Below, piece by piece: positions 1 to 64,000 of a DNA stretch of 64,000 nt; the first letter of the stretch is position 1, and the number at the start of each line of letters is the position of its first letter. Position numbers and translations under genes: made by a program. Source of the stretch: an uncultured Verrucomicrobiota bacterium (GTDB taxonomy: Bacteria > Verrucomicrobiota > Verrucomicrobiia > Limisphaerales > UBA9464); NCBI GenBank assembly GCA_903910585.1, contig CAIWAH010000379.1, forward strand, positions 3,161 through 67,160. The letters run 5' to 3'. Below the pieces are notes generated by a model. That model saw nothing but the letters and a program-made list of their open reading frames with translations. It was not told the DNA's origin and made no database searches.

Positions 1-20
1 GGTGACGTTCCGCCGCCGGC

Positions 21-983
21 TCACTTCAGCCGGGCGTCGAACCAGTCGGCGAATTCGGTGAGGTCCCACAGCATCGTGAGCAGTCCCTTCACCGCGGACA
101 GCCAGGCCAGGGACTTCGGCCAGCCGCGGGTCGGCACCGGTCCGTGGCCGAAGCCGGAGTGGACCACCAGCTCGACCGGCGCGCCCACCTCGCGGGCCTT
201 TGCCAGATAGCGTTCGGACTGGTCGAGCGGCACCAGCGTGTCCGCATCCCCGTGAAACAGGATCGTGGGCGGCAGGTTGGATCGGACGAAGTAGATCGGG
301 GACATTTCGCGGCCCGTGACCTGCCACACGGGCAGGTTTTTCGGCTCCTGCGCAAAGGCCTTCGTGAAGCTCTTCGGCGGGCCGCCGTCGTGGAGGTTCT
401 CGGTGGAATCGCCGAGGTTCAGCAGGTCGGTGACGGGGAAGAAGATCGCCACGGCCTGCACGGCGCTGCTGGCGCGGTCCAGGGCGTTGGTGGCCTCCGC
501 CGGGCCGGGTCCGCCGCGGGTGGCCAGCATGAGGCTGAGGTGCCCGCCGGAACTGCCGCCGGTCACGCCGAGTCGGTCCGGATCCACGCCGTAGTCCCGG
601 GCATGGGTGCGCACAAACCGCACGGCGCGGTTCACGTCCGCGACGATCTCCATGACCGTCGCCCGCGGCTGGGACACATGGTAAACCGGAAACACCGTGT
701 AGCCGTGCCGGAGCAACGGGGCCGCGAGCCACGGCCGCAGGGAATTCGTGCCGGACTTCCAGCTCCCGCTGACCATGAGCAGCACGCCCTTTCCGTTCGG
801 CGTGGGCGGCTGCATCACGTCCACCGTCAGGGTCTCGCCGTTCCGCTGCCCGTAGGCCAGGCCGCGGGTCCAGGTGAATTTCGGGTGAAAGTAAAGCCAG
901 GCGATCCCGGTGAGGAGTCCCAGCGCCGCCACCGCGAGGGCAAGGGCGAGCAACAGCGATTTGAGCAGGCGGAAAAGCTTCAC
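21..983 (-). CDS. Alpha/beta hydrolase (esterase/lipase, BD-FAE-like) with N-terminal membrane anchor
   Basis: GGSSGG nucleophile elbow, SGSW oxyanion-region motif, HGDAD and a C-terminal His. Start placed at GTG 983 (VKLFRLLK), just before the hydrophobic segment. Confidence 0.85.
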   Translation of the reverse strand: MKLFRLLKSLLLALALAVAALGLLTGIAWLYFHPKFTWTRGLAYGQRNGETLTVDVMQPPTPNGKGVLLMVSGSWKSGTNSLRPWLAAPLLRHGYTVFPVYHVSQPRATVMEIVADVNRAVRFVRTHARDYGVDPDRLGVTGGSSGGHLSLMLATRGGPGPAEATNALDRASSAVQAVAIFFPVTDLLNLGDSTENLHDGGPPKSFTKAFAQEPKNLPVWQVTGREMSPIYFVRSNLPPTILFHGDADTLVPLDQSERYLAKAREVGAPVELVVHSGFGHGPVPTRGWPKSLAWLSAVKGLLTMLWDLTEFADWFDARLK

Positions 984-1375
984 GGATGGACGGTCCCCGC
1001 ACCTGGTTGGGGCCGGGATGCCGGCCAGTCTGGCACGGTCGCCGAGCCGCGGGAAGAAGTGGCTGCCGGGAGAGTGGAAGCCGGGGGCAAAATCACGGGC
1101 TTGGACCGACACACGTAAGATTTACGGCCCAAGCCCGCGCCCCATCCATTCGGACAGGAAATGGGAGACACGGCGCGAAGTGTCCAAGGGGCTCTTCGGC
1201 AGGATTGGGGCAAAGCTTCAGTGGACTCCGCAGACCCGGGCTGACGTTGGTCGCCCCGGCGAACGATCAAATCCTCTCCCGCGTTTTTGGATGACCAGAA
1301 GGTATAGCCGGGAGCGGGCGGTGCTGTGTTGCGTTGGGGCAGAGAGGCGTGGTTCCGGATGCCAGTCGGAACGGG

Positions 1376-1762
1376 TCAACAACCTTCCCGATACCGGTTC
1401 ACGACGACATGCCCCCAGCCTTGGCTTTGAGGCGGCGGCACGGTCTTACTGACCTCGGCTCTGAATATCTGACTGTCGTTTGGAATCACCGCGATGGGAT
1501 TACGCCGCACTTTGGGACCGCCAAGCCTCCCTTGCAAAGCGTCGAGCACATCTTTGAGGCGATTGTCCAAGTCGTGCCAACGGATGCTGGAAGTGGCAAG
1601 GTAGAGTATCACTTCAATCTCAAGCCTGTCGTCTGACCGATATACAACTCCCGCGCTTTGTGCAGCAGCGCATGCGGCTTGATGAATGCGCTGCCGCCAG
1701 TCGAGTCGTGGATGAGCGTATGGAGGAAGCCGGAATTGAAGTGTGAGTCGTCTTTTGGCCAT
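1376..1762 (-). CDS. rusA: RusA-family crossover junction endodeoxyribonuclease
   Basis: 128 aa with DLDNRLKDVLDAL...NDSQI, matching the RusA DxDNxxKxxxDAL...DD motif. Confidence 0.75.
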   Translation of the reverse strand: MAKRRLTLQFRLPPYAHPRLDWRQRIHQAACAAAQSAGVVYRSDDRLEIEVILYLATSSIRWHDLDNRLKDVLDALQGRLGGPKVRRNPIAVIPNDSQIFRAEVSKTVPPPQSQGWGHVVVNRYREGC

Positions 1763-1778
1763 GCGCCGGCAGATAGGT

Positions 1779-2126
1779 TCAGCGGCCGACTTCCTGGGCG
1801 GACACCAGCTTCCCGTCCGGGCCGAAGGTCAGCCGCAGCGTGGGCCGGGCGCCGACGGTGCCGAGTGTGGTGCCGGTGCCGACCGCGGTGTTGGCCCCGA
1901 AGCTCGCCAACCCCAGGCTGACGGTCATGCCCCCGCGCCGCGTGACGAACCAGTCCGCCACCCGGCCTCCGTCGGACAACGTCTCCGTCTTGTCGGGCGG
2001 CCCGAGTTCCTTCACCGCACTGTCGTAGGCGTAGTTGCCCACCCGCGCCGGCCAGTCCGTCTTGCCGGAGGCACAACCGGCGGCAAGCAGGAGCACGCTC
2101 AGGAAGGCGGCGAAGATTCGTTGCAC
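1779..2126 (-). CDS. Small hypothetical lipoprotein
   Basis: Lipobox LAAGC after a hydrophobic signal; LGPPD motif resembles SmpA/BamE-like lipoproteins. Confidence 0.7.
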   Translation of the reverse strand: MQRIFAAFLSVLLLAAGCASGKTDWPARVGNYAYDSAVKELGPPDKTETLSDGGRVADWFVTRRGGMTVSLGLASFGANTAVGTGTTLGTVGARPTLRLTFGPDGKLVSAQEVGR

Positions 2127-2206
2127 AGGAGCCAGCGTAGTCGGGAACCGGGGACGGTAAATCCGGGAATTCAGGCAGTGACCGTCGCGTAGTGGCCAGC
2201 CCCTCC

Positions 2207-2284
2207 GTAGCCGCCGACGTGAGGAGGCGGACCGCCAGATTCAATTGCGCGTTTCCGGTTCCGCCTCCTGACGTCGGCGGCTAC
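2207..2284. repeat. Inverted REP doublet (REPIN), GTAG family 1, upstream of RAYT
   Basis: GTAGCCGCCGACGTGAGGAGGCGGA at 2207-2231 and inverted copy TCCGCCTCCTGACGTCGGCGGCTAC at 2260-2284. Confidence 0.92.
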
Positions 2285-2293
2285 AAACCGCGG

Positions 2294-2851
2294 GTGCCCT
2301 TCGAGCCGAAACGCAACCTGCCGCGTCTGGAGAAGCACCATTATCAGGGCCACGCCACCGTCTTCTGGACCTTGACCCTGGAGGAACGGGCCCGCGGTTG
2401 GCTGAACCCGGATTTTCACCGCACGTTTCGTGAGCTGATGCTCCATGCCTCGGTCCGCTACCAGGTCTGGTGCCCGACCTACTGCCTCATGCCGGATCAC
2501 CTGCATCTGCTCTGGATGGGGCTGCGGCGTGCCAGCGACCAGCGCAACGCCATGAAGTTCCTCCGCACGGAACTGGAACCGGCGTTGGGCGAGGGACGCC
2601 AATGGCAGCATCAGCCTCACGACCACGTATTGCGCGAGGAGGAGCGGAAGCGGAATGCGTATGCCCAAACCTGCTTTTACATCCTGGCCAATCCGGTTCG
2701 GGCGAAGCTCGTCACCGGGAACGACCGCTGGCCCTTCGCCGGCTGCGTGGTGCCGGGCTATCCCCGATTGCATCCGCAGGACGAGGACTTCTGGCCCCTC
2801 TTCTGGAAGCTCTACGTCACGGATCGCGACGCCGAGCCGCCCGCCCCGTAG
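2294..2851 (+). mobile_element. REP-associated tyrosine transposase (RAYT/TnpA-REP, Y1 HUH family)
   Basis: YCLMPDHLHLL (HUH), WQ...DH and YILANPVRAKL (catalytic Tyr, NP) motifs; REP doublets on both sides. Start at GTG 2294. Confidence 0.9.
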
Positions 2852-2923
2852 CCGCCGACGTAAGGAGGCGGACCTGCCATCATCCTGCTCTGACCGAATC
2901 CGCCTCGTTACCTCGGCGGCTAC
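2848..2923. repeat. Inverted REP doublet (REPIN), GTAG family 1, downstream of RAYT
   Basis: GTAGCCGCCGACGTAAGGAGGCGGA at 2848-2872 (contains the RAYT stop codon) and inverted TCCGCCTCGTTACCTCGGCGGCTAC at 2899-2923. Confidence 0.92.
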
Positions 2924-2932
2924 ATGGCTGGC

Positions 2933-3715
2933 TTACCACTGGTGTTCCGACGTCAACGCGCGGTCGAGATGCGTGTAGCCGCCGTCCACGAAGAGAAACT
3001 GGCCCGTGACATGGCTGGCCCGCGCCGAGGCCAGCCACACGATGGAGTCGGCCAGTTCTTCCGCCTTGGTAAGCCGGCGTCCCAGTGGCACGAGCCGTTC
3101 CACCCGGGCGCGTGCCGCGGCGGGGTCGGGCTGGGAATTGAACCAGCGGTCGTATTGGTCCGATTCGCACTCGGCCGGCACCACGCAGTTGACCCGCACA
3201 CCGTCCTTGCCCAGCGCGATGGCCCATTCCCGCGTCAGCGCATTGATCGCGCCCTTCGCGGCGGCGTAACCCGACGTGCCGCCCTGACCGGTCCACGCGA
3301 CCTTCGAGGTCACGTTCACCACGTTGCCCCGGGCGGCCACCAGATGCGGCCGGGCATGGTGGGTCAGCGAGAAGACGTGCAGCAGATTCCGCTGGAGCGA
3401 GCCGAGGAAGTCCGCCGGCGACGCCGTGAGCGGCACGCTGTCGTTCACGCCGGCATTGTTCACCAGCACGTCCAGGGCGCCGAACGCGGCGACCGTCCGG
3501 GCGACGGCCTGTTCGCAGTCCGCCTCGCGCGTGAGATCGGCCTGGAGGAACACCGACCCGGGCAGTTCCGCGGCGAGCGCCGCGCCGGCGGCCGCATCGC
3601 GTCCGAGCAGTGCGACCCGGGCCCCCTCGGCGGCGAACGCGCGGGCGGTGGCGGCCCCGATGCCCTTGGTGGCACCGGTGACGAGGACGGACTTCTGGCG
3701 CAGGTGGAGATCCAT
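2933..3715 (-). CDS. SDR family oxidoreductase (L-fucose dehydrogenase-like)
   Basis: TGATKGIG, NNAGVND and YAAAK motifs. Start at MDLHL. Confidence 0.9.
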   Translation of the reverse strand: MDLHLRQKSVLVTGATKGIGAATARAFAAEGARVALLGRDAAAGAALAAELPGSVFLQADLTREADCEQAVARTVAAFGALDVLVNNAGVNDSVPLTASPADFLGSLQRNLLHVFSLTHHARPHLVAARGNVVNVTSKVAWTGQGGTSGYAAAKGAINALTREWAIALGKDGVRVNCVVPAECESDQYDRWFNSQPDPAAARARVERLVPLGRRLTKAEELADSIVWLASARASHVTGQFLFVDGGYTHLDRALTSEHQW

Positions 3716-3815
3716 GCGCGGACGTTCCAAGGACCGCGCCCAAGCTCAAAGCGCAAAGTGCGGCCGGCCTCGGCCGGCAATCTCCGGGGCGACCGGGGCC
3801 GCCAGGGTGCGATGC

Positions 3816-4547
3816 CTACTTCAGGTCCTCGCCTCCGAGGCCGCCGATGGTCCAGTCGAGGTTGTAGATCAGCGTGGTGCCGTCCTTGAACGGCGCGTTC
3901 AGGCGGTCGTAGGCCGCGTATTCGCCGTGGCCGTCCACGAACAGCAGCGACATGCCGCGTCCGCCGTGGGCGGAACTCGCCGTGCCCTTCTGCACGTTGT
4001 TCCACTTGCCGCGCGCGCTGGCAAAGCACGGCGCGATGGCCTTCTTCGCCGGCGACTTCACCTCGTTCACCTTCCGCACCCGGAGCGCGGCGCCGTCATC
4101 CGTGTGGTAAAACTGGTTGTAGTAGTAATACGAGCAGGGGAAGAGCAGCTGGTTCGTGGGGATCGACTTCGTGGCGATCGCCCACTCGACGTTGAAGGCC
4201 CGGCCCTGTTCGGCCGGACACCGGTAAAAGGCCCGTGCGTTGGTGCTGATGTAGGGATCGAGCAGCTTCAGCAGGTCCACGAAACCCATCTGCGGCCAGT
4301 CGCGGCCGGAGTAGGGGAACTGGTCGCGGTGGTCGCCGGTGTAGAGCGTGTAGGTGATGCCGAGCTGGCGCAGGTTCGACGTGCACCGGGCGAGGTGCGC
4401 CTTGGCCTTCGCCTTGGCCAGTGCCGGCAACAACATCCCGGCCAGGATCGCGATGATGGCGATCACCACCAGCAGCTCGATCAGCGTGAAGGCGGCCCGG
4501 AGGCGCCCGGAAAGGTAAAGGACGGATGCGGGCGGGTCGAATCGCAT
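3816..4547 (-). CDS. Prepilin-type N-terminal cleavage/methylation domain protein with H-X9-DG-like C-terminus
   Basis: [37 protein letters not shown] and [14 protein letters not shown] motifs. Confidence 0.9.
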
Positions 4548-4633
4548 AGTGGGAAGCAGAACGGTTGGGCGCGGCGAAGTCGAGTGCGGTAACTCGAGGG
4601 CATGGGCATCTTGCAACTCCGTCGACCTCCCCG

Positions 4634-7600
4634 TTACTCCATCGTGACCCGGACGAAGCGGGTCGGATGAGCGTCGTCCGGCGGGATGGTCACCGTCGGG
4701 GGCGTTTCCGAAAGAATCGTGAAACCGTGCGTCTTGACCCAGACCGGCTTGTCGAGACGGTCGGTCTGTTCGACGGTGATCTTCTTTCCGGGGATGCCGG
4801 GGAAATTCAGCACCAGCCCGGAGTTATCCACGCTGGGCCTGACCTTGGGGTCGACCAGCTTGATGCTGCCGAAATTGGTGGTGACCAGATAGTTGGCCAA
4901 GCGGTTTTCGGGATCGGAAATAACGGGGCTGACCAGATAGGTGCCGGCCGGGCTGGCCGCCGAAGCCTCGGTGATCCAGTCCACAGTGATCCGATCGTTG
5001 TTCTGCAAGCCGATTACCGTTCCGGTCGAAAGCCAATTCGTCGAGCCGACGGCATGGACTTGGTATTTTCCATTCAGCCTCAGTTGTCCGGGCGTGACCA
5101 CGACATTGACCCAGTTGGTTGCGGTCCGGGCGGGCAATAGGCAGTCGTCCACCACTATTTCCAACCGAAAGGTGCCGGCTGCCGTGGGAGATCCCGAAAT
5201 GCCGGAGGCATCAACTCGGCTGAAGCCGGAACGCAGAAATGCCTCAGCACCCGCGATTTTCGCCAGTGAGCACGAGTTGGTGAACAAGGGCGTAAATGCG
5301 CGAGTCGCGTCGCGGCCGTAAGCAAGCTCAACGGAAGCCTCAGAGAGGGCGACCGGCGGGGGCAGCAGTTCGGGCCGCATGCGCCACAACGAGCCCCGAC
5401 CGGCGGACAGCCATGATCCGTCCTCCAGTTCAAGCGGAGGGGTTACGGTATTGCCGTCAACGTAAAGTCCGGCAAGGACACCGGCCCCTGACCGGGCCAT
5501 CCGGCGCATTTCACCGCTGACCGGATTCCACCGGAAAAAAGCGGTAGCATCGGAGGAACTTAACCCCACCAGCCAACCGTCCCGGGCGACGGTCAGGCCG
5601 CCGACGGGGACGATCCCGGGTTCATCCGTGGTCATGTTTGAAAAGACCACCTCAGCCTCGGCGCTGCCGGTCGGAATGGAACTCCGCCGAAGCCGCAGCA
5701 TCTCGCAGGTCACGACATTGGTGGAGTTGAAGATTGGCGGTCGGCCGCGGAGAACATAGAGGTTTCCGTCCAAGGCCTCGACCAGACCGCCGACCAGGCG
5801 AAGGTCGCTGTTTCGGCGGGTGAGGCGAGCAAGGGTGCGATAGCCGGCGCCTGCGATGCTGATGCGGAAAAGACCATCCGAATCATGCTGACCATCACCG
5901 GTGCCTTCCGTGAGGCCATAGAGAAACCCGTCACGGCCGATGAGCAATTCCGGGCGGGGCTGCCACCGGTCCCCGAGTGTGGCGCCAAATTCGTGCAGCA
6001 CGGTCAGCCGAGCCCTTTCGGGATCGAAGCGGAAGAGAGTGCCCAAATCTGCGGCCCCACCGCGAGGCGTCGTGCCAAAGAGCTGGCCGTCGCCGGCGAC
6101 CATCAGGCCGCACCGCGGTCGGGCGGTCCCCTGATAGGTGCCGGGCAGGGTTGCCACGATTTCGAATGCGCCGGTGCCCGGATGAAGGCGGTATAGCTTG
6201 GGTGTGAAATCGTCGTGGCCACCCAGCTCGCTGGTTCCATAGAGCCATCCATCGGCGCCGCGAACCAAAAAGCCCGAGGGACTCAGGACATCTCCTTCGC
6301 CGCCGGTAAAGGAGTGCAGGATGGCGTTGGTGGAACCGTCCTCTCTGGCGAGGAACACCGTGCCGGAATTCAGGATGCCCCCAAGCCAAGACACTCCGAA
6401 GAGGTTCCCTTTACCGTCACGTATGAGCGGGCCCGCGACCCGGTCGGCGTCCGCACCGGTCGCCCCGAGTCCGCGGATACGCCGAACGCCTGACAGACCT
6501 GGGCGGAATGAGATGATTCCGGAGCGGCTCGGGGAGAGCAGCAGACCGTCGTCGTTCTTGAGCCAGCGGCCGGCACCAGCTGACTGTGGAATGTCAGAAT
6601 TCAGGCCGAGCACTTCCGCTTGGACGGTCGTTGCCGGGGTGGTGGGCAGGGGCACCCGGAAAACGCCCACGCTGGAACCCTGCTGATGCGGGCCACCTCC
6701 GACTGATCCATAGATATATCCGCCGTGCTCCACCGGGCGGCCGAACAGGGCGTCCAGCGGTCCGTTCGCCCCGCATTGCTCGACCCTGGGACCCCAGCAC
6801 TCGAAAGAGTTTGGCGGGACGGCCACAATCTCAGGGCTTCCGTCGCCATGCACCCGATACAGAAGGTTGTAAAAGAAGTGACCTGCAGTGCCGTAGAGCA
6901 GGCCGTCGCTGCCCAGCATCAGCGCCGATCGGCTTTCGCTCGGATTCCGGCGGCAAAGATCACCTGAGAGCCGCGACCAAAGGGTGCAGTCCGACCCGTC
7001 AGGCCGACAGCGTGCAATTCCGCCACAACCGGTGTCACCCCCGGTCTGCCCGAGGATATACAGCCAGCCATTCTCTCCCTGAAGCACGCCGCGGTTGAAG
7101 TTTGCCAACCCGCTGGCGGCCAATGAATGGAAGACCGGAGCGGTGCCATCCGGTTGCAGCCGGTAAAATCCGTCCGCCGTGGTGACACAGAGCGTTGCAT
7201 CCGCCAATTGGACGAGGTCGGACCACAGGGGTTTTGAAAGCCCGCCCAACTGGCGGAGGTTGGTCAGTTCGCCAGTGGACGGGTCATAGCGGAAAAGCAT
7301 CGGTTGGGTCGTGCCCATAACCACAAACGTGAGCCCTTCACGGGTCACGGTCACGGCGCTCGAAACCCACCCTGCGGTTGCCACGACGTCGGCGTGGGAA
7401 AGCCAGTTAGCTCCGTCAGCTCCGACACTGAAAAGCACGTTAGCATGTTTTCCGGTCCAGGAGGCATCCAGGTCGCTGACTGCCACTCCCCAGATCCGCC
7501 CGTCTGGCGCCAGGGCGATGGAGCTGACGCCTGCGTTGAAATTCCGTTCCCCAGCGCCAAACCGCCGCAGAATTCCGGCCTGCAGGTCCACGGTGGCAGT

Positions 7601-7774
7601 CGTCGGCAGGGAAATGGTTCCGCCATTCAGCTTGGGTAACCACTGAGGCGTTTTCGGCGCGCCAGGTTGGATGGATTGATTACTTCCGGAGCCAAATGTC
7701 CCCAGCAGAGGCCAGCACCAGAAGACCAGAAATAGGCTCCTAAGCGGGGAGCGCGGGCGACACTGTTTGAGCAT
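4634..7774 (-). CDS. Large secreted beta-propeller repeat protein (GloVer-type choice-of-anchor repeats) with MBG-like domain
   Basis: Repeated DGxLYGTxxxGG...GTVF/GTLF units, an MBG-like region (ASPAGTYLV...NYLVT) and a C-terminal W...RFVRV tail. Start uncertain (ORF is open to 7837). Confidence 0.7.
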
Positions 7775-7894
7775 GGCTTGGTAGACTGTTGGCGGGAAAC
7801 GTCGGTGAAGCAGATGCGCGCACGATCGTTGGTGCAAGCTGGATTCCTCATGCCAGTCCGGACGACAGGTCTGCCTATCCTTGCGGAGGTATCG

Positions 7895-8027
7895 CTGTAA
7901 CCTCGCTCCACAGCCGCCTCAGGAAGTGGGTGCATGAACTCGGAACCGTCCGTGCCGAAATGTCCGCAGTGCGGCGTCGCCATCCCGGCCGACGCCCCGC
8001 AGGGATTCTGCCCGCGCTGTGTCCTCC
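7895..8027 (+). pseudogene. Duplicate of the Ser/Thr kinase upstream region and first 31 codons (Zn ribbon), then truncated
   Basis: 133-bp direct repeat of 8709-8841 (offset 814). Encodes MNSEPSVPKCPQCG...CPRCVL, after which similarity ends. Confidence 0.85.
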
Positions 8028-8080
8028 CGGCCCGTAGGCTTCAGGGCGAGGTTCCGGCCGGGTCTGCAAGGTATGCGCTG

Positions 8081-8103
8081 GCCGGCAGGATGCCGGCGCT
8101 CCC
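8081..8103. repeat. REP family 2 (GGAG type), upstream of decayed RAYT
   Basis: GCCGGCAGGATGCCGGCGCTCCC, followed by a degenerate second copy at 8104-8125. Confidence 0.8.
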
Positions 8104-8139
8104 GGGCAAGAGGGCGGCGCTCCCAGGCAAAGGGTCGGT

Positions 8140-8611
8140 GCTGCCAGTGAGCAGCAGCGCCAGACGGAACTGCGCCGTCGGGTTGAGGAGCATCTCGATG
8201 CCGGACACGGTGAATGCTGGCTGCGGCGGCCGGCGGTGGCGACGCTCGTCGAAGGCGCGTTGCGTCATTTCGATGGGGAACGCTACCGGTTGCTCGCCTG
8301 GTGCGTGATGCCCAATCACGTCCACGCGTTGATTGAGACGCGGGATGGGTTCCCTTTGGCCGACGTGCTCCACTCGTGGAAATCGCTTCACGAGCAAGGA
8401 AGCGAACCGCCTGCTCGGGCGCACCGGCGAGTTCTGGCAGAGCGAGTATCTGGACCGCTACATGCGTGATGCCGGGCACTACGCGGCGGTCATCGCCTAC
8501 ATCGAAGAAAACCCAGTCAAGGCGGGGTTGGCCACGCTGAAGACTGACTGGCCGTGGAGCAGCGCCCGCTTCCGCCATCCTGGGAGCGCCGGCGTCCCGC
8601 CGGCCGGTTGA
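8140..8611 (+). pseudogene. Decayed RAYT transposase (5'-truncated, +1 frameshift)
   Basis: One frame gives HLDAGHGECWL...WCVMPNHVHAL...HSWKS; an extra C at 8386 shifts to FTSKEANRLLGRTGEFWQSEYLDRY...YIEENPVKAGL...WPWSS. In-frame stop at 8035-8037 and no N-terminal RAYT segment. Confidence 0.85.
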
Positions 8612-8663
8612 CTTGGGCATGGGCGTCGCCGTGCGCCCAGGGCCGGCAGGATGCCGGCGCTCC
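8582..8663. repeat. Inverted REP doublet, family 2, downstream of decayed RAYT
   Basis: GGGAGCGCCGGCGTCCCGCCGGC at 8582-8604 and inverted GCCGGCAGGATGCCGGCGCTCC at 8642-8663. Confidence 0.85.
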
Positions 8664-8708
8664 AAGGGGAAATCCGGTCGCCAACGGTCGCCTCCCCCCG
8701 ACGTTTCC

Positions 8709-8747
8709 CTGTAACCTCGCCGCACAGCCTCCTCAGGAAGCGGGTGC
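8709..8747 (+). promoter_or_regulatory. Putative ECF-type promoter of the kinase-sigma operon
   Basis: TGTAACC starts 38 nt before the ATG and is conserved in the duplicate at 7896. AAC-containing -35 boxes are typical of ECF promoters; the assignment is inference. Confidence 0.4.
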
Positions 8748-11700
8748 ATGAACTCGGAACCGTCCGTCCCGAAATGTCCCCAATGTGGCGCCGCCATCCC
8801 GGCGGATGCGCCGCAGGGCCTTTGCCCGCGCTGCGTGCTCCTGGGGGCCGCCACCGTGGCCGATGCCGGCCGGCCGATGCCGCGCACCGAGCCGCCGTCG
8901 CCGGACGCCCTGCGGGCCGCCTTCCCGCACCTGGAGATTGTCGAGCTGATCGGCCGCGGCGGCATGGGTTACGTTTACAAGGCGCGGCAGGCGAAGCTGG
9001 ACCGCACCGTCGCGCTCAAGCTGCTGCCGCTGGAATTGGGCGCCGATCCGCATTTCGCCGAACGCTTCCACCGCGAGGCCCGCGCGCTCGCCCGGCTGAA
9101 CCACCCGGGCATCGTGGCGGTTTACGACTTCGGGGTGAGCGCGGGCTTCTGTTACCTGCTCATGGAGTTCGTGGACGGCGTGAACCTGCGTCAGGCGATG
9201 CAGGCCGGACGCTTCTCGCCGGCGGCGGCGCTTGGCGTGGTGCCCAAGATCTGCGAGGCGCTCCAGTTCGCCCACGAGCAGGGCGTCCTGCACCGCGACA
9301 TCAAGCCGGAGAACATCCTGCTCGACGCCCACGGACGCGTGAAGATCGCCGACTTCGGCATCGCCAAGCTCGTGGGCGAGGACGCGCCGGACCTCACGCT
9401 CACGCTCAGCGGCGCGCGGCTGGGCACGCCGACCTACATGGCGCCGGAACAGATCGAACAGCCGTCCGCGGTGGATCACCGGGCGGACATCTATTCGCTG
9501 GGCGTCGTGTTCTACGAACTGCTGACGGGTGAACTGCCGCTGGGCCGGTTCGCCCCGCCGTCGGCGAAGGCCGCCCTCGACGCCCGCGTGGATGACATCG
9601 TGATGCGCGCCCTCGCCAAGGAACGGGAGCTGCGTCAGCAGTCCGCCGGCGACGTGAAGACGCAGGTGGAGACGGTGGCGCAGGCGCCCGCACCGGCAGC
9701 GTCCGCCGGACCCAATTCGCTCCGGGTGACTTCTGCCAAGCAGTGGATGCGGACCGCGGACGGCGAATACCGGTCCCCGCGGACGCTGTTCGGCCGGCCA
9801 GTGCTGCACATCGCCTTCGGCCGCGATCCGGCGACGGGACGGCCGCGGGTCGCGCGGGGGATCATCGCCATTGGCAGCCGGGCCGTGGGCGCACTGGCCA
9901 TCGGTGGTCAGGCCTGTGGCCTCGTGGCAATTGGCGGTCTCGCCTTGGGCGGGCTGGCGGTGGGCGGGTTGGGCGCGGGGGTGCTCGCGGTCGGCGGGCT
10001 GGCGGCCGGGGGAATCAGCGTGGGCGGGGTGAGTCTCGGCCTGCTGCTGGCGTTGGGCGGCCTCGCGATCGGCGGGAATGCCGCTGGAGGTCTGGCCATC
10101 GGCGAGGCGGCGGCGGGCGGGCTGGGATTGGGCAATGCCGTCTGGGACGCGCGGACGCAGCACCCCGATGCGGAGTGGCTGATGCGGCTGCTCCAGAGCC
10201 CGGGCCTGCGAATCATCCAATTCGCGGCGCTGCTTCTGGGTTCGCTGGTGCCCATCGGGGCGACCCTCTGGGCGCGCGGCGTCCTGGACTCGGGCCGCCG
10301 CCCCTTTGATTCCCGGTCACCCCGGCCACCGGTGCCGCCGGCGATGCGTCGGCTGGCGGGGTGGTTCTTCGCCGTTGGAGGACTGGCGTTCCTGCCCACC
10401 TTGGTTTCACTCGGCACGCCCGTGCGTAGCTTCAATTTGGGCAGCCTGCTCCTGCTGACCGGCTGGGCGCTGTGGTCGGCGAACGGCTGGGTCCGCCGGC
10501 TCGCGCTGCTTACGAACTGGGTGGGATTGTTCGCCAGCGTGATGGCGTGGGCGCTGGGCCTCGCCTGGCTGCTGCGGCGCGACGGCTTTCCCGGCTCCGG
10601 CATCGGGGTGCCGGGAGTGACGAACGATCCGGTTGCCACCATGATCATCGGGCTGCTGCAGCTCGGTGCCTTCTTCGCCGGACTGGTGGTCCTCCAACGC
10701 ACCGAAGTGCGGTCCGCGTGCGGTCTGCCCTCCTCTGGGGCCGGGGTCAGGCTGGCCGGTCGGGTGGCGATATGCCTCATGCTGGGCTTCGGGATTCTGC
10801 GGCTGCTGCGGTCCGGTTCCGTGGCGGTTGTGGACGACCGGGGACAGCCCGCGGCCATTCCCCAAATCCCTCCCGGCGGCGACCGGGCCTGGCTGCAGGT
10901 GAATTCGCCGGCGCAAACGCGGGTGCAGTTCACCGTGAACTGCTGGAGCAACGGTGTGCCGCGGCCATTGTCCGAGGGCGCGTGGTCGCCCGGGGAACTC
11001 ATCTTCGCCACCAACGTTCCCTTCCAGCAGTTCATCACCCGCGCGGTGCGTCCCGGCGGCGACGGCCAGACTTGGGACGTATCGGATTACGAGCCCGACG
11101 GCATAATGGGTGAACAGTGGACGGACTCCGGCATCCCGCTGACGGTGCCACTGCGGGCGGCCGCCCCTCACGGGACCGCGGTGCAGCTGAATCCCGGCGA
11201 CCGCCTGCGGCGCTGGCTGTTCCTGCCGGAAGCCGAGGCGCAGCAGGTCGCGGCCGGCGGCCCCGGGCCGGCGAATCCGACCTGGGGCGTTTCGATGGAT
11301 CTGAATTTGGCCATCGATTCGCCGTCCGCAGAGGCCCAGGAAGCGGAAATGGTATCGCGCCTGGAACTCCAGCTTCCCCAAGGACAGGCGACGGCCCTCC
11401 GAACTGTCGTTTGGATCAACGGCCGGTCCACGTCTCTGCCTGGTGCCGGCATGTCGCTGTTACCGGGATTGCTGAGTGAGCCCACCGTGCTCCATTGGCG
11501 CCTGCGCCGGCTGGATTCACCCTGTGACTGGGAACTGGTGGTCACCGGCGCACGAGACGAGAGGCTGCTGGGGCCCGTCCGCGTCAACTTGGGCACCAAC
11601 GTGACCGCTCTCCAACCGTCAGCGGAGACACGGTTGAGTCCAACCGCCGGCACGTTCAACCGCTGGTGGCCGTTCTTGCCGTCCTTTGTGAAGGGGCATG

Positions 11701-11801
11701 GCGTCACCAGTCCGGATTCAACGTTCGGCTGGGGCATCAGCGTGGATGTCGGGCCGCAGGAAGCGATGACGGGCTCCGGTGCCGGGATCCCCAAGCCATG
11801 A
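8748..11801 (+). CDS. Membrane Hanks-type Ser/Thr protein kinase with N-terminal Zn ribbon and Gly-rich hydrophobic repeats
   Basis: CPQC/CPRC, IGRGGMG, VALK, HRDIKPEN, DFG and GTPTYMAPE motifs; xAxGG repeats; several TM segments; soluble C-terminal region. Confidence 0.95.
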   Translation: MNSEPSVPKCPQCGAAIPADAPQGLCPRCVLLGAATVADAGRPMPRTEPPSPDALRAAFPHLEIVELIGRGGMGYVYKARQAKLDRTVALKLLPLELGADPHFAERFHREARALARLNHPGIVAVYDFGVSAGFCYLLMEFVDGVNLRQAMQAGRFSPAAALGVVPKICEALQFAHEQGVLHRDIKPENILLDAHGRVKIADFGIAKLVGEDAPDLTLTLSGARLGTPTYMAPEQIEQPSAVDHRADIYSLGVVFYELLTGELPLGRFAPPSAKAALDARVDDIVMRALAKERELRQQSAGDVKTQVETVAQAPAPAASAGPNSLRVTSAKQWMRTADGEYRSPRTLFGRPVLHIAFGRDPATGRPRVARGIIAIGSRAVGALAIGGQACGLVAIGGLALGGLAVGGLGAGVLAVGGLAAGGISVGGVSLGLLLALGGLAIGGNAAGGLAIGEAAAGGLGLGNAVWDARTQHPDAEWLMRLLQSPGLRIIQFAALLLGSLVPIGATLWARGVLDSGRRPFDSRSPRPPVPPAMRRLAGWFFAVGGLAFLPTLVSLGTPVRSFNLGSLLLLTGWALWSANGWVRRLALLTNWVGLFASVMAWALGLAWLLRRDGFPGSGIGVPGVTNDPVATMIIGLLQLGAFFAGLVVLQRTEVRSACGLPSSGAGVRLAGRVAICLMLGFGILRLLRSGSVAVVDDRGQPAAIPQIPPGGDRAWLQVNSPAQTRVQFTVNCWSNGVPRPLSEGAWSPGELIFATNVPFQQFITRAVRPGGDGQTWDVSDYEPDGIMGEQWTDSGIPLTVPLRAAAPHGTAVQLNPGDRLRRWLFLPEAEAQQVAAGGPGPANPTWGVSMDLNLAIDSPSAEAQEAEMVSRLELQLPQGQATALRTVVWINGRSTSLPGAGMSLLPGLLSEPTVLHWRLRRLDSPCDWELVVTGARDERLLGPVRVNLGTNVTALQPSAETRLSPTAGTFNRWWPFLPSFVKGHGVTSPDSTFGWGISVDVGPQEAMTGSGAGIPKP

Positions 11802-12514
11802 CCAGTGATGCCAACAGCTTCGCCCCCACCCGCTGGACGCTGGTCCTCGAAGCCCGGGGCGGTTCGCCGGCGGCGCAGGCGGCATTGAGCGAGCTGTGCG
11901 GGGCCTATTACCAACCCGTGTTCCGCTTCCTCCAGCGCGAGGGGCGGAGCGAGGACACGGCCCGCGAGCTGACCCAGGAATTCTTCGCCCGGCTGCTGGC
12001 GCGCGACGGCTTCGCCACGGCGGACCCGGCCCGGGGACGTTTCCGGTCGTTCCTGCTGGGCGCATTGAAGCACTTTCTCGGCGATCAGCACGTCCGCGAG
12101 CGGGCCGCCAAACGCGGTGGCGGGGCCATGCATGAACCGTTGCCGGAAGCCTCCGACACGTCGCCCGGCCGGGAACTTGCCGCGCCGGAACCGGCGTCTT
12201 CCGAGGCGTGGTTCGACCGCCAGTGGGCGCTGGCCATCATGGACCGGGCGCTCGGCACCCTGGCGGCGGAGCAGGCCGCCGCGGGCAAGGCCGATCAGTT
12301 TGAACGGCTGAAACCGTGGCTGGTCGGCGCGGCTGCGGCGCAGGCGGATATAGCTGCCCAACTCGGCTGGAGCGAAGGCGCGCTCAAGGTGGCCGTGCAC
12401 CGCCTGCGCCGGCGCTTCCGCGAACTGGTGCGCGCGGAGATCGCCCAGACGGTGCCGGCCTTCGCCGAGGTGGATGCCGAGCTGCGGTATCTGGTCGAAG
12501 TCCTTTCCGCCTAG
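11798..12514 (+). CDS. ECF sigma-70 factor of the kinase-associated type
   Basis: FAPTRWTLVL, ELTQEFF, GRFRSFLL, RGGG and sigma-4 ALKVAVHRLRRR motifs; ATGA overlap with the kinase stop. Confidence 0.9.
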   Translation: MTSDANSFAPTRWTLVLEARGGSPAAQAALSELCGAYYQPVFRFLQREGRSEDTARELTQEFFARLLARDGFATADPARGRFRSFLLGALKHFLGDQHVRERAAKRGGGAMHEPLPEASDTSPGRELAAPEPASSEAWFDRQWALAIMDRALGTLAAEQAAAGKADQFERLKPWLVGAAAAQADIAAQLGWSEGALKVAVHRLRRRFRELVRAEIAQTVPAFAEVDAELRYLVEVLSA

Positions 12515-12639
12515 CCGCGGCGCGGGGTTCCATTCCGTTTGCGGCAGGGGGCGGTTCCGGCCGGTGGCGCCCCTCCGATTGAACGTTCCGCGTCGTCCGT
12601 TGCCAGAGCGCGCGGGCGACCGTAGCTTGCCCCGCTTTC

Positions 12640-14025
12640 ATGGAGTCCGTCCTCAACGTGATCTACACCGGCATCGCGGTGCTGGTGCTGTTTGGTGCCA
12701 GCATCTTCGTGCACGAATACGGCCATTTCTGGATGGCCCGGCGGCGCGGCATGAAGATCGACGGCTTCTCGATCGGCTTCGGCCCGAAGATCGTGAGCTG
12801 GCGCGACAAGCACGGCGTCGAGTGGGCCCTGCGCTGGATCCCCGCGGGCGGCTTCGTGAAACTGCCGCAAATGATCACGTCGGAGGCGATCGAGGGGAAG
12901 GCCGCCGCCGAGGTGCCGCCGATCTCACCGTTGACCAAGATTCTCGTCGCGGTCGCCGGACCGCTGATGAACGTCGCCTTTGCCCTGCTCATTGCGTCGC
13001 TCGTCTGGGCGATCGGCCTGCCGGTGCCGGTCAATCCGTCCATCATCGGCCGGGTGCTGCCGGATTCCGTGGAGGGCAAGCTGGGGCTGAAGAGCGGGGA
13101 CCGCATCGTCGCGGTCAACGGTCACCCGGTGAAGTCGTGGCAGGAGATCAACCTCGAGGTCGTCACCGCACTCACCAACGTCGTGCCGGTCACCGTCGCG
13201 CGGGACTCGGAACGGTTCACGGTCAGCATCCCGACCAAGAAGTCCGAGACGCTCGGGCTCAAGTATCTCGATCTCGAGCCGCAGGAACGGCCGATCGTCG
13301 GCATCGTCCAGCCGAACATGCCCGCCGCGGGCATCGGCCTGCAGACCGGCGACAAGATTCTGTCCTTTGACGGCATCTACGTGCTCAACCAGGAGCACCT
13401 CACCGAGATCGTGAACCGCGGCCAGGGCCGCGCCTGCGAGATTGTGATCGAGCGCGGCGGCCAGACGCTCACCCTGAAGGTCACGCCCGTCTATGATCCG
13501 GAGACGAAGCGCGGCCGGATCGGCATCGGCTTTGCCGGCGGCCACTACGAACTCCAGCGGCCCGGCCCGACGCCCGCGGAGCAGATCAGCGGCGTGCTGC
13601 GGATGATGGGCAAGACCTTCTGGGCGCTGTTCCATCCGGCCCAGACCGGCGTGACCCCGAAGGACATGAGCGGTCCGGCGGGCATCCTCGGCAAGCTGGC
13701 GGTGGACGTGAACACCGACTTCCGCCTCGCGCTCGGCTTCATGGTGATGCTGAACATCAACCTCGCGCTGCTGAACCTCCTGCCGCTGCCCGTGCTCGAC
13801 GGCGGGCACATCACGATGGCGCTCTACGAAATCGTGATGCGCCGCCGGGTGAGCGTGCGGTTCCAGGAATGGGCGACGACGGCGTTCGCGGTGCTGCTGC
13901 TGTCGTTCATGGCCTACGTCTCGTTCTTCGACGTCCGGCGCCTGCCGCTGTTCCTGCAGCTCTTCAAGCAGACGCCGGTAATCGAGCAGTCCGGCAGCCA
14001 GCCAGCGACGCCGCCGGCGAAGTGA
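12640..14025 (+). CDS. rseP: RIP metalloprotease RseP
   Basis: HEYGH, FSIGFGP, two PDZ-like regions and NLLPLPVLDGG. Confidence 0.95.
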   Translation: MESVLNVIYTGIAVLVLFGASIFVHEYGHFWMARRRGMKIDGFSIGFGPKIVSWRDKHGVEWALRWIPAGGFVKLPQMITSEAIEGKAAAEVPPISPLTKILVAVAGPLMNVAFALLIASLVWAIGLPVPVNPSIIGRVLPDSVEGKLGLKSGDRIVAVNGHPVKSWQEINLEVVTALTNVVPVTVARDSERFTVSIPTKKSETLGLKYLDLEPQERPIVGIVQPNMPAAGIGLQTGDKILSFDGIYVLNQEHLTEIVNRGQGRACEIVIERGGQTLTLKVTPVYDPETKRGRIGIGFAGGHYELQRPGPTPAEQISGVLRMMGKTFWALFHPAQTGVTPKDMSGPAGILGKLAVDVNTDFRLALGFMVMLNINLALLNLLPLPVLDGGHITMALYEIVMRRRVSVRFQEWATTAFAVLLLSFMAYVSFFDVRRLPLFLQLFKQTPVIEQSGSQPATPPAK

Positions 14026-14029
14026 GCGA

Positions 14030-14443
14030 GTGGCGCCGGTTCCGGTCGTGTCCATCGCCAACGACAATCAGTCTGTGAGCACTGCGCCGCGAATTCTCGG
14101 GCTTGCAATGCTGCTGGTGCTCCTCGCCAGTGCGTGCACGCATCCGGCAAGTCCGGCGGGCAAACCCAACTCGTCTGGAGATCCGGAAATCGCTGGCCAC
14201 ACGTTCTCGGGTGCCCGGTTGAGCGAGGCGGAAGTCACTCGGCTCGCGCGGCAGTGTGCCAAGCGTGATGGCATTCGTCTGCGCGACTACAGGTCGCCCA
14301 AGGTCACCTTCAAAGTTCGGCGCGGGACACCGACTTGGGTGGTGAGTTTCGAGCGAGACGCAGAGTATCAGTATCCGGGCAGTTGCTTTGACGTGTTTGT
14401 CGACGATCAAACTGCCGAAGCGATTTTGGTGCGCTGCGAATGA
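14030..14443 (+). CDS. Hypothetical lipoprotein
   Basis: LLVLLASAC lipobox. The true start is probably downstream of the ORF start (14075 or 14108). Confidence 0.55.
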   Translation: MAPVPVVSIANDNQSVSTAPRILGLAMLLVLLASACTHPASPAGKPNSSGDPEIAGHTFSGARLSEAEVTRLARQCAKRDGIRLRDYRSPKVTFKVRRGTPTWVVSFERDAEYQYPGSCFDVFVDDQTAEAILVRCE

Positions 14444-14517
14444 ACGCTCCGAACCCGAACGCCGGAGTGAAATGTCGCACTAGCGTCACGGGCCAGGCCA
14501 ACGGCCGGCGACAAGTC

Positions 14518-14646
14518 AGCCCAGGGCAGCGCCCTGGGTAGCTGGACCGGATCCGGGGCAGCCCTGAAAGGGCGACCCCATTTGTCCCGCCCTTTCAGGG
14601 CTTGGGGCTCCTACGCACTTGCCTACCCAGGGCGTTGCCCTGGGCT
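14518..14646. repeat. Nested palindromic REP-like element (family 5)
   Basis: Outer arms AGCCCAGGGCAGCGCCCTGGGTA (14518-14540) and TACCCAGGGCGTTGCCCTGGGCT (14624-14646) enclose GCCCTGAAAGGGCG (14561-14574) and CGCCCTTTCAGGGC (14588-14601). Confidence 0.85.
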
Positions 14647-14732
14647 CGCTTGTCCCGCTCCTGCGGAGCTTCAGCTTCGGCGTTCGGGCTAAATCGTTGC
14701 TCGCGACCAAGCTCAGCTCTGTCTGCCAGACG

Positions 14733-14765
14733 AAAACGGCGGGGAGCCCCACAGACTCCCCGCCG
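14733..14765 (-). terminator. Intrinsic terminator of the minus-strand heme-binding protein gene
   Basis: 10-bp stem CGGCGGGGAG/CTCCCCGCCG followed by TTTT on the minus strand, 35 nt after the stop. Confidence 0.65.
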
Positions 14766-14799
14766 CCGAGTTCCTGAAAATGTTCGCCGTGCTTGGCGC

Positions 14800-17700
14800 C
14801 TACGGCTGGAACACCGCGTGTTTGGGATCGCCGCCGGATTGCAGGTAGGCGAGCAGGTCGCGGAGTTCCTCGGCGTTCAGCGCGTTGATCAGGCCGGCCG
14901 GCATCAGCGATACCGGATAGGGCTTCCGCGCCTTCACTTCGGTCAGGGCCACCGAACTCGCCTCATCGGGGTTCCGCGGGTCGGCGGTGACGACGAGCTT
15001 GCCGTTGTCCACGTAGGCGCGGCCCACGAGCGTGGAACCGTCGGCGAGCTCGATTTCCTCCGAGCCGTATTGGTCCGAGATCACCTTCGAGGGTTCGACG
15101 ATGTTCTCCACCAGGTCGCGCAGGGTGTAGCGGGAGGCGACGCCGGTGAGGTCCGGTCCCACGCCGCCGCCGGCCCCGTCGAAGCGATGGCAGGCGGCGC
15201 AGCCGGTCGAGTGGAACATGGCGCGGCCCTGTTGGAAGTTGCGGCCGCGGAGCTTGCCGGCGGCCAGTTCGGCGGCCTCGTCGGTCGAGTAGGCCCGGCC
15301 GGGTCCCTTGGGCGCGGCGAACTGCGGGTCCGAACCGGCGGGCTTGGCGGTGGCCAGGGTTTCGAGCGCGGCGCGTTCGGCAGCATCCGTGACCGTGGCG
15401 AGGGCGTCCTTGCGGATGTTGTCGAGGAAGCCGCGGAAGCTGTTGCCGCCCTGCCACGGCGCGGTGCGGGGGAACCAGGCGAAGAACGCCTTGCGCAGCG
15501 CCGGGGTCCAGCCGGCCTTGGCCTCGCGCAGGAGGTAAGCGTAGGCGATCTGTTCCTGGTTGGGCCGGCTGCTGGCGGTCTGGGCGAAGGCGCTGCCGTA
15601 ACCGCGGTTGCGCTCCAGCAGGGCGTCGCTGGCGTAGCGCAGGTCCGCGTCGTTGGCCGTGAGCATGAGGGAAACGGCCTTGGGCACGACGCCGGGGGCG
15701 CCGAGTCGGATGAGCGTGCCGGTGAGTTCCCGGTTCAACGCCCGGCTGCCGGAGGGGAGTTCGGCGTCCAGCCGGCGGACGGTGGCCTTGAGCAAATCGC
15801 CTTCGGGCAGACCGCGCCGGATCAATGTCACCTGGTAGGCGCGCACGGTGGCGAGCCGGCCGGCCTCGTTGAGCGACTTGAAGTCCAGCCGGTTGAGCTG
15901 CGTGAGAATCCGGTCGCGATGTTCGGCACCGCCGACCCGCGCCAGCGCGAGGCCGCCTTCAATGACGGCCCAGGGACGCGTTTCGGCGGACAACCGGTCC
16001 GCCCAAGCGGTTACTGGCTGACGTTCCACGGCCACCCGGGCGGCGTAACGGATCCAGCGGTCTTCGCTGCCGAGGTGCGGCCACGCCTTCGCGATGGCCT
16101 CGGGGCCGGTGCCGTCGTTGTGCAGGGCTTCCAGTTCATGGCGCAGCTTGTGATCGGCGCTCAGCGGCGGAGCCGGGACAGGGTCGGTGCTCGACATGCC
16201 CGTGTAGGTGACGCGGTAAACGGCCGACTGGGTGCCCCGGCCGCCGATGGCGAAATACATCGCGCCATCCTGCGGATGAATCAGCAGATCGGTAAGGGGC
16301 AGGGGACGGCCGCTTAGGAATTCCTCCTTCTCCGCGCGGTAGCCGGCACCTTCCGGGACGAGGTGGATCGCATACATGGTCCCGTAGGTCCAATCGTTGG
16401 CAAAGATCGCGTGCTGGTAGCGCGCCGGGAACTTCGCGCCCTGGCCGGACACAACGCCCGTGGGACTGCCCGGGCCGATGTCCGCAAGTGCAGGCAGGCT
16501 GTCGGGATAGTAGGTCGGCCATTTGCCGGCGCCGGACCGCCAGCCCAGGTCGCTGCCGCTGGGTGCCATCGAGACGCGGGTCGGCCGATACCACGGCATG
16601 CCGGCGTCCCATTCCATGTCGGAGTCGTAGGTGAAGAGGTCGCCCCACGCGTTGAAGGCGAGGTCGTATTCGTTGCGGTAGCCGTAGCTCACCAGCTCGA
16701 AGGTCTTGCCGTCGGGATCGGTGCGGCAGATGTAGCCGCCGGGCGCGAGCACGCCGCGGGCATGCCCGTTGGCATCCCAGAGCCGCGTGACGATCTGATC
16801 CTCATCCCAGGCGCGGGCCGGCCGGGAAAGCTCCATGTGATCGGGCAGCTTGGTGTGGTTGCCGATCGCCATGTAGAGCGACTTGCCGTCGGGCGACAGC
16901 ACGATGCCGTGCGGGCCGTGTTCGCCGCCGCCCTCGATCTTGCGCAGGAACTTCTCCTCGTCGAAACGGTCATCGCCGTCCGTATCGCGCAGGCGCCAGA
17001 GGCCCTGGCGGCCGCCCTGCTCGTTGACCATCACGTAGAGGCTGTCGAAGGCGTAAAGCAGGCCGTGGGCGCCGCCGACCGAGTTGGTGAGCTTCTCGAT
17101 CGCCGCCGTGCCGCCGGGAGCCGGAAGCGTGAGCCGGAACATCCCGCCGCCCTGGTCGCACGCGATGAGGCGGCCCTTTGGGTCCACGGTCATGCTGACC
17201 CAGGAACCTTCCTCGGACTTGGGCACCGCATGGATGAGTTCGACCCGGAAACCCGGGCGCACCTGGATCTCTTCCACCGGCGTGGCCCGGGCCGGTCCGG
17301 ACGGAGCGCCGGCTTCGGCCAGCGCCTCACCCCACGGCGCGTCGCCGTATTGGCCGACGACCTTGGCGGGCTTCCAGTCATTGCGGCCGGGCACCGTGGC
17401 CTCCCACGAGGCGTCGGTTTCGAGGAAGGATTCCTTGCCGTCGCCGGTCTTCAGGCGCAGGCGCGCGACCAAGCCGGCCACGCTGCCCTCGTTGCGGCCC
17501 TCGACCCGGAACTCATGGCGGCCGGGCGAAAGGTGCTTCGTCAGGCTGAGCTTCACCGGCTGGTTCCAGTCGGCATTGGTCAGGACCGCCTTGCCGTCGA
17601 GGAACACCTTTGCGCCATTGTCACAGGTGAGGAACAGCGTGGCGTCGCGCAGGCCTTCCGGCACCTCGAAGGCGCGGCGGAAGTTCGCGGCGTTGTCGCT

Positions 17701-17814
17701 GCCGGGGCCCTCGGCCCAGATCCACGAGGCGGCGGCGTGAAGTTGCGGGGAAAACGCGCCGGCCAGCAGCCCGACGGCGCTCCATGAAACCAGATTCCTG
17801 AACGTGGGAAGCAT
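14800..17814 (-). CDS. PVC-type heme-binding CxxCH protein (beta-sandwich, dehydrogenase-like propeller, HEAT, cytochrome c)
   Basis: Signal peptide, DTDGDDRFD, EHGPHG, GYRN, CAACH, GPDLT and SLMP motifs. Confidence 0.9.
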   Translation of the reverse strand: MLPTFRNLVSWSAVGLLAGAFSPQLHAAASWIWAEGPGSDNAANFRRAFEVPEGLRDATLFLTCDNGAKVFLDGKAVLTNADWNQPVKLSLTKHLSPGRHEFRVEGRNEGSVAGLVARLRLKTGDGKESFLETDASWEATVPGRNDWKPAKVVGQYGDAPWGEALAEAGAPSGPARATPVEEIQVRPGFRVELIHAVPKSEEGSWVSMTVDPKGRLIACDQGGGMFRLTLPAPGGTAAIEKLTNSVGGAHGLLYAFDSLYVMVNEQGGRQGLWRLRDTDGDDRFDEEKFLRKIEGGGEHGPHGIVLSPDGKSLYMAIGNHTKLPDHMELSRPARAWDEDQIVTRLWDANGHARGVLAPGGYICRTDPDGKTFELVSYGYRNEYDLAFNAWGDLFTYDSDMEWDAGMPWYRPTRVSMAPSGSDLGWRSGAGKWPTYYPDSLPALADIGPGSPTGVVSGQGAKFPARYQHAIFANDWTYGTMYAIHLVPEGAGYRAEKEEFLSGRPLPLTDLLIHPQDGAMYFAIGGRGTQSAVYRVTYTGMSSTDPVPAPPLSADHKLRHELEALHNDGTGPEAIAKAWPHLGSEDRWIRYAARVAVERQPVTAWADRLSAETRPWAVIEGGLALARVGGAEHRDRILTQLNRLDFKSLNEAGRLATVRAYQVTLIRRGLPEGDLLKATVRRLDAELPSGSRALNRELTGTLIRLGAPGVVPKAVSLMLTANDADLRYASDALLERNRGYGSAFAQTASSRPNQEQIAYAYLLREAKAGWTPALRKAFFAWFPRTAPWQGGNSFRGFLDNIRKDALATVTDAAERAALETLATAKPAGSDPQFAAPKGPGRAYSTDEAAELAAGKLRGRNFQQGRAMFHSTGCAACHRFDGAGGGVGPDLTGVASRYTLRDLVENIVEPSKVISDQYGSEEIELADGSTLVGRAYVDNGKLVVTADPRNPDEASSVALTEVKARKPYPVSLMPAGLINALNAEELRDLLAYLQSGGDPKHAVFQP

Positions 17815-17935
17815 GGACAACCGTAGGCGGGGAAGGGCCCCGCGATTCAAGACCCGATTCGGGCCAAGAGCGGCTCGGAGCGTATTTGTTCACAGCGCTC
17901 AACGGGCAGAGGCTTGGGGCGCTGACGGGGTGTTG

Positions 17936-18144
17936 CCAAAGTGCTGCCGGCATCTTGCCGGCAGGCCCCGTGAAACGGTGCGGACTGCCCCGGTGAACGG
18001 GCAGGGCGGGCTTCAGCTCTGGCCGCAGGCCACCGGGCCCGGAGTGGGTTTTCGCCCAAAGTCACCGGCCCGATCCGGCAGCCGGGTTCGGATTCGTGGC
18101 CGACCGGTGCCGCCGCTGCCAGCAAGCTGCCGGCAGCACTTTGG
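17936..18144. repeat. Inverted REP pair related to family 2, with 151-bp spacer
   Basis: CCAAAGTGCTGCCGGCATCTTGCCGGCAG (17936-17964) matches the reverse complement of 18116-18144 at 27/29 nt. Confidence 0.85.
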
Positions 18145-18153
18145 GGCGGCCGC

Positions 18154-19374
18154 CTACTTCTCGGAGGCGATGACGGCCCGACGGATGCGTTGGCCATCCT
18201 TCAGGCGGTCGCCGGGATAGAGCACCACCTCGTCGCCTTCCTTCAGGCCGGACAGAATCTGCGTTTCAGGTCCGCTGGTGCGGCCGACCTCCACGGGGCG
18301 GATCTGCACCGATTCGCCCGCGCACACAAAGGCGGCCCAGGCCCCGTTGCGGCGGAACAGGGCCCCGGAAGGAACCTTCAGTGCCCGGGCGTCCTCCCAG
18401 AGGAGGATGCGGCCTTCAACGCGAAAATTGTCGCCCAGGCTTTTCCGTTCCGCCGCCGGCGTGACGAGGTCCACGACCACGTTGACGCGCTGTTCCTCGA
18501 CGCCGAGCGCGGAGACCTTGGTGAACGCGGCCGGCTCCACCAACCGCACCTGACCGAGCAACGGTTGTGGACCACCCCACTGTTCAAGTTCGACCTTGGT
18601 TCCGGGAACCAGGGCGGCGCCGTCGCGCGAGAGCACTTCGATCACCGCCTCCAGGTCGGTGGGATCGCCCAGCTCGATCAGGGGCGTGCCGGCGGCGACG
18701 GTGCGGGAACTTTCCTGGAACACCCGCAGCACACGGCCCGAAATCGGGGCCCGCACCTCGACCGGCTCGGAGGCGCCACCCGTCGGGGCGTCGAATTCAC
18801 GCAGCTCGGCCTCGGCCTGTTTCAACGAACTTTCGGCGACCGCCAGTTCCTTGGCGGCGCTGGTTTCGCGCCATTGCACGCCTTCGAGTTCCTGCGGCGT
18901 GACCACTTTGCCGGAGCTGAGCTGTTCAAAGCGTTTCAGGTCATTGGCGGCGAACCGGTGGGCTTCCCGGGCCCGGGCCAGCGTGGCGCGGGCGACCTCG
19001 CGGCGGGCTTCCGCCAGGGCGCGGGCGCGGGGATCGAGCAGCGTGGGGCGCACCGGTTCGATCACGGCCAGGACGGTTTCGCGGGCGACCACGTCGGCGC
19101 CGACCTTCCACGGAATCCGCCGGAGCTCTCCCGCCACCGGCGCGGCGACGACGAAGCGCTGGCGGATACGGGTTTTGCCCTCCTCATTGAGGGTGACCCG
19201 CAGCAGGCCGGTGGTGACGCGGGCGGTTTCGACGGTCGCTGGCTTGGGCCACAGGCCGGCGCCGATCAGCAGGATTAGCAACAGGGCGCCGAACCAGGGC
19301 AGGAAGCGGCGCGCGCCGGGTCCTTTCTTCGGCGGGCGGGCGGGAGCAGGAGCGGGAGCGGCTGGAGCGTTCAT
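18154..19374 (-). CDS. Efflux periplasmic adaptor subunit (HlyD/MacA-like)
   Basis: N-terminal TM, APVAG/APISG lipoyl-like motifs, coiled coil and FTKVSALGVEEQRV. Confidence 0.9.
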   Translation of the reverse strand: MNAPAAPAPAPARPPKKGPGARRFLPWFGALLLILLIGAGLWPKPATVETARVTTGLLRVTLNEEGKTRIRQRFVVAAPVAGELRRIPWKVGADVVARETVLAVIEPVRPTLLDPRARALAEARREVARATLARAREAHRFAANDLKRFEQLSSGKVVTPQELEGVQWRETSAAKELAVAESSLKQAEAELREFDAPTGGASEPVEVRAPISGRVLRVFQESSRTVAAGTPLIELGDPTDLEAVIEVLSRDGAALVPGTKVELEQWGGPQPLLGQVRLVEPAAFTKVSALGVEEQRVNVVVDLVTPAAERKSLGDNFRVEGRILLWEDARALKVPSGALFRRNGAWAAFVCAGESVQIRPVEVGRTSGPETQILSGLKEGDEVVLYPGDRLKDGQRIRRAVIASEK

Positions 19375-19430
19375 GGAAAGGGGTTCAGGCAAGTCCGGTT
19401 CTCGCGTCAGTAAGTGGCCGGGCAGTTACG

Positions 19431-19747
19431 GCAGGACAGGCTGCCAGCCTGTCCGCTGCGCCGAGAGGCGCGAAATGAACGAAGCAAAAAGCTCACGCGG
19501 CGCGATGCCGGGCGACGGCCGGTTGATGGTCGGTTGGCGGACGGCTTAGTTGGAAGCGAGCCTGCCCTCACTGCTTCCCTACCCATGAACCTAGGGGCGT
19601 CCGCCCACCCCTCACCCGCCCTTCGGGCACCCTCTCCCCTCCTCCGAGGAGGGGAGAGGGAAGGGGTGAGGGGTGCGTCCCCTTCAGGTTCAGGGGCGCA
19701 AATCGCTAGCCTGAACGACTCGTGGAATCTCTCCCCCGGGGAGAGGG
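19431..19747. repeat. Composite intergenic repeat mosaic: family-3 REP variant plus a family-4 REP interrupted by a 150-bp element
   Basis: GCAGGACAGGCTGCCAGCCTGTCC at 19431-19454; REP halves at 19565-19580 and 19731-19747 separated by 19581-19730. Confidence 0.8.
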
Positions 19748-19936
19748 GGAATGGGAAGACAGCGCTACGCACAGACAACCTGCCTGAACACGGGCCGCGA
19801 TGGGGCCGAGTGAAACTAAGAGCCGCCGAGATTTCCGCCAGCCCTGTGAACGTTGAGAGCCGTGGCCCACGTTCAACTCCGCAGGTTGCGGGGCAGCCTG
19901 CCCACGGTTGCGATCGGCGCGGTTGGATCCTGGCTT

Positions 19937-22302
19937 TCATTCCGGCGCGCGCAGGGCGCTGACGAGGTTCAGTTGGTTGAGCCGGCGCAGCACGAGGAAG
20001 CCGGAAATCGTCGAGGCGATGGCCACGACCAAGACGGCGAAGGCGTAGTTGTGGGCCGTGAGCACGAGCGGCAGGCGCACGGTCTCGGTGTTCACCTGCG
20101 TGACAATGGCGGTGGCGAAGCCCGTGCCAAGCAGCAGGCCGCACGGCACCGCGAGCAGCGCGAGGATGACGAGTTCGGTGACCAGCACCGCGGCGACTTC
20201 GCGCTGGGAAAAGCCGATCACCCGCAGCGTGGCCAGTTCGCGGGAGCGTTCCGCCAGCGAGATGCGGGCATTGTTATACACGACTCCGAACGCCACCACG
20301 GTGGCAAACGTCAGGTAGATCGTCTGGATCAGGTTGATGCTCGCGGCGGTGGTCTGCTCGAAGTTCTGCCGGAGCGATTCCTTGATGGCGACCCAGCCGA
20401 CGCGCGGCACGGTCTTCAGTGCCCGGAGAAAGTCCGTTCGCCGGTCCGGATCCACCGTGAAGCTGGCGCCGCTGACGAGGTCGCCTTCGCCCAGCAGGCG
20501 GTTGAGCGCGGTGAGGGAAAGGTAGGCGTTGAGGCCGGCCATGTCGTCGGCCACGCCGACCAGCGGCACGTCCGCGCTCAGCCGGCGGCCTTCGAGGACC
20601 TCAATACGAAGGCGGTCGCCGATCCGGGCCCCGAGCACCTCGGCGAGCTTCTGGGACAGCACCACGCCATGTTCGGGCGGGGCAATCTCCCGGGTGCCTG
20701 GCGCGATGATCCGCGTGTGGTCGCCGGTGCGAGTGAGACCCTGCAGGGCGATCTGGCGCGAGCGGTGGCCGAAACGCAGGCGCGCGACGGCATTGCGAAA
20801 CGGTTCGACAGTCTGCACGCCGGGCAGATGCGCGAAGGCGTCGCGGGCCCGGCGGTCCTGCGGCTCGATGAGGCCCACGCTGATGTCCTGCCGCTGGGTG
20901 ACATCCCACTGGAATCCCAGCACCACGGCGACGCTGTCACGAAAACAGTTCGGCACGATCATGATGCCCGTGGCGAGCGCCAGGCCGGCGACGGTGAACA
21001 GCGCCTGCATGGGCCGGCGTTCGAGGTTGCGCACGGCGATGCGGAACGAGTGCGACAGGAAGCGGGCGATGCCGGTGCGTTCCAGCACGGCCGGCCGGTA
21101 GCGCGCCGGCGGTTCCGGCCGCATGGCCTCCGCCGGCGGCAACTGGGCCGCCCGGCGCACCGCGCTGAACACGCCCGCGACGGCGGCAAACGCGCTGACC
21201 GCGAGCGCGAGCACGAACGCGCTCCGGTCCGGGATGAAGTGCAGGTCCGGGAACCGGAACCACATCCGATACATCACGACGAGCTGCCGGCCGAGCAGGT
21301 TGCCGCCGACGGCCCCGAAGACCGTGCCGGCGGCGACCATGACGAGGGCGAACTTGAGGTAATGGGCGACGATCTGCCGGTTGCCGAAGCCGAACGCCTT
21401 CAGGATCGCGATCTGTTCGCGCTGCAGGTTCAGCAGGCGGGCGAGCACCGCGTTCACCATGAACGCCGCCACGCTCAGGAATACAACCGGGAACGCGACC
21501 GACAGCGTCCGGAGCACGCCGATCTCGTCGCGCACGCGGATGTGCGACGGGTGATCCGCCCGGCCGTGGGCACCGCGTCCGCCGTAGGGTTCGAGCAGGC
21601 TGTCCAAAGCGGCGATCACCGCCCGTTCGCTGGCATCTGCCGCCAGTGTGAGCGCGAGCGAATTGAAGGCGCCGTAAAGGTCGAAGGCATGGGCGAGCTC
21701 CTCGTAGGGCAGCCAGAAGATCCCGTAGCTGCGGTTGTCCGGCAGGGCGGCCCCGGGGCGCGACTCAAAGATGAATTCCGGGGAAAGCACGATGCCCGCG
21801 ATGCGAAAAGTCTGCCGGCGGCCGTTGAGCAGCAGGGCAATGCTGTCGCCGGGTTCGAGGCGGTTGGCCTCCGCGAACGCCTCGCTCACCAGCACCTCGC
21901 GCTTGCCGCCCGGGCGGAACCACTGGCCGCGGCGCAGGAAGAGGCGGTTCAGCTCCGGCTCGCCATCCTCCGGCAGCGAACGGACGTTGCCCGAGGCCGG
22001 CTCGTCGAGGCCCGGGATGTCCAGCGTGACCTGCACCGACAGGCCGCCCTGCACCAGCGCCACTCCGGGAATGGCCCGCACGCGGTCCAGCAGTCCGAGC
22101 GGCGCCCGCTTGAGCTGGGCGAAGACCTCGGCGAAGCGGTGCGCGCGGTAGTAGGCGTCGCTCGTGGACTCCAGCGAGTAGATCAGGCTCCGCGCCATGA
22201 TGAGCATCGCCAGCCCGCAGGCCATCACGAGCGCGACCGCCAGCGCCTGCCCCTTCATCCGGGACAGGTCGCGCCAGAGTTTGCGGTCGAGCTGGGCGAG
22301 CA

Positions 22303-22306
<4 letters not shown>
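19937..22306 (-). CDS. ABC transporter permease (MacB/FtsX-like, two repeats)
   Basis: KLWRDL start, [11 protein letters not shown] and [14 protein letters not shown] motifs. Confidence 0.9.
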
Positions 22307-23046
<740 letters not shown>

Positions 23047-23169
23047 GCGGCGGTAGAGACCGGGCCGACCATCGTTGACGGAATCCTCCCCGTCGAGCGG
23101 CGGCCGGCGGACCGGATGCATCCGCAAAATCCTTGGCCGAACCGGTGGCTTTGGTTCAGGAATCCCCCC

Positions 23170-23904
23170 GTGCTCGTCGAATTCCAGTCGGTGACCAAAC
23201 GCTACGGATCGGTCCGGGCGCTGGATCGCGTTTCCCTGGCCCTGCAACCGGGGCAACTGGTGGCGGTGCTCGGTGCCAACGGTGCCGGCAAGACCACGTT
23301 CCTCCGGCTGCTCGCCGGCATCGCCGCGCCGGACTCCGGGGAAATCAGCTTCGATCATGAGCCGATGCGGCGCGAGGACCTGGCCCAGCGGCAGCGTTAT
23401 TTTTTCCTGCCCGATTTCCCGGCGCTGTTTCTCGACGATTCGGTGCTCCGCAACGTGGGCCTGATCCTCCGGCTCTACGGTGCCGACCGGCCGGGTGTGG
23501 AGGCCCGGGTGGTGGAACTCCTGCGCGACTTTGACCTGCTGACCTTGGCGGAGGCGCCGGTCGGAACGCTGTCGCGGGGGCAGATCTACAAGGCCGCCCT
23601 GACCGCGCTCATCGCGGCGGATCCAGAGCTGTGGCTGCTGGATGAACCGCTCGCGTCGGGCATGGATCCGCACGGCCTCAGCGCCTTTCGGCGTCACACG
23701 CGCGATGCCGTCAGCCGCGGGCGGACGGTGATCTACACGACCCAGGTGCTCGATGTCGTGGAACGGTTCAGTGACCGCGTCTGCCTGCTGCACGAGGGCG
23801 AGGTGCGGGCCTTTGCCACGCTGGCCGAGCTCCGCCAGCAGTCGGGCGGCGCCGACGACATCCTCGAACGTCTCTTCGCGCAGTTGCGGGAGGAGCCGCG
23901 ATGA
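23170..23904 (+). CDS. ABC transporter ATP-binding protein
   Basis: [14 protein letters not shown] and LLDEP motifs; GTG start at 23170. Confidence 0.9.
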
Positions 23905-25583
23905 ACGCTGCGGACCGGGAGTTTTGCCGGCGTCTGGAGGCGGCGGCCCGGGCGGCGGGGGCCGGCCGGCGTGCCGGTGTGTGGCCGCGGCTGCGTCGGG
24001 CCATTCGCTCCGTGGGCGTGACGATGATGGCAGCACTGTTCGTCACGGCGGGAGTCGCCCTGGGAGATGTTCTGTCCGGCGGTGGCAAACGGTTCACGCT
24101 GTCGCTGCTTGCCCTGGTGCTTTGCTTCGATGTCCACCAACGGCTGGCGAAGCTCCTTTACCAGAGTCCGGATCTGCTCGCGATGTCCCTGCTGCCGGTG
24201 TCGCGGGAATGGGCGTTCCGCCGCCATCTGCGCCGCGGGTTGCTGGAGTTGCTGTTTCTCCCCCCGCTGGGAATGGCTCTTGCACTGGTGGCGCGACTGG
24301 GGGTCCGGCCGACGGAGATTTCGCCGCTGGGCGCCGCCGTAGCCGGGGTTTTCATGGGCGTGTTTTTCGCCGGGTTGGGAATTCTGGCCCTGCGTTGGCG
24401 CCATGCGGCCACCGTGCGTAGTGGCCTGTGGACAGGGTTGGTGGTGGTCTGGTTGGGCAACTTTGTGGCGCCCGTCGGCCTGAAACGGGCGCTGCTGGAG
24501 TTTCTCAACCAGTATGGTGACGCGGCGGCGGGACTGTTGCCGACGGGCTGGGTGATCGGACCGCTCCATCGCTGGCTGGGGGGCGAGTCGCACGCGAGCG
24601 ACGCCCTGTGGCTGCTCCCGGCCGGAGCAGTGCTCACGTTGATTCCCGCCGTGCTGCTGTGGGCGCGCACCCACTACCGGTTTCGTGACGCCGTGCTGCT
24701 GGACTACGCGGCCGAGCCACCGGCCGATTGCGATGCGGAAGACCGCGAGGCGATCGCCGAACAGCACACCCGGCCCAGTCACACCGGCCTGACCGAAGTC
24801 ACCGAACGGATCCTCAGCCGCGAATTCCTGCTGCCCGCCTCCGGTCCAGACCGGGGCTGGATCGAGCGCCTGGTGTGGCGGTGGTGGACGCCGCGGGAAC
24901 GTCTGCTGGCCGAATGGGACTGGGCCAGTTCGCCACCATGGACCTGGTCGTGGAGGACCGGGGCGATGCTGCTCGCGGGCGGTCTCATCCTGACGCTGGT
25001 GGGCCGGGTGCTGGGCTGGCTTTGGCTGGAGGCCGCGCTGCCCGCGGGCGGGATTCTCGGCGGACTCGCGTGCCTGCCGGTGTTCACCGGATTCGCCGGT
25101 GGCCGGTTGGCCATTCCGCCGGTGGGCTCACTCGAAGTGTCCCCGCTGATGCCTTATCCGCGGACCAGCGGCGAACTGCTGTGGCTGCTGCTCAAGGTCA
25201 GCGTGGTCCGGGCGCTGGCGGCACTGCCGCTGGCCCTGATCTTCGGCGCGCTCGCCGGCCACCTCCGCGAAGTCACCTGGCTGGCGGGGGCGGATCTGGG
25301 TTTGCGGGCGTGCTTCGCGAGCTGCGTCGTGGCTCCCCTGATGTTCACCGCGCGGATCGCCACCGGTTCCAACGACACCCAGCGCTTCCGCCTCGGAACG
25401 TTTCTGGTGGTCGGCGGCCACCTTGTCGGCTTCCTCGGGGCTGGCGGGCTGCTGGTGGCGGGCTTTGCGGCGCCGGGTGGCTGGTGGTTCCTCCTCGGCG
25501 CGGCTGCCGTGAGCGCATTCTGGTCCGCCGCCTACCGGGTTGCGGTGAGCCGCTACTGGTTCGACCTGATGAAGCGGAATTGA
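23901..25583 (+). CDS. Polytopic membrane protein, probable ABC permease partner
   Basis: Many hydrophobic segments; ATGA overlap with the upstream ATPase gene. Confidence 0.65.
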
Positions 25584-25619
25584 CCCGGCCGGTCGCAGGG
25601 CGAGGCCGCGGTTTCGGAA

Positions 25620-26372
25620 TCACTCGATAGTGATGCCGACCGGGCAATGGTCCGAACCAAGCACCTGGGGCTGGATGAACGCCGACTTCAGCCGGGGCCG
25701 GAGCGCCTGGCTCAGGAGGAAGTAGTCAATCCGCCAGCCCACGTTCCGGCCGCGGGCGCCGCCCATCGGGCTCCACCAGGTGTAATGGCCGCCGCCGCGT
25801 TCGAACTCGCGGAAGGTGTCCACGAAACCGGCCTGCACGAAGGCCGAGAAGCCGGCGCGTTCCTCGGAGGTGAAGCCGTGGTTCTTCACGTTCGACTTCG
25901 GGTTCGCGAGATCGATCTCCGTGTGGGCGACATTCAGGTCGCCGCACCAGATCACGGGCTTCTTCTTTTCCAGCTTCTTCAGGTAGCGGAGGAAATCCGC
26001 GTCCCACTGCTGGCGGTAGGCGAGCCGGGTGAGTTCGCGCTGCGAGTTCGGCACATAGACGTTCACCAGGTGGAAGTCGGCGAACTCCGCCGTGAGCACG
26101 CGGCCTTCTCGGTCGTGGTCCGCGAGGCCGATGCCCTGGGTTACCTTGAGGGGCCTGGTGCGGGTGAAGATCGCGGTGCCGCTGTAGCCCTTCTTCTCCG
26201 CGCTGTTCCAGAAGGTCGAGTAGTTGGTGGGCCAAAGCTGTTCCACGTCATCCGGGGTGCACTTGGTCTCCTGCAGGCAGAGGATGTCCGGTGCCTCCGC
26301 ATCGAGGAACTCGAGGAAGTTCTTCTTCAGCACCGCGCGCAGGCCGTTGACGTTCCAGGAAAGCAGCTTCAC
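25620..26372 (-). CDS. xth: Exodeoxyribonuclease III
   Basis: SWNVNGLR, LQETK, GDLNVAH, GWRIDY and SDHCP motifs. Confidence 0.96.
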   Translation of the reverse strand: MKLLSWNVNGLRAVLKKNFLEFLDAEAPDILCLQETKCTPDDVEQLWPTNYSTFWNSAEKKGYSGTAIFTRTRPLKVTQGIGLADHDREGRVLTAEFADFHLVNVYVPNSQRELTRLAYRQQWDADFLRYLKKLEKKKPVIWCGDLNVAHTEIDLANPKSNVKNHGFTSEERAGFSAFVQAGFVDTFREFERGGGHYTWWSPMGGARGRNVGWRIDYFLLSQALRPRLKSAFIQPQVLGSDHCPVGITIE

Positions 26373-26616
26373 GCGGTGAGCATGGGCGGGAGCACAGGAT
26401 GGAATCAACCTGCTCGCGGCCTTGTTTCGTGGTCGAGCAGGCGGAACCGGAACTTTGGGCTTGAGACATGCCTGGCGCCATTCTGCAAAGTGAAGGTGTC
26501 CATCGGCGGTGCGATTCGAGTAACACCCAAGAGCGTCGACATCCTGGTCATGTTTTCCGGCTTCCATTTTCGGATCGTCAGGGTTGGCTCCATGACCAGA
26601 GACAACCTTCAATACC

Positions 26617-27231
26617 ATGAAGACAGTAATTGCAGTTGTTGTGCTGCTGACGACCTTGTTGACGGCCCGAGCGGGCGACTCGGTGGTTACTTTTCGGAAC
26701 GATGTGTTTCGTCTGCCGGACGGCAGTTTGGACCCGGCCAGGTTGGTGACGTTTGACGCATCTTTTGGCGCGCTTGCTGGTCAGGGCGTCCGCAACGGTG
26801 TCGTCCAAGAAGGGGAACGCAGCTATGTGGCCCAGTTGTTCAAGGTCGAAGGCGGCAATGGGATTCCGGTAGGCACTCCGGTTCCGTTTGGCGGGCCAAA
26901 CACAACTGACGCGGGAACCTGGAAGGGCGGCAATCTAACATTGGCAGGAGTGGAGCCGGGTTCGCGTGTGGAACTGATGGTTAAGGTCTGGGATGATCGT
27001 TTCTCAACATTCGAGGCGGCCGCTGCTTCCCCACTGCGTTGGCCATCAACGCCAGGTTTTGGAAGTTCGGCCGTTTTTAGTTACACCCAACCCAAGTTTC
27101 CCCTCCTGCCCTCGGATACCTTCATGACGGGCTTCAGTTGGTTTTCCATCACCATCCCGGTTCCGGAGCCACGCATACTAATGCTTCTATCGGTCGGATT
27201 GGCAGGACTCCTCTGCATCCGTCGTCGGTGA
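26617..27231 (+). CDS. PEP-CTERM sorting domain protein
   Basis: Signal peptide; C-terminal VPEP, TM segment and RRR. Confidence 0.9.
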   Translation: MKTVIAVVVLLTTLLTARAGDSVVTFRNDVFRLPDGSLDPARLVTFDASFGALAGQGVRNGVVQEGERSYVAQLFKVEGGNGIPVGTPVPFGGPNTTDAGTWKGGNLTLAGVEPGSRVELMVKVWDDRFSTFEAAAASPLRWPSTPGFGSSAVFSYTQPKFPLLPSDTFMTGFSWFSITIPVPEPRILMLLSVGLAGLLCIRRR

Positions 27232-27271
27232 CTGGGAGCGGATTGTCTGTCATTGATTCAATGGGGCCGCG

Positions 27272-30200
27272 TTATGTCGCCGCCCGCAGCCGCTCCAGCA
27301 GTTCGTCGAGCCGCTTGGGCGAGGCCGGCTTGGCGGTGCCGAGTTCCTGGGCGAACACCGACACCTTGTATTCCTCGACCAGCCAGCGGAACTCATCCGC
27401 GAGCTGCTGTCCTTCCGGCGTGGTGGGCGGCGTGGCCCGCAGGCGCTTCACCTCGGCGACGTAGGGTGCGACGAGTTTGACCCGTTCGGCCTCCTTGGGA
27501 GGATTGTTGGCCGCCCGCTCGATCCGCAGCATGAGCGCCTTGAGATAACGCGGCAGGTGCGGCAGTTGGGCGAACGGCACCTCCGCCAGAAACCGGCGCG
27601 GAACCAGCGCATCCACTTCCGCGGCGAATCCGGTTCCGGACGAGGCGGCGGGCTTGACCGCGGCGGCAGCGGGGCCAAGCAGCGCTCCAAGACTGTTGAG
27701 CTGGTTCAGTGACTTGAGCGGGGCGGCCGCTTTGGCGGCCGGTGCGGTGGCACCGACACCGGCGCGCTGGGCGGCCTGCTGGCGGAACTGGAGCACCTGC
27801 CCGACGCGGTCGATCAACTGGGCGGCGAGGCCCGGCAACTGGCGTTTGGCCGCGGCCACCGCCTCGTCGAAATTGGCGGTCGTCAGGCGGGACGGGAGTT
27901 CGGCTGGCAGGACCTGCCGCTTCAGGTTGAGCAGGGCGGTTTCCTGCAACTCGGCGCCACCGCCGATGGCGGCCGCGAGCGCCTCGAAGCGGACGAGGGC
28001 GCGCAGGTCGCGTTCGAGCCACGCGAAGTCCTTCTGCAGGGCAAGCTCCACCAGCCGTTGCCACGCCGGCAGACTCGCGCGTCGGGCGGCAACGCTGGAC
28101 GGGAACAGCCGCACGCCGACACCGGCCGCATCAAGCTGGAGTCCGGGGAAACCGAAAACCGGCAGGCCGTGCTGGTCGCCGGCGGGGATTTTTTCCGGCA
28201 GATCGCCGCACGAGAAGGTCGTGAGCCCGTCGCGTTGCCACTGGCGGGCGGCCTGTTTCCACGCGGCCGATTCGGTGGGCGGCGTGACCTTCACCTGGGC
28301 GAGGTGCTGCTTGAGCGCGCCGAAATCGCGGCCGGCAGCCACGGGTTTCGGGCCGTTGCCGATCAGCTCGATGCGCGGGCGCAGGTGGGCCGGCACGCCG
28401 TCGGTCCGCCACGCGTCGGACGGCACGGTGACCTGATACCGTTCGCGCAGGAACCGGCCCAACGAGTCATGGAACGACCCGCCGGCGGGACGGAAGTCGC
28501 GGACGATCTCCTGCACCTTGGGTTCGATGGGCAGCAGCTCGCGCCGGACGGCTTTGGGCAGCGAGCGCAGCAGTTCGTCCATCATCGCGGCCCGCAGCCC
28601 GGGCACGGACCATTCCAGCAGGGCCGGTGAAACGGCATCGGCCAGCGTGACCGGCAGCCGGATGGTGACGCCGTCGTGCTCCTCGCCGGGGGCATAGGCG
28701 TAGGCGAGCGGCACGGCCTGACCGCCGAACTCCAGCGCGTCGGGAAACGAGCGCGTGTCGAGCGCGAGGTCGCGGCCACCGCTGAGGTCGTCCTCGGTAG
28801 CGCACAGGGAAGCGGCCCGGCCCGGTTCACGCAGCCATCGAAGCAGTTCGTCACGCGACGAAATGTGCCGGAGCTTGCCGGCGTAGAATTTGAAGAGCGC
28901 GTCATCGAGATCGCCGAGGTCGTGGCGGCGCAGCCGGGTCTGCCAGCTTTCGACCTTCTCGCGCACGCGGCGGTTGCGGCTGAGGAAGCCGAGCCCGGAG
29001 GTTGAGGCAAGCTCAGGTGATGAATCAGAGCGACGGCGTTCGGTCACGGCCGATTGTCCTTCACCCCGATCTTCCGACCTCCGACTTCCGGCTTCCGACT
29101 TCCCACTTTCAACCTCGGTTTCGCCGCCGCGGCCACGGACCGGCGGTTCCAAATCCTCCTCCACCAGCGCCGAGCGGATGAAAATCGCGGTGGCGTCGTC
29201 GGGGTTCAGGTTTCCGTAGGCGACCTTGCGTCGGAATACCTCCAGCCCTTGGAAGCGCGTTATTTCCTCCACAAGCACGCGGCCGGCGCTCGCGCTCCAG
29301 TGCGGATGCTGGTGGCTGACCTGGCAGAGATGCGGCGCGAGCTGAACGATCCAGTGCGGATCAATCCCCGCGACCGTGCGCGCGTAGAGCTGCGAGGTTT
29401 CCACCAGTTCACCGGCCACCAGCCACTGCGGCTGATTCGACTTCGGCGCCGGCGCGGGATTCTTTTCGGGCCGGCTGTGACGTCCCTTGGTCGGCTTCTC
29501 GCCGCGTTCAAAGAGCGCGGAGCCGGGAAAGATGGTCACCTGGCGGTTGCCGCCGGCCTTGTAGAGGTTGCGCTCCTCGCGGGTGGAAACGTGTCCGAGC
29601 AGGCCGGCGAGAATGGAGCGGTGGATGGCCTGGTAAAGCTGTTCGTCCGTGCGGAGTTGTTTGTCCCTGGCCTCTCCAGGGTGGCTGGAAAGCCGCCCCT
29701 CCGAGTCTTGGAAGGCGCCGACGTTCTCCAGCGCGCCTTCGAGTTGGGCGTGGAGATCCTGCCACTCGCGCATCCGCAGGTAGGAGAGGAAGTGCTGCTT
29801 GCAGAACTTCCGGCGCGCGCCCTGCGTGCGGAGCGCTTCCCACTGGTCGTGAACCGCGCTCCACACGTTGAGCAGCGTGAGGAAGTCCGACTGCGGATGG
29901 CTGAAGCGCCGGTGCGCGACATCGGCGGCTTCGCGCTGGTCGAGCGGGCGTTCGCGCGGGTCCTGGATGCTGAGGCCGGCGGCGATGATGAGCAGTTCGC
30001 GCGTGCTCTGCTCCTGCTGCGCCTGGAGCAGCATCCGGCCCAGCGTGGGATCAATCGGCAGGCGGGCAAGGTCGCGTCCGAGGGGCGTCAGTTCGCGGGC
30101 GCCATCGAGCGCACCGAGTTCCTGGAGCAGCGCGTAACCGGCCTGGATTGCGGCCGGCGTGGGCGGCTGCACGAAGGCGAACGTCTCGATGTCGCCGAGC

Positions 30201-31741
30201 CGGAACGCCTTCATGCGCAGGATGACCTCGGCGAGGTTCGCTCGCTGGATTTCCGGCTGCGTGAAGGGCGGGCGCGCCTGGAAGTCCTCCTCCGAATACA
30301 GCCGCACGCAGACGCCGTCCTGCACGCGGCCGGCGCGGCCCTTGCGCTGGTTGGCGCTGCTCTGCGAAACGGGTTCGACCGGCAGGCGTTTGGTCCGGGT
30401 GCGCGCCGCGTAGCGGCTGATGCGCGCGAGGCCGGCGTCCACGACGTAGCGGATGCCGGTAATGGTCAGGGACGTTTCGGCGATGTTGGTCGCGATGACG
30501 AGCTTGCGGCGCGATGAGGGCGCGAACACGCGTTGCTGGTCGCCGGCGCTTAGGCGGCCGAACAGCGGCACAATCTCCGCCTCGCGGCCGAAGCGGCCTT
30601 CCAGTTGGTCGCTGGTCTCGCGGATGTCGCGCTCGCCCGGCATGAAGATCAGCACGTCGCCGAAGCTGGACTCGTAAAGGATCGTCTCCGCGGCCCGCAC
30701 CGCGGCGTCCACATAGGTCAGTTCACCGGAGCCGGCGCGCAGCGCGGCGCGGATGGAGGCGGTGAGTTGGAGTGTTTCGGAAGAGATGGCGCTGCGGGTG
30801 GGAAGCCCGCCCTCACTCCGGCCCTCTCCCCCGGGGAGAGGGGGTGGCGTCGCGACGTTGCCGCTTTGCTCTGAACTTAGGGGCAAGGTCAGCTCGTCGG
30901 CGGGCAGGCTGGCAGCCTGCCCTACGTTGTCCCATTCCTCCGTGTCCGCCTCGTGATCGTAGGGCGCGTAGATCACGTCCACCGGGAACATCCGGCCGGA
31001 CACCTCGATGATCGGCGCGTGGCCGAAGTGCCGGGAGAAGGCCTGCGTATCAATCGTCGCGGAGGTGACGACGAGCTTGAGGTCGGGCCGGCGGGCGAGC
31101 AGGCCCTTCAGGTAGCCGAGCAGGAAATCAATGTTCAGCGAACGCTCGTGCGCCTCGTCGATGATCAGCGCATTGTAGTCCGACAACAGCGGGTCGCCCT
31201 GCGTCTCGGCGAGCAGGATGCCGTCCGTCATCAGCTTCAGATACGTCTCGGAACTCGAATGGTCGTCGAACCGGATCTTGCAGCCCACTTCGCGGCCCCA
31301 GCGGACATTCAGCTCCTCGGCGATGCGCTGGGAGATGGACAGCGCGGCTACGCGTCGCGGCTGGGTGCAGCCGACCTTCGCCTCGATGCCCAGACCGGCC
31401 TCGAGGCACATCTTGGGAATCTGCGTGGTTTTGCCGGAGCCGGTTTCACCCGCGATGACGACGACCTGGTGCGCGCGGATGGCGGCGACGATCTCGTCCT
31501 TGCGCGCGGTGATTGGCAGGTCCGGCGGGTAAGTGACCGGCGGGACGTGCAAGCGGCGCAACTCGCGCAGTTCGGCCGATTGCCGGGCCTGGGTGAGCAG
31601 GCGATCCACGAGGGCGTCATGCTGCTCGGCGTGCAGACGGTCGCGCAGCACGCGGACGAGCCGCGAACCGAGCCGCACCCAGTCGTGCGTCATGGTCCGC
31701 GGCAGCAGCGCTTTCAGTTCCTCGACGCGGGCGTCGTTCAT
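27272..31741 (-). CDS. hrpA: ATP-dependent RNA helicase HrpA with in-frame repeat-derived insertions
   Basis: GETGSGKT, TQPRR, DEAHERS, SAT, TNIAETS and QRKGRAGR motifs; C-terminal EEYKVSVFAQELGT. 1489 aa. Confidence 0.95.
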   Translation of the reverse strand: MNDARVEELKALLPRTMTHDWVRLGSRLVRVLRDRLHAEQHDALVDRLLTQARQSAELRELRRLHVPPVTYPPDLPITARKDEIVAAIRAHQVVVIAGETGSGKTTQIPKMCLEAGLGIEAKVGCTQPRRVAALSISQRIAEELNVRWGREVGCKIRFDDHSSSETYLKLMTDGILLAETQGDPLLSDYNALIIDEAHERSLNIDFLLGYLKGLLARRPDLKLVVTSATIDTQAFSRHFGHAPIIEVSGRMFPVDVIYAPYDHEADTEEWDNVGQAASLPADELTLPLSSEQSGNVATPPPLPGGEGRSEGGLPTRSAISSETLQLTASIRAALRAGSGELTYVDAAVRAAETILYESSFGDVLIFMPGERDIRETSDQLEGRFGREAEIVPLFGRLSAGDQQRVFAPSSRRKLVIATNIAETSLTITGIRYVVDAGLARISRYAARTRTKRLPVEPVSQSSANQRKGRAGRVQDGVCVRLYSEEDFQARPPFTQPEIQRANLAEVILRMKAFRLGDIETFAFVQPPTPAAIQAGYALLQELGALDGARELTPLGRDLARLPIDPTLGRMLLQAQQEQSTRELLIIAAGLSIQDPRERPLDQREAADVAHRRFSHPQSDFLTLLNVWSAVHDQWEALRTQGARRKFCKQHFLSYLRMREWQDLHAQLEGALENVGAFQDSEGRLSSHPGEARDKQLRTDEQLYQAIHRSILAGLLGHVSTREERNLYKAGGNRQVTIFPGSALFERGEKPTKGRHSRPEKNPAPAPKSNQPQWLVAGELVETSQLYARTVAGIDPHWIVQLAPHLCQVSHQHPHWSASAGRVLVEEITRFQGLEVFRRKVAYGNLNPDDATAIFIRSALVEEDLEPPVRGRGGETEVESGKSEAGSRRSEDRGEGQSAVTERRRSDSSPELASTSGLGFLSRNRRVREKVESWQTRLRRHDLGDLDDALFKFYAGKLRHISSRDELLRWLREPGRAASLCATEDDLSGGRDLALDTRSFPDALEFGGQAVPLAYAYAPGEEHDGVTIRLPVTLADAVSPALLEWSVPGLRAAMMDELLRSLPKAVRRELLPIEPKVQEIVRDFRPAGGSFHDSLGRFLRERYQVTVPSDAWRTDGVPAHLRPRIELIGNGPKPVAAGRDFGALKQHLAQVKVTPPTESAAWKQAARQWQRDGLTTFSCGDLPEKIPAGDQHGLPVFGFPGLQLDAAGVGVRLFPSSVAARRASLPAWQRLVELALQKDFAWLERDLRALVRFEALAAAIGGGAELQETALLNLKRQVLPAELPSRLTTANFDEAVAAAKRQLPGLAAQLIDRVGQVLQFRQQAAQRAGVGATAPAAKAAAPLKSLNQLNSLGALLGPAAAAVKPAASSGTGFAAEVDALVPRRFLAEVPFAQLPHLPRYLKALMLRIERAANNPPKEAERVKLVAPYVAEVKRLRATPPTTPEGQQLADEFRWLVEEYKVSVFAQELGTAKPASPKRLDELLERLRAAT
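29071..29112. repeat. Heptamer tandem array (CTTCCGA consensus, 6 copies) inside hrpA
   Basis: CTTCCGA CCTCCGA CTTCCGG CTTCCGA CTTCCCA CTTTCAA; 42 nt in total. Confidence 0.75.
30810..30925. repeat. Two REPs (families 4 and 3) in frame inside hrpA
   Basis: CCCTCACTCCGGCCCTCTCCCCCGGGGAGAGGG at 30810-30842 and CGGGCAGGCTGGCAGCCTGCCCTAC at 30901-30925. Confidence 0.85.
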
Positions 31742-31797
31742 GCCGGAGCCGGGGAGTTTGACGGAAGCGCCGGGGCGGGGGAATGGGGAATGTGCGG

Positions 31798-33090
31798 CTA
31801 GTTCCGCCCGCTCAGTTTCAAGGCCGCCGCCAGCGTCTGCAGGTGGGCCGTGAGTTGGAAACGGTCCCGGAAGCGGTCGCGCAACCGGAGTCCATCCTCG
31901 TTCTGGACGACTTCGATCAACGCCCGCGCCGCGGCCGCCGGATCGCGCGGTTCCACGAGGCCGGCGTAGCCTTCGGGCAGCATCTCGGGAATGCCCCGCC
32001 AGCGCGTCGAAACGAGGGGCAGGCCGAACGCCATCGCCTCGATGAGGTTCAGGGGTTGGCCTTCGTTGGCGAAGTAGCTGGGGAACAGGAACACGTCGCT
32101 GTCGCGCAACGCGGCGGCCTTGGCCTCCGGCCCGAGGAAGCCGGTGTGGCTCACGCACGCGGCCAAGGCCGGATCGGTGAGCCGGCTTTTGAAATCCGCC
32201 TCCACGTCCGAGGTGGGGAAGGTTCCCGCCACCAGCAGCCGGAATTTCAACGGGCGAGGCAGCCGGGTCCCGAGTTCGCTGGCCAACCGGATGGCTTCGA
32301 CGGCGTCGAGCACGCCCTTGTCGCGCGAGCACAGGGCGAGGAACAGGACCTTTACCTCCACGGGGGTAGCCGTTTCGCCGCCCGGCGTGGCGCCGCAATC
32401 TGCTGGGAAGGCACCCCTCACCCCGTCCCTCTCCCCTCCTCCGAGGAGGGGAGAGGGTGCCCGAAGGGTGGGTGAGGGGTGGGAGCACCCCTGGTTCATG
32501 GGTAGGGTTTGGCGCTCCGCCAGTCGCCGCCGCCGATGTTCTGCCAGTGTCAGGTCAAACTCCGGGCACGGATCAGGAACGCCGTTGGGCACCACCGCGG
32601 TGCGCTGGGGGCGGAACCGGTCGGCATCGGGCTGATTGAAGCGCGACAACACGAGATTGAGCGCGGGCCGGCCCAGCAGGCGGTGCGAGAGGGCGCGTTC
32701 GAACGGATTGGCGACGTCTTCGAGCCATTGGCCGAGTCCGACGGCGTGCCAGTGGAAGATGACGTGGCGGAACCACGGCCGCAGCAGCGCGAGCACGATC
32801 CAGTCGCGGTAAAGCGAGTTCCGTTTCGGCGGGCTGGGCACGTAGTAGAGCGTGCGGACGTTGTGTTCGCGGCCCAGTCGTTTGGCCTCGCGGACGTAGG
32901 CGAGGAGCTTTTTCAGTTTGCCGCCGCGGGCCGAGCCGACATCGGTGAGGTCGTCCGAAAGCCGGGCGTCCACATGCAGCACCTCGATCCCGTGTGTCGG
33001 ATCGGCCCGGAAGCCGTCCACGAGATACTGCACCATCTGGCTTTGGCCATGGTGCGGCGGCGGGACGTGGGCGAAGACGACGAGCTTCAT
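31798..33090 (-). CDS. Glycosyltransferase family 4 with in-frame repeat insertion
   Basis: HFHWH-like HWH, VPNGV, KG and EGQPLNLIEAMAFG (Ex7E) motifs. Confidence 0.92.
   Translation of the reverse strand: MKLVVFAHVPPPHHGQSQMVQYLVDGFRADPTHGIEVLHVDARLSDDLTDVGSARGGKLKKLLAYVREAKRLGREHNVRTLYYVPSPPKRNSLYRDWIVLALLRPWFRHVIFHWHAVGLGQWLEDVANPFERALSHRLLGRPALNLVLSRFNQPDADRFRPQRTAVVPNGVPDPCPEFDLTLAEHRRRRLAERQTLPMNQGCSHPSPTLRAPSPLLGGGERDGVRGAFPADCGATPGGETATPVEVKVLFLALCSRDKGVLDAVEAIRLASELGTRLPRPLKFRLLVAGTFPTSDVEADFKSRLTDPALAACVSHTGFLGPEAKAAALRDSDVFLFPSYFANEGQPLNLIEAMAFGLPLVSTRWRGIPEMLPEGYAGLVEPRDPAAAARALIEVVQNEDGLRLRDRFRDRFQLTAHLQTLAAALKLSGRN
32411..32507 (-). repeat. Copy of the intergenic element 19577-19676, in frame within the glycosyltransferase
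   Basis: Reverse complement matches 19577-19676, with 3 mismatches over the ~73-nt palindromic core and a shared CCCTACCCATGAACC end. Confidence 0.9.
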
Positions 33091-33157
33091 CGCGGTGCGC
33101 GGCGGAGCCTGCACGGAAGGGTGGCAAAAGACGAAGCCGTTCGTGCACCGTCGGGCC

Positions 33158-33556
33158 ATGGCGGTGCGCGATTCCTACCGGGAATATGTCCTGGAACAGC
33201 TCGGCCGGGTGCGCCCGGTGACGTGGCGGAAGATGTTCGGCGGCGTGGGCCTGTATGCGGACGACCGCTTCTTTGCCCTGCTCGACAACGACACGCTCTA
33301 CTTCAAGACCGGCGACGCGAACCGGGCCGACTTTGAGGCCCGGGGAATGCCGCCGTTCCAGCCGTTTGGCCCGGGCACCAAGCCCATGGACTACCATGAG
33401 CTCCCGGGCGACGTGCTGGAAAACGTGGCCGAACTTGGGCGGTGGATCGCGAAGGCCGTCGCCGTGGCCGCGACCACCAAGACAAAGAAGCCCGCCCCGA
33501 AGCGCCCTAAGGCGGCTCCGAAGCGGGCCGGAAAGACCAAAGGCGACAGGTCCTAG
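33158..33556 (+). CDS. TfoX/Sxy N-terminal domain protein
   Basis: RKMFGGVGLY...LYFK...PF...MDY motifs; Lys-rich tail. Confidence 0.9.
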   Translation: MAVRDSYREYVLEQLGRVRPVTWRKMFGGVGLYADDRFFALLDNDTLYFKTGDANRADFEARGMPPFQPFGPGTKPMDYHELPGDVLENVAELGRWIAKAVAVAATTKTKKPAPKRPKAAPKRAGKTKGDRS

Positions 33557-33598
33557 CGCGGTCAGCGGAACCTGTCGCCCGGTCATCACCCCGACGAA

Positions 33599-33976
33599 TC
33601 AGGGACTCGCCGGCGTGACCGAAATCTTCGTGGCCTCCTTGGTGGAGAAAATATACCGGGCCTCGACCCAGTCCCCGAGCTTCACTTCGGCGAAGCCGCC
33701 GCTGCCGGACAAGAACGAGAACTTCGTCGCCGAGGTGACCTTCAGCTGGCCGGAGCCGTAGTAGGAGGCGCCCACGGTGAGGGTGCCGGCGCTGTGGCTG
33801 ATCGCGGTGACATAACCGGTGACGCGCGACTCGACGACCTTCGGGACATCCACGCTGCCGCCACCGCCGCCGCTCCCGCCCTTCGCCCACAGGGCGGTGG
33901 AGGCGGTGAGCACGAGGGCGGCGAGGGCAAGACGCGTCGTCAGGCGGGAGACGCTACCGGTTTGGACTGGGTTCAT
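33599..33976 (-). CDS. Small secreted protein, DUF5666-like
   Basis: Signal peptide, Gly linker, and GYVTAI...VTSATKF...LGDWVEA...ATKI pattern. Confidence 0.6.
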   Translation of the reverse strand: MNPVQTGSVSRLTTRLALAALVLTASTALWAKGGSGGGGGSVDVPKVVESRVTGYVTAISHSAGTLTVGASYYGSGQLKVTSATKFSFLSGSGGFAEVKLGDWVEARYIFSTKEATKISVTPASP

Positions 33977-34289
33977 TGGTTGGCTTCGTGATGTGGATCC
34001 CGGTTTCCGAACTTTGGTCGGGCCCAGTGATCCGATGTGTGCCGGGTTCATTCCCGACGCCCCGCCGTTTGCATCCGTCGTGCCAACGCGGAATTCGGGC
34101 CCAATTGGTCCGCCCCCGAACCGTTCTTCGGTCAGTGGCGGCGAATTGGTCCGGCCCCGCTCGAAATCGTGGTCCGGAACTGCGGCGCCGGACCAGCTGG
34201 CCAAGCGGATCGGTCGAAGCGGCTCCGGTTGGAATCGGCAGGGCGGAAATCAAATCGCCGGGCGGTCGGAGTTCCTTAGGCTGGCCGCC

Positions 34290-35234
34290 ATGACTGAACC
34301 GGAACGGCAGGCGATCCTGGAGATCTGTTTTCACGCGGCGCTGGCGGACGGCCGCAAATCCGCGGCGGAGCACGCGGCGCTGGAACGGGCGGCGCAACGC
34401 CTCGGACTGGTTCTGCCGGCTGATCTGAATTCGGCCGGCGATCTTTATGCCCGCTCCCAGGCGGTGGCGGCGGTGGCCGGACGCGTGGGCGATCGGGCTT
34501 CGGCCCGGCTGGCATTTGAACTCGCGGTGGCGATCTGCGAAGCCGACGAGGCGCCGAATCCGGCCGAACGCTGGTTTCTTGAGGAACTCCGGCGCGCTCT
34601 CGGACTCGAGGCAGCCGCGGCGGCGGAAACCGTGCGGCGTGCGGAGGAACTCACCTCGGCGGCGGTGCCTGTCCCGATGGCTTCGCCCACGTCGTCCGCC
34701 GAACGGGATCCCTTGGGCGTCAATGCCGCGGAACTCGACCAATTGATCCAGAACCGGGCGATTTTGGCCGGCGCGCTGGAATTGCTTCCCGACACCCTGG
34801 CCACGATGGCGATCGTGCCGGTGCAGATGCAGCTCGTTTACCAGATCGGCAAGGCCCACGGCTATGAGCTGGACCGCGGACACATTCGCGACCTGCTAGC
34901 CACCGTCGGGGTTGGCCTCGCGTCGCAGGTAGTCGAAAGTTACGCGGAACGGGCGGTCCGCGGCCTGCTGGGCAAGTTCGCTGGCGGCTGGGTCACCGGC
35001 ATGGCCGGGCAATTGACCAGCTCCGGGCTGTCGTTTGCGACCACCTATGCGCTTGGTCAACTGGCCCGGCAATACTACGCCGGTGGCCGCACGTTGGATG
35101 CGATCCAGCTTCGGTCGCTTTACGGGAAGCTGCTGGGACAGGGCCGCAGCCTTGAACCGGGATTGGCCAGCCGGATCCGTGAGCAGGCCGGTCAGGTGAA
35201 TCTGGGCCGGCTGACGTCGCTGCTGAAACTGTGA
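34290..35234 (+). CDS. TerB-like N-terminal domain fused to a DUF697-like domain
   Basis: AALADG...E and ICEAD...AERWFL (TerB-like); AIVPVQMQLVYQIGKAHG and ATTYALG (DUF697-like). Confidence 0.7.
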   Translation: MTEPERQAILEICFHAALADGRKSAAEHAALERAAQRLGLVLPADLNSAGDLYARSQAVAAVAGRVGDRASARLAFELAVAICEADEAPNPAERWFLEELRRALGLEAAAAAETVRRAEELTSAAVPVPMASPTSSAERDPLGVNAAELDQLIQNRAILAGALELLPDTLATMAIVPVQMQLVYQIGKAHGYELDRGHIRDLLATVGVGLASQVVESYAERAVRGLLGKFAGGWVTGMAGQLTSSGLSFATTYALGQLARQYYAGGRTLDAIQLRSLYGKLLGQGRSLEPGLASRIREQAGQVNLGRLTSLLKL

Positions 35235-35258
35235 CGGCGCGCCGACCGCAGCCGTGAA

Positions 35259-35651
35259 TCAGGCTGCCGCGGCTTCGTCCGCGGCGGCCGCCTTCTTTTT
35301 GCGGGCGCGGGCCTTGGGCACCCGGACCGCGTCGCCCCACAGGCCTTCGAGGTCATAGAGCGCCCGGGTCTCGGGCTTCATGATGTGGAGAATCACGTCG
35401 AAGAAGTCGGCGACGACCCAGTTGGCGCCGGCCTGGCTGTCCGTGTTGTTGGGTCGGACGTCGTGCTCCTCGCGCAGCCGGTCCAACACCTCGTTCTCAA
35501 TGGCGCGCAGATGCGGGTCGCTTGTGCCAGTTGCGATCACGAAATAGTCCGTCACGGACGACAGCTTGCTGACATCCAGCACCACCACGTCCTCAGCTTT
35601 CTTGTTTTCCGCCAGATCCCGGCAGAGTTGGGCGAGCTTTTTCGCGTCCAT
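35259..35651 (-). CDS. rsfS: Ribosome silencing factor
   Basis: KKAEDVVVLDV, DYFVIATG, WVVADFFDVILH and YDLEGLW motifs. Confidence 0.95.
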   Translation of the reverse strand: MDAKKLAQLCRDLAENKKAEDVVVLDVSKLSSVTDYFVIATGTSDPHLRAIENEVLDRLREEHDVRPNNTDSQAGANWVVADFFDVILHIMKPETRALYDLEGLWGDAVRVPKARARKKKAAAADEAAAA

Positions 35652-35758
35652 TGAGGCGGCAAGATGCCGAAAAGCCCGACGAAGGGAAATCTGTTTGTCC
35701 GGTCCGTGGAGGGCGGGGGGGAGCCGCCGTCATTCCGCCGTAACCCCCGCGGGGACCG

Positions 35759-36820
35759 TCAGTGAACGCGGGTGACCTGGATCTGCTTCAGGTCGGCAAT
35801 GCCGAGTTCGATGAGCTCGGCGTTGAGGTAGAGTTCGGTTTTCACCGGCTTTTCCCCTTCGTATTTCACCGCGGTGCGGGCCTGCGTGATGTTGTCGAGG
35901 GCCAGGGCGTCGAGGGCGACCAGATCGCGGCTGAAGCGGAGTTCGTTGAGGGCCACCGCGTAATGGAGCATCGGCTGGTCTTCCCCGCGGAACTGGCAGA
36001 TCAGCGCGTCGCCGACCCCAAGGACGACCTTGGGCATCAGGTCGTCCAGCGCGCAGATGTCGGGCACCGCCTCGGCCAGCAATCCGGCGTCGTTCGCGAA
36101 CCGCAGGGTGTTGTCCACGCTCGCGAAGGCCAGCCCGGCGAGGTGCCCGTGGACCGCCGTCACGCTGTGGCTGAGCACCGGGGCGACGCTGACGATCTTG
36201 GTGATCCGGCCGGTCAGCAGCCGGGAAACGTGGGAGCGGCGGGAAACCTTGGTCTTGTCCGTGCGGTCAAATTCGAGGTCGCCGGCGACCAGGCGTCCGA
36301 GCACGGGCGATTCGTAGGATTTCTCGGCATCCCAGCCCGCCGTTTCCGCCGCCACGCATTCGACGCCGAGTTCGGCGGCGAGCGAAAACCAGCCGGCAGG
36401 CCGGAGATCCACCTCCCGTTTGTCCCAGATGATGATCCGGGACGCCGGGTGGCCGGCGGCGAGCAGCGATTCGATCAGCGCCCGCACGACGGCGGGGCGG
36501 GTGCCGCTCAGGGCGCCGGGGGCGGAGACGACCTTGAAACCGACCACGTCGTTGGCGGTGACCAGCGTTCGCCAGGCCGCGGTAGTGTTGGTCGCCGCGG
36601 TGAAGGCCAGCAGGCCCTGCTCCACCATCTGCCGGACCACCGGGAATACCGGCGCAAAGGCGACCACCGCGGCGGCATCCTGCACGGTGAGCACCGCGGC
36701 CCGGGGCCGGTTGGTGTCGCCGGGCGAGGCGAACGCCGGCCGGTTGACCATTCCGATCAGGCCAAGCAGCAGCCACCAGCGTCCGATGATTCCGAAGCGT
36801 CCCATGCGCGGGCGGGACAA
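35759..36820 (-). CDS. DUF362 domain-containing secreted protein
   Basis: Signal-like N-terminus; DVVGFKV, IIIWD, SRDLVALD and ELGIADL patterns. Start may be 36805. Confidence 0.6.
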   Translation of the reverse strand: MSRPRMGRFGIIGRWWLLLGLIGMVNRPAFASPGDTNRPRAAVLTVQDAAAVVAFAPVFPVVRQMVEQGLLAFTAATNTTAAWRTLVTANDVVGFKVVSAPGALSGTRPAVVRALIESLLAAGHPASRIIIWDKREVDLRPAGWFSLAAELGVECVAAETAGWDAEKSYESPVLGRLVAGDLEFDRTDKTKVSRRSHVSRLLTGRITKIVSVAPVLSHSVTAVHGHLAGLAFASVDNTLRFANDAGLLAEAVPDICALDDLMPKVVLGVGDALICQFRGEDQPMLHYAVALNELRFSRDLVALDALALDNITQARTAVKYEGEKPVKTELYLNAELIELGIADLKQIQVTRVH

Positions 36821-36942
36821 TGGCCGTTCTGGCGGGGGGACGCAAAGGGGAGACTCGCTGCCTCCGGCATATCAAGTTCCTGCGGCCCGGGCCGATACTC
36901 AGGCGGGAACCGACCCGGGGACGCCGGGGTCGGCCCCGCCGC

Positions 36943-39636
36943 ATGCTGCATCCGTCCAACTTTGCCCCGGGAGCCATGCCGGTCGCCGCGTGGTCGGCCG
37001 CCGGCGGAATCCGTCCGGCGACGTGGCTGCTGTTTGATCGTTCCGGCAACTGCATTGATGCGCTCGTGGAGAACCCGGCCGTGCTGACGACCGGTGCGGC
37101 CGACGTGCTGGGCCGGCCGTTCCAAAAGTTGTTGCCGGCCGCGGTGGTGCCGTTGGCGGAAGGCCTTTGGGCCACACTGCGGGCGGGCGGACAGCCGGGC
37201 CCCGTCTCGTGTGTCCAGGAATTCGGCGGCGAGGCCGGGCGCACCGAGATTTCCCTCAGCCCCAGTGCGGCGGGCAATGTCCTGGTCCATTTCCGCGAAG
37301 CCCGCCGGCAGGAAACCAATCCGGGCGCGGACCCCAACCGGCGGCTGCTGCTGGCCGTGCAGGCGGCCCGTCTGGGCATCTGGGAATGGGACCTCGCCAG
37401 TGGCAAAATCGCGTGGGACGCGGGCATGGCCAGCATTTACGGGCTGCCCAATGGCGGGGCCGATCCGTCCGGCTGGCAGTGGGAACGCTGGGTTCTGCCC
37501 GACGATTTGCCCGAAGCCGCCGCGGCGCTGAACCGGGCCCTGGAAGATTCCCTGGCCAGCCGGTTCCGGCAGGCGTTTCGCATCCGCCGGCCCGATGGCA
37601 TGGTGCGTTCGGTGCGGAGCCATGGTGTGATCGAACGCGACGGTTACGGACGCGCCGTCCGGGTCACCGGGATCAACACCGACATCACCGAGGAACACTC
37701 GCTTCAGGAAGACCTTGAGCGCGCCTCGACCCGCTTGCAGACCGCGACCGCGGCGCTTTCACTGGGCATCTGGGAACTCGACCCGGCGACGGGATTGGAG
37801 ACCTGGGATGACCGCACCCTGGCGCTGTTCGATGTGAACCGGGCGCAGTTCACGTCGGCGCGGGACGTCTGGTTCCTGCGGGTCCATCCGGAAGACCGCG
37901 AAGCGGGCTGGGAAACCCGGATCGGTTCCCTCGCCCAGCCGTCCGTTGGCCATTTTGAGCAGAGTTTCCGCGTCCTGACGGCGGCGGGCGAGACCCGTTG
38001 GCTGCGAAGTTCGGCGAACATCCAGCGTCGGTCCGACGGCACGGCGGTCCGCGTGGTCGGGGTCAATTCCGACATCACCGAACAGCAGGTCGCGGCCGAA
38101 CGCCTTTCCGATCTTTCCAACCGCCTTCTGCTGGCCCAACGCGCCGGCGGACTGGGCGTGCTGGACTGGGACATCACGGCCGACCGCATGCTGTGGAACG
38201 ACCGGATGTTTGAGCTGTTCGATGTGCCACATCCCTCGTCGGCCGACGTCGTGAACGCCCGCAACCTGTGGCGCAGCCGGCTGCATCCGGAAGATGCCGA
38301 GGCCGCCGAGCGCGACCTGCAGGATGCCGCCGAGGGGCGCCGCCGCTACGATGCCGAGTTCCGCCTCCTCACCCGTTCCGGCGAAACCCGCCATCTCAAG
38401 GGCGACGCTCTCGTGGAAACCGACGCCGACGGAACGCCCCGCCGCCTGGTGGGTGTGTATCACGACGTCACCGGCGCCGTGGAAGCCCGGAACCGCCTGC
38501 GTCAGGATGCGGAAATCCTCCGGCAAGTCGGCGAACTCGCGCACATCGGTGGCTGGGAATTTCAGCCGCAATCCGGCCGCCTGTGGTGGAGCGAGGAGGT
38601 TTTCCGCCTGCATGAACTTCCTCCGGGGCGCCAGCCCGGATTGGAAGAGGCATTCCGCTTCTTCACCGAAGAGGCGGCGGCCAAGGTGCGCGGCGCGTTT
38701 GGCCGCCTTTGTGCCACCGGCGAGGCCTTCGACCTGCGGGTGCCGTTCATCACCGCCAACGGCCGTCCGTGCTGGGTCCGGGTGATCGGCCGGGCCGAGC
38801 TGAAGCTGGGCCGCGTGCTCCGGGTTTATGGAACGCTTCAGGATGTTTCCGCCGAGAAGCATTCGGAGCAGGCCCTCATCACCGCCCGCGAAGCGGCCGA
38901 GGCGGCCAGCCGCGCCAAGAGCGAATTCCTCGCCACCGTCAGCCACGAACTCCGGACGCCGCTCAACGGCATTCTCGGCTTCACGCAGTTGCTGGAGGAT
39001 TCGGAGCTGTGCGAGGCCGACCGCGAATACGTCCGCTTCATCACCACCGCGGGCGAGGCGCTGCTCGGCATCATCAGCGACCTGCTGGACTTCTCCCGCA
39101 TCGAGGCCGGCCGGCTGACGCTGGAATACAGCACCTTCGCGGTCCCCGCGCTCCTGCAGGAATCGCTCGAACTGATCCGGCCCCGCGCCCGCGAAAAGGG
39201 ATTGGAGCTGAAGCTCTCCGTGGATCCTTCGGTGGGCATCATGCGGGGCGACCGCTGCCGGCTGCGGCAGATCACGCTCAACCTGCTGAGCAACGCGGTG
39301 AAATTCACCGAAAACGGAGCCGTGAGCCTCCGCTGCACCCCCTATGTGGCCGGGCACATCAAGGTGGACGTGACCGACACCGGCATCGGCATTCCGGCGG
39401 ACAAGCAGGACCGGCTGTTCCAGCGCTTCAGCCAGGCCGACAGTTCGACGACGCGGAAATTCGGGGGCACCGGCCTCGGTCTCGCCATCTGCAAACAGCT
39501 GCTGGAGAAAATGGGCGGGCAGATCGGTCTTCAGAGCGACCCGGGTCACGGCTCAACCTTCTGGTTCATCATCCCGGTGCGCCCGCCGGAATCCGGCCAG
39601 GAAGAGGTGCCCGAGTTGGAGATCGAAGGCCAGTAG
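36943..39636 (+). CDS. Multi-PAS cytoplasmic sensor histidine kinase
   Basis: Four GxWEW/F...HPED-type PAS/PAC units, SHELRTPL, NAVKFT, DTGIG and GTGLGL motifs; no TM or receiver domain. Start uncertain (36943 or 36976). Confidence 0.92.
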   Translation: MLHPSNFAPGAMPVAAWSAAGGIRPATWLLFDRSGNCIDALVENPAVLTTGAADVLGRPFQKLLPAAVVPLAEGLWATLRAGGQPGPVSCVQEFGGEAGRTEISLSPSAAGNVLVHFREARRQETNPGADPNRRLLLAVQAARLGIWEWDLASGKIAWDAGMASIYGLPNGGADPSGWQWERWVLPDDLPEAAAALNRALEDSLASRFRQAFRIRRPDGMVRSVRSHGVIERDGYGRAVRVTGINTDITEEHSLQEDLERASTRLQTATAALSLGIWELDPATGLETWDDRTLALFDVNRAQFTSARDVWFLRVHPEDREAGWETRIGSLAQPSVGHFEQSFRVLTAAGETRWLRSSANIQRRSDGTAVRVVGVNSDITEQQVAAERLSDLSNRLLLAQRAGGLGVLDWDITADRMLWNDRMFELFDVPHPSSADVVNARNLWRSRLHPEDAEAAERDLQDAAEGRRRYDAEFRLLTRSGETRHLKGDALVETDADGTPRRLVGVYHDVTGAVEARNRLRQDAEILRQVGELAHIGGWEFQPQSGRLWWSEEVFRLHELPPGRQPGLEEAFRFFTEEAAAKVRGAFGRLCATGEAFDLRVPFITANGRPCWVRVIGRAELKLGRVLRVYGTLQDVSAEKHSEQALITAREAAEAASRAKSEFLATVSHELRTPLNGILGFTQLLEDSELCEADREYVRFITTAGEALLGIISDLLDFSRIEAGRLTLEYSTFAVPALLQESLELIRPRAREKGLELKLSVDPSVGIMRGDRCRLRQITLNLLSNAVKFTENGAVSLRCTPYVAGHIKVDVTDTGIGIPADKQDRLFQRFSQADSSTTRKFGGTGLGLAICKQLLEKMGGQIGLQSDPGHGSTFWFIIPVRPPESGQEEVPELEIEGQ

Positions 39637-39697
39637 CCGCCCCATTTGCGGGCTCGCCAAGGTGGCTTTGAGGCGCAGACTGACGGCACTCTGCCGT

Positions 39698-42600
39698 ATG
39701 TTTCGCCCGTTGCTGTTTCTCCTGCTTGCGCTCGGATGGGTCCGGTCGGTGCCGGTTCGGGCCGCCCTGCCGACCGAAGGCAACTTCGCGCGCACCAACC
39801 TCGTCGCGTGGTGCATCGTGCCGTTCGACTCGCAGAAGCGCGGCCCCGAGGAACGCGCCGCCATGCTCGACCGCCTCGGCGTGAAGCGCCTCGCCTACGA
39901 CTGGCGCGCGGAGCACATCCCGACCTTTGACGCGGAAGTGGCGGCGATGCGGCGGCACGGCATCGAGATCACCGCGTGGTGGTTCCCCGCCGCCTTGAGC
40001 GACGAAGCGAAGGCCATCCTCGCCTGCCTCGAACGGAACCGGATTCACCCGCAGCTTTGGGTCACGATGGGCACCGAGCCCGAGCCCGACGCCGCCAAAC
40101 TGGCCGCGAAGCGCGACGGCGCCGTCCAGACGCTCGCACCGATCTGCGCCGCGGCCGCCAAGCTGGGCTGCACCGTGGCGCTCTACAATCACCTCGGCTG
40201 GTTCGGCGAGCCGGCGAACCAGGTCGCCATCATCAAAAAGCTCCAAGCCGTCGGGCACACCAACGTGGGCATCGTATACAACTTCCACCACGCCCACAGC
40301 CACTTGGACGACTTCGCAGAGCAGCTTCGCCTGATGCAGCCGCACCTGCTCGCCCTGAACCTCAACGGCATGGTCTGGGAGGGCGACAAGGCCGGGAAAA
40401 AGATCATCCCACTCGGCACCGGCGACGAAGAGCTGCGCCTGCTCCAGATCGTGAACGCCAGTGGCTGGCACGGTCCGGTCGGCATCATCGGCCACACCGA
40501 GGAGGATGCCGAGGTGAAGCTGAAGAAGGAACTGGCTGGCTTGGAGAAACTCGCGCCACTGGTGACGCAGGCGCCCCCACCGGTGCCAGCACGCAAGAAG
40601 TCCGTGGCCAGTGTAGGGCAGGCTGCCAGCCTGCCCGCGATGGGTCCTGCCGTCGTGCCCGGAAAGTCCGGCCCTGCGCTCGATGCCCGCGTGCAGGGCT
40701 TGGTGCTGGACGGCAAACCGTGGTTCCGGAAGCCGCCGCTGCGCGTGGCCGCCCGCGTGCGGCTGGGGAGCAAGTCGCAGTTCAACATCATCGCCGCGAG
40801 CGAGGCCAAGTCCTCGCCCACGCACTGGGAGCTCTACACCTACGCCGGCACCGGCGAACTGAGCCTTTTCCTGTCCGGCGCGACGCCCGCCGAGTTGCGC
40901 TCGGGCAAGGACATCTGCGATGGCCAGTGGCATTCGGTCGTCCTGCATTACTCCACGGAAGCCGTCCGGCTGTCGGTGGATGGACGCGAAATCGTCCGGG
41001 GGGCCATCCAGCGGAGCGCCGTCCCCGACGGCAGTGCGGCGCAGATCGCGGTCGGGCGGTTGGTCGAAGGCGGTCTCGGCTGCGACGGCCTGATCGAGGA
41101 TCTCGTGCTGAATGACCAGTCCAGCGGCAAGGGCGAGACGCTCTCGTTGACTCCGTGGCGGCGACCCGACGGTGTCATCGCCGACTTGGCCGCGCTCCCG
41201 GCGGTCACCACCCCCGCGGTCGGCGGCAACCAACCGTTGGTGAAGGCCAAGCCGAAGGCCGCCGCCGGCGAGCCTGCGATCTCCGGCCGTGAACCCGGCT
41301 CGCAAGGCGAGAAGGACTGGGTGGACAACCGCTGGCAGGACACGGACGTGGGACCGTTCCTCGCCTCGAACCTGCGCCTGCCCGACGGCTCGGTGATCGC
41401 CAAGGCGCTGACGATCCGCGTCGGCGAGAAAGGAGAAGGCGCGGTCGTTTACGACACCGAAACCTGCACGCTGCGCGCCGCGTGGACAGGCGGGTTCCTG
41501 AAGTTCGATGCGGGGCGTTTCGGGTTGATTGGGATGCCGCGTGCAACGGGAACCAACATCATCATGACCTCGCCGACACCTGGTTGGAAAGGCGGCAAGG
41601 TGCAGTTCTTGGGACTGAGAAATGATACTCCTGTCCAGTTGATCTATCGGGTCGGCGAAACAGTTGTTCGAGAAACCGTAATTGGGTTCGCCGGGACAAA
41701 CCACTTTACGATTGCCCGCACACTGGATGTCCCGACCGAGACGAAGGCGCTGAGTCTGTCGTTACTCGACGGCCCTGCCATGGTGACGACGCTTGGCGAC
41801 GCGGGATACGGCTGGTTGTCGGCCCAACAAACTGCGACTGGGTCGGTTAATGTCATATCGGACATTGCGCCGCTAACTACCAACAGCACTGGTGGCTTAA
41901 GTTGCCAGTTCAAGGCTGACCGCCTCCACACCCAAACCAACTTTCTCCAACTGATCACTTATCGTCCCGAAGTCTTGGCATCGAATTGGCGTGATCGTCA
42001 GAAATTGTCGGACTCAGTCTGGGCGGAGTTCTTGCGAGGCCAAGTCGAGGGCGACTTTCCGAAGTTGGGTAAGTTTCAGAGCGGAAAGTCTGGTGTCTCG
42101 ATTGCTTCCCGCTGGCCCACCCTCACCACCCGCGGCCAGCGCGGAGCCGACACCGAATTCCTCGCGGTGGACACGCTCACGCTGCCTTACGACAACCCAG
42201 CCAAGGCGCTCCTGTTCGTCTCGGGCATCGACTTCACGCCGGACGGCGCGGGCTACGTCTGCACGATCCACGGCGACGTGTGGCGCGTGACGGGCATTGA
42301 CGATGGGCTGCTCGAGTTGAAGTGGCAGCGCTACGCCACGGGCCTGTTCCAACCGCTCGGCCTCAAGGTGCGCGATGGCAAGGTCTTCGTGCTCGGCCGC
42401 GACCGCATCACGCGCCTGCACGACGAGAACGGCGATGGCGAGGCCGACTTCTACGAGAACTTCCACGATGGCATCGCCACCTCGACCGGCGGGCACGATT
42501 ACGTGACCTGCCTGGAGACGGATGCCGCGGGCAACTTCTACTACACCGACCCGTTGGGACTGCGCCGCGTGGCCGCCGACGGCAGCCGCCAGGAGCTTTT

Positions 42601-43525
42601 GGCGACGGGCTTCCGCAACCCGAACGGAATGGGCGTGCGGCCTGATGGCAAGGTCTTCACCGCCGCGCCACAGCAGGGCACCTGGACGCCGTCGTCGGGT
42701 ATCTGGGAGGTGCGGCCGGACACCGTGGGGCTCTACGGCGGCTACGGCGGGCCGAAGGTCACCCCGGCACGTCCGCTCGGCTACGACGCGCCGCTCTGCT
42801 GGATTCCCCACGCGGTGGACAATTCGAGCGGTTCGCAGGTGTGGATTCCACCCGGGCAATGGGGTCCGCTGGGCGGCCAGATGCTGCACCTGCTCTGGGG
42901 GCGTTGCGGGATGATGCTCGTGATGCGGGATGAGGTGGGCGGCTCTGCGGGCGGGGGCGCCCGCAGCACGATCACCGGCGAGGGCGCCGGTGCCACTACG
43001 GTGGTGAACGGCGCCGTCGTGCCGCTGCCGGTGAAGTTCCTCAGCGGGCCGAACCGTGCGACCTTCAACCCCAGGGACGGCGCGCTCTACGTGGCCGGCA
43101 GCACCGGTTGGCAGACCAGCGCGGTGAAGGACGGTGCGCTCCAGCGGGTCCGTTACACCAACCGCACCCCCAGCCTGCCCGTGCGCTGGGCCGTGAAGCC
43201 CGGCGGCCTGGAGGTCACCTTCACGCGGCGCGTTGATCCCAAAACCGGCAACGACCCCGGCAGCTACAGCTTCAAGCAGTGGAACTACCGCTACGCCGAA
43301 CAATACGGCTCCAAAGACTGGTCGGTGGCCGATCCGCAAAAGGAAGGGCGCGACGAACTGGTCATCCGGTCCGCCAAGGTGGACGGAGGCGGACGGACCG
43401 TGTTCCTCGAAATCCCCGAGCTGAAGCCCGTGATGCAGTTCGAGCTGAAATACAACGTGGACGGCGAAATGGGCGGCAAACCCCTGCGAGGCTCATTCTG
43501 GGGCTCGATCAATCGGATTCCGTAA
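39698..43525 (+). CDS. Large secreted multidomain protein (TIM barrel, LamG-like, DUF6797-like region, beta-propeller)
   Basis: Signal peptide; YNHLGW and YNFHH (isomerase-like TIM barrel); DGQWHSV...LSVDG (LamG); DENGDGEADFY and GFRNPNG (propeller). Confidence 0.75.
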   Translation: MFRPLLFLLLALGWVRSVPVRAALPTEGNFARTNLVAWCIVPFDSQKRGPEERAAMLDRLGVKRLAYDWRAEHIPTFDAEVAAMRRHGIEITAWWFPAALSDEAKAILACLERNRIHPQLWVTMGTEPEPDAAKLAAKRDGAVQTLAPICAAAAKLGCTVALYNHLGWFGEPANQVAIIKKLQAVGHTNVGIVYNFHHAHSHLDDFAEQLRLMQPHLLALNLNGMVWEGDKAGKKIIPLGTGDEELRLLQIVNASGWHGPVGIIGHTEEDAEVKLKKELAGLEKLAPLVTQAPPPVPARKKSVASVGQAASLPAMGPAVVPGKSGPALDARVQGLVLDGKPWFRKPPLRVAARVRLGSKSQFNIIAASEAKSSPTHWELYTYAGTGELSLFLSGATPAELRSGKDICDGQWHSVVLHYSTEAVRLSVDGREIVRGAIQRSAVPDGSAAQIAVGRLVEGGLGCDGLIEDLVLNDQSSGKGETLSLTPWRRPDGVIADLAALPAVTTPAVGGNQPLVKAKPKAAAGEPAISGREPGSQGEKDWVDNRWQDTDVGPFLASNLRLPDGSVIAKALTIRVGEKGEGAVVYDTETCTLRAAWTGGFLKFDAGRFGLIGMPRATGTNIIMTSPTPGWKGGKVQFLGLRNDTPVQLIYRVGETVVRETVIGFAGTNHFTIARTLDVPTETKALSLSLLDGPAMVTTLGDAGYGWLSAQQTATGSVNVISDIAPLTTNSTGGLSCQFKADRLHTQTNFLQLITYRPEVLASNWRDRQKLSDSVWAEFLRGQVEGDFPKLGKFQSGKSGVSIASRWPTLTTRGQRGADTEFLAVDTLTLPYDNPAKALLFVSGIDFTPDGAGYVCTIHGDVWRVTGIDDGLLELKWQRYATGLFQPLGLKVRDGKVFVLGRDRITRLHDENGDGEADFYENFHDGIATSTGGHDYVTCLETDAAGNFYYTDPLGLRRVAADGSRQELLATGFRNPNGMGVRPDGKVFTAAPQQGTWTPSSGIWEVRPDTVGLYGGYGGPKVTPARPLGYDAPLCWIPHAVDNSSGSQVWIPPGQWGPLGGQMLHLLWGRCGMMLVMRDEVGGSAGGGARSTITGEGAGATTVVNGAVVPLPVKFLSGPNRATFNPRDGALYVAGSTGWQTSAVKDGALQRVRYTNRTPSLPVRWAVKPGGLEVTFTRRVDPKTGNDPGSYSFKQWNYRYAEQYGSKDWSVADPQKEGRDELVIRSAKVDGGGRTVFLEIPELKPVMQFELKYNVDGEMGGKPLRGSFWGSINRIP
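40613..40638 (+). repeat. Family-3 GTAG REP in frame in an interdomain linker
   Basis: GTAGGGCAGGCTGCCAGCCTGCCCGC is identical to the reverse complement of 30900-30925. Confidence 0.88.
42945..42996. repeat. Tandem REP-like hairpins in frame in the propeller region
   Basis: Perfect stems CTGCGGGCG-GGGG-CGCCCGCAG (42945-42966) and CACCGGCG-AGGG-CGCCGGTG (42973-42992), each followed by a CAC-containing tail. Confidence 0.7.
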
Positions 43526-44396
43526 CGGTTGCCTGCCAATCAGCCTGCCGTGAACTGACAGACTGTCGCGTCCTGATTCCCCAGAACGTCGCGAATACGC
43601 TGGCGGTCAGCAGAGTAACCGTCGGCAGCATCGGTCCGCGCATTCCGGCGATCGCCTGACGCGCCAACAGCCAACCCAGCAGGCAAACCCACACGGCCAA
43701 GGGGTGCAGGTCCAACGGCTGGCGCACCGGCTTCTTGTTCAGCAACCAGGGAGTGACGAAGGCCAGTTGCAGCAGGGCGGCGACCGCGATGGCGGGCTGA
43801 GCGAGGAGGGGCATTCCGTGCCAGTTGAGCGCGGTGGCAGGAACATGGAATTCCCACCAATTGCCCGCGGCGGCGACCGGAACCACGGCCAGCCACGCCG
43901 ATGAAATCAATGCGCCGGCGACTCCCAGAACCCACAGCCCATAGAATCGGGTCTGGCGAAACGGTTTCAGCATCAGTCTCGCGAGCCCGCGGGCTGAAAG
44001 TGTGAGCGCGGCCCAAATGAAGGGCGCGAACCACGGCATCCCGAAACATCCGCCACCTGCAGTTGCCCGTCGCAGCCCGAAGGGCACCCCGGTCTGTGCG
44101 GTCAACAGCTCCAAGGCGGTGGACGCGAGCAGCAGTCCGAAGCTGGCGAATACGATGTTCTGCAAGGGCAACCGCCGCGCCAATCCGACGCCCAAGCTGA
44201 TTACGGCCAATGTCCACGGCGCTCCTTCCAGAGCGACCGAGCAGGAAGGCTCAGGGCCAAGGTTCAGGGCGGCCGAGGACAGGTTGACTGCCACCGCCAG
44301 TAGCAGCAGGCCGAACACCGGGCGGTGCCATTGCGCCGGCCGCGGGTGGTTCCAGCCGTCCGTTTCTCCCGTGTGCATTTCGACCGACACGTCCAA
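43509..44396 (-). CDS. Membrane protein, carotenoid biosynthesis (CruF/DUF422-like) family
   Basis: Multiple TMs and ELLTAQTGVPFG...GMPWFAPFIW pattern. Overlaps the convergent gene by 17 nt; start uncertain. Confidence 0.55.
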   Translation of the reverse strand: MDVSVEMHTGETDGWNHPRPAQWHRPVFGLLLLAVAVNLSSAALNLGPEPSCSVALEGAPWTLAVISLGVGLARRLPLQNIVFASFGLLLASTALELLTAQTGVPFGLRRATAGGGCFGMPWFAPFIWAALTLSARGLARLMLKPFRQTRFYGLWVLGVAGALISSAWLAVVPVAAAGNWWEFHVPATALNWHGMPLLAQPAIAVAALLQLAFVTPWLLNKKPVRQPLDLHPLAVWVCLLGWLLARQAIAGMRGPMLPTVTLLTASVFATFWGIRTRQSVSSRQADWQATVTESD

Positions 44397-44452
44397 AGCC
44401 TATCAAGTGGGTGGTGGAAAGACACGTCTCGACGGCTGCCGCGGGCGCTGAC

Positions 44453-44481
44453 TTGGCGACCGCCTAGCGGAGGTTTATTGT
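44453..44481 (+). promoter_or_regulatory. Sigma70-type promoter for a leaderless transcript
   Basis: TTGGCG-N17-TATTGT-N6-ATG(44488). Confidence 0.6.
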
Positions 44482-44487
44482 TCGGTC

Positions 44488-44763
44488 ATGAAATCCGCCT
44501 ACGAACTCGCCATGGAGCGGCTCAACAAAGTTTCTCCCGGCAAAACGCTCACCGCTGCCCAGAAAGAGCAGATTGCCGAACTGGAGTCGCTCTACAAATC
44601 CCGCATTGCTCAGGCGGAACTGGCTGCGGAGGAGGAGATTGCTGCGGCTGAACGCAACAGAGATCAAGAGACTGCCGATAAAGTTCGTGCCCGGCTGAAA
44701 GTCGAACGAGCAAAATTGCAGGCGGAGCTGGAGGAGCGAAAAAGCACTACTCGCGAACGCTGA
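44488..44763 (+). CDS. Small coiled-coil hypothetical protein
   Basis: MKSAYELAMERL start, charged helical sequence, clear upstream promoter. Confidence 0.75.
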   Translation: MKSAYELAMERLNKVSPGKTLTAAQKEQIAELESLYKSRIAQAELAAEEEIAAAERNRDQETADKVRARLKVERAKLQAELEERKSTTRER

Positions 44764-44960
44764 GCGCAGGCCAATCGTGAGGATAGCGATCCCACCCAAA
44801 GCCAATGGCGATTGGTTGTGGAGAATTATGGCAGCGGCGCTATGGGGTTGAGTTTCCACAAAAAGGAATACTCGCGATTTCGGAAATAATGCCTTGCGTC
44901 CCCCACTGAGAATTGCCATCACTTCGTAGCCATTTTTGGCTATCCAGGGAGGAAGGTTTA

Positions 44961-45656
44961 ATGAACAAAAAGCTTTTGTTTGGTTTTGGAGCCGCGATTG
45001 CGGCGATTTTGACGGGGAATGCAGCCACCGTGTCTTACACACTGCATGACACCGCTGGCAATCAGGCGCTCGACTGGAACATTACCGGAATCAACATTCC
45101 TCAGTTTAACCCCAGCTTGGGAACGTTGACTGCGATTACCTATCGCGCGGAGGGGACCGTTGCTGGTAATGCGAAAGGCGAAAACACGGGGGGGTCTGCA
45201 GCTACAATTACGTTGAATCTCCAAGCGACGATTTCAACCGCTGGGCCCCTATTTAGCACCTTCTCGACAATCCCCCTCGCCACCCAGAGTTTTTTGGCGA
45301 CCGCGTGGGATGGTCTTACCGATTTCGGCGGGGATTCGGGAAAAACCTACACGGGCTTGACGGGTTCAGACAATGATTCCAGCACCGTGAACAGCAGTAA
45401 CAGTCTTTGGGCGGTTTTCTTGGGATTTTACGTCGGCACAGGAAACGTTCCCCTGACAGCTTCGTTCTCTGCCATCGGAAGTTCGCAGGCCACCGGAAGC
45501 GCGAATGTCGCCACCGAGTTCAACGCTACCGCCGGTGGCAAGCTCTTCATTGATTACACATACAACGAAACTCAAGTTCCCGAGGCTAGCACTTACGCGG
45601 CAGTCGGTTTCTTGGGGCTTGCGGTGTTCGGCGCTTATCGCCGTGCCCGGAAGTAA
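44961..45656 (+). CDS. PEP-CTERM protein with choice-of-anchor E-like domain
   Basis: GGAGG Shine-Dalgarno, signal peptide, IPQFNPSLGTLTAI, and VPEAST-TM-RRARK tail. Confidence 0.85.
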   Translation: MNKKLLFGFGAAIAAILTGNAATVSYTLHDTAGNQALDWNITGINIPQFNPSLGTLTAITYRAEGTVAGNAKGENTGGSAATITLNLQATISTAGPLFSTFSTIPLATQSFLATAWDGLTDFGGDSGKTYTGLTGSDNDSSTVNSSNSLWAVFLGFYVGTGNVPLTASFSAIGSSQATGSANVATEFNATAGGKLFIDYTYNETQVPEASTYAAVGFLGLAVFGAYRRARK

Positions 45657-45678
45657 AGACGTTTGTCTTTCACTGTGT

Positions 45679-45710
45679 TGAAAAGGCCACCCCAGCGGGT
45701 GGCCTTTTCA
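45679..45710. terminator. Bidirectional intrinsic terminator
   Basis: TGAAAAGGCCACCC-CAGC-GGGTGGCCTTTTCA between convergent genes. Confidence 0.85.
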
Positions 45711-45766
45711 GCTTCCGTGGAGCTTCTTGTTGGCCAGTCGCCCGCCCCGGTCGGTCATTTGCCCTC

Positions 45767-47131
45767 TCACCTAAATCCGCCAAAGCCGCCCATCCCCGGC
45801 ATCATCGGTAGTTTCCCGCCGAATTTGCCCATCATCTTCTGGAGTTTGCCGAGCTTCCGCATCATCTGCTGCATGTCCTCGAAGCGCTTGATGAGGTTGT
45901 TCACGTCGCTGACCTGCACGCCGCTACCCTTGGCAATCCTTTGACGGCGGCGCGCGTTGAGGATGTTCGGTGACCGCCGTTCCGTCGGGGTCATTCCGCG
46001 GAGGATGGCTTCCATCCGGCGGAATTCCGCTTCGCTTTTCGAGAGGTCCGCGCCCTTGATCATGTCGGCCCCGCCCGGGAGCAGTCCGACCAGGTTTTCC
46101 AGCGGGCCCATCTTTTTCATCTCGCCGAGCTGGATCATGAAATCTTCGAGCGTGAACTGGCCGCGGCGCATCTTCTCCTCCAGCGCCATGGCCTTTTCCT
46201 GATCGATCGCTTCGGCCGCCTTTTCGACGAGCGAAACCACATCGCCCATGCCGAGGATGCGCTGGGCCATGCGTTCCGGGTGGAACGACTCGAAGTCCTC
46301 CGGCTTTTCACCCACGCCCATGAATTTGATGGGCTTGCCGACGACACTCTTGAAGCTCAGGGCCGCACCGCCGCGGGCATCGCCGTCCAGTTTGGTGAGG
46401 ATCGCGCCGGTGACGCCCAGTGCTTTGTCGAAATGGGTGGCGACGTTGACGGCCTCCTGGCCGGTCGCAGAATCGAGCACAAGGAGGATTTCGCTGGGGC
46501 GGATCCGGTCGCGCAGGCGAACCAGCTCCTGCACGAGGGGCTCATCAATCTGGAGCCGGCCCGCAGTGTCGAAAATCAACACGTTGCGGGCGTTACGTTT
46601 GGCGTAATCGAACGCCTCGTCGGCGATCTTCAGGACATCGGTCTCGCCCTTCTTCAGAAAGACGGGGATTTCGAGCTTCTCGCCGAGCGTGGCCAACTGG
46701 TCCATCGCGGCCGGGCGGTAAACGTCGGCGGCCACCAGCAGCACCTGCTGTCCCCGTTTGGCCAGCAAACGCGCCAGCTTCGCCGAGCTGGTGGTCTTGC
46801 CGGAACCGTGCAGACCGCACATGAGGATGCACTGCGGGCTGCCGCTGAGCTGGAGTTCGGCATTGGTGGAACCGAGCAGGGTGACCAGTTCATCATGGAT
46901 GATCTTGATCATCTGCTGGCCCGGCTGGACCGATTGGATGACCTCGGCGCCGATGGCCTTTTGGCGGACCGCCTCGATGAAATTCTTCGCGACCTGGAAG
47001 TTGACGTCGGCGTCCAGCAGCGCCATGCGCACATCGCGCAATGCGTCGGCCACGTTGTTTTCGCTGATGCGACCTTGGCCGGTCAGGTTGCGGAAGACGT
47101 TCTGCAACTTGCTGCTGAGGGAATCGAACAT
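45767..47131 (-). CDS. ffh: Signal recognition particle protein
   Basis: GLHGSGKTT, DTAGR, TKLDGDARGG and Met-rich M domain with RRQRIAKGSG. Confidence 0.98.
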   Translation of the reverse strand: MFDSLSSKLQNVFRNLTGQGRISENNVADALRDVRMALLDADVNFQVAKNFIEAVRQKAIGAEVIQSVQPGQQMIKIIHDELVTLLGSTNAELQLSGSPQCILMCGLHGSGKTTSSAKLARLLAKRGQQVLLVAADVYRPAAMDQLATLGEKLEIPVFLKKGETDVLKIADEAFDYAKRNARNVLIFDTAGRLQIDEPLVQELVRLRDRIRPSEILLVLDSATGQEAVNVATHFDKALGVTGAILTKLDGDARGGAALSFKSVVGKPIKFMGVGEKPEDFESFHPERMAQRILGMGDVVSLVEKAAEAIDQEKAMALEEKMRRGQFTLEDFMIQLGEMKKMGPLENLVGLLPGGADMIKGADLSKSEAEFRRMEAILRGMTPTERRSPNILNARRRQRIAKGSGVQVSDVNNLIKRFEDMQQMMRKLGKLQKMMGKFGGKLPMMPGMGGFGGFR

Positions 47132-47185
47132 GGCGGCAGGCTAGGAAAAAGAGGGGACGGCGGAAAGCCGAAGTGATGGTCCGGA

Positions 47186-48385
47186 CTAGCGAACGACCTC
47201 GTATGCAAACCCCTTTAGGTATTCGGTTTCCGGAATCGCCGGAATGATCGGGTGATCGGGAGACTGGCTGAAGGTCCGGGTGCGCCGGAGCAGGACGTGG
47301 GCGTCGGTCGCCGCGGCGACGATGATGTCCTCGAACAGGCGTGCGTCCACGTGGTGCGAGCAGCAGAAGGTGGCGAGGATACCCCCGGTCTTGAGCAGCT
47401 TCAGCGCCCGCAGGTGGATTTCCTTGTAGCCGCGGAGGGCGCCCTCCACGGCGGCACGGTTCCGGGTGAACGACGGCGGATCGAGGATGATGACGTCGTA
47501 ACGCGGAATCAGGCGTTCGCTGGGTCCGGTGGCCGTCTTTTCCCGCAGCCAGTCGAACACGTTTGCCGTCTCGTAGGAGAGGCCGGTGGTGACGCCATTC
47601 ACCTTGGCAATCTCCCTCGCGGCATTCACGGCGTCTTCGCTCTGATCCAAGGCCGTGACGTTTTTCGCGCCGGCCTTGGCGCAATGGAGGGCGAACCCGC
47701 CGAGATACGAAAAGCAGTCCAGCACTTCCGTGCCCTTGGTGAGGGTGGCCACGGCGGCGTAGTTGGCCTGCTGGTCCAAATACAGGCCCGTCTTGTGGCC
47801 TCCACCGGCCGGAACGCTGAAAGTCAGGCCGTTCAGACGGACGGTGAAGTGGTCCGGCACCTGGCCGTGAAGCACCTCATTGGATTCGTGCAGACCCTCG
47901 AACTTTCGCGAGGCCATGTCGTTGCGTTCGACGATGGCGGTGGGGTGAAAAAGGTCCTGCAACACCCTGACGATGAGGTGTTTTCGCTTGTCCATCCCGA
48001 GGGAACTGGTCTGGACCACGAGCACATCCTCGTATTTGTCCACGATCAGTCCGGACAGAAAGTCGCTCTCTGCGTTGACCACCCGGAATGAGGTCGCCTC
48101 GGGCAGGTGCCGCCGGCGCAACGCCAGTGCGGCGGCGATCCGCTCGCGGAAAAAGCCCGCGTCAAAGTCGGTGCGCTCCCGATCCAGGATCCGGACCGCG
48201 ATCTTCGACCGGGAATTGTAGAAGCCAACCCCGATGAAGCGCTGCCGATGATCCTTCACCTGCACGACATCGCCGTCGTTGGCGGGGCCGGTCAGGCGGG
48301 CGATGGAATTGGAATAGACCCAAGGATGTCCGGCAACGAGGCGATCGGCTTCTCCGGGTTTCAGCAGGGCAGTGGTCAGACTCAT
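47186..48385 (-). CDS. Class I SAM-dependent rRNA methyltransferase (RlmI-like)
   Basis: GHPWVY PUA-like start, HKTGLYLDQ, LDCFSYLGGF, DPPSF and YLKG motifs. Confidence 0.9.
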   Translation of the reverse strand: MSLTTALLKPGEADRLVAGHPWVYSNSIARLTGPANDGDVVQVKDHRQRFIGVGFYNSRSKIAVRILDRERTDFDAGFFRERIAAALALRRRHLPEATSFRVVNAESDFLSGLIVDKYEDVLVVQTSSLGMDKRKHLIVRVLQDLFHPTAIVERNDMASRKFEGLHESNEVLHGQVPDHFTVRLNGLTFSVPAGGGHKTGLYLDQQANYAAVATLTKGTEVLDCFSYLGGFALHCAKAGAKNVTALDQSEDAVNAAREIAKVNGVTTGLSYETANVFDWLREKTATGPSERLIPRYDVIILDPPSFTRNRAAVEGALRGYKEIHLRALKLLKTGGILATFCCSHHVDARLFEDIIVAAATDAHVLLRRTRTFSQSPDHPIIPAIPETEYLKGFAYEVVR

Positions 48386-48514
48386 TGCGTGTAAACAGTC
48401 GCCGGCAACGCAGGCGGGCGGCGAATAGGGCAGAACGTCGCGGGGGAGGGAAGCGGATTCTTGTTATCCAAGCCGGCACTTCCCCTGACCCCGGCGACCA
48501 CATACCCTGATGCC

Positions 48515-49204
48515 GTGAAGCACAAAGGCAAAGCGCTGGCCGCCGCCGGCGCGATTCTGGCGAAACTGATGCTCGCGGTGATTTTTCTGGCCGGGCTGGT
48601 CTCGCTGGTTTGGCCGAAGGGCATCGCCGGGCTCCTGCTGGCTGCCATTGTCTGCTTCCTCGGCCTCGGAGTGGCGATGTTCACCCTCTACTTCTTCCGC
48701 GATCCGGATGCCCGGGTGCCGGCGGAACCGGGTGCTGTGGTGGCTCCCGCCCACGGAACCGTGGATGTGATCGACGAGACCGAGGAACCGTCGGTAATGG
48801 GCGGGCGCTGTCGGCGGATCTCCATCTTCCTGAATGTGTTCAACGTGCATGTGCAGCAGGCCCCGGTTTCGGGCGAGGTCACGCTGGTGAAGCACACGCC
48901 AGGCAAGTTCCTCAATGCCCTGAGAACCGACTGCGCCCAGTTCAACGAAAACGTCCTGATCGGGTTCAAAGCCGAAGAAGCCGGCGGCGTCCGCGTCGGA
49001 GTTCGGCTGATCGCCGGCTTGATTGCGCGCCGCATCATCCCTTGGCTGAAACCGGGCGAGTCCGTGGCCAAGGGCGAAAGAATCGCCCTGATCCGGTTCG
49101 GCTCGCGGGCGAACCTCTATTTGCCGATGAACACGGATATTGTCGTGAAACTGGGTGACAAGGTGGTGGGGGGAACGACCGTCATGGCAAGAATACCCGC
49201 ATGA
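48515..49204 (+). CDS. psd: Phosphatidylserine decarboxylase proenzyme
   Basis: FFRDP, SIFLNVFNVH, NEN, AGLIARRI and RFGSR self-cleavage motif. Confidence 0.93.
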   Translation: MKHKGKALAAAGAILAKLMLAVIFLAGLVSLVWPKGIAGLLLAAIVCFLGLGVAMFTLYFFRDPDARVPAEPGAVVAPAHGTVDVIDETEEPSVMGGRCRRISIFLNVFNVHVQQAPVSGEVTLVKHTPGKFLNALRTDCAQFNENVLIGFKAEEAGGVRVGVRLIAGLIARRIIPWLKPGESVAKGERIALIRFGSRANLYLPMNTDIVVKLGDKVVGGTTVMARIPA

Positions 49205-50088
49205 GCACTCCCACGAACCCGCCCAATCCCGGGCTGACCGATGCCGACGCCCGGCTGAAGATTTACCTGCTGCCGAACCTGCTCACGGCGGCCAATCTGT
49301 TTTGTGGTTTTCTCGCCATCACGCGGATTGTGGAGGCGGACCTCACCGATCTCGAGGTTTACCCACGCGTGATCCGCGAGGCGCTGCTCTACATCCTGTT
49401 GGCCTGCATTTTCGACCTGTTTGACGGCCGGGTCGCGCGCATGGGCGGATTCGAGTCGCCGTTCGGAAGGGAGTTCGACTCGCTGGCGGACATCGTGAGC
49501 TTTGGCGTGGCACCGGCTTTCCTCGTGCACCGGATCGTGCTCAAGGACGTGTTTATGAAACACCCCGAAGTGGGCTGGTTCATTGCGTCACTGTATGTGA
49601 TTTGCGGTGCTTTCCGGCTGGCCCGCTTCAATTGCCTCGCGGCGATGTCCGGCTCCGGCGGCGGGAAATACTTTCTTGGCATCCCGATTCCGATGGCAGC
49701 GGGCATGGTGGCCTCGCTGACGCTGTTTCTCCTGTGGCTCGAAGAGAAGGAGTTCAGCGTGGGAGTTTGGCGCTACGCCCTGCCGCTGATCCTCATTTTC
49801 CTTTCCGTGATGATGGTCAGCGAGGTGAAATATCCGACGTTCAAGAAGCTCGATTGGCGCACCCAGCGGCCGTTTGTGAGGACCCTGATCGTTGTGTTGC
49901 TGGTCGGGGCGGTCATTGTGCTGTGGCAGAAGCTGCTGCCTTTCGCCGCGCCGCTGGTGTTCACCGCGTATCTCGTTTACGGGCTGGTCCGTCCGTGGAT
50001 TTCCCGACCGATGCAGAAGGAAATCGAGGTGGACGACGAGCCGGACGACGACGAGTCCGTTTCCCAGTCCGGGAACCGTCCGGACTAG
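49201..50088 (+). CDS. pssA: CDP-diacylglycerol--serine O-phosphatidyltransferase
   Basis: PNLLT, DLFDGRVAR...FGREFDSLADIVSFGVAP and RLARFN motifs; coupled to psd. Confidence 0.93.
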   Translation: MSTPTNPPNPGLTDADARLKIYLLPNLLTAANLFCGFLAITRIVEADLTDLEVYPRVIREALLYILLACIFDLFDGRVARMGGFESPFGREFDSLADIVSFGVAPAFLVHRIVLKDVFMKHPEVGWFIASLYVICGAFRLARFNCLAAMSGSGGGKYFLGIPIPMAAGMVASLTLFLLWLEEKEFSVGVWRYALPLILIFLSVMMVSEVKYPTFKKLDWRTQRPFVRTLIVVLLVGAVIVLWQKLLPFAAPLVFTAYLVYGLVRPWISRPMQKEIEVDDEPDDDESVSQSGNRPD

Positions 50089-50113
50089 TCTGGGTTGGGG
50101 TGCGCTGAGCCAC

Positions 50114-50797
50114 ATGACTTCCGTATCCGAACTGGCGACTTCCGGCGGGTGGGGCTTGCTGGCTGGGTTCGTCACCTCCGCCCTTGGAGGCCCCATCAAC
50201 GTGACGGTCGTGAACGAAAGTGCGACCCGCGGCTTCCGGGGGGCATTCATCATGGCGGTGGGGGCCGTGCTGATGGAAACGATCTACTGCGGAGTCGCCT
50301 TCGCCGGCTTCGCGCAGCTCTTCCAGATCCAAGTGATTCGCGCGGCGATGGAGCTGTTCAGCTTCGTGCTGGTGCTGTGGCTCGCCGTGAAATACCTCCG
50401 GGCGGGCCATGTGCCCGGCGAAGAGGCCGTGGAGGCTTACGTGGAGAGGAAACTGCATCCGCACACCGCATTTTGGACCGGCTTCGTGCGGGTGCTGGGC
50501 AACCCCGGGGTTCTGCTGCTGTGGATTGGCATCACGGGCTCGCTGCTCGCTCACGGGGCGCTGGAGCCGACCGCGGGCAGCAAGGTGGCGTTCTGCGCGG
50601 CGGTGGCATTGAGCGGATTCGTTTGGTTTGGCGGCGTCAGCTGGGGCGTCGGGCGCGGCCATGGCCGGTTCTCCGCAGTGGCCTTGCGTCGCCTCTCCCA
50701 GGCCAGTGGCGTCCTCCTGCTGGTGACGGCGCTGGTGATTGCGGTCCGCTTGGTTGGCTTGCTGGCCAAGCTGCGGCACGGACCGGGGATGCACTGA
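50114..50797 (+). CDS. LysE family translocator
   Basis: GPIN...RGFRGA and GF...LGNP motifs; about six TMs. Confidence 0.8.
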   Translation: MTSVSELATSGGWGLLAGFVTSALGGPINVTVVNESATRGFRGAFIMAVGAVLMETIYCGVAFAGFAQLFQIQVIRAAMELFSFVLVLWLAVKYLRAGHVPGEEAVEAYVERKLHPHTAFWTGFVRVLGNPGVLLLWIGITGSLLAHGALEPTAGSKVAFCAAVALSGFVWFGGVSWGVGRGHGRFSAVALRRLSQASGVLLLVTALVIAVRLVGLLAKLRHGPGMH

Positions 50798-50805
50798 CGA
50801 AGCGG

Positions 50806-51912
50806 TCACTTCCGGTTCAGTCGCCAGAGCAGCAATCCACCGGTGCCGACGAAAAGTCCGGTGGGCATCCAGACGATGAATTCGGGATGCCATTCGGCGT
50901 GGGTATCCAAGGCGGAACCCAGCAGAAGAAAACTGTAATAGGCGGCGACCAACCCCAGCGAAGCGGCGATGCCGAAGTTTGTCTCCCGGCGGTGGCCGCG
51001 CACACCCAAAGGGATGCCGATCAACGTGAAGGCGATGCAGGCGAACGAAAACGAGAGGTTGCGATGAATCTGGACGGTGACCGGCGTGGCCTTGCCGCCG
51101 TCCCTTTCCAAGCGGCGCCGTTCGGCGAGCAACTGACCCAACGTCATGTCAGAAATCCTCGGCCGCTGGTTTCCGGCATCGCGGAACTCGGCGATGTCGT
51201 GGATGTATTGTTCCAGGAAGAGTGGCTGCCACTCATTGGCGCTAAGATAGACGCCCTGAACCTGGCGGAGCAGAAGTCGGCTTGGGTTCCCGCGGGCATC
51301 CAGCTGCAGTTCGGCCTCCGGTGCGTGGACGTCCAAGTTTCGAATCAGATTGGTTCGCCCGTTTTCCAACGAGTTCGTGGTGCCGTAGATCAGCACCCCC
51401 TTCATCCGGAGCCCTTCCACTTTCTGGGCGTAAATCGTGATCCGGGGGCCCAAGTCAATGAACCTGCCGTCAGCAAGGATGGACGCTCCGGATTCCCGGA
51501 GCACTCCATCCCGAAGCGCCTTAAAAGCCACCCTCGCTTCCGGGGCCAGCTTGAGGTTGACAGTTCCGCAAATGACCGCCATGGCTGCGCCAAATGCAAG
51601 AATGGGAACAGAAATCCTTGCCGGACTAATGCCGCTCGCCCGGATCGCAGTGAGTTCCTGATCTGCGCTGAGGCGCCCAAAAAGAAGCAGGGTAGCGGTC
51701 AGGAGTCCGATGGGGAGCGAGAAGGCAAGCACGAACGGAACCAGAAGCAGCAGGGCCTTCCCAATCAGAATCGCGGACGCCCGACCGGTCGCGATCAGGT
51801 CGAAGATGTCGGCCAACACGTTGCCAACCAAGAGCAGGCCCGTGAAAACCGCGACCGTCAGACTGACGGTCGCGACCAGTTGCCGGAGCAGATAGGCTTG
51901 CAGTGTCTTCAA
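50806..51912 (-). CDS. LptF/LptG family LPS export permease
   Basis: GRLSADQELTAIRASGIS, LIGIPLG and WMP motifs. Confidence 0.92.
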   Translation of the reverse strand: MKTLQAYLLRQLVATVSLTVAVFTGLLLVGNVLADIFDLIATGRASAILIGKALLLLVPFVLAFSLPIGLLTATLLLFGRLSADQELTAIRASGISPARISVPILAFGAAMAVICGTVNLKLAPEARVAFKALRDGVLRESGASILADGRFIDLGPRITIYAQKVEGLRMKGVLIYGTTNSLENGRTNLIRNLDVHAPEAELQLDARGNPSRLLLRQVQGVYLSANEWQPLFLEQYIHDIAEFRDAGNQRPRISDMTLGQLLAERRRLERDGGKATPVTVQIHRNLSFSFACIAFTLIGIPLGVRGHRRETNFGIAASLGLVAAYYSFLLLGSALDTHAEWHPEFIVWMPTGLFVGTGGLLLWRLNRK

Positions 51913-52104
51913 TCGCGAAGGAGTTAAAAAGAACCCGCCGGAAGCGGTCAGCCGAGAAAATTCCGGCAGCTAACCCGAAAAACCTGAGCAATTCGAAGAT
52001 TGATGTCTGCCCGGGTGGTTTCGGCAAAAGTAATTGGTTGACGGGCTGGGCCTTTTCCGCGATACGACGGCAGCGCGATTAACCTTAATCCAAGCATTTA
52101 GAAA

Positions 52105-52689
52105 ATGAAGACCAACTCGTTGAAGTCTGTTGTGGTTGCCGTGGTTGCGGGCTCCGTGCTCGCTGTTGCTCCTGCGTTCGCTCTCTCCTCGGTCGAATCG
52201 GAGACGATTACCAAGGCCATTTCGACGGCCAAGGTCGTTGATGTGTCCGGCAAGGCGGCCAAGCTCGTTGCTGCTGCGTCCAAGGAAAACAAGACGGAGG
52301 TTGCGGTTGCCTCGGTGACTGCCGCCATCAAGTCGCATCCTTCGACCATCGGCAGCGTTATCGTCTCTGTCCTGAAGGTTTCCCCTGAGTCCACTGAAGC
52401 GGTTGTTGCTGCTGCGTTGGAAGCCGCGCCTCAGAGCGCTTTGACGATTTTGGCCGCTGCTGCTGAAGGCGCCCCCGCCTTCGCGGACAAGGCGGTTGCT
52501 GTTGCCAGCGCCAAGATGCCGACCCGTGCTTCCGCGTTTGAACGGGAAGTTGCCATCGTCAAGGGGCGTCGCGCAATCGAGGCGGCTGCGCTGGTAGGCG
52601 GCACGACGACTCAGGAAGTTCGGACTGGTGGTGATCCTAACCAAGCTTATGGCACGACTGGTTCTGATCCTACTCGTCCGGGGGAATAA
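52105..52689 (+). CDS. Secreted Ala-rich hypothetical protein
   Basis: Signal peptide ending AFA, helical Ala/Val repeats, many GCT/GTT/ACT codons, own terminator. Confidence 0.8.
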   Translation: MKTNSLKSVVVAVVAGSVLAVAPAFALSSVESETITKAISTAKVVDVSGKAAKLVAAASKENKTEVAVASVTAAIKSHPSTIGSVIVSVLKVSPESTEAVVAAALEAAPQSALTILAAAAEGAPAFADKAVAVASAKMPTRASAFEREVAIVKGRRAIEAAALVGGTTTQEVRTGGDPNQAYGTTGSDPTRPGE

Positions 52690-52708
52690 TTTCGCGCTAA
52701 TTCTGTCG

Positions 52709-52742
52709 AGGCCTGCTTACTTCTAAGCAGGCCTTTTTTTTT
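52709..52742 (+). terminator. Intrinsic terminator
   Basis: AGGCCTGCTTA-CTTC-TAAGCAGGCCT followed by a T run. Confidence 0.92.
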
Positions 52743-53439
52743 GGTGATGGTTCTTCGACATCTGGTTTGGATATCCCTGCTGCCTTGGGTTGTCAGTTTG
52801 GCATTTGTTTCGGCGACCACGCTCGCGAGATTTCAGACTCTTGACGGGAGGTTTTTGGCGATGGCTGTGGCCGCGCTGATTGCATTGATCGGGTCACGGC
52901 TGTTTCCGCCATTTTGGACCGCCTACGTTGCCGGGCACGAGCTGACCCATGCGCTTTGGGCGCTGTTGTTTGGCAAACGGGTCAAGGCCATCAAAGTCCG
53001 AAAGTCAGGCGGGCATGTGGTGTTAAGCGGCACCAACTCCCTGATAACCCTTGCCCCCTACTTTTTCCCGTTTTACGCAGTCATCTGGCTGGGTTTCGCC
53101 ACTGTCGCCAATCGTTGGAGAACATCGGTCGTTCCCTCTTGGTTGTTGGCGTCGGGTTTCGGGGCTGCCTACGCGATGCATGTCCTGATGACCGCAAAGG
53201 TCCTCCGGTTTCGCCAACCGGATATCGAGTCCGAGGGCTACCTGTTCTCGGCGGTGGTGGTGGCCTTGGGCAATTTGGCGATGGCGTTGCTGTTGATACC
53301 CATTGCGGTAGGCACCGGGGATTTTGTGGAAATCGCGACGATGGCGTGGGACCGGGCCGGTCAGTGCATTGACTGGGCGGTGGTGTTTGCCGGCCGGCTA
53401 GCGGAGTTGGCCGGTGCGCCTTTGGGTCACGGGAAATAG
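52741..53439 (+). CDS. Membrane protein with HExxH motif (peptidase M50-like)
   Basis: YVAGHELTHALWA, LITLAPYFFP and QPD motifs; several TMs. Start uncertain. Confidence 0.65.
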   Translation: MVMVLRHLVWISLLPWVVSLAFVSATTLARFQTLDGRFLAMAVAALIALIGSRLFPPFWTAYVAGHELTHALWALLFGKRVKAIKVRKSGGHVVLSGTNSLITLAPYFFPFYAVIWLGFATVANRWRTSVVPSWLLASGFGAAYAMHVLMTAKVLRFRQPDIESEGYLFSAVVVALGNLAMALLLIPIAVGTGDFVEIATMAWDRAGQCIDWAVVFAGRLAELAGAPLGHGK

Positions 53440-54327
53440 GCCCGGGCAGCAGCCAAACTGCTGATGGAAGGCTTGGCTGAAATGGCTCAAGCTGCTGTAG
53501 CCGACTGCGAAGGCTGCCTCCGTGACGTTATGGGTGCCCTCGCGAAGCAGGTCGGCTGCGCGTTCCAAACGGAGCTGCCGAACGAACTGGGGAATGGTCT
53601 GGCCCCGTTCCTTTGAGAACATGCGGCTGAGATAAAACGGGCTGCACCCTACCTGCTGGGAGATTTGTTGGAGCGTCGGCGGATTGAGGAGGTCCCTCCG
53701 GAGCAACTCGACGACCTGAGTTACCCGATCGTGGGAAATCCGCTGATGGCGATGGCAAAAGAGCTCGTCTTCCGGCTCGGGGAGAAAAAAGAACTCTCCC
53801 AACAACTCCGTTGCCTTCGCGGTGAACCAGATGGCTTGGGCCGCCGCCAGCACGGGCGGCTGACGGAGGGAACCGACCAGGTCTCGCTGGCGGTTGTTAA
53901 GAAGTTCTGCCGGGGAAACTTCTGCCCGGGGATTGGCTTCCCCCCAAAGCCCCCGAACGACCGGGTGGAGGTTTTCTGTATCGGTTCCCAGATGGCGTTG
54001 GAGAAACTCCTTGGAGTATTCGACCGTGACGAACTGGTGGACCGAGCCGCGGATTCGTTGTGCGAGAATTCCGTTACCGGGGCGGTAGAACGCCGCGGAC
54101 CACGACTCAAGCCGTGTCTGTTGCCCTGCCGCCTCGATTGTTCCGGTTCCCGAGAGGTTCAGGCAAAGTTCCACGCTGTCCGGATGAAAGCTGAGTCCCC
54201 AGTCCACTTCCCGGTCTCCTGGCAGTTCGTGCCATTCGAAGCTCACACCGAGGCGGCGGAAGTCGCCAAACAGCTGTCGCCAAGTCGCTCCCATTCCGCG
54301 CCAAAGCGTTGCCTCCGCGAGGGGCAT
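53398..54327 (-). CDS. AraC family transcriptional regulator
   Basis: C-terminal RLERAADLL...NVTEAAFAVGYSSLSHFSQAF...FGCCP. Confidence 0.92.
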   Translation of the reverse strand: MPLAEATLWRGMGATWRQLFGDFRRLGVSFEWHELPGDREVDWGLSFHPDSVELCLNLSGTGTIEAAGQQTRLESWSAAFYRPGNGILAQRIRGSVHQFVTVEYSKEFLQRHLGTDTENLHPVVRGLWGEANPRAEVSPAELLNNRQRDLVGSLRQPPVLAAAQAIWFTAKATELLGEFFFLPEPEDELFCHRHQRISHDRVTQVVELLRRDLLNPPTLQQISQQVGCSPFYLSRMFSKERGQTIPQFVRQLRLERAADLLREGTHNVTEAAFAVGYSSLSHFSQAFHQQFGCCPGLFPVTQRRTGQLR

Positions 54328-54453
54328 CGTGGGCAAGTTGAGTGAACTGGACTTCAACGGCGGAATTCTACGGGCTGACGGTGTCCCGGCAAATGGCTGA
54401 ATCAGCCTAGGTTTTGGGATTGGCCGAGCTGCCGGAGCGGCTAGCGTCCCCCC

Positions 54454-54933
54454 GTGCGCACCGTCATTTATCCGGGGAGCTTCGATCCATTTACCAATGG
54501 GCATCTGGATGTGGTTCGCCGGGCGGCCCGGATTTTCGACCACGTCGTGGTTGCCGTGGCGCGAAACGAGGCGAAACACCCGCTGTTCACCGTGGCTGAG
54601 CGCACGGAACTGGTGCGGACAGCCTGTGCGAGCCTGCCGAATGTTGAAGCCGACAGCTTTGACAGCCTCCTGGTCAACTACGTGGTCCGGCGCGGAGCGT
54701 GCGCCGTGGTTCGCGGTCTGCGGGCAGTGAGCGATTTCGAATTCGAGTTCCAACTCGCGCTCATGAACCGCCGTCTCAACGAACAGGTCGAGACCCTGTT
54801 CCTGACGCCGAAGGACACCTACACGTTCGTCAGCTCCCGGATCGTGAAGGAGATCGCCCGGTTGGGCGGAGATGTCAGCCCGTTCGTTCCCGAGGAAGTC
54901 AAGGCGGCCCTGAAGTCCAAGCTCGGCGTTTAG
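54454..54933 (+). CDS. coaD: Pantetheine-phosphate adenylyltransferase
   Basis: YPGSFDPFTNGHLD, RGLRAVSDFEFE and SSRIVKE motifs. Confidence 0.98.
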   Translation: MRTVIYPGSFDPFTNGHLDVVRRAARIFDHVVVAVARNEAKHPLFTVAERTELVRTACASLPNVEADSFDSLLVNYVVRRGACAVVRGLRAVSDFEFEFQLALMNRRLNEQVETLFLTPKDTYTFVSSRIVKEIARLGGDVSPFVPEEVKAALKSKLGV

Positions 54934-56357
54934 CCTGCTGCCGGCAGGGGCTTCCCGGTGTAGGTCGGATCATTTAAGCCCGCCAATTCGCCCGTGCTGT
55001 CGGCAAAACGGTCGGTGCCGACACCCATGCGCCGCAGCAGCGCCACATGCAGGTTGGCCATCGGATGATCCTTCTCGTAGACGAGGTGGCGGCCGGGCGA
55101 AACGGTTCCGCCGCCGCGGCCCGCGAGGATCAGGGGCAAATTGTGGGGACTGTGGGCGTTGCCGTCGCTCATGCCGGCGCCGAACAGCACCATCGAGTGG
55201 TCGAGCACCGTGCCTTCGCCTTCGCGATAACCGCGGAGCTTTTCGAGGAAGTAGGCCGCCTGCGCGCAATGCCAACGGTTGATTTTCTGGTAGCGTTGCT
55301 GCTTGTCGGCCTTGTTTTCGTGGTGGGAGTTTTCGTGGTGTGATCCGAGGCCGGGTTCGAGGAACGAAAAGTTCCGGCCGCTCACGGAATTGCCGAACAT
55401 GAAGGTGCTGACGCGGGTGGCATCGCTCCAGAAGGCCAGCGCCATGATATCGAGCATCAGTCGAACCTGCTCCGAATGATTGTCCCGACGTTCACTGACC
55501 CGGGCCGGATCGCTGTAGAGGTCGACGGCCTTGCCGAGCCGTTCGATTTCCGCCCGCACCTCACGGTCTTCGGAATTCTCGGCCGATTTGCGCTTCCGGT
55601 CGAATTCGATCCGCCGCTCAACCGCCCGCACGCTTTCGAAATACTCGTTGAGCTTCTGCCGGTCGGCATACCCCACCTTTGCCTGCAGGCGTTTGGCGTC
55701 TTCCGCGACCAGGTCCAAAACGCTCTGGTCATTGTCCAGCCCTCCGGCCCGGCTCGCCGAAGCGTGGGAGCGGAACAGGCGGTCGAACGCGAGCTTGGGG
55801 TTGATCTCCTTGGCCAGCGGACTGGTCGGGGACGCCCAGGAAATGTGGGCCCCGTAGAGCTGGGTGAAGCCGACATTCGTGTCCACCCCCGTGGACGGCG
55901 GCTCGATTCCCAGCTCCAGTGAAGCCAGCGGGGTCAGATTCCCCACATGCTTGGCCATCACCTGGTCCACGGAAGTGTTGCCGGAGCAGATGTTGCTGCC
56001 GGTGGTGCGCGTGATGGTGGTGCTGGTGAGCCAGCCGCCGGTTTTCACGTAGTGGCCGTCGCCGGTGTTGGTGGCGGCGTTCCACAGCTGTGTCAGCACC
56101 AGCAGGTCGTCCTTGAAGGGCGCCAGTGGCGACAGGGTGGGCGAAAGTTCGAAGTCCCGGCCGGTTCCCTTGGGAGTCCAGTCGCGCATCAGCGCCCCGT
56201 TGGCCATGTAGAGGGCCGCGAACCGCAATGGCTTTGAGCCCTTGTCTGATCCGGCCGCCAATGCCCGCAACGGAGTCATCGCGTCGAGCAAGGGCAACGC
56301 CATGCTGGCGCCGGCACCTTTGAGCAGTAAGCGACGGGAAATCGGCGAGGTGAACAT
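54930..56357 (-). CDS. DUF1552 domain-containing protein
   Basis: SRRLLLKGAG...LPLLDAM, SVDQ, SLELG, HENSHH, TVLDHS and LPLILAG motifs. Confidence 0.88.
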   Translation of the reverse strand: MFTSPISRRLLLKGAGASMALPLLDAMTPLRALAAGSDKGSKPLRFAALYMANGALMRDWTPKGTGRDFELSPTLSPLAPFKDDLLVLTQLWNAATNTGDGHYVKTGGWLTSTTITRTTGSNICSGNTSVDQVMAKHVGNLTPLASLELGIEPPSTGVDTNVGFTQLYGAHISWASPTSPLAKEINPKLAFDRLFRSHASASRAGGLDNDQSVLDLVAEDAKRLQAKVGYADRQKLNEYFESVRAVERRIEFDRKRKSAENSEDREVRAEIERLGKAVDLYSDPARVSERRDNHSEQVRLMLDIMALAFWSDATRVSTFMFGNSVSGRNFSFLEPGLGSHHENSHHENKADKQQRYQKINRWHCAQAAYFLEKLRGYREGEGTVLDHSMVLFGAGMSDGNAHSPHNLPLILAGRGGGTVSPGRHLVYEKDHPMANLHVALLRRMGVGTDRFADSTGELAGLNDPTYTGKPLPAAG

Positions 56358-56510
56358 AGGCAGGTTCTCTATACGCCTGCGCGGGGCTGCTGCAAGCGTG
56401 CCTGCACAGACGGGAAGACCGGAGCCGGATTCAGAATCATTCGGTTTCGCCCGGTTCCTGATGCCTGGCCACAGTCGTAGAACTGCGGGGAAACAAACGA
56501 AGGAAGGGGG

Positions 56511-56586
56511 TGGGGTGGCCGACGGGACTCGAACCCGCAACAACCAGAACCACAATCTGGGGATCTACCATTGATCTACGACCACC
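56511..56586 (-). tRNA. tRNA-His (GTG)
   Basis: GGTGGTCGTAGATCAATGGTAGATCCCCAGATTGTGGTTCTGGTTGTTGCGGGTTCGAGTCCCGTCGGCCACCCCA: cloverleaf, GTG anticodon, encoded G-1:C73 pair and CCA. Confidence 0.96.
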
Positions 56587-56708
56587 AACCCGGTCGCGGA
56601 CGCTAAGGATGCCCCCCGGGACCGTCAAGGGTCTCGCTTGCCCGATTCTGCGGCGGTTCCCGCGTTGCGCCTTGCGCCGGAGGGGCCATGCTTCCGCCCG
56701 ATCAAGCC

Positions 56709-57671
56709 ATGAACACCTCCCGTCGCCGTTTCCTTGCGCAGACTTCCGCCTTGGGCGCCCTGCTGGCCGCCGGTTGCGCCTACCATCCCGACCGTTCCGG
56801 GGTGTTGGTCCGCACCCGCAGTTCGGCGAATCCCGGGCCGGAACCGGGCGAGGGCAAACCGTGGTTCGAAATCAGCCTGGCCGAGTGGTCGTATCATCGG
56901 GCGATCTTCGCGAAGAAGATGAGCCATCTCGACTTTCCGGTGGTTGCTCGCCGGGATCACGGTCTGGCGGCCATTGAACTGGTCAACCAGTTCTTCATGA
57001 AGCAGGCGCAGGACCGGAGCTTCCTGGCCGATTTCAAGCGGCGCTGCGATGGCGAAGGGGTTCGCGTGCTCCTCATCATGTGCGACGGGGAAGGCGCCCT
57101 TGGCGACCCCGATGCCGCCAAACGGCGCCAGGCGGTCGAGAACCATTTCAAGTGGGCCGACGCGGCCAAATACTTCGGCGGCCACAGCATCCGCGTGAAT
57201 GCGGAGACGAACGGCGTCGGGACGTTTGAGGAGCAGCAGAAACGTGCGGCCGACGGGCTTGCCCAGCTCTCGGAATTCTGCGGTCAGCTGGGGCTCAACT
57301 GCATTGTGGAAAACCACGGCCACCTGAGTTCCAACGGCCAATGGCTCTCCGGCGTGATGCGGATGGTGGGGCGGAAGAACTGCGGAATCCTGCCGGACTT
57401 TGGCAACTTCCAGATCAACCCGGGCGAATGGTATGACCGTTACAAAGGCGTGGCCGAAATGATGCCGTTCGCGAAAGCCGTGAGCGCCAAGGCGAATGAC
57501 TTCGATGCTGCCGGCAACTGCGTGGAAACCGACTACGCGAGGATGCTTCCGATCGTCCGCGCTGCCGGTTACCGCGGCTGGCTCGGCATCGAGTATGAGG
57601 GCGAAAAGCTCGGCGAGCGCGAGGGTGTAGAGAAGACGCGCCTGCTGCTGGAGCGTTTCCGCCATGCCTGA
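56709..57671 (+). CDS. Tat-exported sugar phosphate isomerase/epimerase family (TIM barrel) protein
   Basis: SRRRFL Tat motif; VENHG, LPDFGNF, SAK and GIEYEG motifs. Confidence 0.88.
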   Translation: MNTSRRRFLAQTSALGALLAAGCAYHPDRSGVLVRTRSSANPGPEPGEGKPWFEISLAEWSYHRAIFAKKMSHLDFPVVARRDHGLAAIELVNQFFMKQAQDRSFLADFKRRCDGEGVRVLLIMCDGEGALGDPDAAKRRQAVENHFKWADAAKYFGGHSIRVNAETNGVGTFEEQQKRAADGLAQLSEFCGQLGLNCIVENHGHLSSNGQWLSGVMRMVGRKNCGILPDFGNFQINPGEWYDRYKGVAEMMPFAKAVSAKANDFDAAGNCVETDYARMLPIVRAAGYRGWLGIEYEGEKLGEREGVEKTRLLLERFRHA

Positions 57672-57742
57672 CCGCGATCGGTTCCACGACGCACTTGCCT
57701 GCCGCCGGTTCGGCGACGACTAGTGACGCGGTTCCCGTTGCC

Positions 57743-59158
57743 ATGACGACGCCGACATTGCTCATCGTTGATGACGAGAAGTCCACCCGCGAAGGCCTGC
57801 GCGCCGCGCTGGAGGACAAGTTCGACGTCTACTTGGCCGAGGATGCCGCGACGGCCTGGCAGCTGATCGAAAAGGAGCCGTTCGATGTCGTGCTGACCGA
57901 CCTCCGCATGGCCGGAGAGGACGGTTTGCGGCTGATCAAGCGGATCAAATCGCTGGCCCGGCCGCCGGTGTGCATCCTGATGACCGCCTACGGTTCGGAG
58001 GAACTGGCGGTGCAGGCGCTCAAGGAAGGGGCGGACGACTACATCTCGAAGGGCAAGCTCCAGATTGACGAGCTGGAGCTGCGCATCCAGCGCTCGCTCA
58101 AGAAGCAGACGCTCGAAGTGGAAAACCAGCAGCTGCACCAGCGGCTGGAAAAGAAGTTCGGTCTCGCAAACATCATCGGTGAATCGGGGATTATCCGGGA
58201 CGTTTTTGAGCGCATCCAGGCGGTGGCGCCGATGCCGACCACGGTGCTCATCACCGGCGAAAGCGGCACGGGCAAGGAACTGGTCGCGAAGGCCGTTCAC
58301 CAGCTGAGTCCGCGGGCCAAGGCGCCGTTGGTGACGGTGCATTGCGCGGCCCTGCCGGCGACGTTGCTGGAGGCGGAGCTGTTCGGCCATGAACGCGGGG
58401 CGTTCACCGGGGCGCACGAGCGTCGCGTGGGGCGGGTCGAGCAGGCGCAGGGCGGCTCGCTGTTCCTCGATGAGATTGGGGAGATCGACGCAACCACCCA
58501 GATCAAGCTGCTGCGGTTCCTCGGCGAAAGGACGTTTGAGCGGCTGGGCTCAAGCAAGACCCAGTCGGCCGATGTCCGCCTGATTGCGGCCACCAACAAG
58601 GACCTGCTGGCGCTGTCGCGGGAGGGTAAGTTCCGCGATGATCTCTACTACCGCCTTTCCGTGGTTCCCATCCATCTGCCGCCGCTGCGGGACCGGGTAG
58701 GGGACATTCCGCTGTTGGCGAACTCCTTCCTGCGGGAGCTGTCCGGCGATTACGGCAAGTCCGTGCAGTCATTCAGCACCGAGGCGATGGAGCTGATGCT
58801 GCACTACCGTTGGCCCGGTAACGTCCGGGAGTTGCGCGCCGCCGTGGAGCACGCCCTGGTGCTGTGCCGCGGCGACCAGGTGGCGGCCCGCGACCTGCCG
58901 CCGGCGGTCCGGACACCGGTGATGGTGCCGGCGGAAGCGGTGACCCGGCAGGCGATTTCCACCGGAAAACTCACGATGAAGGAGGCCGAACGGCAGTTGC
59001 TCATCCATTCGTTGCAGGAAGCCCGCGGCAACCGGACGCTGGCGGCCCAAAAGCTGGGCATGAGCCGGCGCACGCTGCATCGGCGGCTGCACGAATTTGG
59101 CCTCGAGGAATTTTGGGGCGAGGCGGCGCTGCCGGCCGGGGATTCCCCTGCGTCGTGA
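57743..59158 (+). CDS. Sigma-54-dependent response regulator (NtrC family)
   Basis: Receiver domain (VDD, TDLRM), GESGTGKE, GAFTGA, WPGNVREL and Fis-type HTH. Confidence 0.95.
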   Translation: MTTPTLLIVDDEKSTREGLRAALEDKFDVYLAEDAATAWQLIEKEPFDVVLTDLRMAGEDGLRLIKRIKSLARPPVCILMTAYGSEELAVQALKEGADDYISKGKLQIDELELRIQRSLKKQTLEVENQQLHQRLEKKFGLANIIGESGIIRDVFERIQAVAPMPTTVLITGESGTGKELVAKAVHQLSPRAKAPLVTVHCAALPATLLEAELFGHERGAFTGAHERRVGRVEQAQGGSLFLDEIGEIDATTQIKLLRFLGERTFERLGSSKTQSADVRLIAATNKDLLALSREGKFRDDLYYRLSVVPIHLPPLRDRVGDIPLLANSFLRELSGDYGKSVQSFSTEAMELMLHYRWPGNVRELRAAVEHALVLCRGDQVAARDLPPAVRTPVMVPAEAVTRQAISTGKLTMKEAERQLLIHSLQEARGNRTLAAQKLGMSRRTLHRRLHEFGLEEFWGEAALPAGDSPAS

Positions 59159-59228
59159 CCGGTTGTTTGGTTGAACTGCGGCTTCTCATCGTGGTCGGTT
59201 CCTGCTCAGGTTCGCGGACACGATTTGC

Positions 59229-61073
59229 ATGAAGGCACCGCCGAGAGGGATACAGGAGTTCATCCACTTCATTGAGGAGGGGCGCGGCGCGGTGATGCTC
59301 CGCTGGTTTCTGGTGATTCTGTCAGTCGGCTTCGCGGCGGCGATCTACCAGATGACCGAATCGCGGAACTTCGTGGCGCCGGAGGCCATGGACACGGCCC
59401 AAGTCGCCCGCAACCTGGCCGAGGGACGGGGCTACACCACGTCGTTCATCCGACCGCTGAGCGTCCACCTGATGCGGGAAAAAATGCGCGCATCCGGCGG
59501 CGATCCGCGCACGCTCCTGGAATTTGCCCATCCCGACCTTGAAAACCCGCCGGTTTACACGGCGCTGCTGGCCGGGGTCATGAAGGCCCTGCCGGCCCGC
59601 CACCGCGTGTCGTTGCCGGATGATGAATTCAACCGCCGGCCGTGGGCGGAGGTCGCCATCAGCGCGGTCAATCTCGGACTGTTCGGTCTTGCGGCGCTGC
59701 TGCTCTTCCGGCTGACCCGGACGCTGTTCAACTCCGGAACGGCGTGGTTGGCCGCGCTGCTGTTCGTGGGAACCGAACTCATGTGGAAATTTGCCAACTC
59801 CGGCCTTTCGACACTGCTGCTGATGGTGCTGGTGCTGGTCGTTGTCCGCGTGTGGGTCGCCCACGATCGGGCGCGGTCAAGCGGTGAGCCTTCCGCAAAC
59901 GGGCGCCGGCTGCTGTGGGCGGCGGTGCTCGGGCTGTCGCTGGGAGTCCTGGCGCTGTCCCGCTACTCGGCGGGTTGGCTGATCGTGCCGTTCCTCATCC
60001 TGTTGGGATTTGTCCGTGGGCGCGCCCATTGGCCGTCGCTGATCGCGGCGCTGCTGGCGTTCGGCCTCGTGGTGACGCCCTGGATGGGGCGGAACTACCG
60101 GCTCAGCGGCCTGCCGTTCGGCACCGCGACGTTTGCGCCGCTGACGGCCACGGAATCGTTTCCGCGCGATCGCCTCGAACGGTCCCAGAATCCGAACTTT
60201 CGCACGATGGACCGCCTCGAACCGGTCCGGAAAATCATCACCAATGCCATCACGGTCATCGAGGACGAGGCGCCCCGCGTGGCCGGCAACTGGGCGGCGG
60301 CGTTCTTCCTCCTTTGCCTGCTGGTGCCGCAGTCGTCGCCGACCGTTTCGCGCCTCCGCTGGCTGCTGGCGGGCATGTTGCTGATCCTGCTCGTGGCCCA
60401 GGCCTCGGTCCGTTCGGCGGCTTGGGAACTTTCGCCGGTGGTGAATGGCGAGAATCTGCTGGTGATCCTCACCCCGCTGCTCCTGATGTTCTCCGCCGCG
60501 ATGCTGGAATACGCGCTCGACCAGGTGAACTGGCCCGTGCTGATCCTGCGCAAACTGGTGACCGGCGCCCTGATCCTGTTCTTCTCCAGCCCGCTCCTGC
60601 TGTCGCTTCTTCCCCCCAAAAAATACACCGCGCAGGAACCCTTCTACCGCCCCAGCGTGATCCGGGCGCTCGCCGACTACAGTCCGCCCGGCACGCTGCT
60701 CATGAGCGACGCCCCCTGGGCAATGGCTTGGTATGGGCTGCGCGACTGCGTGTGGGTGACCCTCCGGGTGATGGACGAGGCCGACGCCAATCTCGCCAAC
60801 CGACGTGAGGATTTTTACACCTTCACAGAGGGCCGGCGGCGGGTGCGAGGGGTCTATATTTCGCCGGTTTGGGCGAATGCGCCGATGCAGGGACGGTTCT
60901 TCGGCGACCCCGACTTTGCCTGGGGCCGCTACTATCTCGACGTCCTGCTGCGCGAACGCGTTCCGACCGGCTTCCCGCTCAAGTTCATCTTGGGTGGCGG
61001 CTTCCTGACCGGCGGTCACTTCTTCCTCGCGGAGGAGGAATGGTGGGGAGCGAGGAATCGTCCCGCGCAGTGA
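59229..61073 (+). CDS. Polytopic membrane glycosyltransferase (GT-C fold, ArnT/PMT-like)
   Basis: EAMDTAQVARNLAEGRGY, PPVY and PWMGRNY...G.P motifs; many TMs. Confidence 0.6.
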   Translation: MKAPPRGIQEFIHFIEEGRGAVMLRWFLVILSVGFAAAIYQMTESRNFVAPEAMDTAQVARNLAEGRGYTTSFIRPLSVHLMREKMRASGGDPRTLLEFAHPDLENPPVYTALLAGVMKALPARHRVSLPDDEFNRRPWAEVAISAVNLGLFGLAALLLFRLTRTLFNSGTAWLAALLFVGTELMWKFANSGLSTLLLMVLVLVVVRVWVAHDRARSSGEPSANGRRLLWAAVLGLSLGVLALSRYSAGWLIVPFLILLGFVRGRAHWPSLIAALLAFGLVVTPWMGRNYRLSGLPFGTATFAPLTATESFPRDRLERSQNPNFRTMDRLEPVRKIITNAITVIEDEAPRVAGNWAAAFFLLCLLVPQSSPTVSRLRWLLAGMLLILLVAQASVRSAAWELSPVVNGENLLVILTPLLLMFSAAMLEYALDQVNWPVLILRKLVTGALILFFSSPLLLSLLPPKKYTAQEPFYRPSVIRALADYSPPGTLLMSDAPWAMAWYGLRDCVWVTLRVMDEADANLANRREDFYTFTEGRRRVRGVYISPVWANAPMQGRFFGDPDFAWGRYYLDVLLRERVPTGFPLKFILGGGFLTGGHFFLAEEEWWGARNRPAQ

Positions 61074-61188
61074 TGCTGCCGAAAAGGCAGATGGTCGTCG
61101 GCAACGTCGCCAGCAATTGACCGAACCCGGCGACTTGCCGGGACGGACGAATGCCGCAAGGCTCGCCGGCGTCTTCACCGCCACGCTT

Positions 61189-63621
61189 ATGCGCCACCAC
61201 TTCTGCCGCTGGTTCGCCCTGCTGTCATTGGTTCATTGGTCCTTGGTCATCGGACTTTCCGTCGAGGCGGCCGACGCGCCGAAGTTCGAGCTGAAGGACG
61301 GCGACCGGGTGCTGTTCATCGGCGACACGTTCTTCGAGCGCGAGGGCGACTACGGGCACATCGAGACGCGGCTCACGGCGGCGTTTCCCGACCGCAACGT
61401 CACCTTCCGCAACCTCGCCTGGGCCGGCGACACCCCGATGGGCAAGGCGCGCGCGAGCTTCGACTGGAACAAGCCGGAAACCGAATGGCTGAAGCGCGTG
61501 AAGGAACAGGTCGCGCTCGTGAAGCCGACCGTGGCGTTCCTGAGCTACGGCATGACGGCGGCTCTGGAACTGGCGGAGACGAAGGCCGAGGAACAGCCGG
61601 CGAAGCTGGAGAAGTTCAAGGCCGACATCGGCAAGCTGATGGACGCCATCGACGAGGTCAGCGGGCAGAAGGTGAGGTTTGTCCTCCTGCCGCCAATCCA
61701 ACAGCAAGGCCAACGGCCTGACTCGGCCGGGTCAAAGGCATTGGCCGCTGTGGCCTCTGGCATCGACGCGGTGGCTGACGCACGCGAGGCGGTCACCGCC
61801 GACGTTTTTTCGGCGAGCAAGCGCATGGCGATGCTCCGGATGGTTCTGTTCGAGAGCCCGGTTATCCTCAACGAGGCCGGCTACCAGATGATCGCGGACC
61901 GTTTGGTGGAGTCGCTGGGACTCAAACCGGTTGGTGGCGCGGGCGCTGCGGCCTTGAACTCCGCCATCCGGAAAAAGAACGAGCTCTTCTTCCATCGCTG
62001 GCGTCCGGAGAACTGGACCTATCTCTTCGGTTTTCGCAAACACGAGCAGGGCCAGAACGGCGTCGAGATTCCTCGGTTCGACCCGCTCATCGCGGACTGG
62101 GATAAGGTCATCGCCGGATTGCGCAACCTGAAGCAGCAGGATCCCGCCGCGGTGGCCAAGGTTCAGCAACTGCTGGCTCGCGAGCCGGGATTGAGCCGAG
62201 AGGTCAGCCGCATCACCACGAAGAACCATCTGGCCGGCGACACGGTCCGCATTGAGACGCCCAAGAAGGCACCCCAACCCGTCCCGACCTTCACCGTGGC
62301 CGACGGCTTCGAGGTCAACCTCTGGGCCGAGAACCCGAAGCTCCACAAACCGATCCAGATGAACTGGGACGCGCAGGGCCGCCTCTGGGTCGCTTCCTCC
62401 GAGGTCTATCCGCAGATCCAGCCGGGCCAGCCCGCGACCGATTCCGTGGTGGTGCTCGAGGACACCAACGGCGACGGCGTGGCGGAGACTTCGACCACCT
62501 TCGCCGATGGCCTGCTGATTCCCACCGGCGTGCTGCCCGACGACAAGGGCGGCGTCTATGTGGCGGCCAGCAGCCAGTTGCTGCACTTCGCCGACACGAA
62601 CGGCGACGGCGTCGGGGACCAGAAGACGATCGTGCTCACCAGCTTCGGCACGGAGGACACGCATCACAACCTCCACACGCTGCGCTGGGGTTACGACGGC
62701 CACCTCTACATGAACCAGTCGATCTACACCCACACGCACATCGAGACGCCGTGGGGCGTGCGCCGGCTGAACAGCGCCGGCATCTGGCGGTTCAATCCTG
62801 ATACCTGGCGCCTCGACGTCTTCACCAAGGGCGGCTGCAACCCGTGGGGCCACCACTGGGATCAATATGGCAACTCGTTCTTCACCGACGGCGCCGGCGG
62901 CAAGGGCGTCTATCACGCGATGGAAGGCGCCACCTACTTCACCTACTCGGACATGCGGCGCGAGGCCGACAGCATCAGCCCCGGAAGTTACCCGAAGTTC
63001 GCCAGCCTCGAAGTGGTTCACAGCCCGAACTTCCCGGCCGACTGGCAGGGCAGCGTGATCACCTGCGATTTCCGCGCGCACCGCGTCGTGAGGTTCGGCC
63101 TGACCGACAACGGTTCGACCTTCCAGACCAAGGAAATGCCCGACGTGCTGCGCTCGACCAACGTGACCTTCCGGCCGATTGACGTGCGTTTCGGTCCCGA
63201 CGGCGCGCTCTACATCGCCGACTGGAGCAACCCGATCATCCAGCACGGCGAGGTGGATTTCCGCGACCCGCGCCGCGACAAGGAACACGGCCGCATCTGG
63301 CGCGTGACGGCCAAGGGTGGGGCGCTCGCCAAGAAACAGGACCTGGCCAAACTGGAGACCGTCGCCCTGCTCGACCGAACCCTGTCGAAGAGCGGTTGGG
63401 AGCAGGAGCAGGCGCGCGTGGTGCTTCGCCAACGGGGTGCGGCTGACGTGCTGCCCGCGGTGAAGCCGTGGCTCGTGCGGCAGACCGACTCGCGGGCAAA
63501 GCTCGAGGCCATGTGGCTGCACGAAGCCTTCGAGAAGCCGACGGCGGAATTCACGGGGGATCTGGCGGCCGCCCCGGATGAACGCCTCCGCACCGCTGCC
63601 GCCCGGCAGTTGTCGCACTGA
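61189..63621 (+). CDS. SGNH-like plus PVC-type dehydrogenase propeller protein, ending inside the HEAT region without CxxCH
   Basis: FIGDT, RNLAWAGDT, DTNGDG, DTHH, NPWG, FRPID.RFGPDGALYIADW and HGRIWR motifs; stops at AAARQLSH. Confidence 0.88.
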   Translation: MRHHFCRWFALLSLVHWSLVIGLSVEAADAPKFELKDGDRVLFIGDTFFEREGDYGHIETRLTAAFPDRNVTFRNLAWAGDTPMGKARASFDWNKPETEWLKRVKEQVALVKPTVAFLSYGMTAALELAETKAEEQPAKLEKFKADIGKLMDAIDEVSGQKVRFVLLPPIQQQGQRPDSAGSKALAAVASGIDAVADAREAVTADVFSASKRMAMLRMVLFESPVILNEAGYQMIADRLVESLGLKPVGGAGAAALNSAIRKKNELFFHRWRPENWTYLFGFRKHEQGQNGVEIPRFDPLIADWDKVIAGLRNLKQQDPAAVAKVQQLLAREPGLSREVSRITTKNHLAGDTVRIETPKKAPQPVPTFTVADGFEVNLWAENPKLHKPIQMNWDAQGRLWVASSEVYPQIQPGQPATDSVVVLEDTNGDGVAETSTTFADGLLIPTGVLPDDKGGVYVAASSQLLHFADTNGDGVGDQKTIVLTSFGTEDTHHNLHTLRWGYDGHLYMNQSIYTHTHIETPWGVRRLNSAGIWRFNPDTWRLDVFTKGGCNPWGHHWDQYGNSFFTDGAGGKGVYHAMEGATYFTYSDMRREADSISPGSYPKFASLEVVHSPNFPADWQGSVITCDFRAHRVVRFGLTDNGSTFQTKEMPDVLRSTNVTFRPIDVRFGPDGALYIADWSNPIIQHGEVDFRDPRRDKEHGRIWRVTAKGGALAKKQDLAKLETVALLDRTLSKSGWEQEQARVVLRQRGAADVLPAVKPWLVRQTDSRAKLEAMWLHEAFEKPTAEFTGDLAAAPDERLRTAAARQLSH
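61225..61253 (+). repeat. Heptamer tandem array (TCATTGG, 4 copies) in signal-peptide coding region
   Basis: TCATTGG T TCATTGG TCCTTGG TCATCGG, encoding SLVHWSLVIG. Confidence 0.65.
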
Positions 63622-63655
63622 ACCCGCTGCGTCTCACTACCTTCGCCCCTGGCCC

Positions 63656-64000
63656 ATGAAATTGCCCCTGTTCCACTCCACGTTGGCCGCGGTTGTTGCC
63701 GCCACCTTCACCCTTGCCGCCCAGTCCGACCCGCGTTTGGCCACGCTTGGCCGACTCGTCCAGGATGATTCCCCGAAGGTCCGCGCCGAAGCGCTCCGGG
63801 CGCTGGCGAAGGTCCGCACCGCGGAAGCGGCGGCCATCGCCTTGGGCGCGTTGGACCAGCCCATGGACGCCAACCTCGACTACGCGCTCTGGCTGACCAT
63901 CAACGATCTCGCCGAGCCGTGGATTGCGGCGTTGCAAAGCGGCGCCTGGAAGCCCGAAGGCCGCGAGAAGCAGCTCGAATTCGCGCTCAAGGCACTGAAG
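63656..64000 (+). CDS. Partial CDS: HEAT-repeat protein with own signal peptide, probable C-terminal half of the PVC heme-binding protein
   Basis: MKLPLFHSTLAAVVAATFTLAA-QSDP...DDSPKVRAEALRAL...LDQPMDANLDYALWLT; open to the window end. Confidence 0.8.
   Translation, partial: MKLPLFHSTLAAVVAATFTLAAQSDPRLATLGRLVQDDSPKVRAEALRALAKVRTAEAAAIALGALDQPMDANLDYALWLTINDLAEPWIAALQSGAWKPEGREKQLEFALKALK

Follow-up and report, generated by a model that had tools for sequence, protein, structure and literature searches.

Organisation of the locus

The stretch of DNA analysed here (64,000 nt, hereafter the window) contains a REP, located between two minus-strand genes for a MacB/FtsX-type permease and an HlyD-like protein, that is interrupted by a 150-nt insert oriented away from both genes (Table 1). 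When positions 19581-19730 are removed, the joined 33-mer has 30 of its 33 positions in common with the intact REP at 30810-30842 by a scripted count, and CT is found at both junctions (19579-19580 and 19729-19730), as a preliminary description of this DNA had stated. The boundaries given there also proved correct by comparison with empty paralogous sites. Homology between copies of the insert spans 19577-19736, beyond the insert ends, as conservation includes the target halves CCCT and CTCCCC. The source genome has 59 motifs of the left-half type (CCCTCAC..CCCT), and 40 of them are followed by an intact CTCCC[C/T/A].

The ends of the insert, ACCCATG... and ...GGAATCT, are not inverted with respect to each other; the inverted partner of the left end is located 34 nt inside the right end, and the repeated part consists of CT only. 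The element thus lacks the combination of terminal inverted repeats and fixed-length target duplication by which classical DDE-type MITEs are recognised. The near-inverted partner described earlier was recovered, the arms 19582-19592 and 19686-19696 being complementary at 91%. Between them lies a perfect palindrome of 15+15 nt, enclosed by an outer pair of the CCCTCACCC/CCCTCTCCCC type, which bears out the statement that the insert carries a palindrome of the host REP's own family. Folded as single-stranded DNA, the insert reaches -51.9 kcal/mol (z = -7.3 against shuffles). A search of positions 19000-20300 against Rfam 15 returned no family at its gathering score and only sub-threshold hairpin look-alikes, the best being a microRNA hairpin model placed on the palindrome with 30.4 bits against a threshold of 76. 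The insert is a non-autonomous element without usable coding capacity that interrupts the C-rich REP arm precisely at CCCT^CTCCCC, a single CT being added (here and below ^ marks a junction).

The intact REP that served as the empty-site reference corresponds to about residues 548-559 of the hrpA frame, in which the DEAD and Helicase_C domains occupy residues 332-480 and 601-722. The preliminary description had also reported a second copy at 32411-32507. Its left end and cargo do recur after CCCT, read in the orientation of the element; the copy itself had to be corrected to a reverse-oriented, tail-less one inside an open reading frame. It lies in frame within an ORF for a GT4 glycosyltransferase, in whose translation about 46 residues separate the N-terminal part from VKVLFLALCSRDKG, the start of the C-terminal domain.

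Table 1. Features of the interrupted REP, the element and related sites (positions in the window)
Feature	Position	Strand	Remarks
HlyD-like protein gene	18154-19374	-	
Left half of interrupted host REP	19565-19580	+	CCCTCACTGCTTCCCT; CCCTCAC box, spacer, CCCT; last two bases are the left CT
Element, 150 nt, subfamily A, one terminal CT included	19581-19730	+	starts ACCCATGAACC, ends GGAATCT
Head ACCCATGAACC, 5' half of closing stem P1	19581-19591	+	
Cargo, nested REP-like palindrome	19606-19675	+	outer arms 19606-19617/19664-19675; inner arms 19630-19644/19646-19660
Subterminal inverted partner GGTTCAGGGG, 3' half of P1	19687-19696	+	
Tail, 34 nt	19697-19730	+	hairpin P2 19704-19724 (degenerate in the window copy), GGAAT, terminal CT 19729-19730
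Right half of host REP	19731-19747	+	CTCCCCCGGGGAGAGGG; CTCCCCC GGGGAG hairpin
MacB/FtsX-type permease gene	19937-22306	-	
hrpA reading frame	27272-32488	-	
Intact REP of the same family, empty-site reference	30810-30842	+	inside hrpA reading frame
Second copy: head, cargo, degenerate partner	32397-32507	-	tail-less; 89% identity over positions 1-114

A family of elements in the source genome

The source genome (5.33 Mb in 411 contigs) was scanned by short-word BLAST with the region. Full-length copies at 88-93% identity were found on contigs C250, C248 and C190, and partial copies on six more contigs and at one further place on the contig from which the window is taken. Full-length copies elsewhere in this genome and in a genome of the same genus show 86-93% identity. 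A profile of the 50-nt right part recovered 17 tails in the source genome, which fall into two subfamilies with common ends and different interiors: the cargo of subfamily A is the REP-like palindrome, that of subfamily B a GGGAGCGCCGGCGTC... hairpin. In both subfamilies the inverted partner is located about 34 nt from the right end.

For an unbiased count of tails, every GGTTCAGGGGC[AG]C in the genome was inspected with no flank imposed. At 14 of the 16 sites a homologous tail was present that ended exactly at +44, the other two sites being unrelated. Thirteen of the 14 tails end in CT and one in CA; the right flank is CTCC in 13 cases and TTCC in one. The 13-mer CTACCCMTGAACC occurs 11 times in the genome and 0 times when read backwards. 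The counts of the 13-mer and the constant tail end at +44 show that the repetition is not due to chance. The flank tabulation proposed in the preliminary description, run here genome-wide, confirmed that the copies have their ends and target site in common. The insert is one copy of a gene-less, site-specific element family with a conserved shell, which comprises the head ACCC(A/C)TGAACC, the inverted partner GGTTCAGGGG, a 34-nt hairpin-bearing tail and a CT end, the tail having the form CAC-N5-CG-hairpin-GTGGA(A/T)TCT.

Distribution and diversity of interiors

The tail pattern, together with the first flank bases, was scanned over species-representative genomes and metagenome contigs; the right flank was imposed in both of these scans, and only the tail count in the source genome is independent in that respect. 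The species-representative genomes yielded 30 stretches, 21 of them in assemblies labelled Verrucomicrobiota, Verrucomicrobiia or Limisphaerales, and the metagenome contigs yielded 28. A recognisable head was located within 260 nt of the tail in 59 of 72 tails, the remaining 13 being at a contig edge or having a degenerate head. These 59 elements are 96-273 nt long. Their left dinucleotide is CT in 51 cases, against an expectation of about 6% from base composition, and the left four bases are CCCT in 40. The first four bases of the element read ACCC in 42 of the 59; the ATGAACC-type core that follows was imposed by the search pattern.

Within the order, CT followed by the head was found in 29 of 121 sampled genomes and was absent from 92, with 0-3 occurrences in the reversed control. 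Five genomes from four families contain 54, 22, 11, 10 and 9 heads, respectively; in the richest of them the 54 exact sites compare with 0 for the reversed control, and several copies are near-identical. A complete single-contig genome carries two copies of about 105 nt and nothing larger.

The interiors of the 59 elements form 19 unrelated clusters. The characterisation of the element as REP-carrying accordingly stands for subfamily A and does not extend to the family. The central palindrome of subfamily A, about 66 nt long, is abundant on its own in order-level relatives and other genera, and so is the core of subfamily B in other genera, which identifies the interiors as resident repeat families held in the loop of the shell. 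Several cargos are GTAG...CTAC repeat doublets. At one locus (L151) the shell is 65 nt long and almost loop-free.

Empty, filled and compound sites

A composite REP unit in the source genome is found empty six times and filled at least three times (three in one scan), by two subfamilies. This unit borders the copies on C250, C223 and C190 and is free of the element on C54, C110, C124, C223 (other strand) and, at two places, C261. The empty form reads ...AACCCT^CTCCCCGCGC... and the filled form ...AACCCT^element-CT^CTCCCCGCGC..., so the empty sites anticipated by the preliminary description do exist, as paralogues within the genome.

Compound arrangements were also found. On C79 a reversed subfamily B element is located inside the 3' palindrome arm of a subfamily A element, where it splits GGGGAGAGGG into GGGGAGAG and AGGG, which on the other strand is the CCCT^CTCCCC site with one extra dinucleotide. 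On C123 a B and an A element are arranged head to tail, and in another genome (L097) each arm of a single REP hairpin contains an element. Tail-CT-head junctions are present in the assemblies, where they are indistinguishable from tandem copies; no circular junction was observed.

No orthologous empty site was recovered in five genomes of the same genus, to which the 2 kb around the element gave repeat matches only; the downstream HlyD-like protein had no match at E 1e-20 in the same-genus genomes. Fifteen public DNA runs from lake, lagoon and freshwater samples contain part of the locus. In four public runs the contigs break inside the element, and none of them bridges an empty site. A joint of 263 nt was rejected as an empty-site candidate, having no more than 23 nt on one side, at less than 95% likeness. 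Contigs from an RNA library cover 19606-19735 with 1 to 12 differences each, and hence derive from other copies; they may represent DNA carry-over.

A single old insertion, spread by copied REP clusters, recombination or gene conversion between REPs, could in principle give rise to a repeated element whose copies have lost, or never had, individual mobility. Such a history would be consistent with the homologous flank of about 100 nt (the composite REP unit) that several filled sites have in common, with the 86-93% identity of the copies in the source genome, and with the lack of an orthologous empty site in the genomes compared. However, at many filled sites the outer flanks are unrelated and the REP loops differ in sequence, two subfamilies occupy sites of one kind, and the nested, double-arm and tandem insertions all keep one junction. 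Together with the genome containing 54 heads and several near-identical copies, this makes spread without individual mobility very unlikely.

Tail structure and a second tail subtype

In an alignment of 30 tails (A1), 11 of the 13 columns of the partner segment (columns 7-19) are invariant, and columns 8 and 18 are conserved at 90% or more. In hairpin P2, located 6 nt from the element end, 90% of cells are paired; shifting the 3' partners by 1-3 columns lowers this value to 31-44%. Two pairs vary, with GC/AU (16:11) and CG/GC (15:12) exchanges, though these switches mostly split two lineages and represent few events; one G.T pair is retained in 25 of the 30 tails. Judging from the alignment, the pairing of P2 has clearly been maintained.

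No covariation was detected in this alignment between the tetranucleotide 5' of P2 and the bases at the end, and the end hairpins P1 and P2 are unlike each other. The shell lacks GTAG 5' of a hairpin; several cargos contain it. On the bottom strand GT^AG can be read across the left junction, but there it is located 3' of the stem. A search of the shell by eye for guide segments of the bridge- or seek-RNA kind matching the target revealed only four-base matches, too short to be convincing.

The richest genome contains a second tail subtype, with the partner GGTTCATGG and a tail ...CCGTGGAGGCT that is homologous to the first type and ends in CT. Elements of this subtype form head-to-tail arrays or otherwise have a head-like right flank such as CT^CCCCATGAA or CT^CTCCATGAACC; these flanks include real gene starts. 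At L151 CT^CTCCATGAACC opens a frame for a PLP-enzyme-like protein, and the situation is similar at L155 and L159. In the second subtype the tail closes with GGAGG, which is placed 6 nt ahead of the following ATG. Since tail subtype goes with target class inside one genome, the target address is probably encoded, at least in part, in the element.

Some of these features would also be expected if the shell were primarily a gene for a small structured RNA or a cis-regulatory leader, its repetition being secondary. The hairpin covaries and keeps a G.U-compatible pair, the ATG of the head can be sequestered by the inverted partner, the second-subtype tails place GGAGG ahead of ATG, and an RNA-library contig covers a related copy. 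This contig comes from another copy, however, and may be DNA carry-over; no Rfam family reached its threshold, and the window copy is directed away from both neighbouring genes. An RNA function would also leave the exact interruption of the REP unexplained, and a primary role of this kind appears extremely unlikely.

Search for the mobilising enzyme

None of the 72 tails, taken from the source genome, the species representatives and the metagenome contigs, has a gene between head and tail. The autonomous partner with the same ends that the preliminary description had looked to was not found in this set, which derives from draft assemblies where a partner may have gone unassembled, and no transposase gene bounded by these ends occurred among 28 IS110 and 64 Y1 loci. 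The lack of an internal gene and of a linked enzyme indicates that the enzyme acts in trans. An IS110-like or HUH enzyme acting in this way had been proposed from the start; of the two, the HUH half fits the present data somewhat better, and the IS110 half is not supported as it was stated.

The source genome has three intact-looking IS110 genes and remnants of others. Neither head nor tail was found at 28 IS110 loci of six genomes, 21 of the loci being from five other element-bearing genomes. Among the genomes richest in elements, the second and fourth (94% and 95% complete) had no IS110 match and the fifth only a 112-aa fragment, and one further element-bearing genome also lacked a match; conversely, the IS110-rich genomes, with 14, 10 and 7 matches, contain 2, 0 and 0 heads. 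IS110 genes do not track the abundance of the element.

In another element-bearing genome an IS110-group IS with an upstream non-coding region about 190 nt long is inserted in the same REP arm. Four left junctions of the type CCCTCT^TGTATCTGG (TGTATC...) were found, with three distinct flanks, two having a flank of about 40 nt in common; the right junction is CCGTTGCT^CCCC (GTTGCT^CCCC). The CT at which this IS inserts is the second one in CCCTCTCCCC, displaced rightwards by 2 nt from the shell site, and the ends of the IS bear no relation to those of the shell. The suggestion of an IS110-like enzyme gains an IS of this group that hits a REP arm at CT in a related genome, and has against it the unrelated ends and the missing co-occurrence.

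If the shell were a deletion derivative of an IS110 element or a module piggy-backing on one, it would move as an excised double-stranded circle, recombined at a CT crossover core by a DEDD recombinase with a bridge or seek RNA provided in trans. The CT at both junctions, the REP target, and the lack of terminal inverted repeats and of any duplication past the core agree with this model, as do the IS110 genes of the source genome and the REP-arm insertion just described. It has precedents in two systems: the ISPpu9 transposase circularises orphan A'-ssr9-B' modules in REPs (PMC12288879), and a mini-IS reduced to its ends is mobile once it is provided with transposase and seekRNA in trans (PMC11187229). 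Against it are the 28 loci devoid of head and tail, the neighbouring CT and unrelated ends of the REP-targeting IS, and the distribution of IS110 matches among element-rich and element-poor genomes. The model has no need of the conserved hairpins or of the 38-nt offset of the inverted partner. The geometry is also at odds with the IS1111 rule, as given in PMC11187229, of 11-13 bp subterminal repeats with 7 nt beyond them on the left and 3 nt on the right: in the shell the left repeat starts 1-2 nt inside the left end, and about 34 nt separate the right repeat from the right end. An enzyme of the IS110 type is considered rather unlikely.

Five Y1 genes are present in the source genome, flanked by other repeat families. 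Element-bearing genomes have 2-14 Y1 genes each, and the five element-richest gave 14, 6, 5, 14 and 2 matches, respectively; a genome with 4 heads and a completeness of 96% gave no Y1 match. At 64 Y1 loci of eleven genomes, inspected with about 1.5 kb of flank each, no gene is flanked by the shell.

Several individual loci were considered, most of them as candidates for an autonomous form, and rejected. A tail fragment near a Y1 gene (L238), the only adjacency of this kind, belongs to an ordinary flank, since another copy of the Y1 unit has a different neighbour. Two more loci proved to be a solo tail with ordinary genes upstream (C376) and an element truncated by an IS4-like fragment (L143). 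A 30-nt piece of the head abuts a truncated IS110 gene at L126, and a decayed tail lies near an IS110 gene at L124. The start context of IS110 remnants on C341 and C317 reads ACCCATGAAC, but their left end is CT^AGACCG. In one rich genome, multi-copy genes for a 320-aa Y1 protein are preceded by intact REPs, but they proved to be paralogues diverged by 68-74% and carry no shell ends.

With both the IS110 and the Y1 family lacking linkage to the element, another site-specific recombinase of the serine, tyrosine or an unrecognised family may be envisaged, which would recombine a tail-CT-head circle junction with look-alike sites. The targets of the second subtype resemble the junction of the element itself, and its head-to-tail arrays fit a donor and target that are alike. 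A two-base crossover is typical of serine recombinases. The covariation in the hairpin, however, speaks for a single strand in folded form and not for duplex sites; a recombinase of this sort seems unlikely.

Proposed mechanism of spread

The empty and filled paralogues, the nested, double-arm and tandem insertions and the patchy copy number lead us to conclude that the family is very probably mobile, non-autonomous and targeted to REP arms. The element enters the arm at 5'-CCCT^CTCCCC-3', with one CT and no further duplication added, and its hairpin loop holds a palindromic repeat resident in the lineage. It would move by cutting and rejoining at CT on both sides, presumably passing through an excised single-stranded or circular form. 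The enzyme would be encoded elsewhere in the genome and act in trans, as is thought for RAYTs and REPINs, since a gene is absent from all 72 tails and the complete genome has forms of about 105 nt only.

As to its nature, an HUH enzyme of the Y1 type (RAYT/IS200-like), recognising the folded ends and cutting single-stranded DNA at CT, is our tentative candidate, possible and still short of probable. The choice is based on the strongly folding ends, on P2 being kept with compensatory changes and a G.T mismatch, and on the Y1 matches in all five element-richest genomes; the absence of an autonomous form among 72 tails and the failure of IS110 co-occurrence point in the same direction. The link between tail subtype and target would place specificity in the element, as in IS200/IS605, whose specificity is carried by the DNA of their own ends. 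The CT core does not discriminate between the candidates, being the core of some IS110 elements and also the cleavage site of RAYTs as determined by experiment. For RAYTs of three species, cleavage of single-stranded DNA is described as specific for CT, to either side of a hairpin (PMC3479197, PMC8266576), and the CT of the shell is likewise beside a hairpin.

Other observations argue against an HUH enzyme. No Y1 gene is flanked by the shell and the genome with 4 heads has no Y1 match; GTAG does not precede the hairpins, the four bases 5' of P2 show no covariation with the terminus, and the end hairpins are unlike. In the portions of the RAYT papers used here no experimental demonstration of RAYT-driven site-specific insertion is given (PMC3479197, PMC8266576). 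The lack of an orthologous empty site and of a circular junction in the data weighs against the explanation as a whole. On balance, a RAYT-like HUH enzyme is ranked slightly above an IS110/bridge-RNA enzyme.

In a more far-reaching version, which we regard as fairly improbable, the shell would be a self-addressed mini-transposon of a new kind. Its folded ends would set the target, in place of a linked gene or of a guide RNA supplied by a parent element, and a dispersed, domesticated HUH-type enzyme would cut at CT; one tail subtype would address the REP arm and the other the bases before ATGAAC starts, where it would regenerate a GGAGG ribosome-binding site, and the loop would carry resident repeats. 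If so, a position between a gene and the region upstream of it would cost the host gene little, and the loop of the element would be a landing pad that moves resident repeat families around.

Comparison with known systems

Among described systems the orphan ssr9 module of ISPpu9 comes closest, followed by REPINs and RAYTs. ISPpu9, an IS110-group element of Pseudomonas putida, inserts in REPs with an AG dinucleotide at both ends (PMC12288879). Its orphan A'-ssr9-B' modules, like the shell, contain no gene, interrupt REPs between two copies of one dinucleotide and lack terminal inverted repeats; they are moved in trans by an enzyme from another locus, and the palindrome of their left box resembles that of the target (PMC12288879). 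Unlike the shell family, for which no partner was found, these modules have in the same genome a partner IS with the same A and B boxes. The shell differs further in its CT core instead of AG, in its swappable interior and in the IS110 genes not co-occurring with it.

REPINs, with their RAYT (TnpAREP) enzymes, are likewise hairpin-forming non-autonomous repeats without a linked transposase, served in trans by a single-copy or dispersed enzyme, and they too have CT beside the hairpin (in the shell, 51 of 59 left flanks and 13 of 14 ends). The GTAG...CTAC doublets among the cargos are a further point of similarity. In contrast to REPINs, the shell has neither GTAG 5' of its hairpins nor a Y1 gene flanked by it; its target is a defined one of 10 nt and its junctions are exact, features not described for REPINs.

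IS621 reportedly targets REPs at a CT core without duplication, and to this extent it and other REP-targeting IS110 elements are similar to the shell; they are, however, autonomous, with their own recombinase and guide RNA, and the local IS of this group uses the adjacent CT. IS200/IS605 elements and their palindromic miniature derivatives have in common with the shell the absence of terminal inverted repeats and of duplication, insertion beside a short specific sequence, and a subterminal hairpin located within a few bases of the end. In IS608-type elements both end hairpins are alike. Those of the shell differ, no pairing between a guide and the cleavage site is recognisable, and no TnpA with these ends was found.

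The cargo-in-stem arrangement has a counterpart in the REP doublets of Di Nocera et al. (2013), dimers of GTAG or CGTC repeats within a longer conserved palindrome in Anabaena, Thermomicrobium and Halothiobacillus (PMC3733652). Their description of these outer palindromes, in the parts relevant here, reports no tail, CT end or REP-arm target, and leaves the embedded doublets unexplained (PMC3733652).

No published description of the shell family was found in the IS110/IS1111, REP/MITE and Verrucomicrobia REP literature, supplementary tables aside, and it is apparently a widespread and undescribed family of Verrucomicrobiota. Because its elements enter coding sequence in frame and, in relatives, are located immediately ahead of start codons, an influence on genes and gene expression is likely in this poorly studied phylum. 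How REPs and short palindromic repeats spread is a long-standing open question. The exact junctions, the base-for-base comparison of empty and filled sites and the 10-nt REP-arm target make the cut-and-join chemistry directly testable in this system. A RAYT-like enzyme would represent the first case of sequence-specific insertion by such a protein, and an RNA-guided recombinase would have in the shell a new class of donor, relevant to programmable insertion tools. The family is set apart from all the systems compared by its asymmetric conserved ends, its swappable interior, its REP-arm or start-codon target and the absence of a linked enzyme, and it falls between MITEs, REPINs and orphan IS110 modules.

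Repeats in coding sequences of the window

Besides the intact REP, the hrpA reading frame carries another palindrome, GGGCAGGCTGGCAGCCTGCCC; in the protein product both fall in the interval between the DEAD and Helicase_C domains, and this arrangement looks like an in-frame repeat insertion into a helicase linker. A second copy of the gene-less element, devoid of a tail, lies in frame within an ORF encoding a GT4 glycosyltransferase, to which it contributes about 46 residues immediately ahead of the start of the C-terminal domain, VKVLFLALCSRDKG.

Just upstream of the element inserted into the REP, the window carries a perfect 10+10 palindrome (GGACAGGCTG/CAGCCTGTCC). In the public-run contig sets X1 and X4, the summed contig depth over this palindrome was 53-151, compared with about 5-14 alongside; therefore, the palindrome is another multi-copy repeat.

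Positions of the repeats, genes and elements described in the text
Feature	Sequence	Position	Strand	Domains
Perfect palindrome	window	19434-19454		
hrpA reading frame	window	27272-32488	minus	DEAD, residues 332-480; Helicase_C, residues 601-722
REP and second palindrome	window	30780-30930		
GT4 glycosyltransferase ORF	window	31798-33159	minus	
Tail-less element copy	window	32397-32507		
Y1 gene region	C398	5500-6200		
Y1 gene region	C230	26400-27600		
Y1 gene region	C390	14600-15600		
Y1 gene region	C411	15400-16350		
IS110-group element	L134	1187-1824		
Truncated IS110-group copy	C341	3118-3730		
Truncated IS110-group copy	C317	around 19360-19650		
Adapter-like contig end	C160	2300-2362		

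Elements in the source genome and in other genomes

In the element-richest genome (loci L151, L155 and L159), tails of the second subtype end in ...GGAGGCT and abut head-like gene starts, CT|CTCCATGAACC..., so that the tail supplies GGAGG 6 nt upstream of the ATG of the gene. The second-subtype elements at these loci also form head-to-tail arrays.

The REP family interrupted in the window also harbours an IS110-group element (L134, L194, L195, L197 and L199), whose insertion point is the second CT within CCCTCTCCCC. The upstream non-coding region of this element, about 190 nt long, contains ACCCTCTGG and GGGGAG, which could act as target guides. In the source genome, a left end starting with CT|AGACCGTATGG is common to two truncated copies of an IS110-group element; these are remnants and were rejected as the partner of the shell (the conserved head, inverted partner and tail).

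Typical elements in typical REP contexts were also observed in assemblies labelled Bifidobacterium, Bifidobacteriaceae or Kapaibacterium (L090, L093, L105, L106, L114 and L115), where the contigs concerned probably represent Verrucomicrobiota DNA assigned to the wrong bin. One contig end in the source genome (C160) is recognisable as sequencing adapter left untrimmed in the assembly.

Y1 genes

Each of the Y1 (RAYT-like) genes of the source genome has its own palindromic repeat families on both sides, and one of these bracketing repeats is present in about 45 copies in the genome. In being bracketed by palindromic repeats, the Y1 genes resemble REPtrons.

What the first reader, a model, noticed from the sequence alone, without database searches (positions are those of the whole stretch)
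29680..43000. REP palindromes domesticated as in-frame protein insertions in several unrelated genes
Seen: an identical 26-nt GTAG REP is read as VGQAASLPA in both hrpA (30900-30925) and the secreted protein (40613-40638), with an intergenic variant at 19431. A family-4 REP is in hrpA, a 97-nt element is in the GT4 gene, and twin hairpins are at 42945-42996. All ORFs stay open with catalytic motifs intact. REPs are by definition extragenic; the known parallel is Rickettsia palindromic elements, which insert in frame. Inference: RAYT-type mobilisation here generates new peptide loops, at a density of five or more events in three genes within 14 kb.
Basis: partly seen in the sequence, partly recalled or inferred. 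Interest (0 to 1): 0.8.

Follow-up and report, generated by a model that had tools for sequence, protein, structure and literature searches.

The report
Mobile palindromes translated inside working genes
Short selfish DNA palindromes (REP elements and similar hairpin repeats) sit in frame in flexible linkers of a helicase, a sugar transferase and a secreted protein of a lake Verrucomicrobiota bacterium; this habit is already described for related bacteria, so it is real but not new.

Summary
An identical 26-nt GTAG-tagged REP lies in hrpA (30900-30925, minus strand) and in a 1287-aa secreted protein (40613-40638). Both copies are read VGQAASLPA. A second hairpin family lies in hrpA and in the GT4 gene, and twin hairpins lie at 42945-42996. 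Orthologue alignments show that all five are lineage-specific in-frame insertions in linkers or loops. They are present, absent or different among species of the same genus.

Genome-wide the REP core has 67 copies, and at least 21 are inside real genes (UvrA twice, DnaE, ValRS, ClpB, KsgA and others). Nearly all of these are in one reading phase.

Nothing shows domestication: the REP-coded peptides evolve about neutrally and turn over. Intragenic GTAG REPs were described in 2013 (Di Nocera et al., PMC3733652), with most cases in the verrucomicrobium O. terrae. I therefore class this as a new member of a known kind.

One extra result goes beyond the finding. The cognate RAYT transposase, with its flanking REP dimers, sits in frame inside a SNF2 helicase gene on another contig. 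Two of five congeners share the insert, and it is under purifying selection (dN/dS about 0.11). This scan has noted the same habit on other genomes. I found no paper that describes it.

The parts
27272..31741 (-). hrpA (DEAH-box RNA helicase HrpA), 1489 aa from the ATG at 31741
   Evidence: TIGR01967 1216 bits, above its cut-off. Pfam finds DEAD, Helicase_C, HA2, OB_NTP_bind and DUF3418. It aligns to E. coli HrpA 6zwx.
30728..30937 (-). lineage-specific insert of about 70 aa between the RecA1 and RecA2 domains of HrpA
   Evidence: Absent from 13 of 19 aligned HrpA proteins (all 13 from other genera). Present but different in 4 congeners and in G029. 76 query residues stand against 5 residues of E. 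coli HrpA. The helicase core is 430 aa here against 360-367 aa in those 13.
30900..30925 (-). 26-nt GTAG REP read VGQAASLPA in hrpA
   Evidence: It is found only in this genome's hrpA among the 6 sequences that carry an insert. The hairpin folds at -12.2 kcal/mol, z = -3.9.
30805..30842 (-). second-family hairpin element (CCCTCTCCCC/GGGGAGAGGG plus a GTGAGGG-type tail), read PLPGGEGRSEGG
   Evidence: Shared with the 4 congeners, and partly deleted in L003.
31798..33159 (-). GT4 glycosyltransferase gene
   Evidence: Pfam Glyco_trans_1_4 and Glycos_transf_1 at residues 270-431.
32359..32517 (-). insert of about 53 aa in the interdomain linker of the GT4 protein
   Evidence: Absent in 10 of 10 other-genus orthologues and in congener G001. 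Between the same anchors there are 84 nt in G001, 222 nt here, and 165, 240 and 297 nt in three other congeners.
   Evidence: Arms 12/12 and 15/15 nt, 100% complementary. Fold -33.2 kcal/mol, z = -4.3. Missing from the otherwise matching insert of congener G002.
39662..43525 (+). 1287-aa secreted protein (xylose-isomerase-like TIM barrel, LamG, DUF6797, C-terminal propeller-like part)
   Evidence: Pfam and translation.
40613..40638 (+). 26-nt GTAG REP read VGQAASLPA in the linker between the TIM barrel (residues 129-295) and LamG (362-482)
   Evidence: Shared with congener G001, absent in G013 and G014. Other congeners carry other palindromes at the same linker.
42945..42996 (+). twin hairpins, a 16-aa in-frame insert (SAGGGARSTITGEGAG...)
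   Evidence: Shared with G001, absent in G002, G004 and 4 other genera. The second hairpin has 17 loose copies genome-wide.
19431..19456 (+). intergenic variant of the GTAG REP (GGCAG head, 2 core mismatches)
   Evidence: No coding frame spans it with positive scores on both sides.

Best explanation
The window's three genes carry copies of selfish palindromic repeats, and these copies are translated. One family is a GTAG-type REP. It often occurs as head-to-head dimers (REPINs), and its cognate RAYT (HUH/Y1 tyrosine transposase) is present in the genome. The other families are GC-rich hairpin elements of the MITE or REP kind.

Shown here: the elements are multi-copy, and they are lineage-specific in-frame insertions in interdomain linkers or loops. 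The host genes keep open frames and their motifs. The inserts are gained, lost or replaced among species of one genus.

Inferred: copies are spread by the RAYT on single-stranded DNA and land anywhere. Those that land in genes persist only if they add no stop, keep the frame and fall in a tolerant linker. This filter would also explain the near-exclusive use of one reading phase (VGQAASLP on the GTAG strand, GRLAACPT on the other). The peptides are most likely neutral, floppy passengers and not adapted loops.
For: Repeat family:
- 67 core copies genome-wide, against 0 expected by chance in the window.
- 16 head-to-head dimers hold 32 of the 67 copies.
- A RAYT is flanked on both sides by these dimers.

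Insertions, by orthologue alignment:
- hrpA: 13 of 19 sequences lack the insert.
- GT4: 11 of 15 lack it.
- Secreted protein.
- Position in HrpA: between RecA1 and RecA2, from the alignment to 6zwx.

Genuine host genes: at least 21 of 67 copies lie in coding frames. 18 come from my codon-score classifier and 3 more from the SNF2 frame. All 10 further host ORFs that I scanned have Pfam domains: ValRS, DnaE, ClpB, two UvrA, KsgA, an FtsX permease, an acyltransferase/AMP-ligase, an NHL propeller and a GSDH/HEAT/cytochrome c protein.

Frame use: of the 18 classified copies, 10 read VGQAASLP, 7 are in the GRLAACPT phase and 1 is in another phase. Most dimers have 3-4 stop-free frames.

Neutrality: REP-dimer segments give dN/dS 0.10-1.58 (5 of 6 pairs at 0.43-1.58), against 0.06-0.26 for the flanking SNF2.

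Precedent: Di Nocera 2013, PMC3733652.
Against: - No expression or protein data. Removal at the RNA or protein level is not excluded.
- The classifier is home-made and conservative: it calls only 1053 of 2000 random windows coding. The assembly (411 contigs) breaks at repeats, so the coding fraction is uncertain in both directions.
- Transposition by the RAYT is inferred from association only.
- The second hairpin family and the twin hairpins have no identified transposase.
- The frame bias could also reflect a target-site preference, which I could not test.
- The AlphaFold model of the HrpA core is poor (mean pLDDT 56.4). Its coil prediction for the insert (residues 206-263, pLDDT below 50) is therefore weak support.
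Confidence: 0.85

Rival explanations
1. Domesticated loops: the REP-coded peptides were recruited for a function in the host proteins.
For: The GTAG REP in the secreted protein and the twin hairpins are kept in frame in two species, G000 and G001. One reading phase is used almost exclusively.
Against: The inserts are absent, different or partly deleted in other congeners. REP-dimer codons evolve at dN/dS 0.10-1.58, with 5 of 6 pairs at 0.43-1.58. The same peptide occurs in unrelated proteins with no common function.
Confidence: 0.07
2. The elements are removed before the protein is made (RNA-level excision or protein splicing), so they never appear as peptide loops.
For: Nothing direct. The elements are strong hairpins, and no transcript or peptide covering them was seen.
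Against: Pfam finds no intein or Hint domain in HrpA, the secreted protein, GT4 or the SNF2 protein. No Rfam family, introns included, reaches threshold in 19000-44000. The strict in-frame, stop-free state and the phase bias are what translation would select and what excision would not require.
Confidence: 0.04
3. The host genes are decaying pseudogenes, or the inserts are assembly artefacts at repeats.
For: The genome is a fragmented assembly of 411 contigs. Logan contigs of public runs break at the repeats.
Against: The frames are open over 1287-1489 aa with motifs intact. The same inserts occur in independently assembled congeners. One contig of a run from another study bridges 30824-30923 with 2 differences (record 21). 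The flanking codons have positive coding scores.
Confidence: 0.04

Closest known systems
Intragenic GTAG-tagged REPs (Di Nocera, De Gregorio, Rocco 2013, BMC Genomics 14:522, PMC3733652)
   Same: GTAG-headed short palindromes, often in dimers and associated with RAYT genes. They are inserted in frame in known genes, many for DNA repair and RNA helicases. Most cases are in the verrucomicrobium O. terrae, and both of its uvrA genes are hit, as here.
   Different: A different organism (an uncultured lake Verrucomicrobiota genome) and, as far as I can tell, a different REP sequence. I could not see their Additional file 3 (the list of hit ORFs), because supplements are closed. Presence/absence among congeners and the phase bias are measured here.
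Rickettsia palindromic elements (RPE; Ogata et al. 2000, named from memory; cited as refs 13 and 14 in PMC3733652)
   Same: Palindromic repeats inserted in frame in functional protein genes and read as extra peptide segments.
   Different: From memory, RPEs are longer (about 100-150 nt), AT-rich and have no associated transposase. Here the main element is 26 nt (about 95 nt as a dimer), GC-rich, and has a cognate RAYT. No sequence relation was tested.
REPIN-RAYT systems / REPtrons (Nunvar 2010; Bertels and Rainey 2011; Ton-Hoang 2012; names from memory and from the text of PMC3733652)
   Same: A REP family with head-to-head dimers, and a single RAYT gene flanked by the same REPs.
   Different: Here at least 31% of the detected copies are genic. 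The RAYT is not a free-standing gene: it lies in frame inside a SNF2 helicase gene.
REPs inserted in frame within tnpAREP genes (Quentin et al. 2018, PMC6006769, subclass 2.4)
   Same: REP insertions that keep the reading frame. The RAYT signatures NH[IFV]H, WQ and YIxNNP resemble NHVH, WQ and YIRSNP here.
   Different: That paper set aside unexpectedly long TnpA proteins as 'gene fusions or annotation errors'. The embedded state seen here was therefore not studied there.

Membership tests
GTAG-type REP / REPIN | Short (20-40 nt) GC-rich imperfect palindrome with a GTAG head | tested here: met
   26 nt, 9-bp stem, 3-nt loop, GTAG head. -11.5 to -12.2 kcal/mol, z = -3.4 to -3.9.
GTAG-type REP / REPIN | Many dispersed copies in the genome, often as inverted dimers | tested here: met
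   67 core copies on many contigs. 16 head-to-head dimers hold 32 of them.
GTAG-type REP / REPIN | A RAYT gene flanked by the same REPs | tested here: met
   G000:C46 has REP dimers at 23173/23241 and 23896/23964 on either side of a Y1_Tnp match at 23604-23816.
GTAG-type REP / REPIN | Extragenic location | tested here: not met
   At least 21 of 67 copies lie in coding frames. The literature already accepts intragenic REPs, so this does not exclude membership.
GTAG-type REP / REPIN | Mobilised by the RAYT (cleavage and joining at the REP) | not testable with these tools
   Association only.
RAYT (REP-associated tyrosine transposase) | HUH motif and catalytic Tyr, with a family profile match | tested here: inconclusive
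   NHVHAL and EEYIRSNP are present. Pfam Y1_Tnp scores 32.6 bits, above its cut-off of 23. NCBIfam REP_Tyr_transpos scores 50.9 bits, below its cut-off of 80 but well above IS200 at 19.8. phmmer finds no PDB hit.
Rickettsia palindromic elements | In-frame insertion into functional ORFs | tested here: met
Rickettsia palindromic elements | Sequence or family relation to the RPE consensus | not tested
Inteins / self-splicing introns (considered) | Intein (Hint) domain or a known intron RNA family | tested here: not met
   No such Pfam domain in the four host proteins. No Rfam match in 19000-44000.
HrpA | Equivalog profile above its cut-off, with DEAH helicase motifs | tested here: met
   TIGR01967 1216 bits against 722.75. 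Motifs. Alignment to 6zwx.

The most novel reading that the evidence does not exclude
In this lineage the REP system's own transposase lives inside host genes. A complete RAYT of about 209 aa, with a REP dimer on each side, is read in frame between motifs I and Ia of a SNF2 helicase (G000:C46). No start or stop codon is visible at its ends in the translation.

Two of five congeners share the insert, and the RAYT part is under purifying selection. Related RAYTs sit the same way in RecG, a UDPGP-like protein, DinG/Rad3, methylases, MetH and AlaRS of other Verrucomicrobiota and Planctomycetota.

The boldest reading is an intein-like lifestyle: the transposase is expressed as an internal domain of a housekeeping protein, and it is protected from loss because an imprecise deletion would kill the host gene. 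The small in-frame REPs of the window would then be the non-autonomous side of the same habit.
Probability: 0.5. Interest if true: 0.8.

Novelty: new member of a known kind. Interest (0 to 1): 0.4.

Why it matters
The window gives a clean case, checked against congeners, of how selfish palindromes add peptide segments to essential proteins and how fast those segments turn over. That is useful for annotation, because such stretches are not errors, and for understanding linker tolerance. The phenomenon itself has been in print since 2013.

The wider point lies outside the window. The transposase that presumably spreads these REPs is embedded in frame in a helicase gene and is conserved by selection. 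If it is translated as part of the host protein, that would be an undescribed way for a transposase to persist. It would also be a natural set of large domain insertions in helicases that could be tested directly.

Tried and rejected
- Public runs. 20 runs hold part of 30400-31400, mostly lake and freshwater metagenomes kept as contigs. The contigs break at the repeats. One DNA contig (X7, record 21) bridges 30824-30923. One RNA-library contig (X17) covers only 30400-30543. Another (X15) covers 30951-31399 at about 95% identity and also matches the second-family hairpin from other loci. None spans the GTAG REP, so transcription through the insert is neither shown nor excluded. A single X1 joint that skips 30832-30898 has only 21 letters on its shorter side, and I give it no weight.
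- AlphaFold2 of the HrpA core on a 19-row alignment gave a poor model (mean pLDDT 56.4). I did not run fold searches on it.
- phmmer of the RAYT against PDB sequences found nothing at E up to 0.01.
- Rfam at gathering thresholds found nothing in 19000-44000.
- In one search the automatic ORF pick took the wrong segment for 5 of 12 loci (L079, L081, L084, L085, L086). I dropped those rows and read the window's own peptide.
- The script stopped on an index error after 11 of 14 targets. I went on with the first 10.
- I considered a possible third hrpA insert (SEDRGEG region, near 29000). That loop is variable in all species. Only congener G001 has a clear multi-repeat insert there, so I do not count it as an event in this window.
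- Literature searches for a RAYT embedded in a host gene gave no such description. The library lacks most subscription journals, and supplements were closed.
Full report
WHAT IS THERE

The window is G000:C379:3161-67160 of a 5.33-Mb assembly with 411 contigs and 65.6% G+C. The closest named relatives of one of its proteins are uncultured Verrucomicrobiota. Public runs that hold the stretch are mostly lake and freshwater metagenomes.

The 26-nt GTAG-headed palindrome lies at 40613-40638 (+) and, as its exact reverse complement, at 30900-30925. A variant lies at 19431-19456. The 19-nt core with up to 2 mismatches has 3 sites in the window, against 0.00 expected in 100 shuffles. It has 67 sites in the genome. 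32 of those sites form 16 head-to-head dimers, mostly 89-95 nt from GTAG to CTAC. This is a REP/REPIN family.

THE GENES

- 27272-31741 (-) is hrpA. It scores 1216 bits on TIGR01967, above the cut-off, and has the Pfam helicase domains. The longer open frame up to 32488 overlaps the neighbouring gene and is not part of hrpA.
- 31798-33159 (-) is a GT4 glycosyltransferase.
- 39662-43525 (+) is a 1287-aa secreted protein with a TIM barrel, a LamG domain and DUF6797.

The helicase and GT4 motifs are intact.

ARE THESE INSERTIONS?

hrpA. I aligned 19 orthologues from the genus, family and order.
- 13 of them, all from other genera, go straight from RecA1 to RecA2. Their helicase core is 360-367 aa.
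- This genome has 430 aa, its four congeners 420-464, and G029 422.
- Against E. coli HrpA (6zwx), 76 residues here stand where the structure has 5.
- At the DNA level the insert holds the GTAG REP (only in this genome) and the CCCTCTCCCC/GGGGAGAGGG element (shared by the congeners, half-deleted in one).
- The congeners carry a second, inverted copy of that element and other sequence where this genome has the REP.

GT4. 10 of 10 other-genus orthologues and congener G001 lack the insert. Between the same anchors there are 84 nt in G001, 222 nt here, and 165, 240 and 297 nt in the three other congeners. The nested palindrome at 32412-32481 is missing from the otherwise matching insert of G002.

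Secreted protein.
- The REP lies in the linker between the TIM barrel and LamG. It is shared with G001, which has a further partial copy, and is absent in G013 and G014.
- G002 and G004 carry other palindromes at the same linker. One of them is a long near-perfect palindrome. G003 lacks it and G005 has a remnant.
- The twin hairpins add 16 aa. They are shared with G001 and absent in G002, G004 and four other genera (5 mis-extracted rows dropped).

GENOME-WIDE

I trained a codon log-odds score on 1136 long ORFs. I called a copy coding only if one open frame spans it with at least 50 codons and a positive score on both sides. This is conservative: 1053 of 2000 random windows pass.
- 18 of 67 REP copies pass. 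Three more lie in the same SNF2 frame, which gives at least 21 of 67.
- The 10 other host ORFs all have Pfam domains: ValRS, DnaE, ClpB, two UvrA paralogues, KsgA, an FtsX permease, an acyltransferase/AMP-ligase, an NHL propeller and a GSDH/HEAT/cytochrome c protein.
- Of the 18 classified copies, 10 read VGQAASLP, 7 are in the coupled phase GRLAACPT and 1 is in another phase. Two further stop-free phases are unused, although dimers mostly have 3-4 open frames of six.
- By my own arithmetic, 15 of about 16 insertion events in one phase at a chance of one half gives about 3 in 10,000. The event count is mine and approximate.
- The second family has 60 oriented copies, and 6 are classed coding.
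- Contig breaks at repeats and the strict classifier make all of these fractions rough.

HOW IT MOST LIKELY WORKS

A RAYT flanked by this REP family exists, so RAYT-type spread is the natural inference, but it is not shown. Copies in genes would persist only where frame, stop-freedom and structure allow. Turnover among congeners and near-neutral dN/dS of REP-dimer codons point to tolerated passengers and not to domesticated loops. Those REP-dimer values are 0.10-1.58, with 5 of 6 pairs at 0.43-1.58, against 0.06-0.26 for the flanking SNF2.

WHAT IS KNOWN

Di Nocera et al. 2013 (PMC3733652; abstract, passages and section 16 read) report the following.
- GTAG and CGTC REPs occur inside genes in several species.
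- Both O. terrae uvrA genes are hit, and RNA helicases are hit.
- More than half of the inserts are dimers that encode 20-30 aa.
- The authors argue that the inserts lie in flexible linkers or loops.

The finding is therefore a new member of a known kind. This scan has reached the same verdict on other genomes.

BEYOND THE WINDOW

The RAYT match at G000:C46:23604-23816 lies in a 1466-aa open frame that is a SNF2 helicase. The translation reads: motif I (GLGKT), a REP dimer, about 209 aa of RAYT (NHVHAL, EEYIRSNP), a REP dimer, then motif Ia (LVVCPTTL). No start or stop codon is visible at the ends of the RAYT part. Two more REP dimers lie elsewhere in the same gene.
- G001 and G003 share the insert with open frames. 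Congeners G005 and G002 and 8 other genera lack it.
- dN/dS of the RAYT part is 0.106-0.191 over 209 codons.
- Full-length relatives lie inside RecG (G001), inside a UDPGP-like protein (G005, G002, G004, G001, G029), and inside one more long ORF of G007.
- A search restricted to long proteins found 677 with E up to 1e-10. Of the 120 listed, most are DinG/Rad3 helicases of about 955 aa. Others are SNF2, Eco57I-type methylases, MetH, AlaRS and Dtd. Some are named by JGI as both helicase and RayT.
- Of 80 loci in species-representative genomes, 12 are embedded, 64 look free-standing and 4 are fused on one side only. The embedded ones include most of the closest relatives.
- Quentin et al. 2018 set aside over-long TnpA proteins as fusions or annotation errors (PMC6006769, passages).
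- Four literature searches found no description.
- Earlier notes of this scan describe the same habit in SNF2 and PriA on other genomes. I reached it independently here, before that look-up.

VERDICT

This is a new member of a known kind, of modest interest in itself. The embedded RAYT is the part worth following up.

Noticed in passing
G000:C46:20898-25295 (other contig; loci L057, L058): A SNF2 helicase gene carries a complete RAYT with a REP dimer on each side, in frame between motifs I and Ia. It also has two more in-frame REP dimers. G001 and G003 share the RAYT insert, and the RAYT part has dN/dS 0.11-0.19.
   Followed up: yes
L076 (G001:C283), L072-L075 and L077 (G005, G002, G004, G029, G001), L078 (G007:C117): Full-length RAYTs lie embedded in frame in RecG, in a 1100-1500-aa UDPGP-like protein, and in a further long ORF. 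Each is flanked by repeated peptide segments that look like REP dimers. From memory of the TPxWIV and DPAxGSGH motifs, the G007 host looks like a DNA methyltransferase. Pfam named only Y1_Tnp there.
   Followed up: partly
one search hit list (P0004-P0123): 677 long proteins contain this RAYT. Most of the 120 listed are DinG/Rad3 helicases of about 955 aa from Verrucomicrobiota. That suggests an old, conserved helicase-RAYT architecture and not only recent insertions.
   Followed up: no
G000:C46, RAYT part against its SNF2 flanks: Synonymous divergence of the RAYT between G000 and G001/G003 (dS about 1.24) is more than twice that of the flanking SNF2 codons (0.43-0.57). Between G001 and G003 it is lower than that of the flanks (0.11 against 0.31-0.37). 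The insert and the host gene may have different histories (re-invasion or conversion).
   Followed up: no
L018 (G001 hrpA), loop between the OB domain and DUF3418: Congener G001 has an insert of more than 150 aa with several copies of the GEGRGEG-type element and a duplicated block, at a loop that is short and variable in all other HrpA proteins aligned.
   Followed up: no
L026 (G004) and L024 (G002), the linker corresponding to window 40600-40640: Other palindromes occupy the same linker in congeners. These are the GGAGCGCC...GGCGCTCC type, long and near-perfect in G004, with a remnant in G005 and an empty site in G003.
   Followed up: partly
G000:C411:15533-16327: A free-standing RAYT-like ORF of 265 aa is flanked by a different palindrome family (GGAGCGCGGCTCTCTGAGCCGCG type). 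This looks like a second REPtron in the genome.
   Followed up: partly
window 32380-32488 (-), the 5' extension of the hrpA open frame: The first 37 or so residues of the spurious 1738-aa frame match six other places in the genome. This is the second-family palindrome of the GT4 gene read in another frame, which shows how such repeats create look-alike 'proteins'.
   Followed up: partly
G000:C256:41964-45161 and G000:C391:7817-11230: Both UvrA paralogues carry in-frame copies of the REP (a dimer in C256). This is the same pair of genes reported as hit in O. terrae by Di Nocera et al. 2013.
   Followed up: partly
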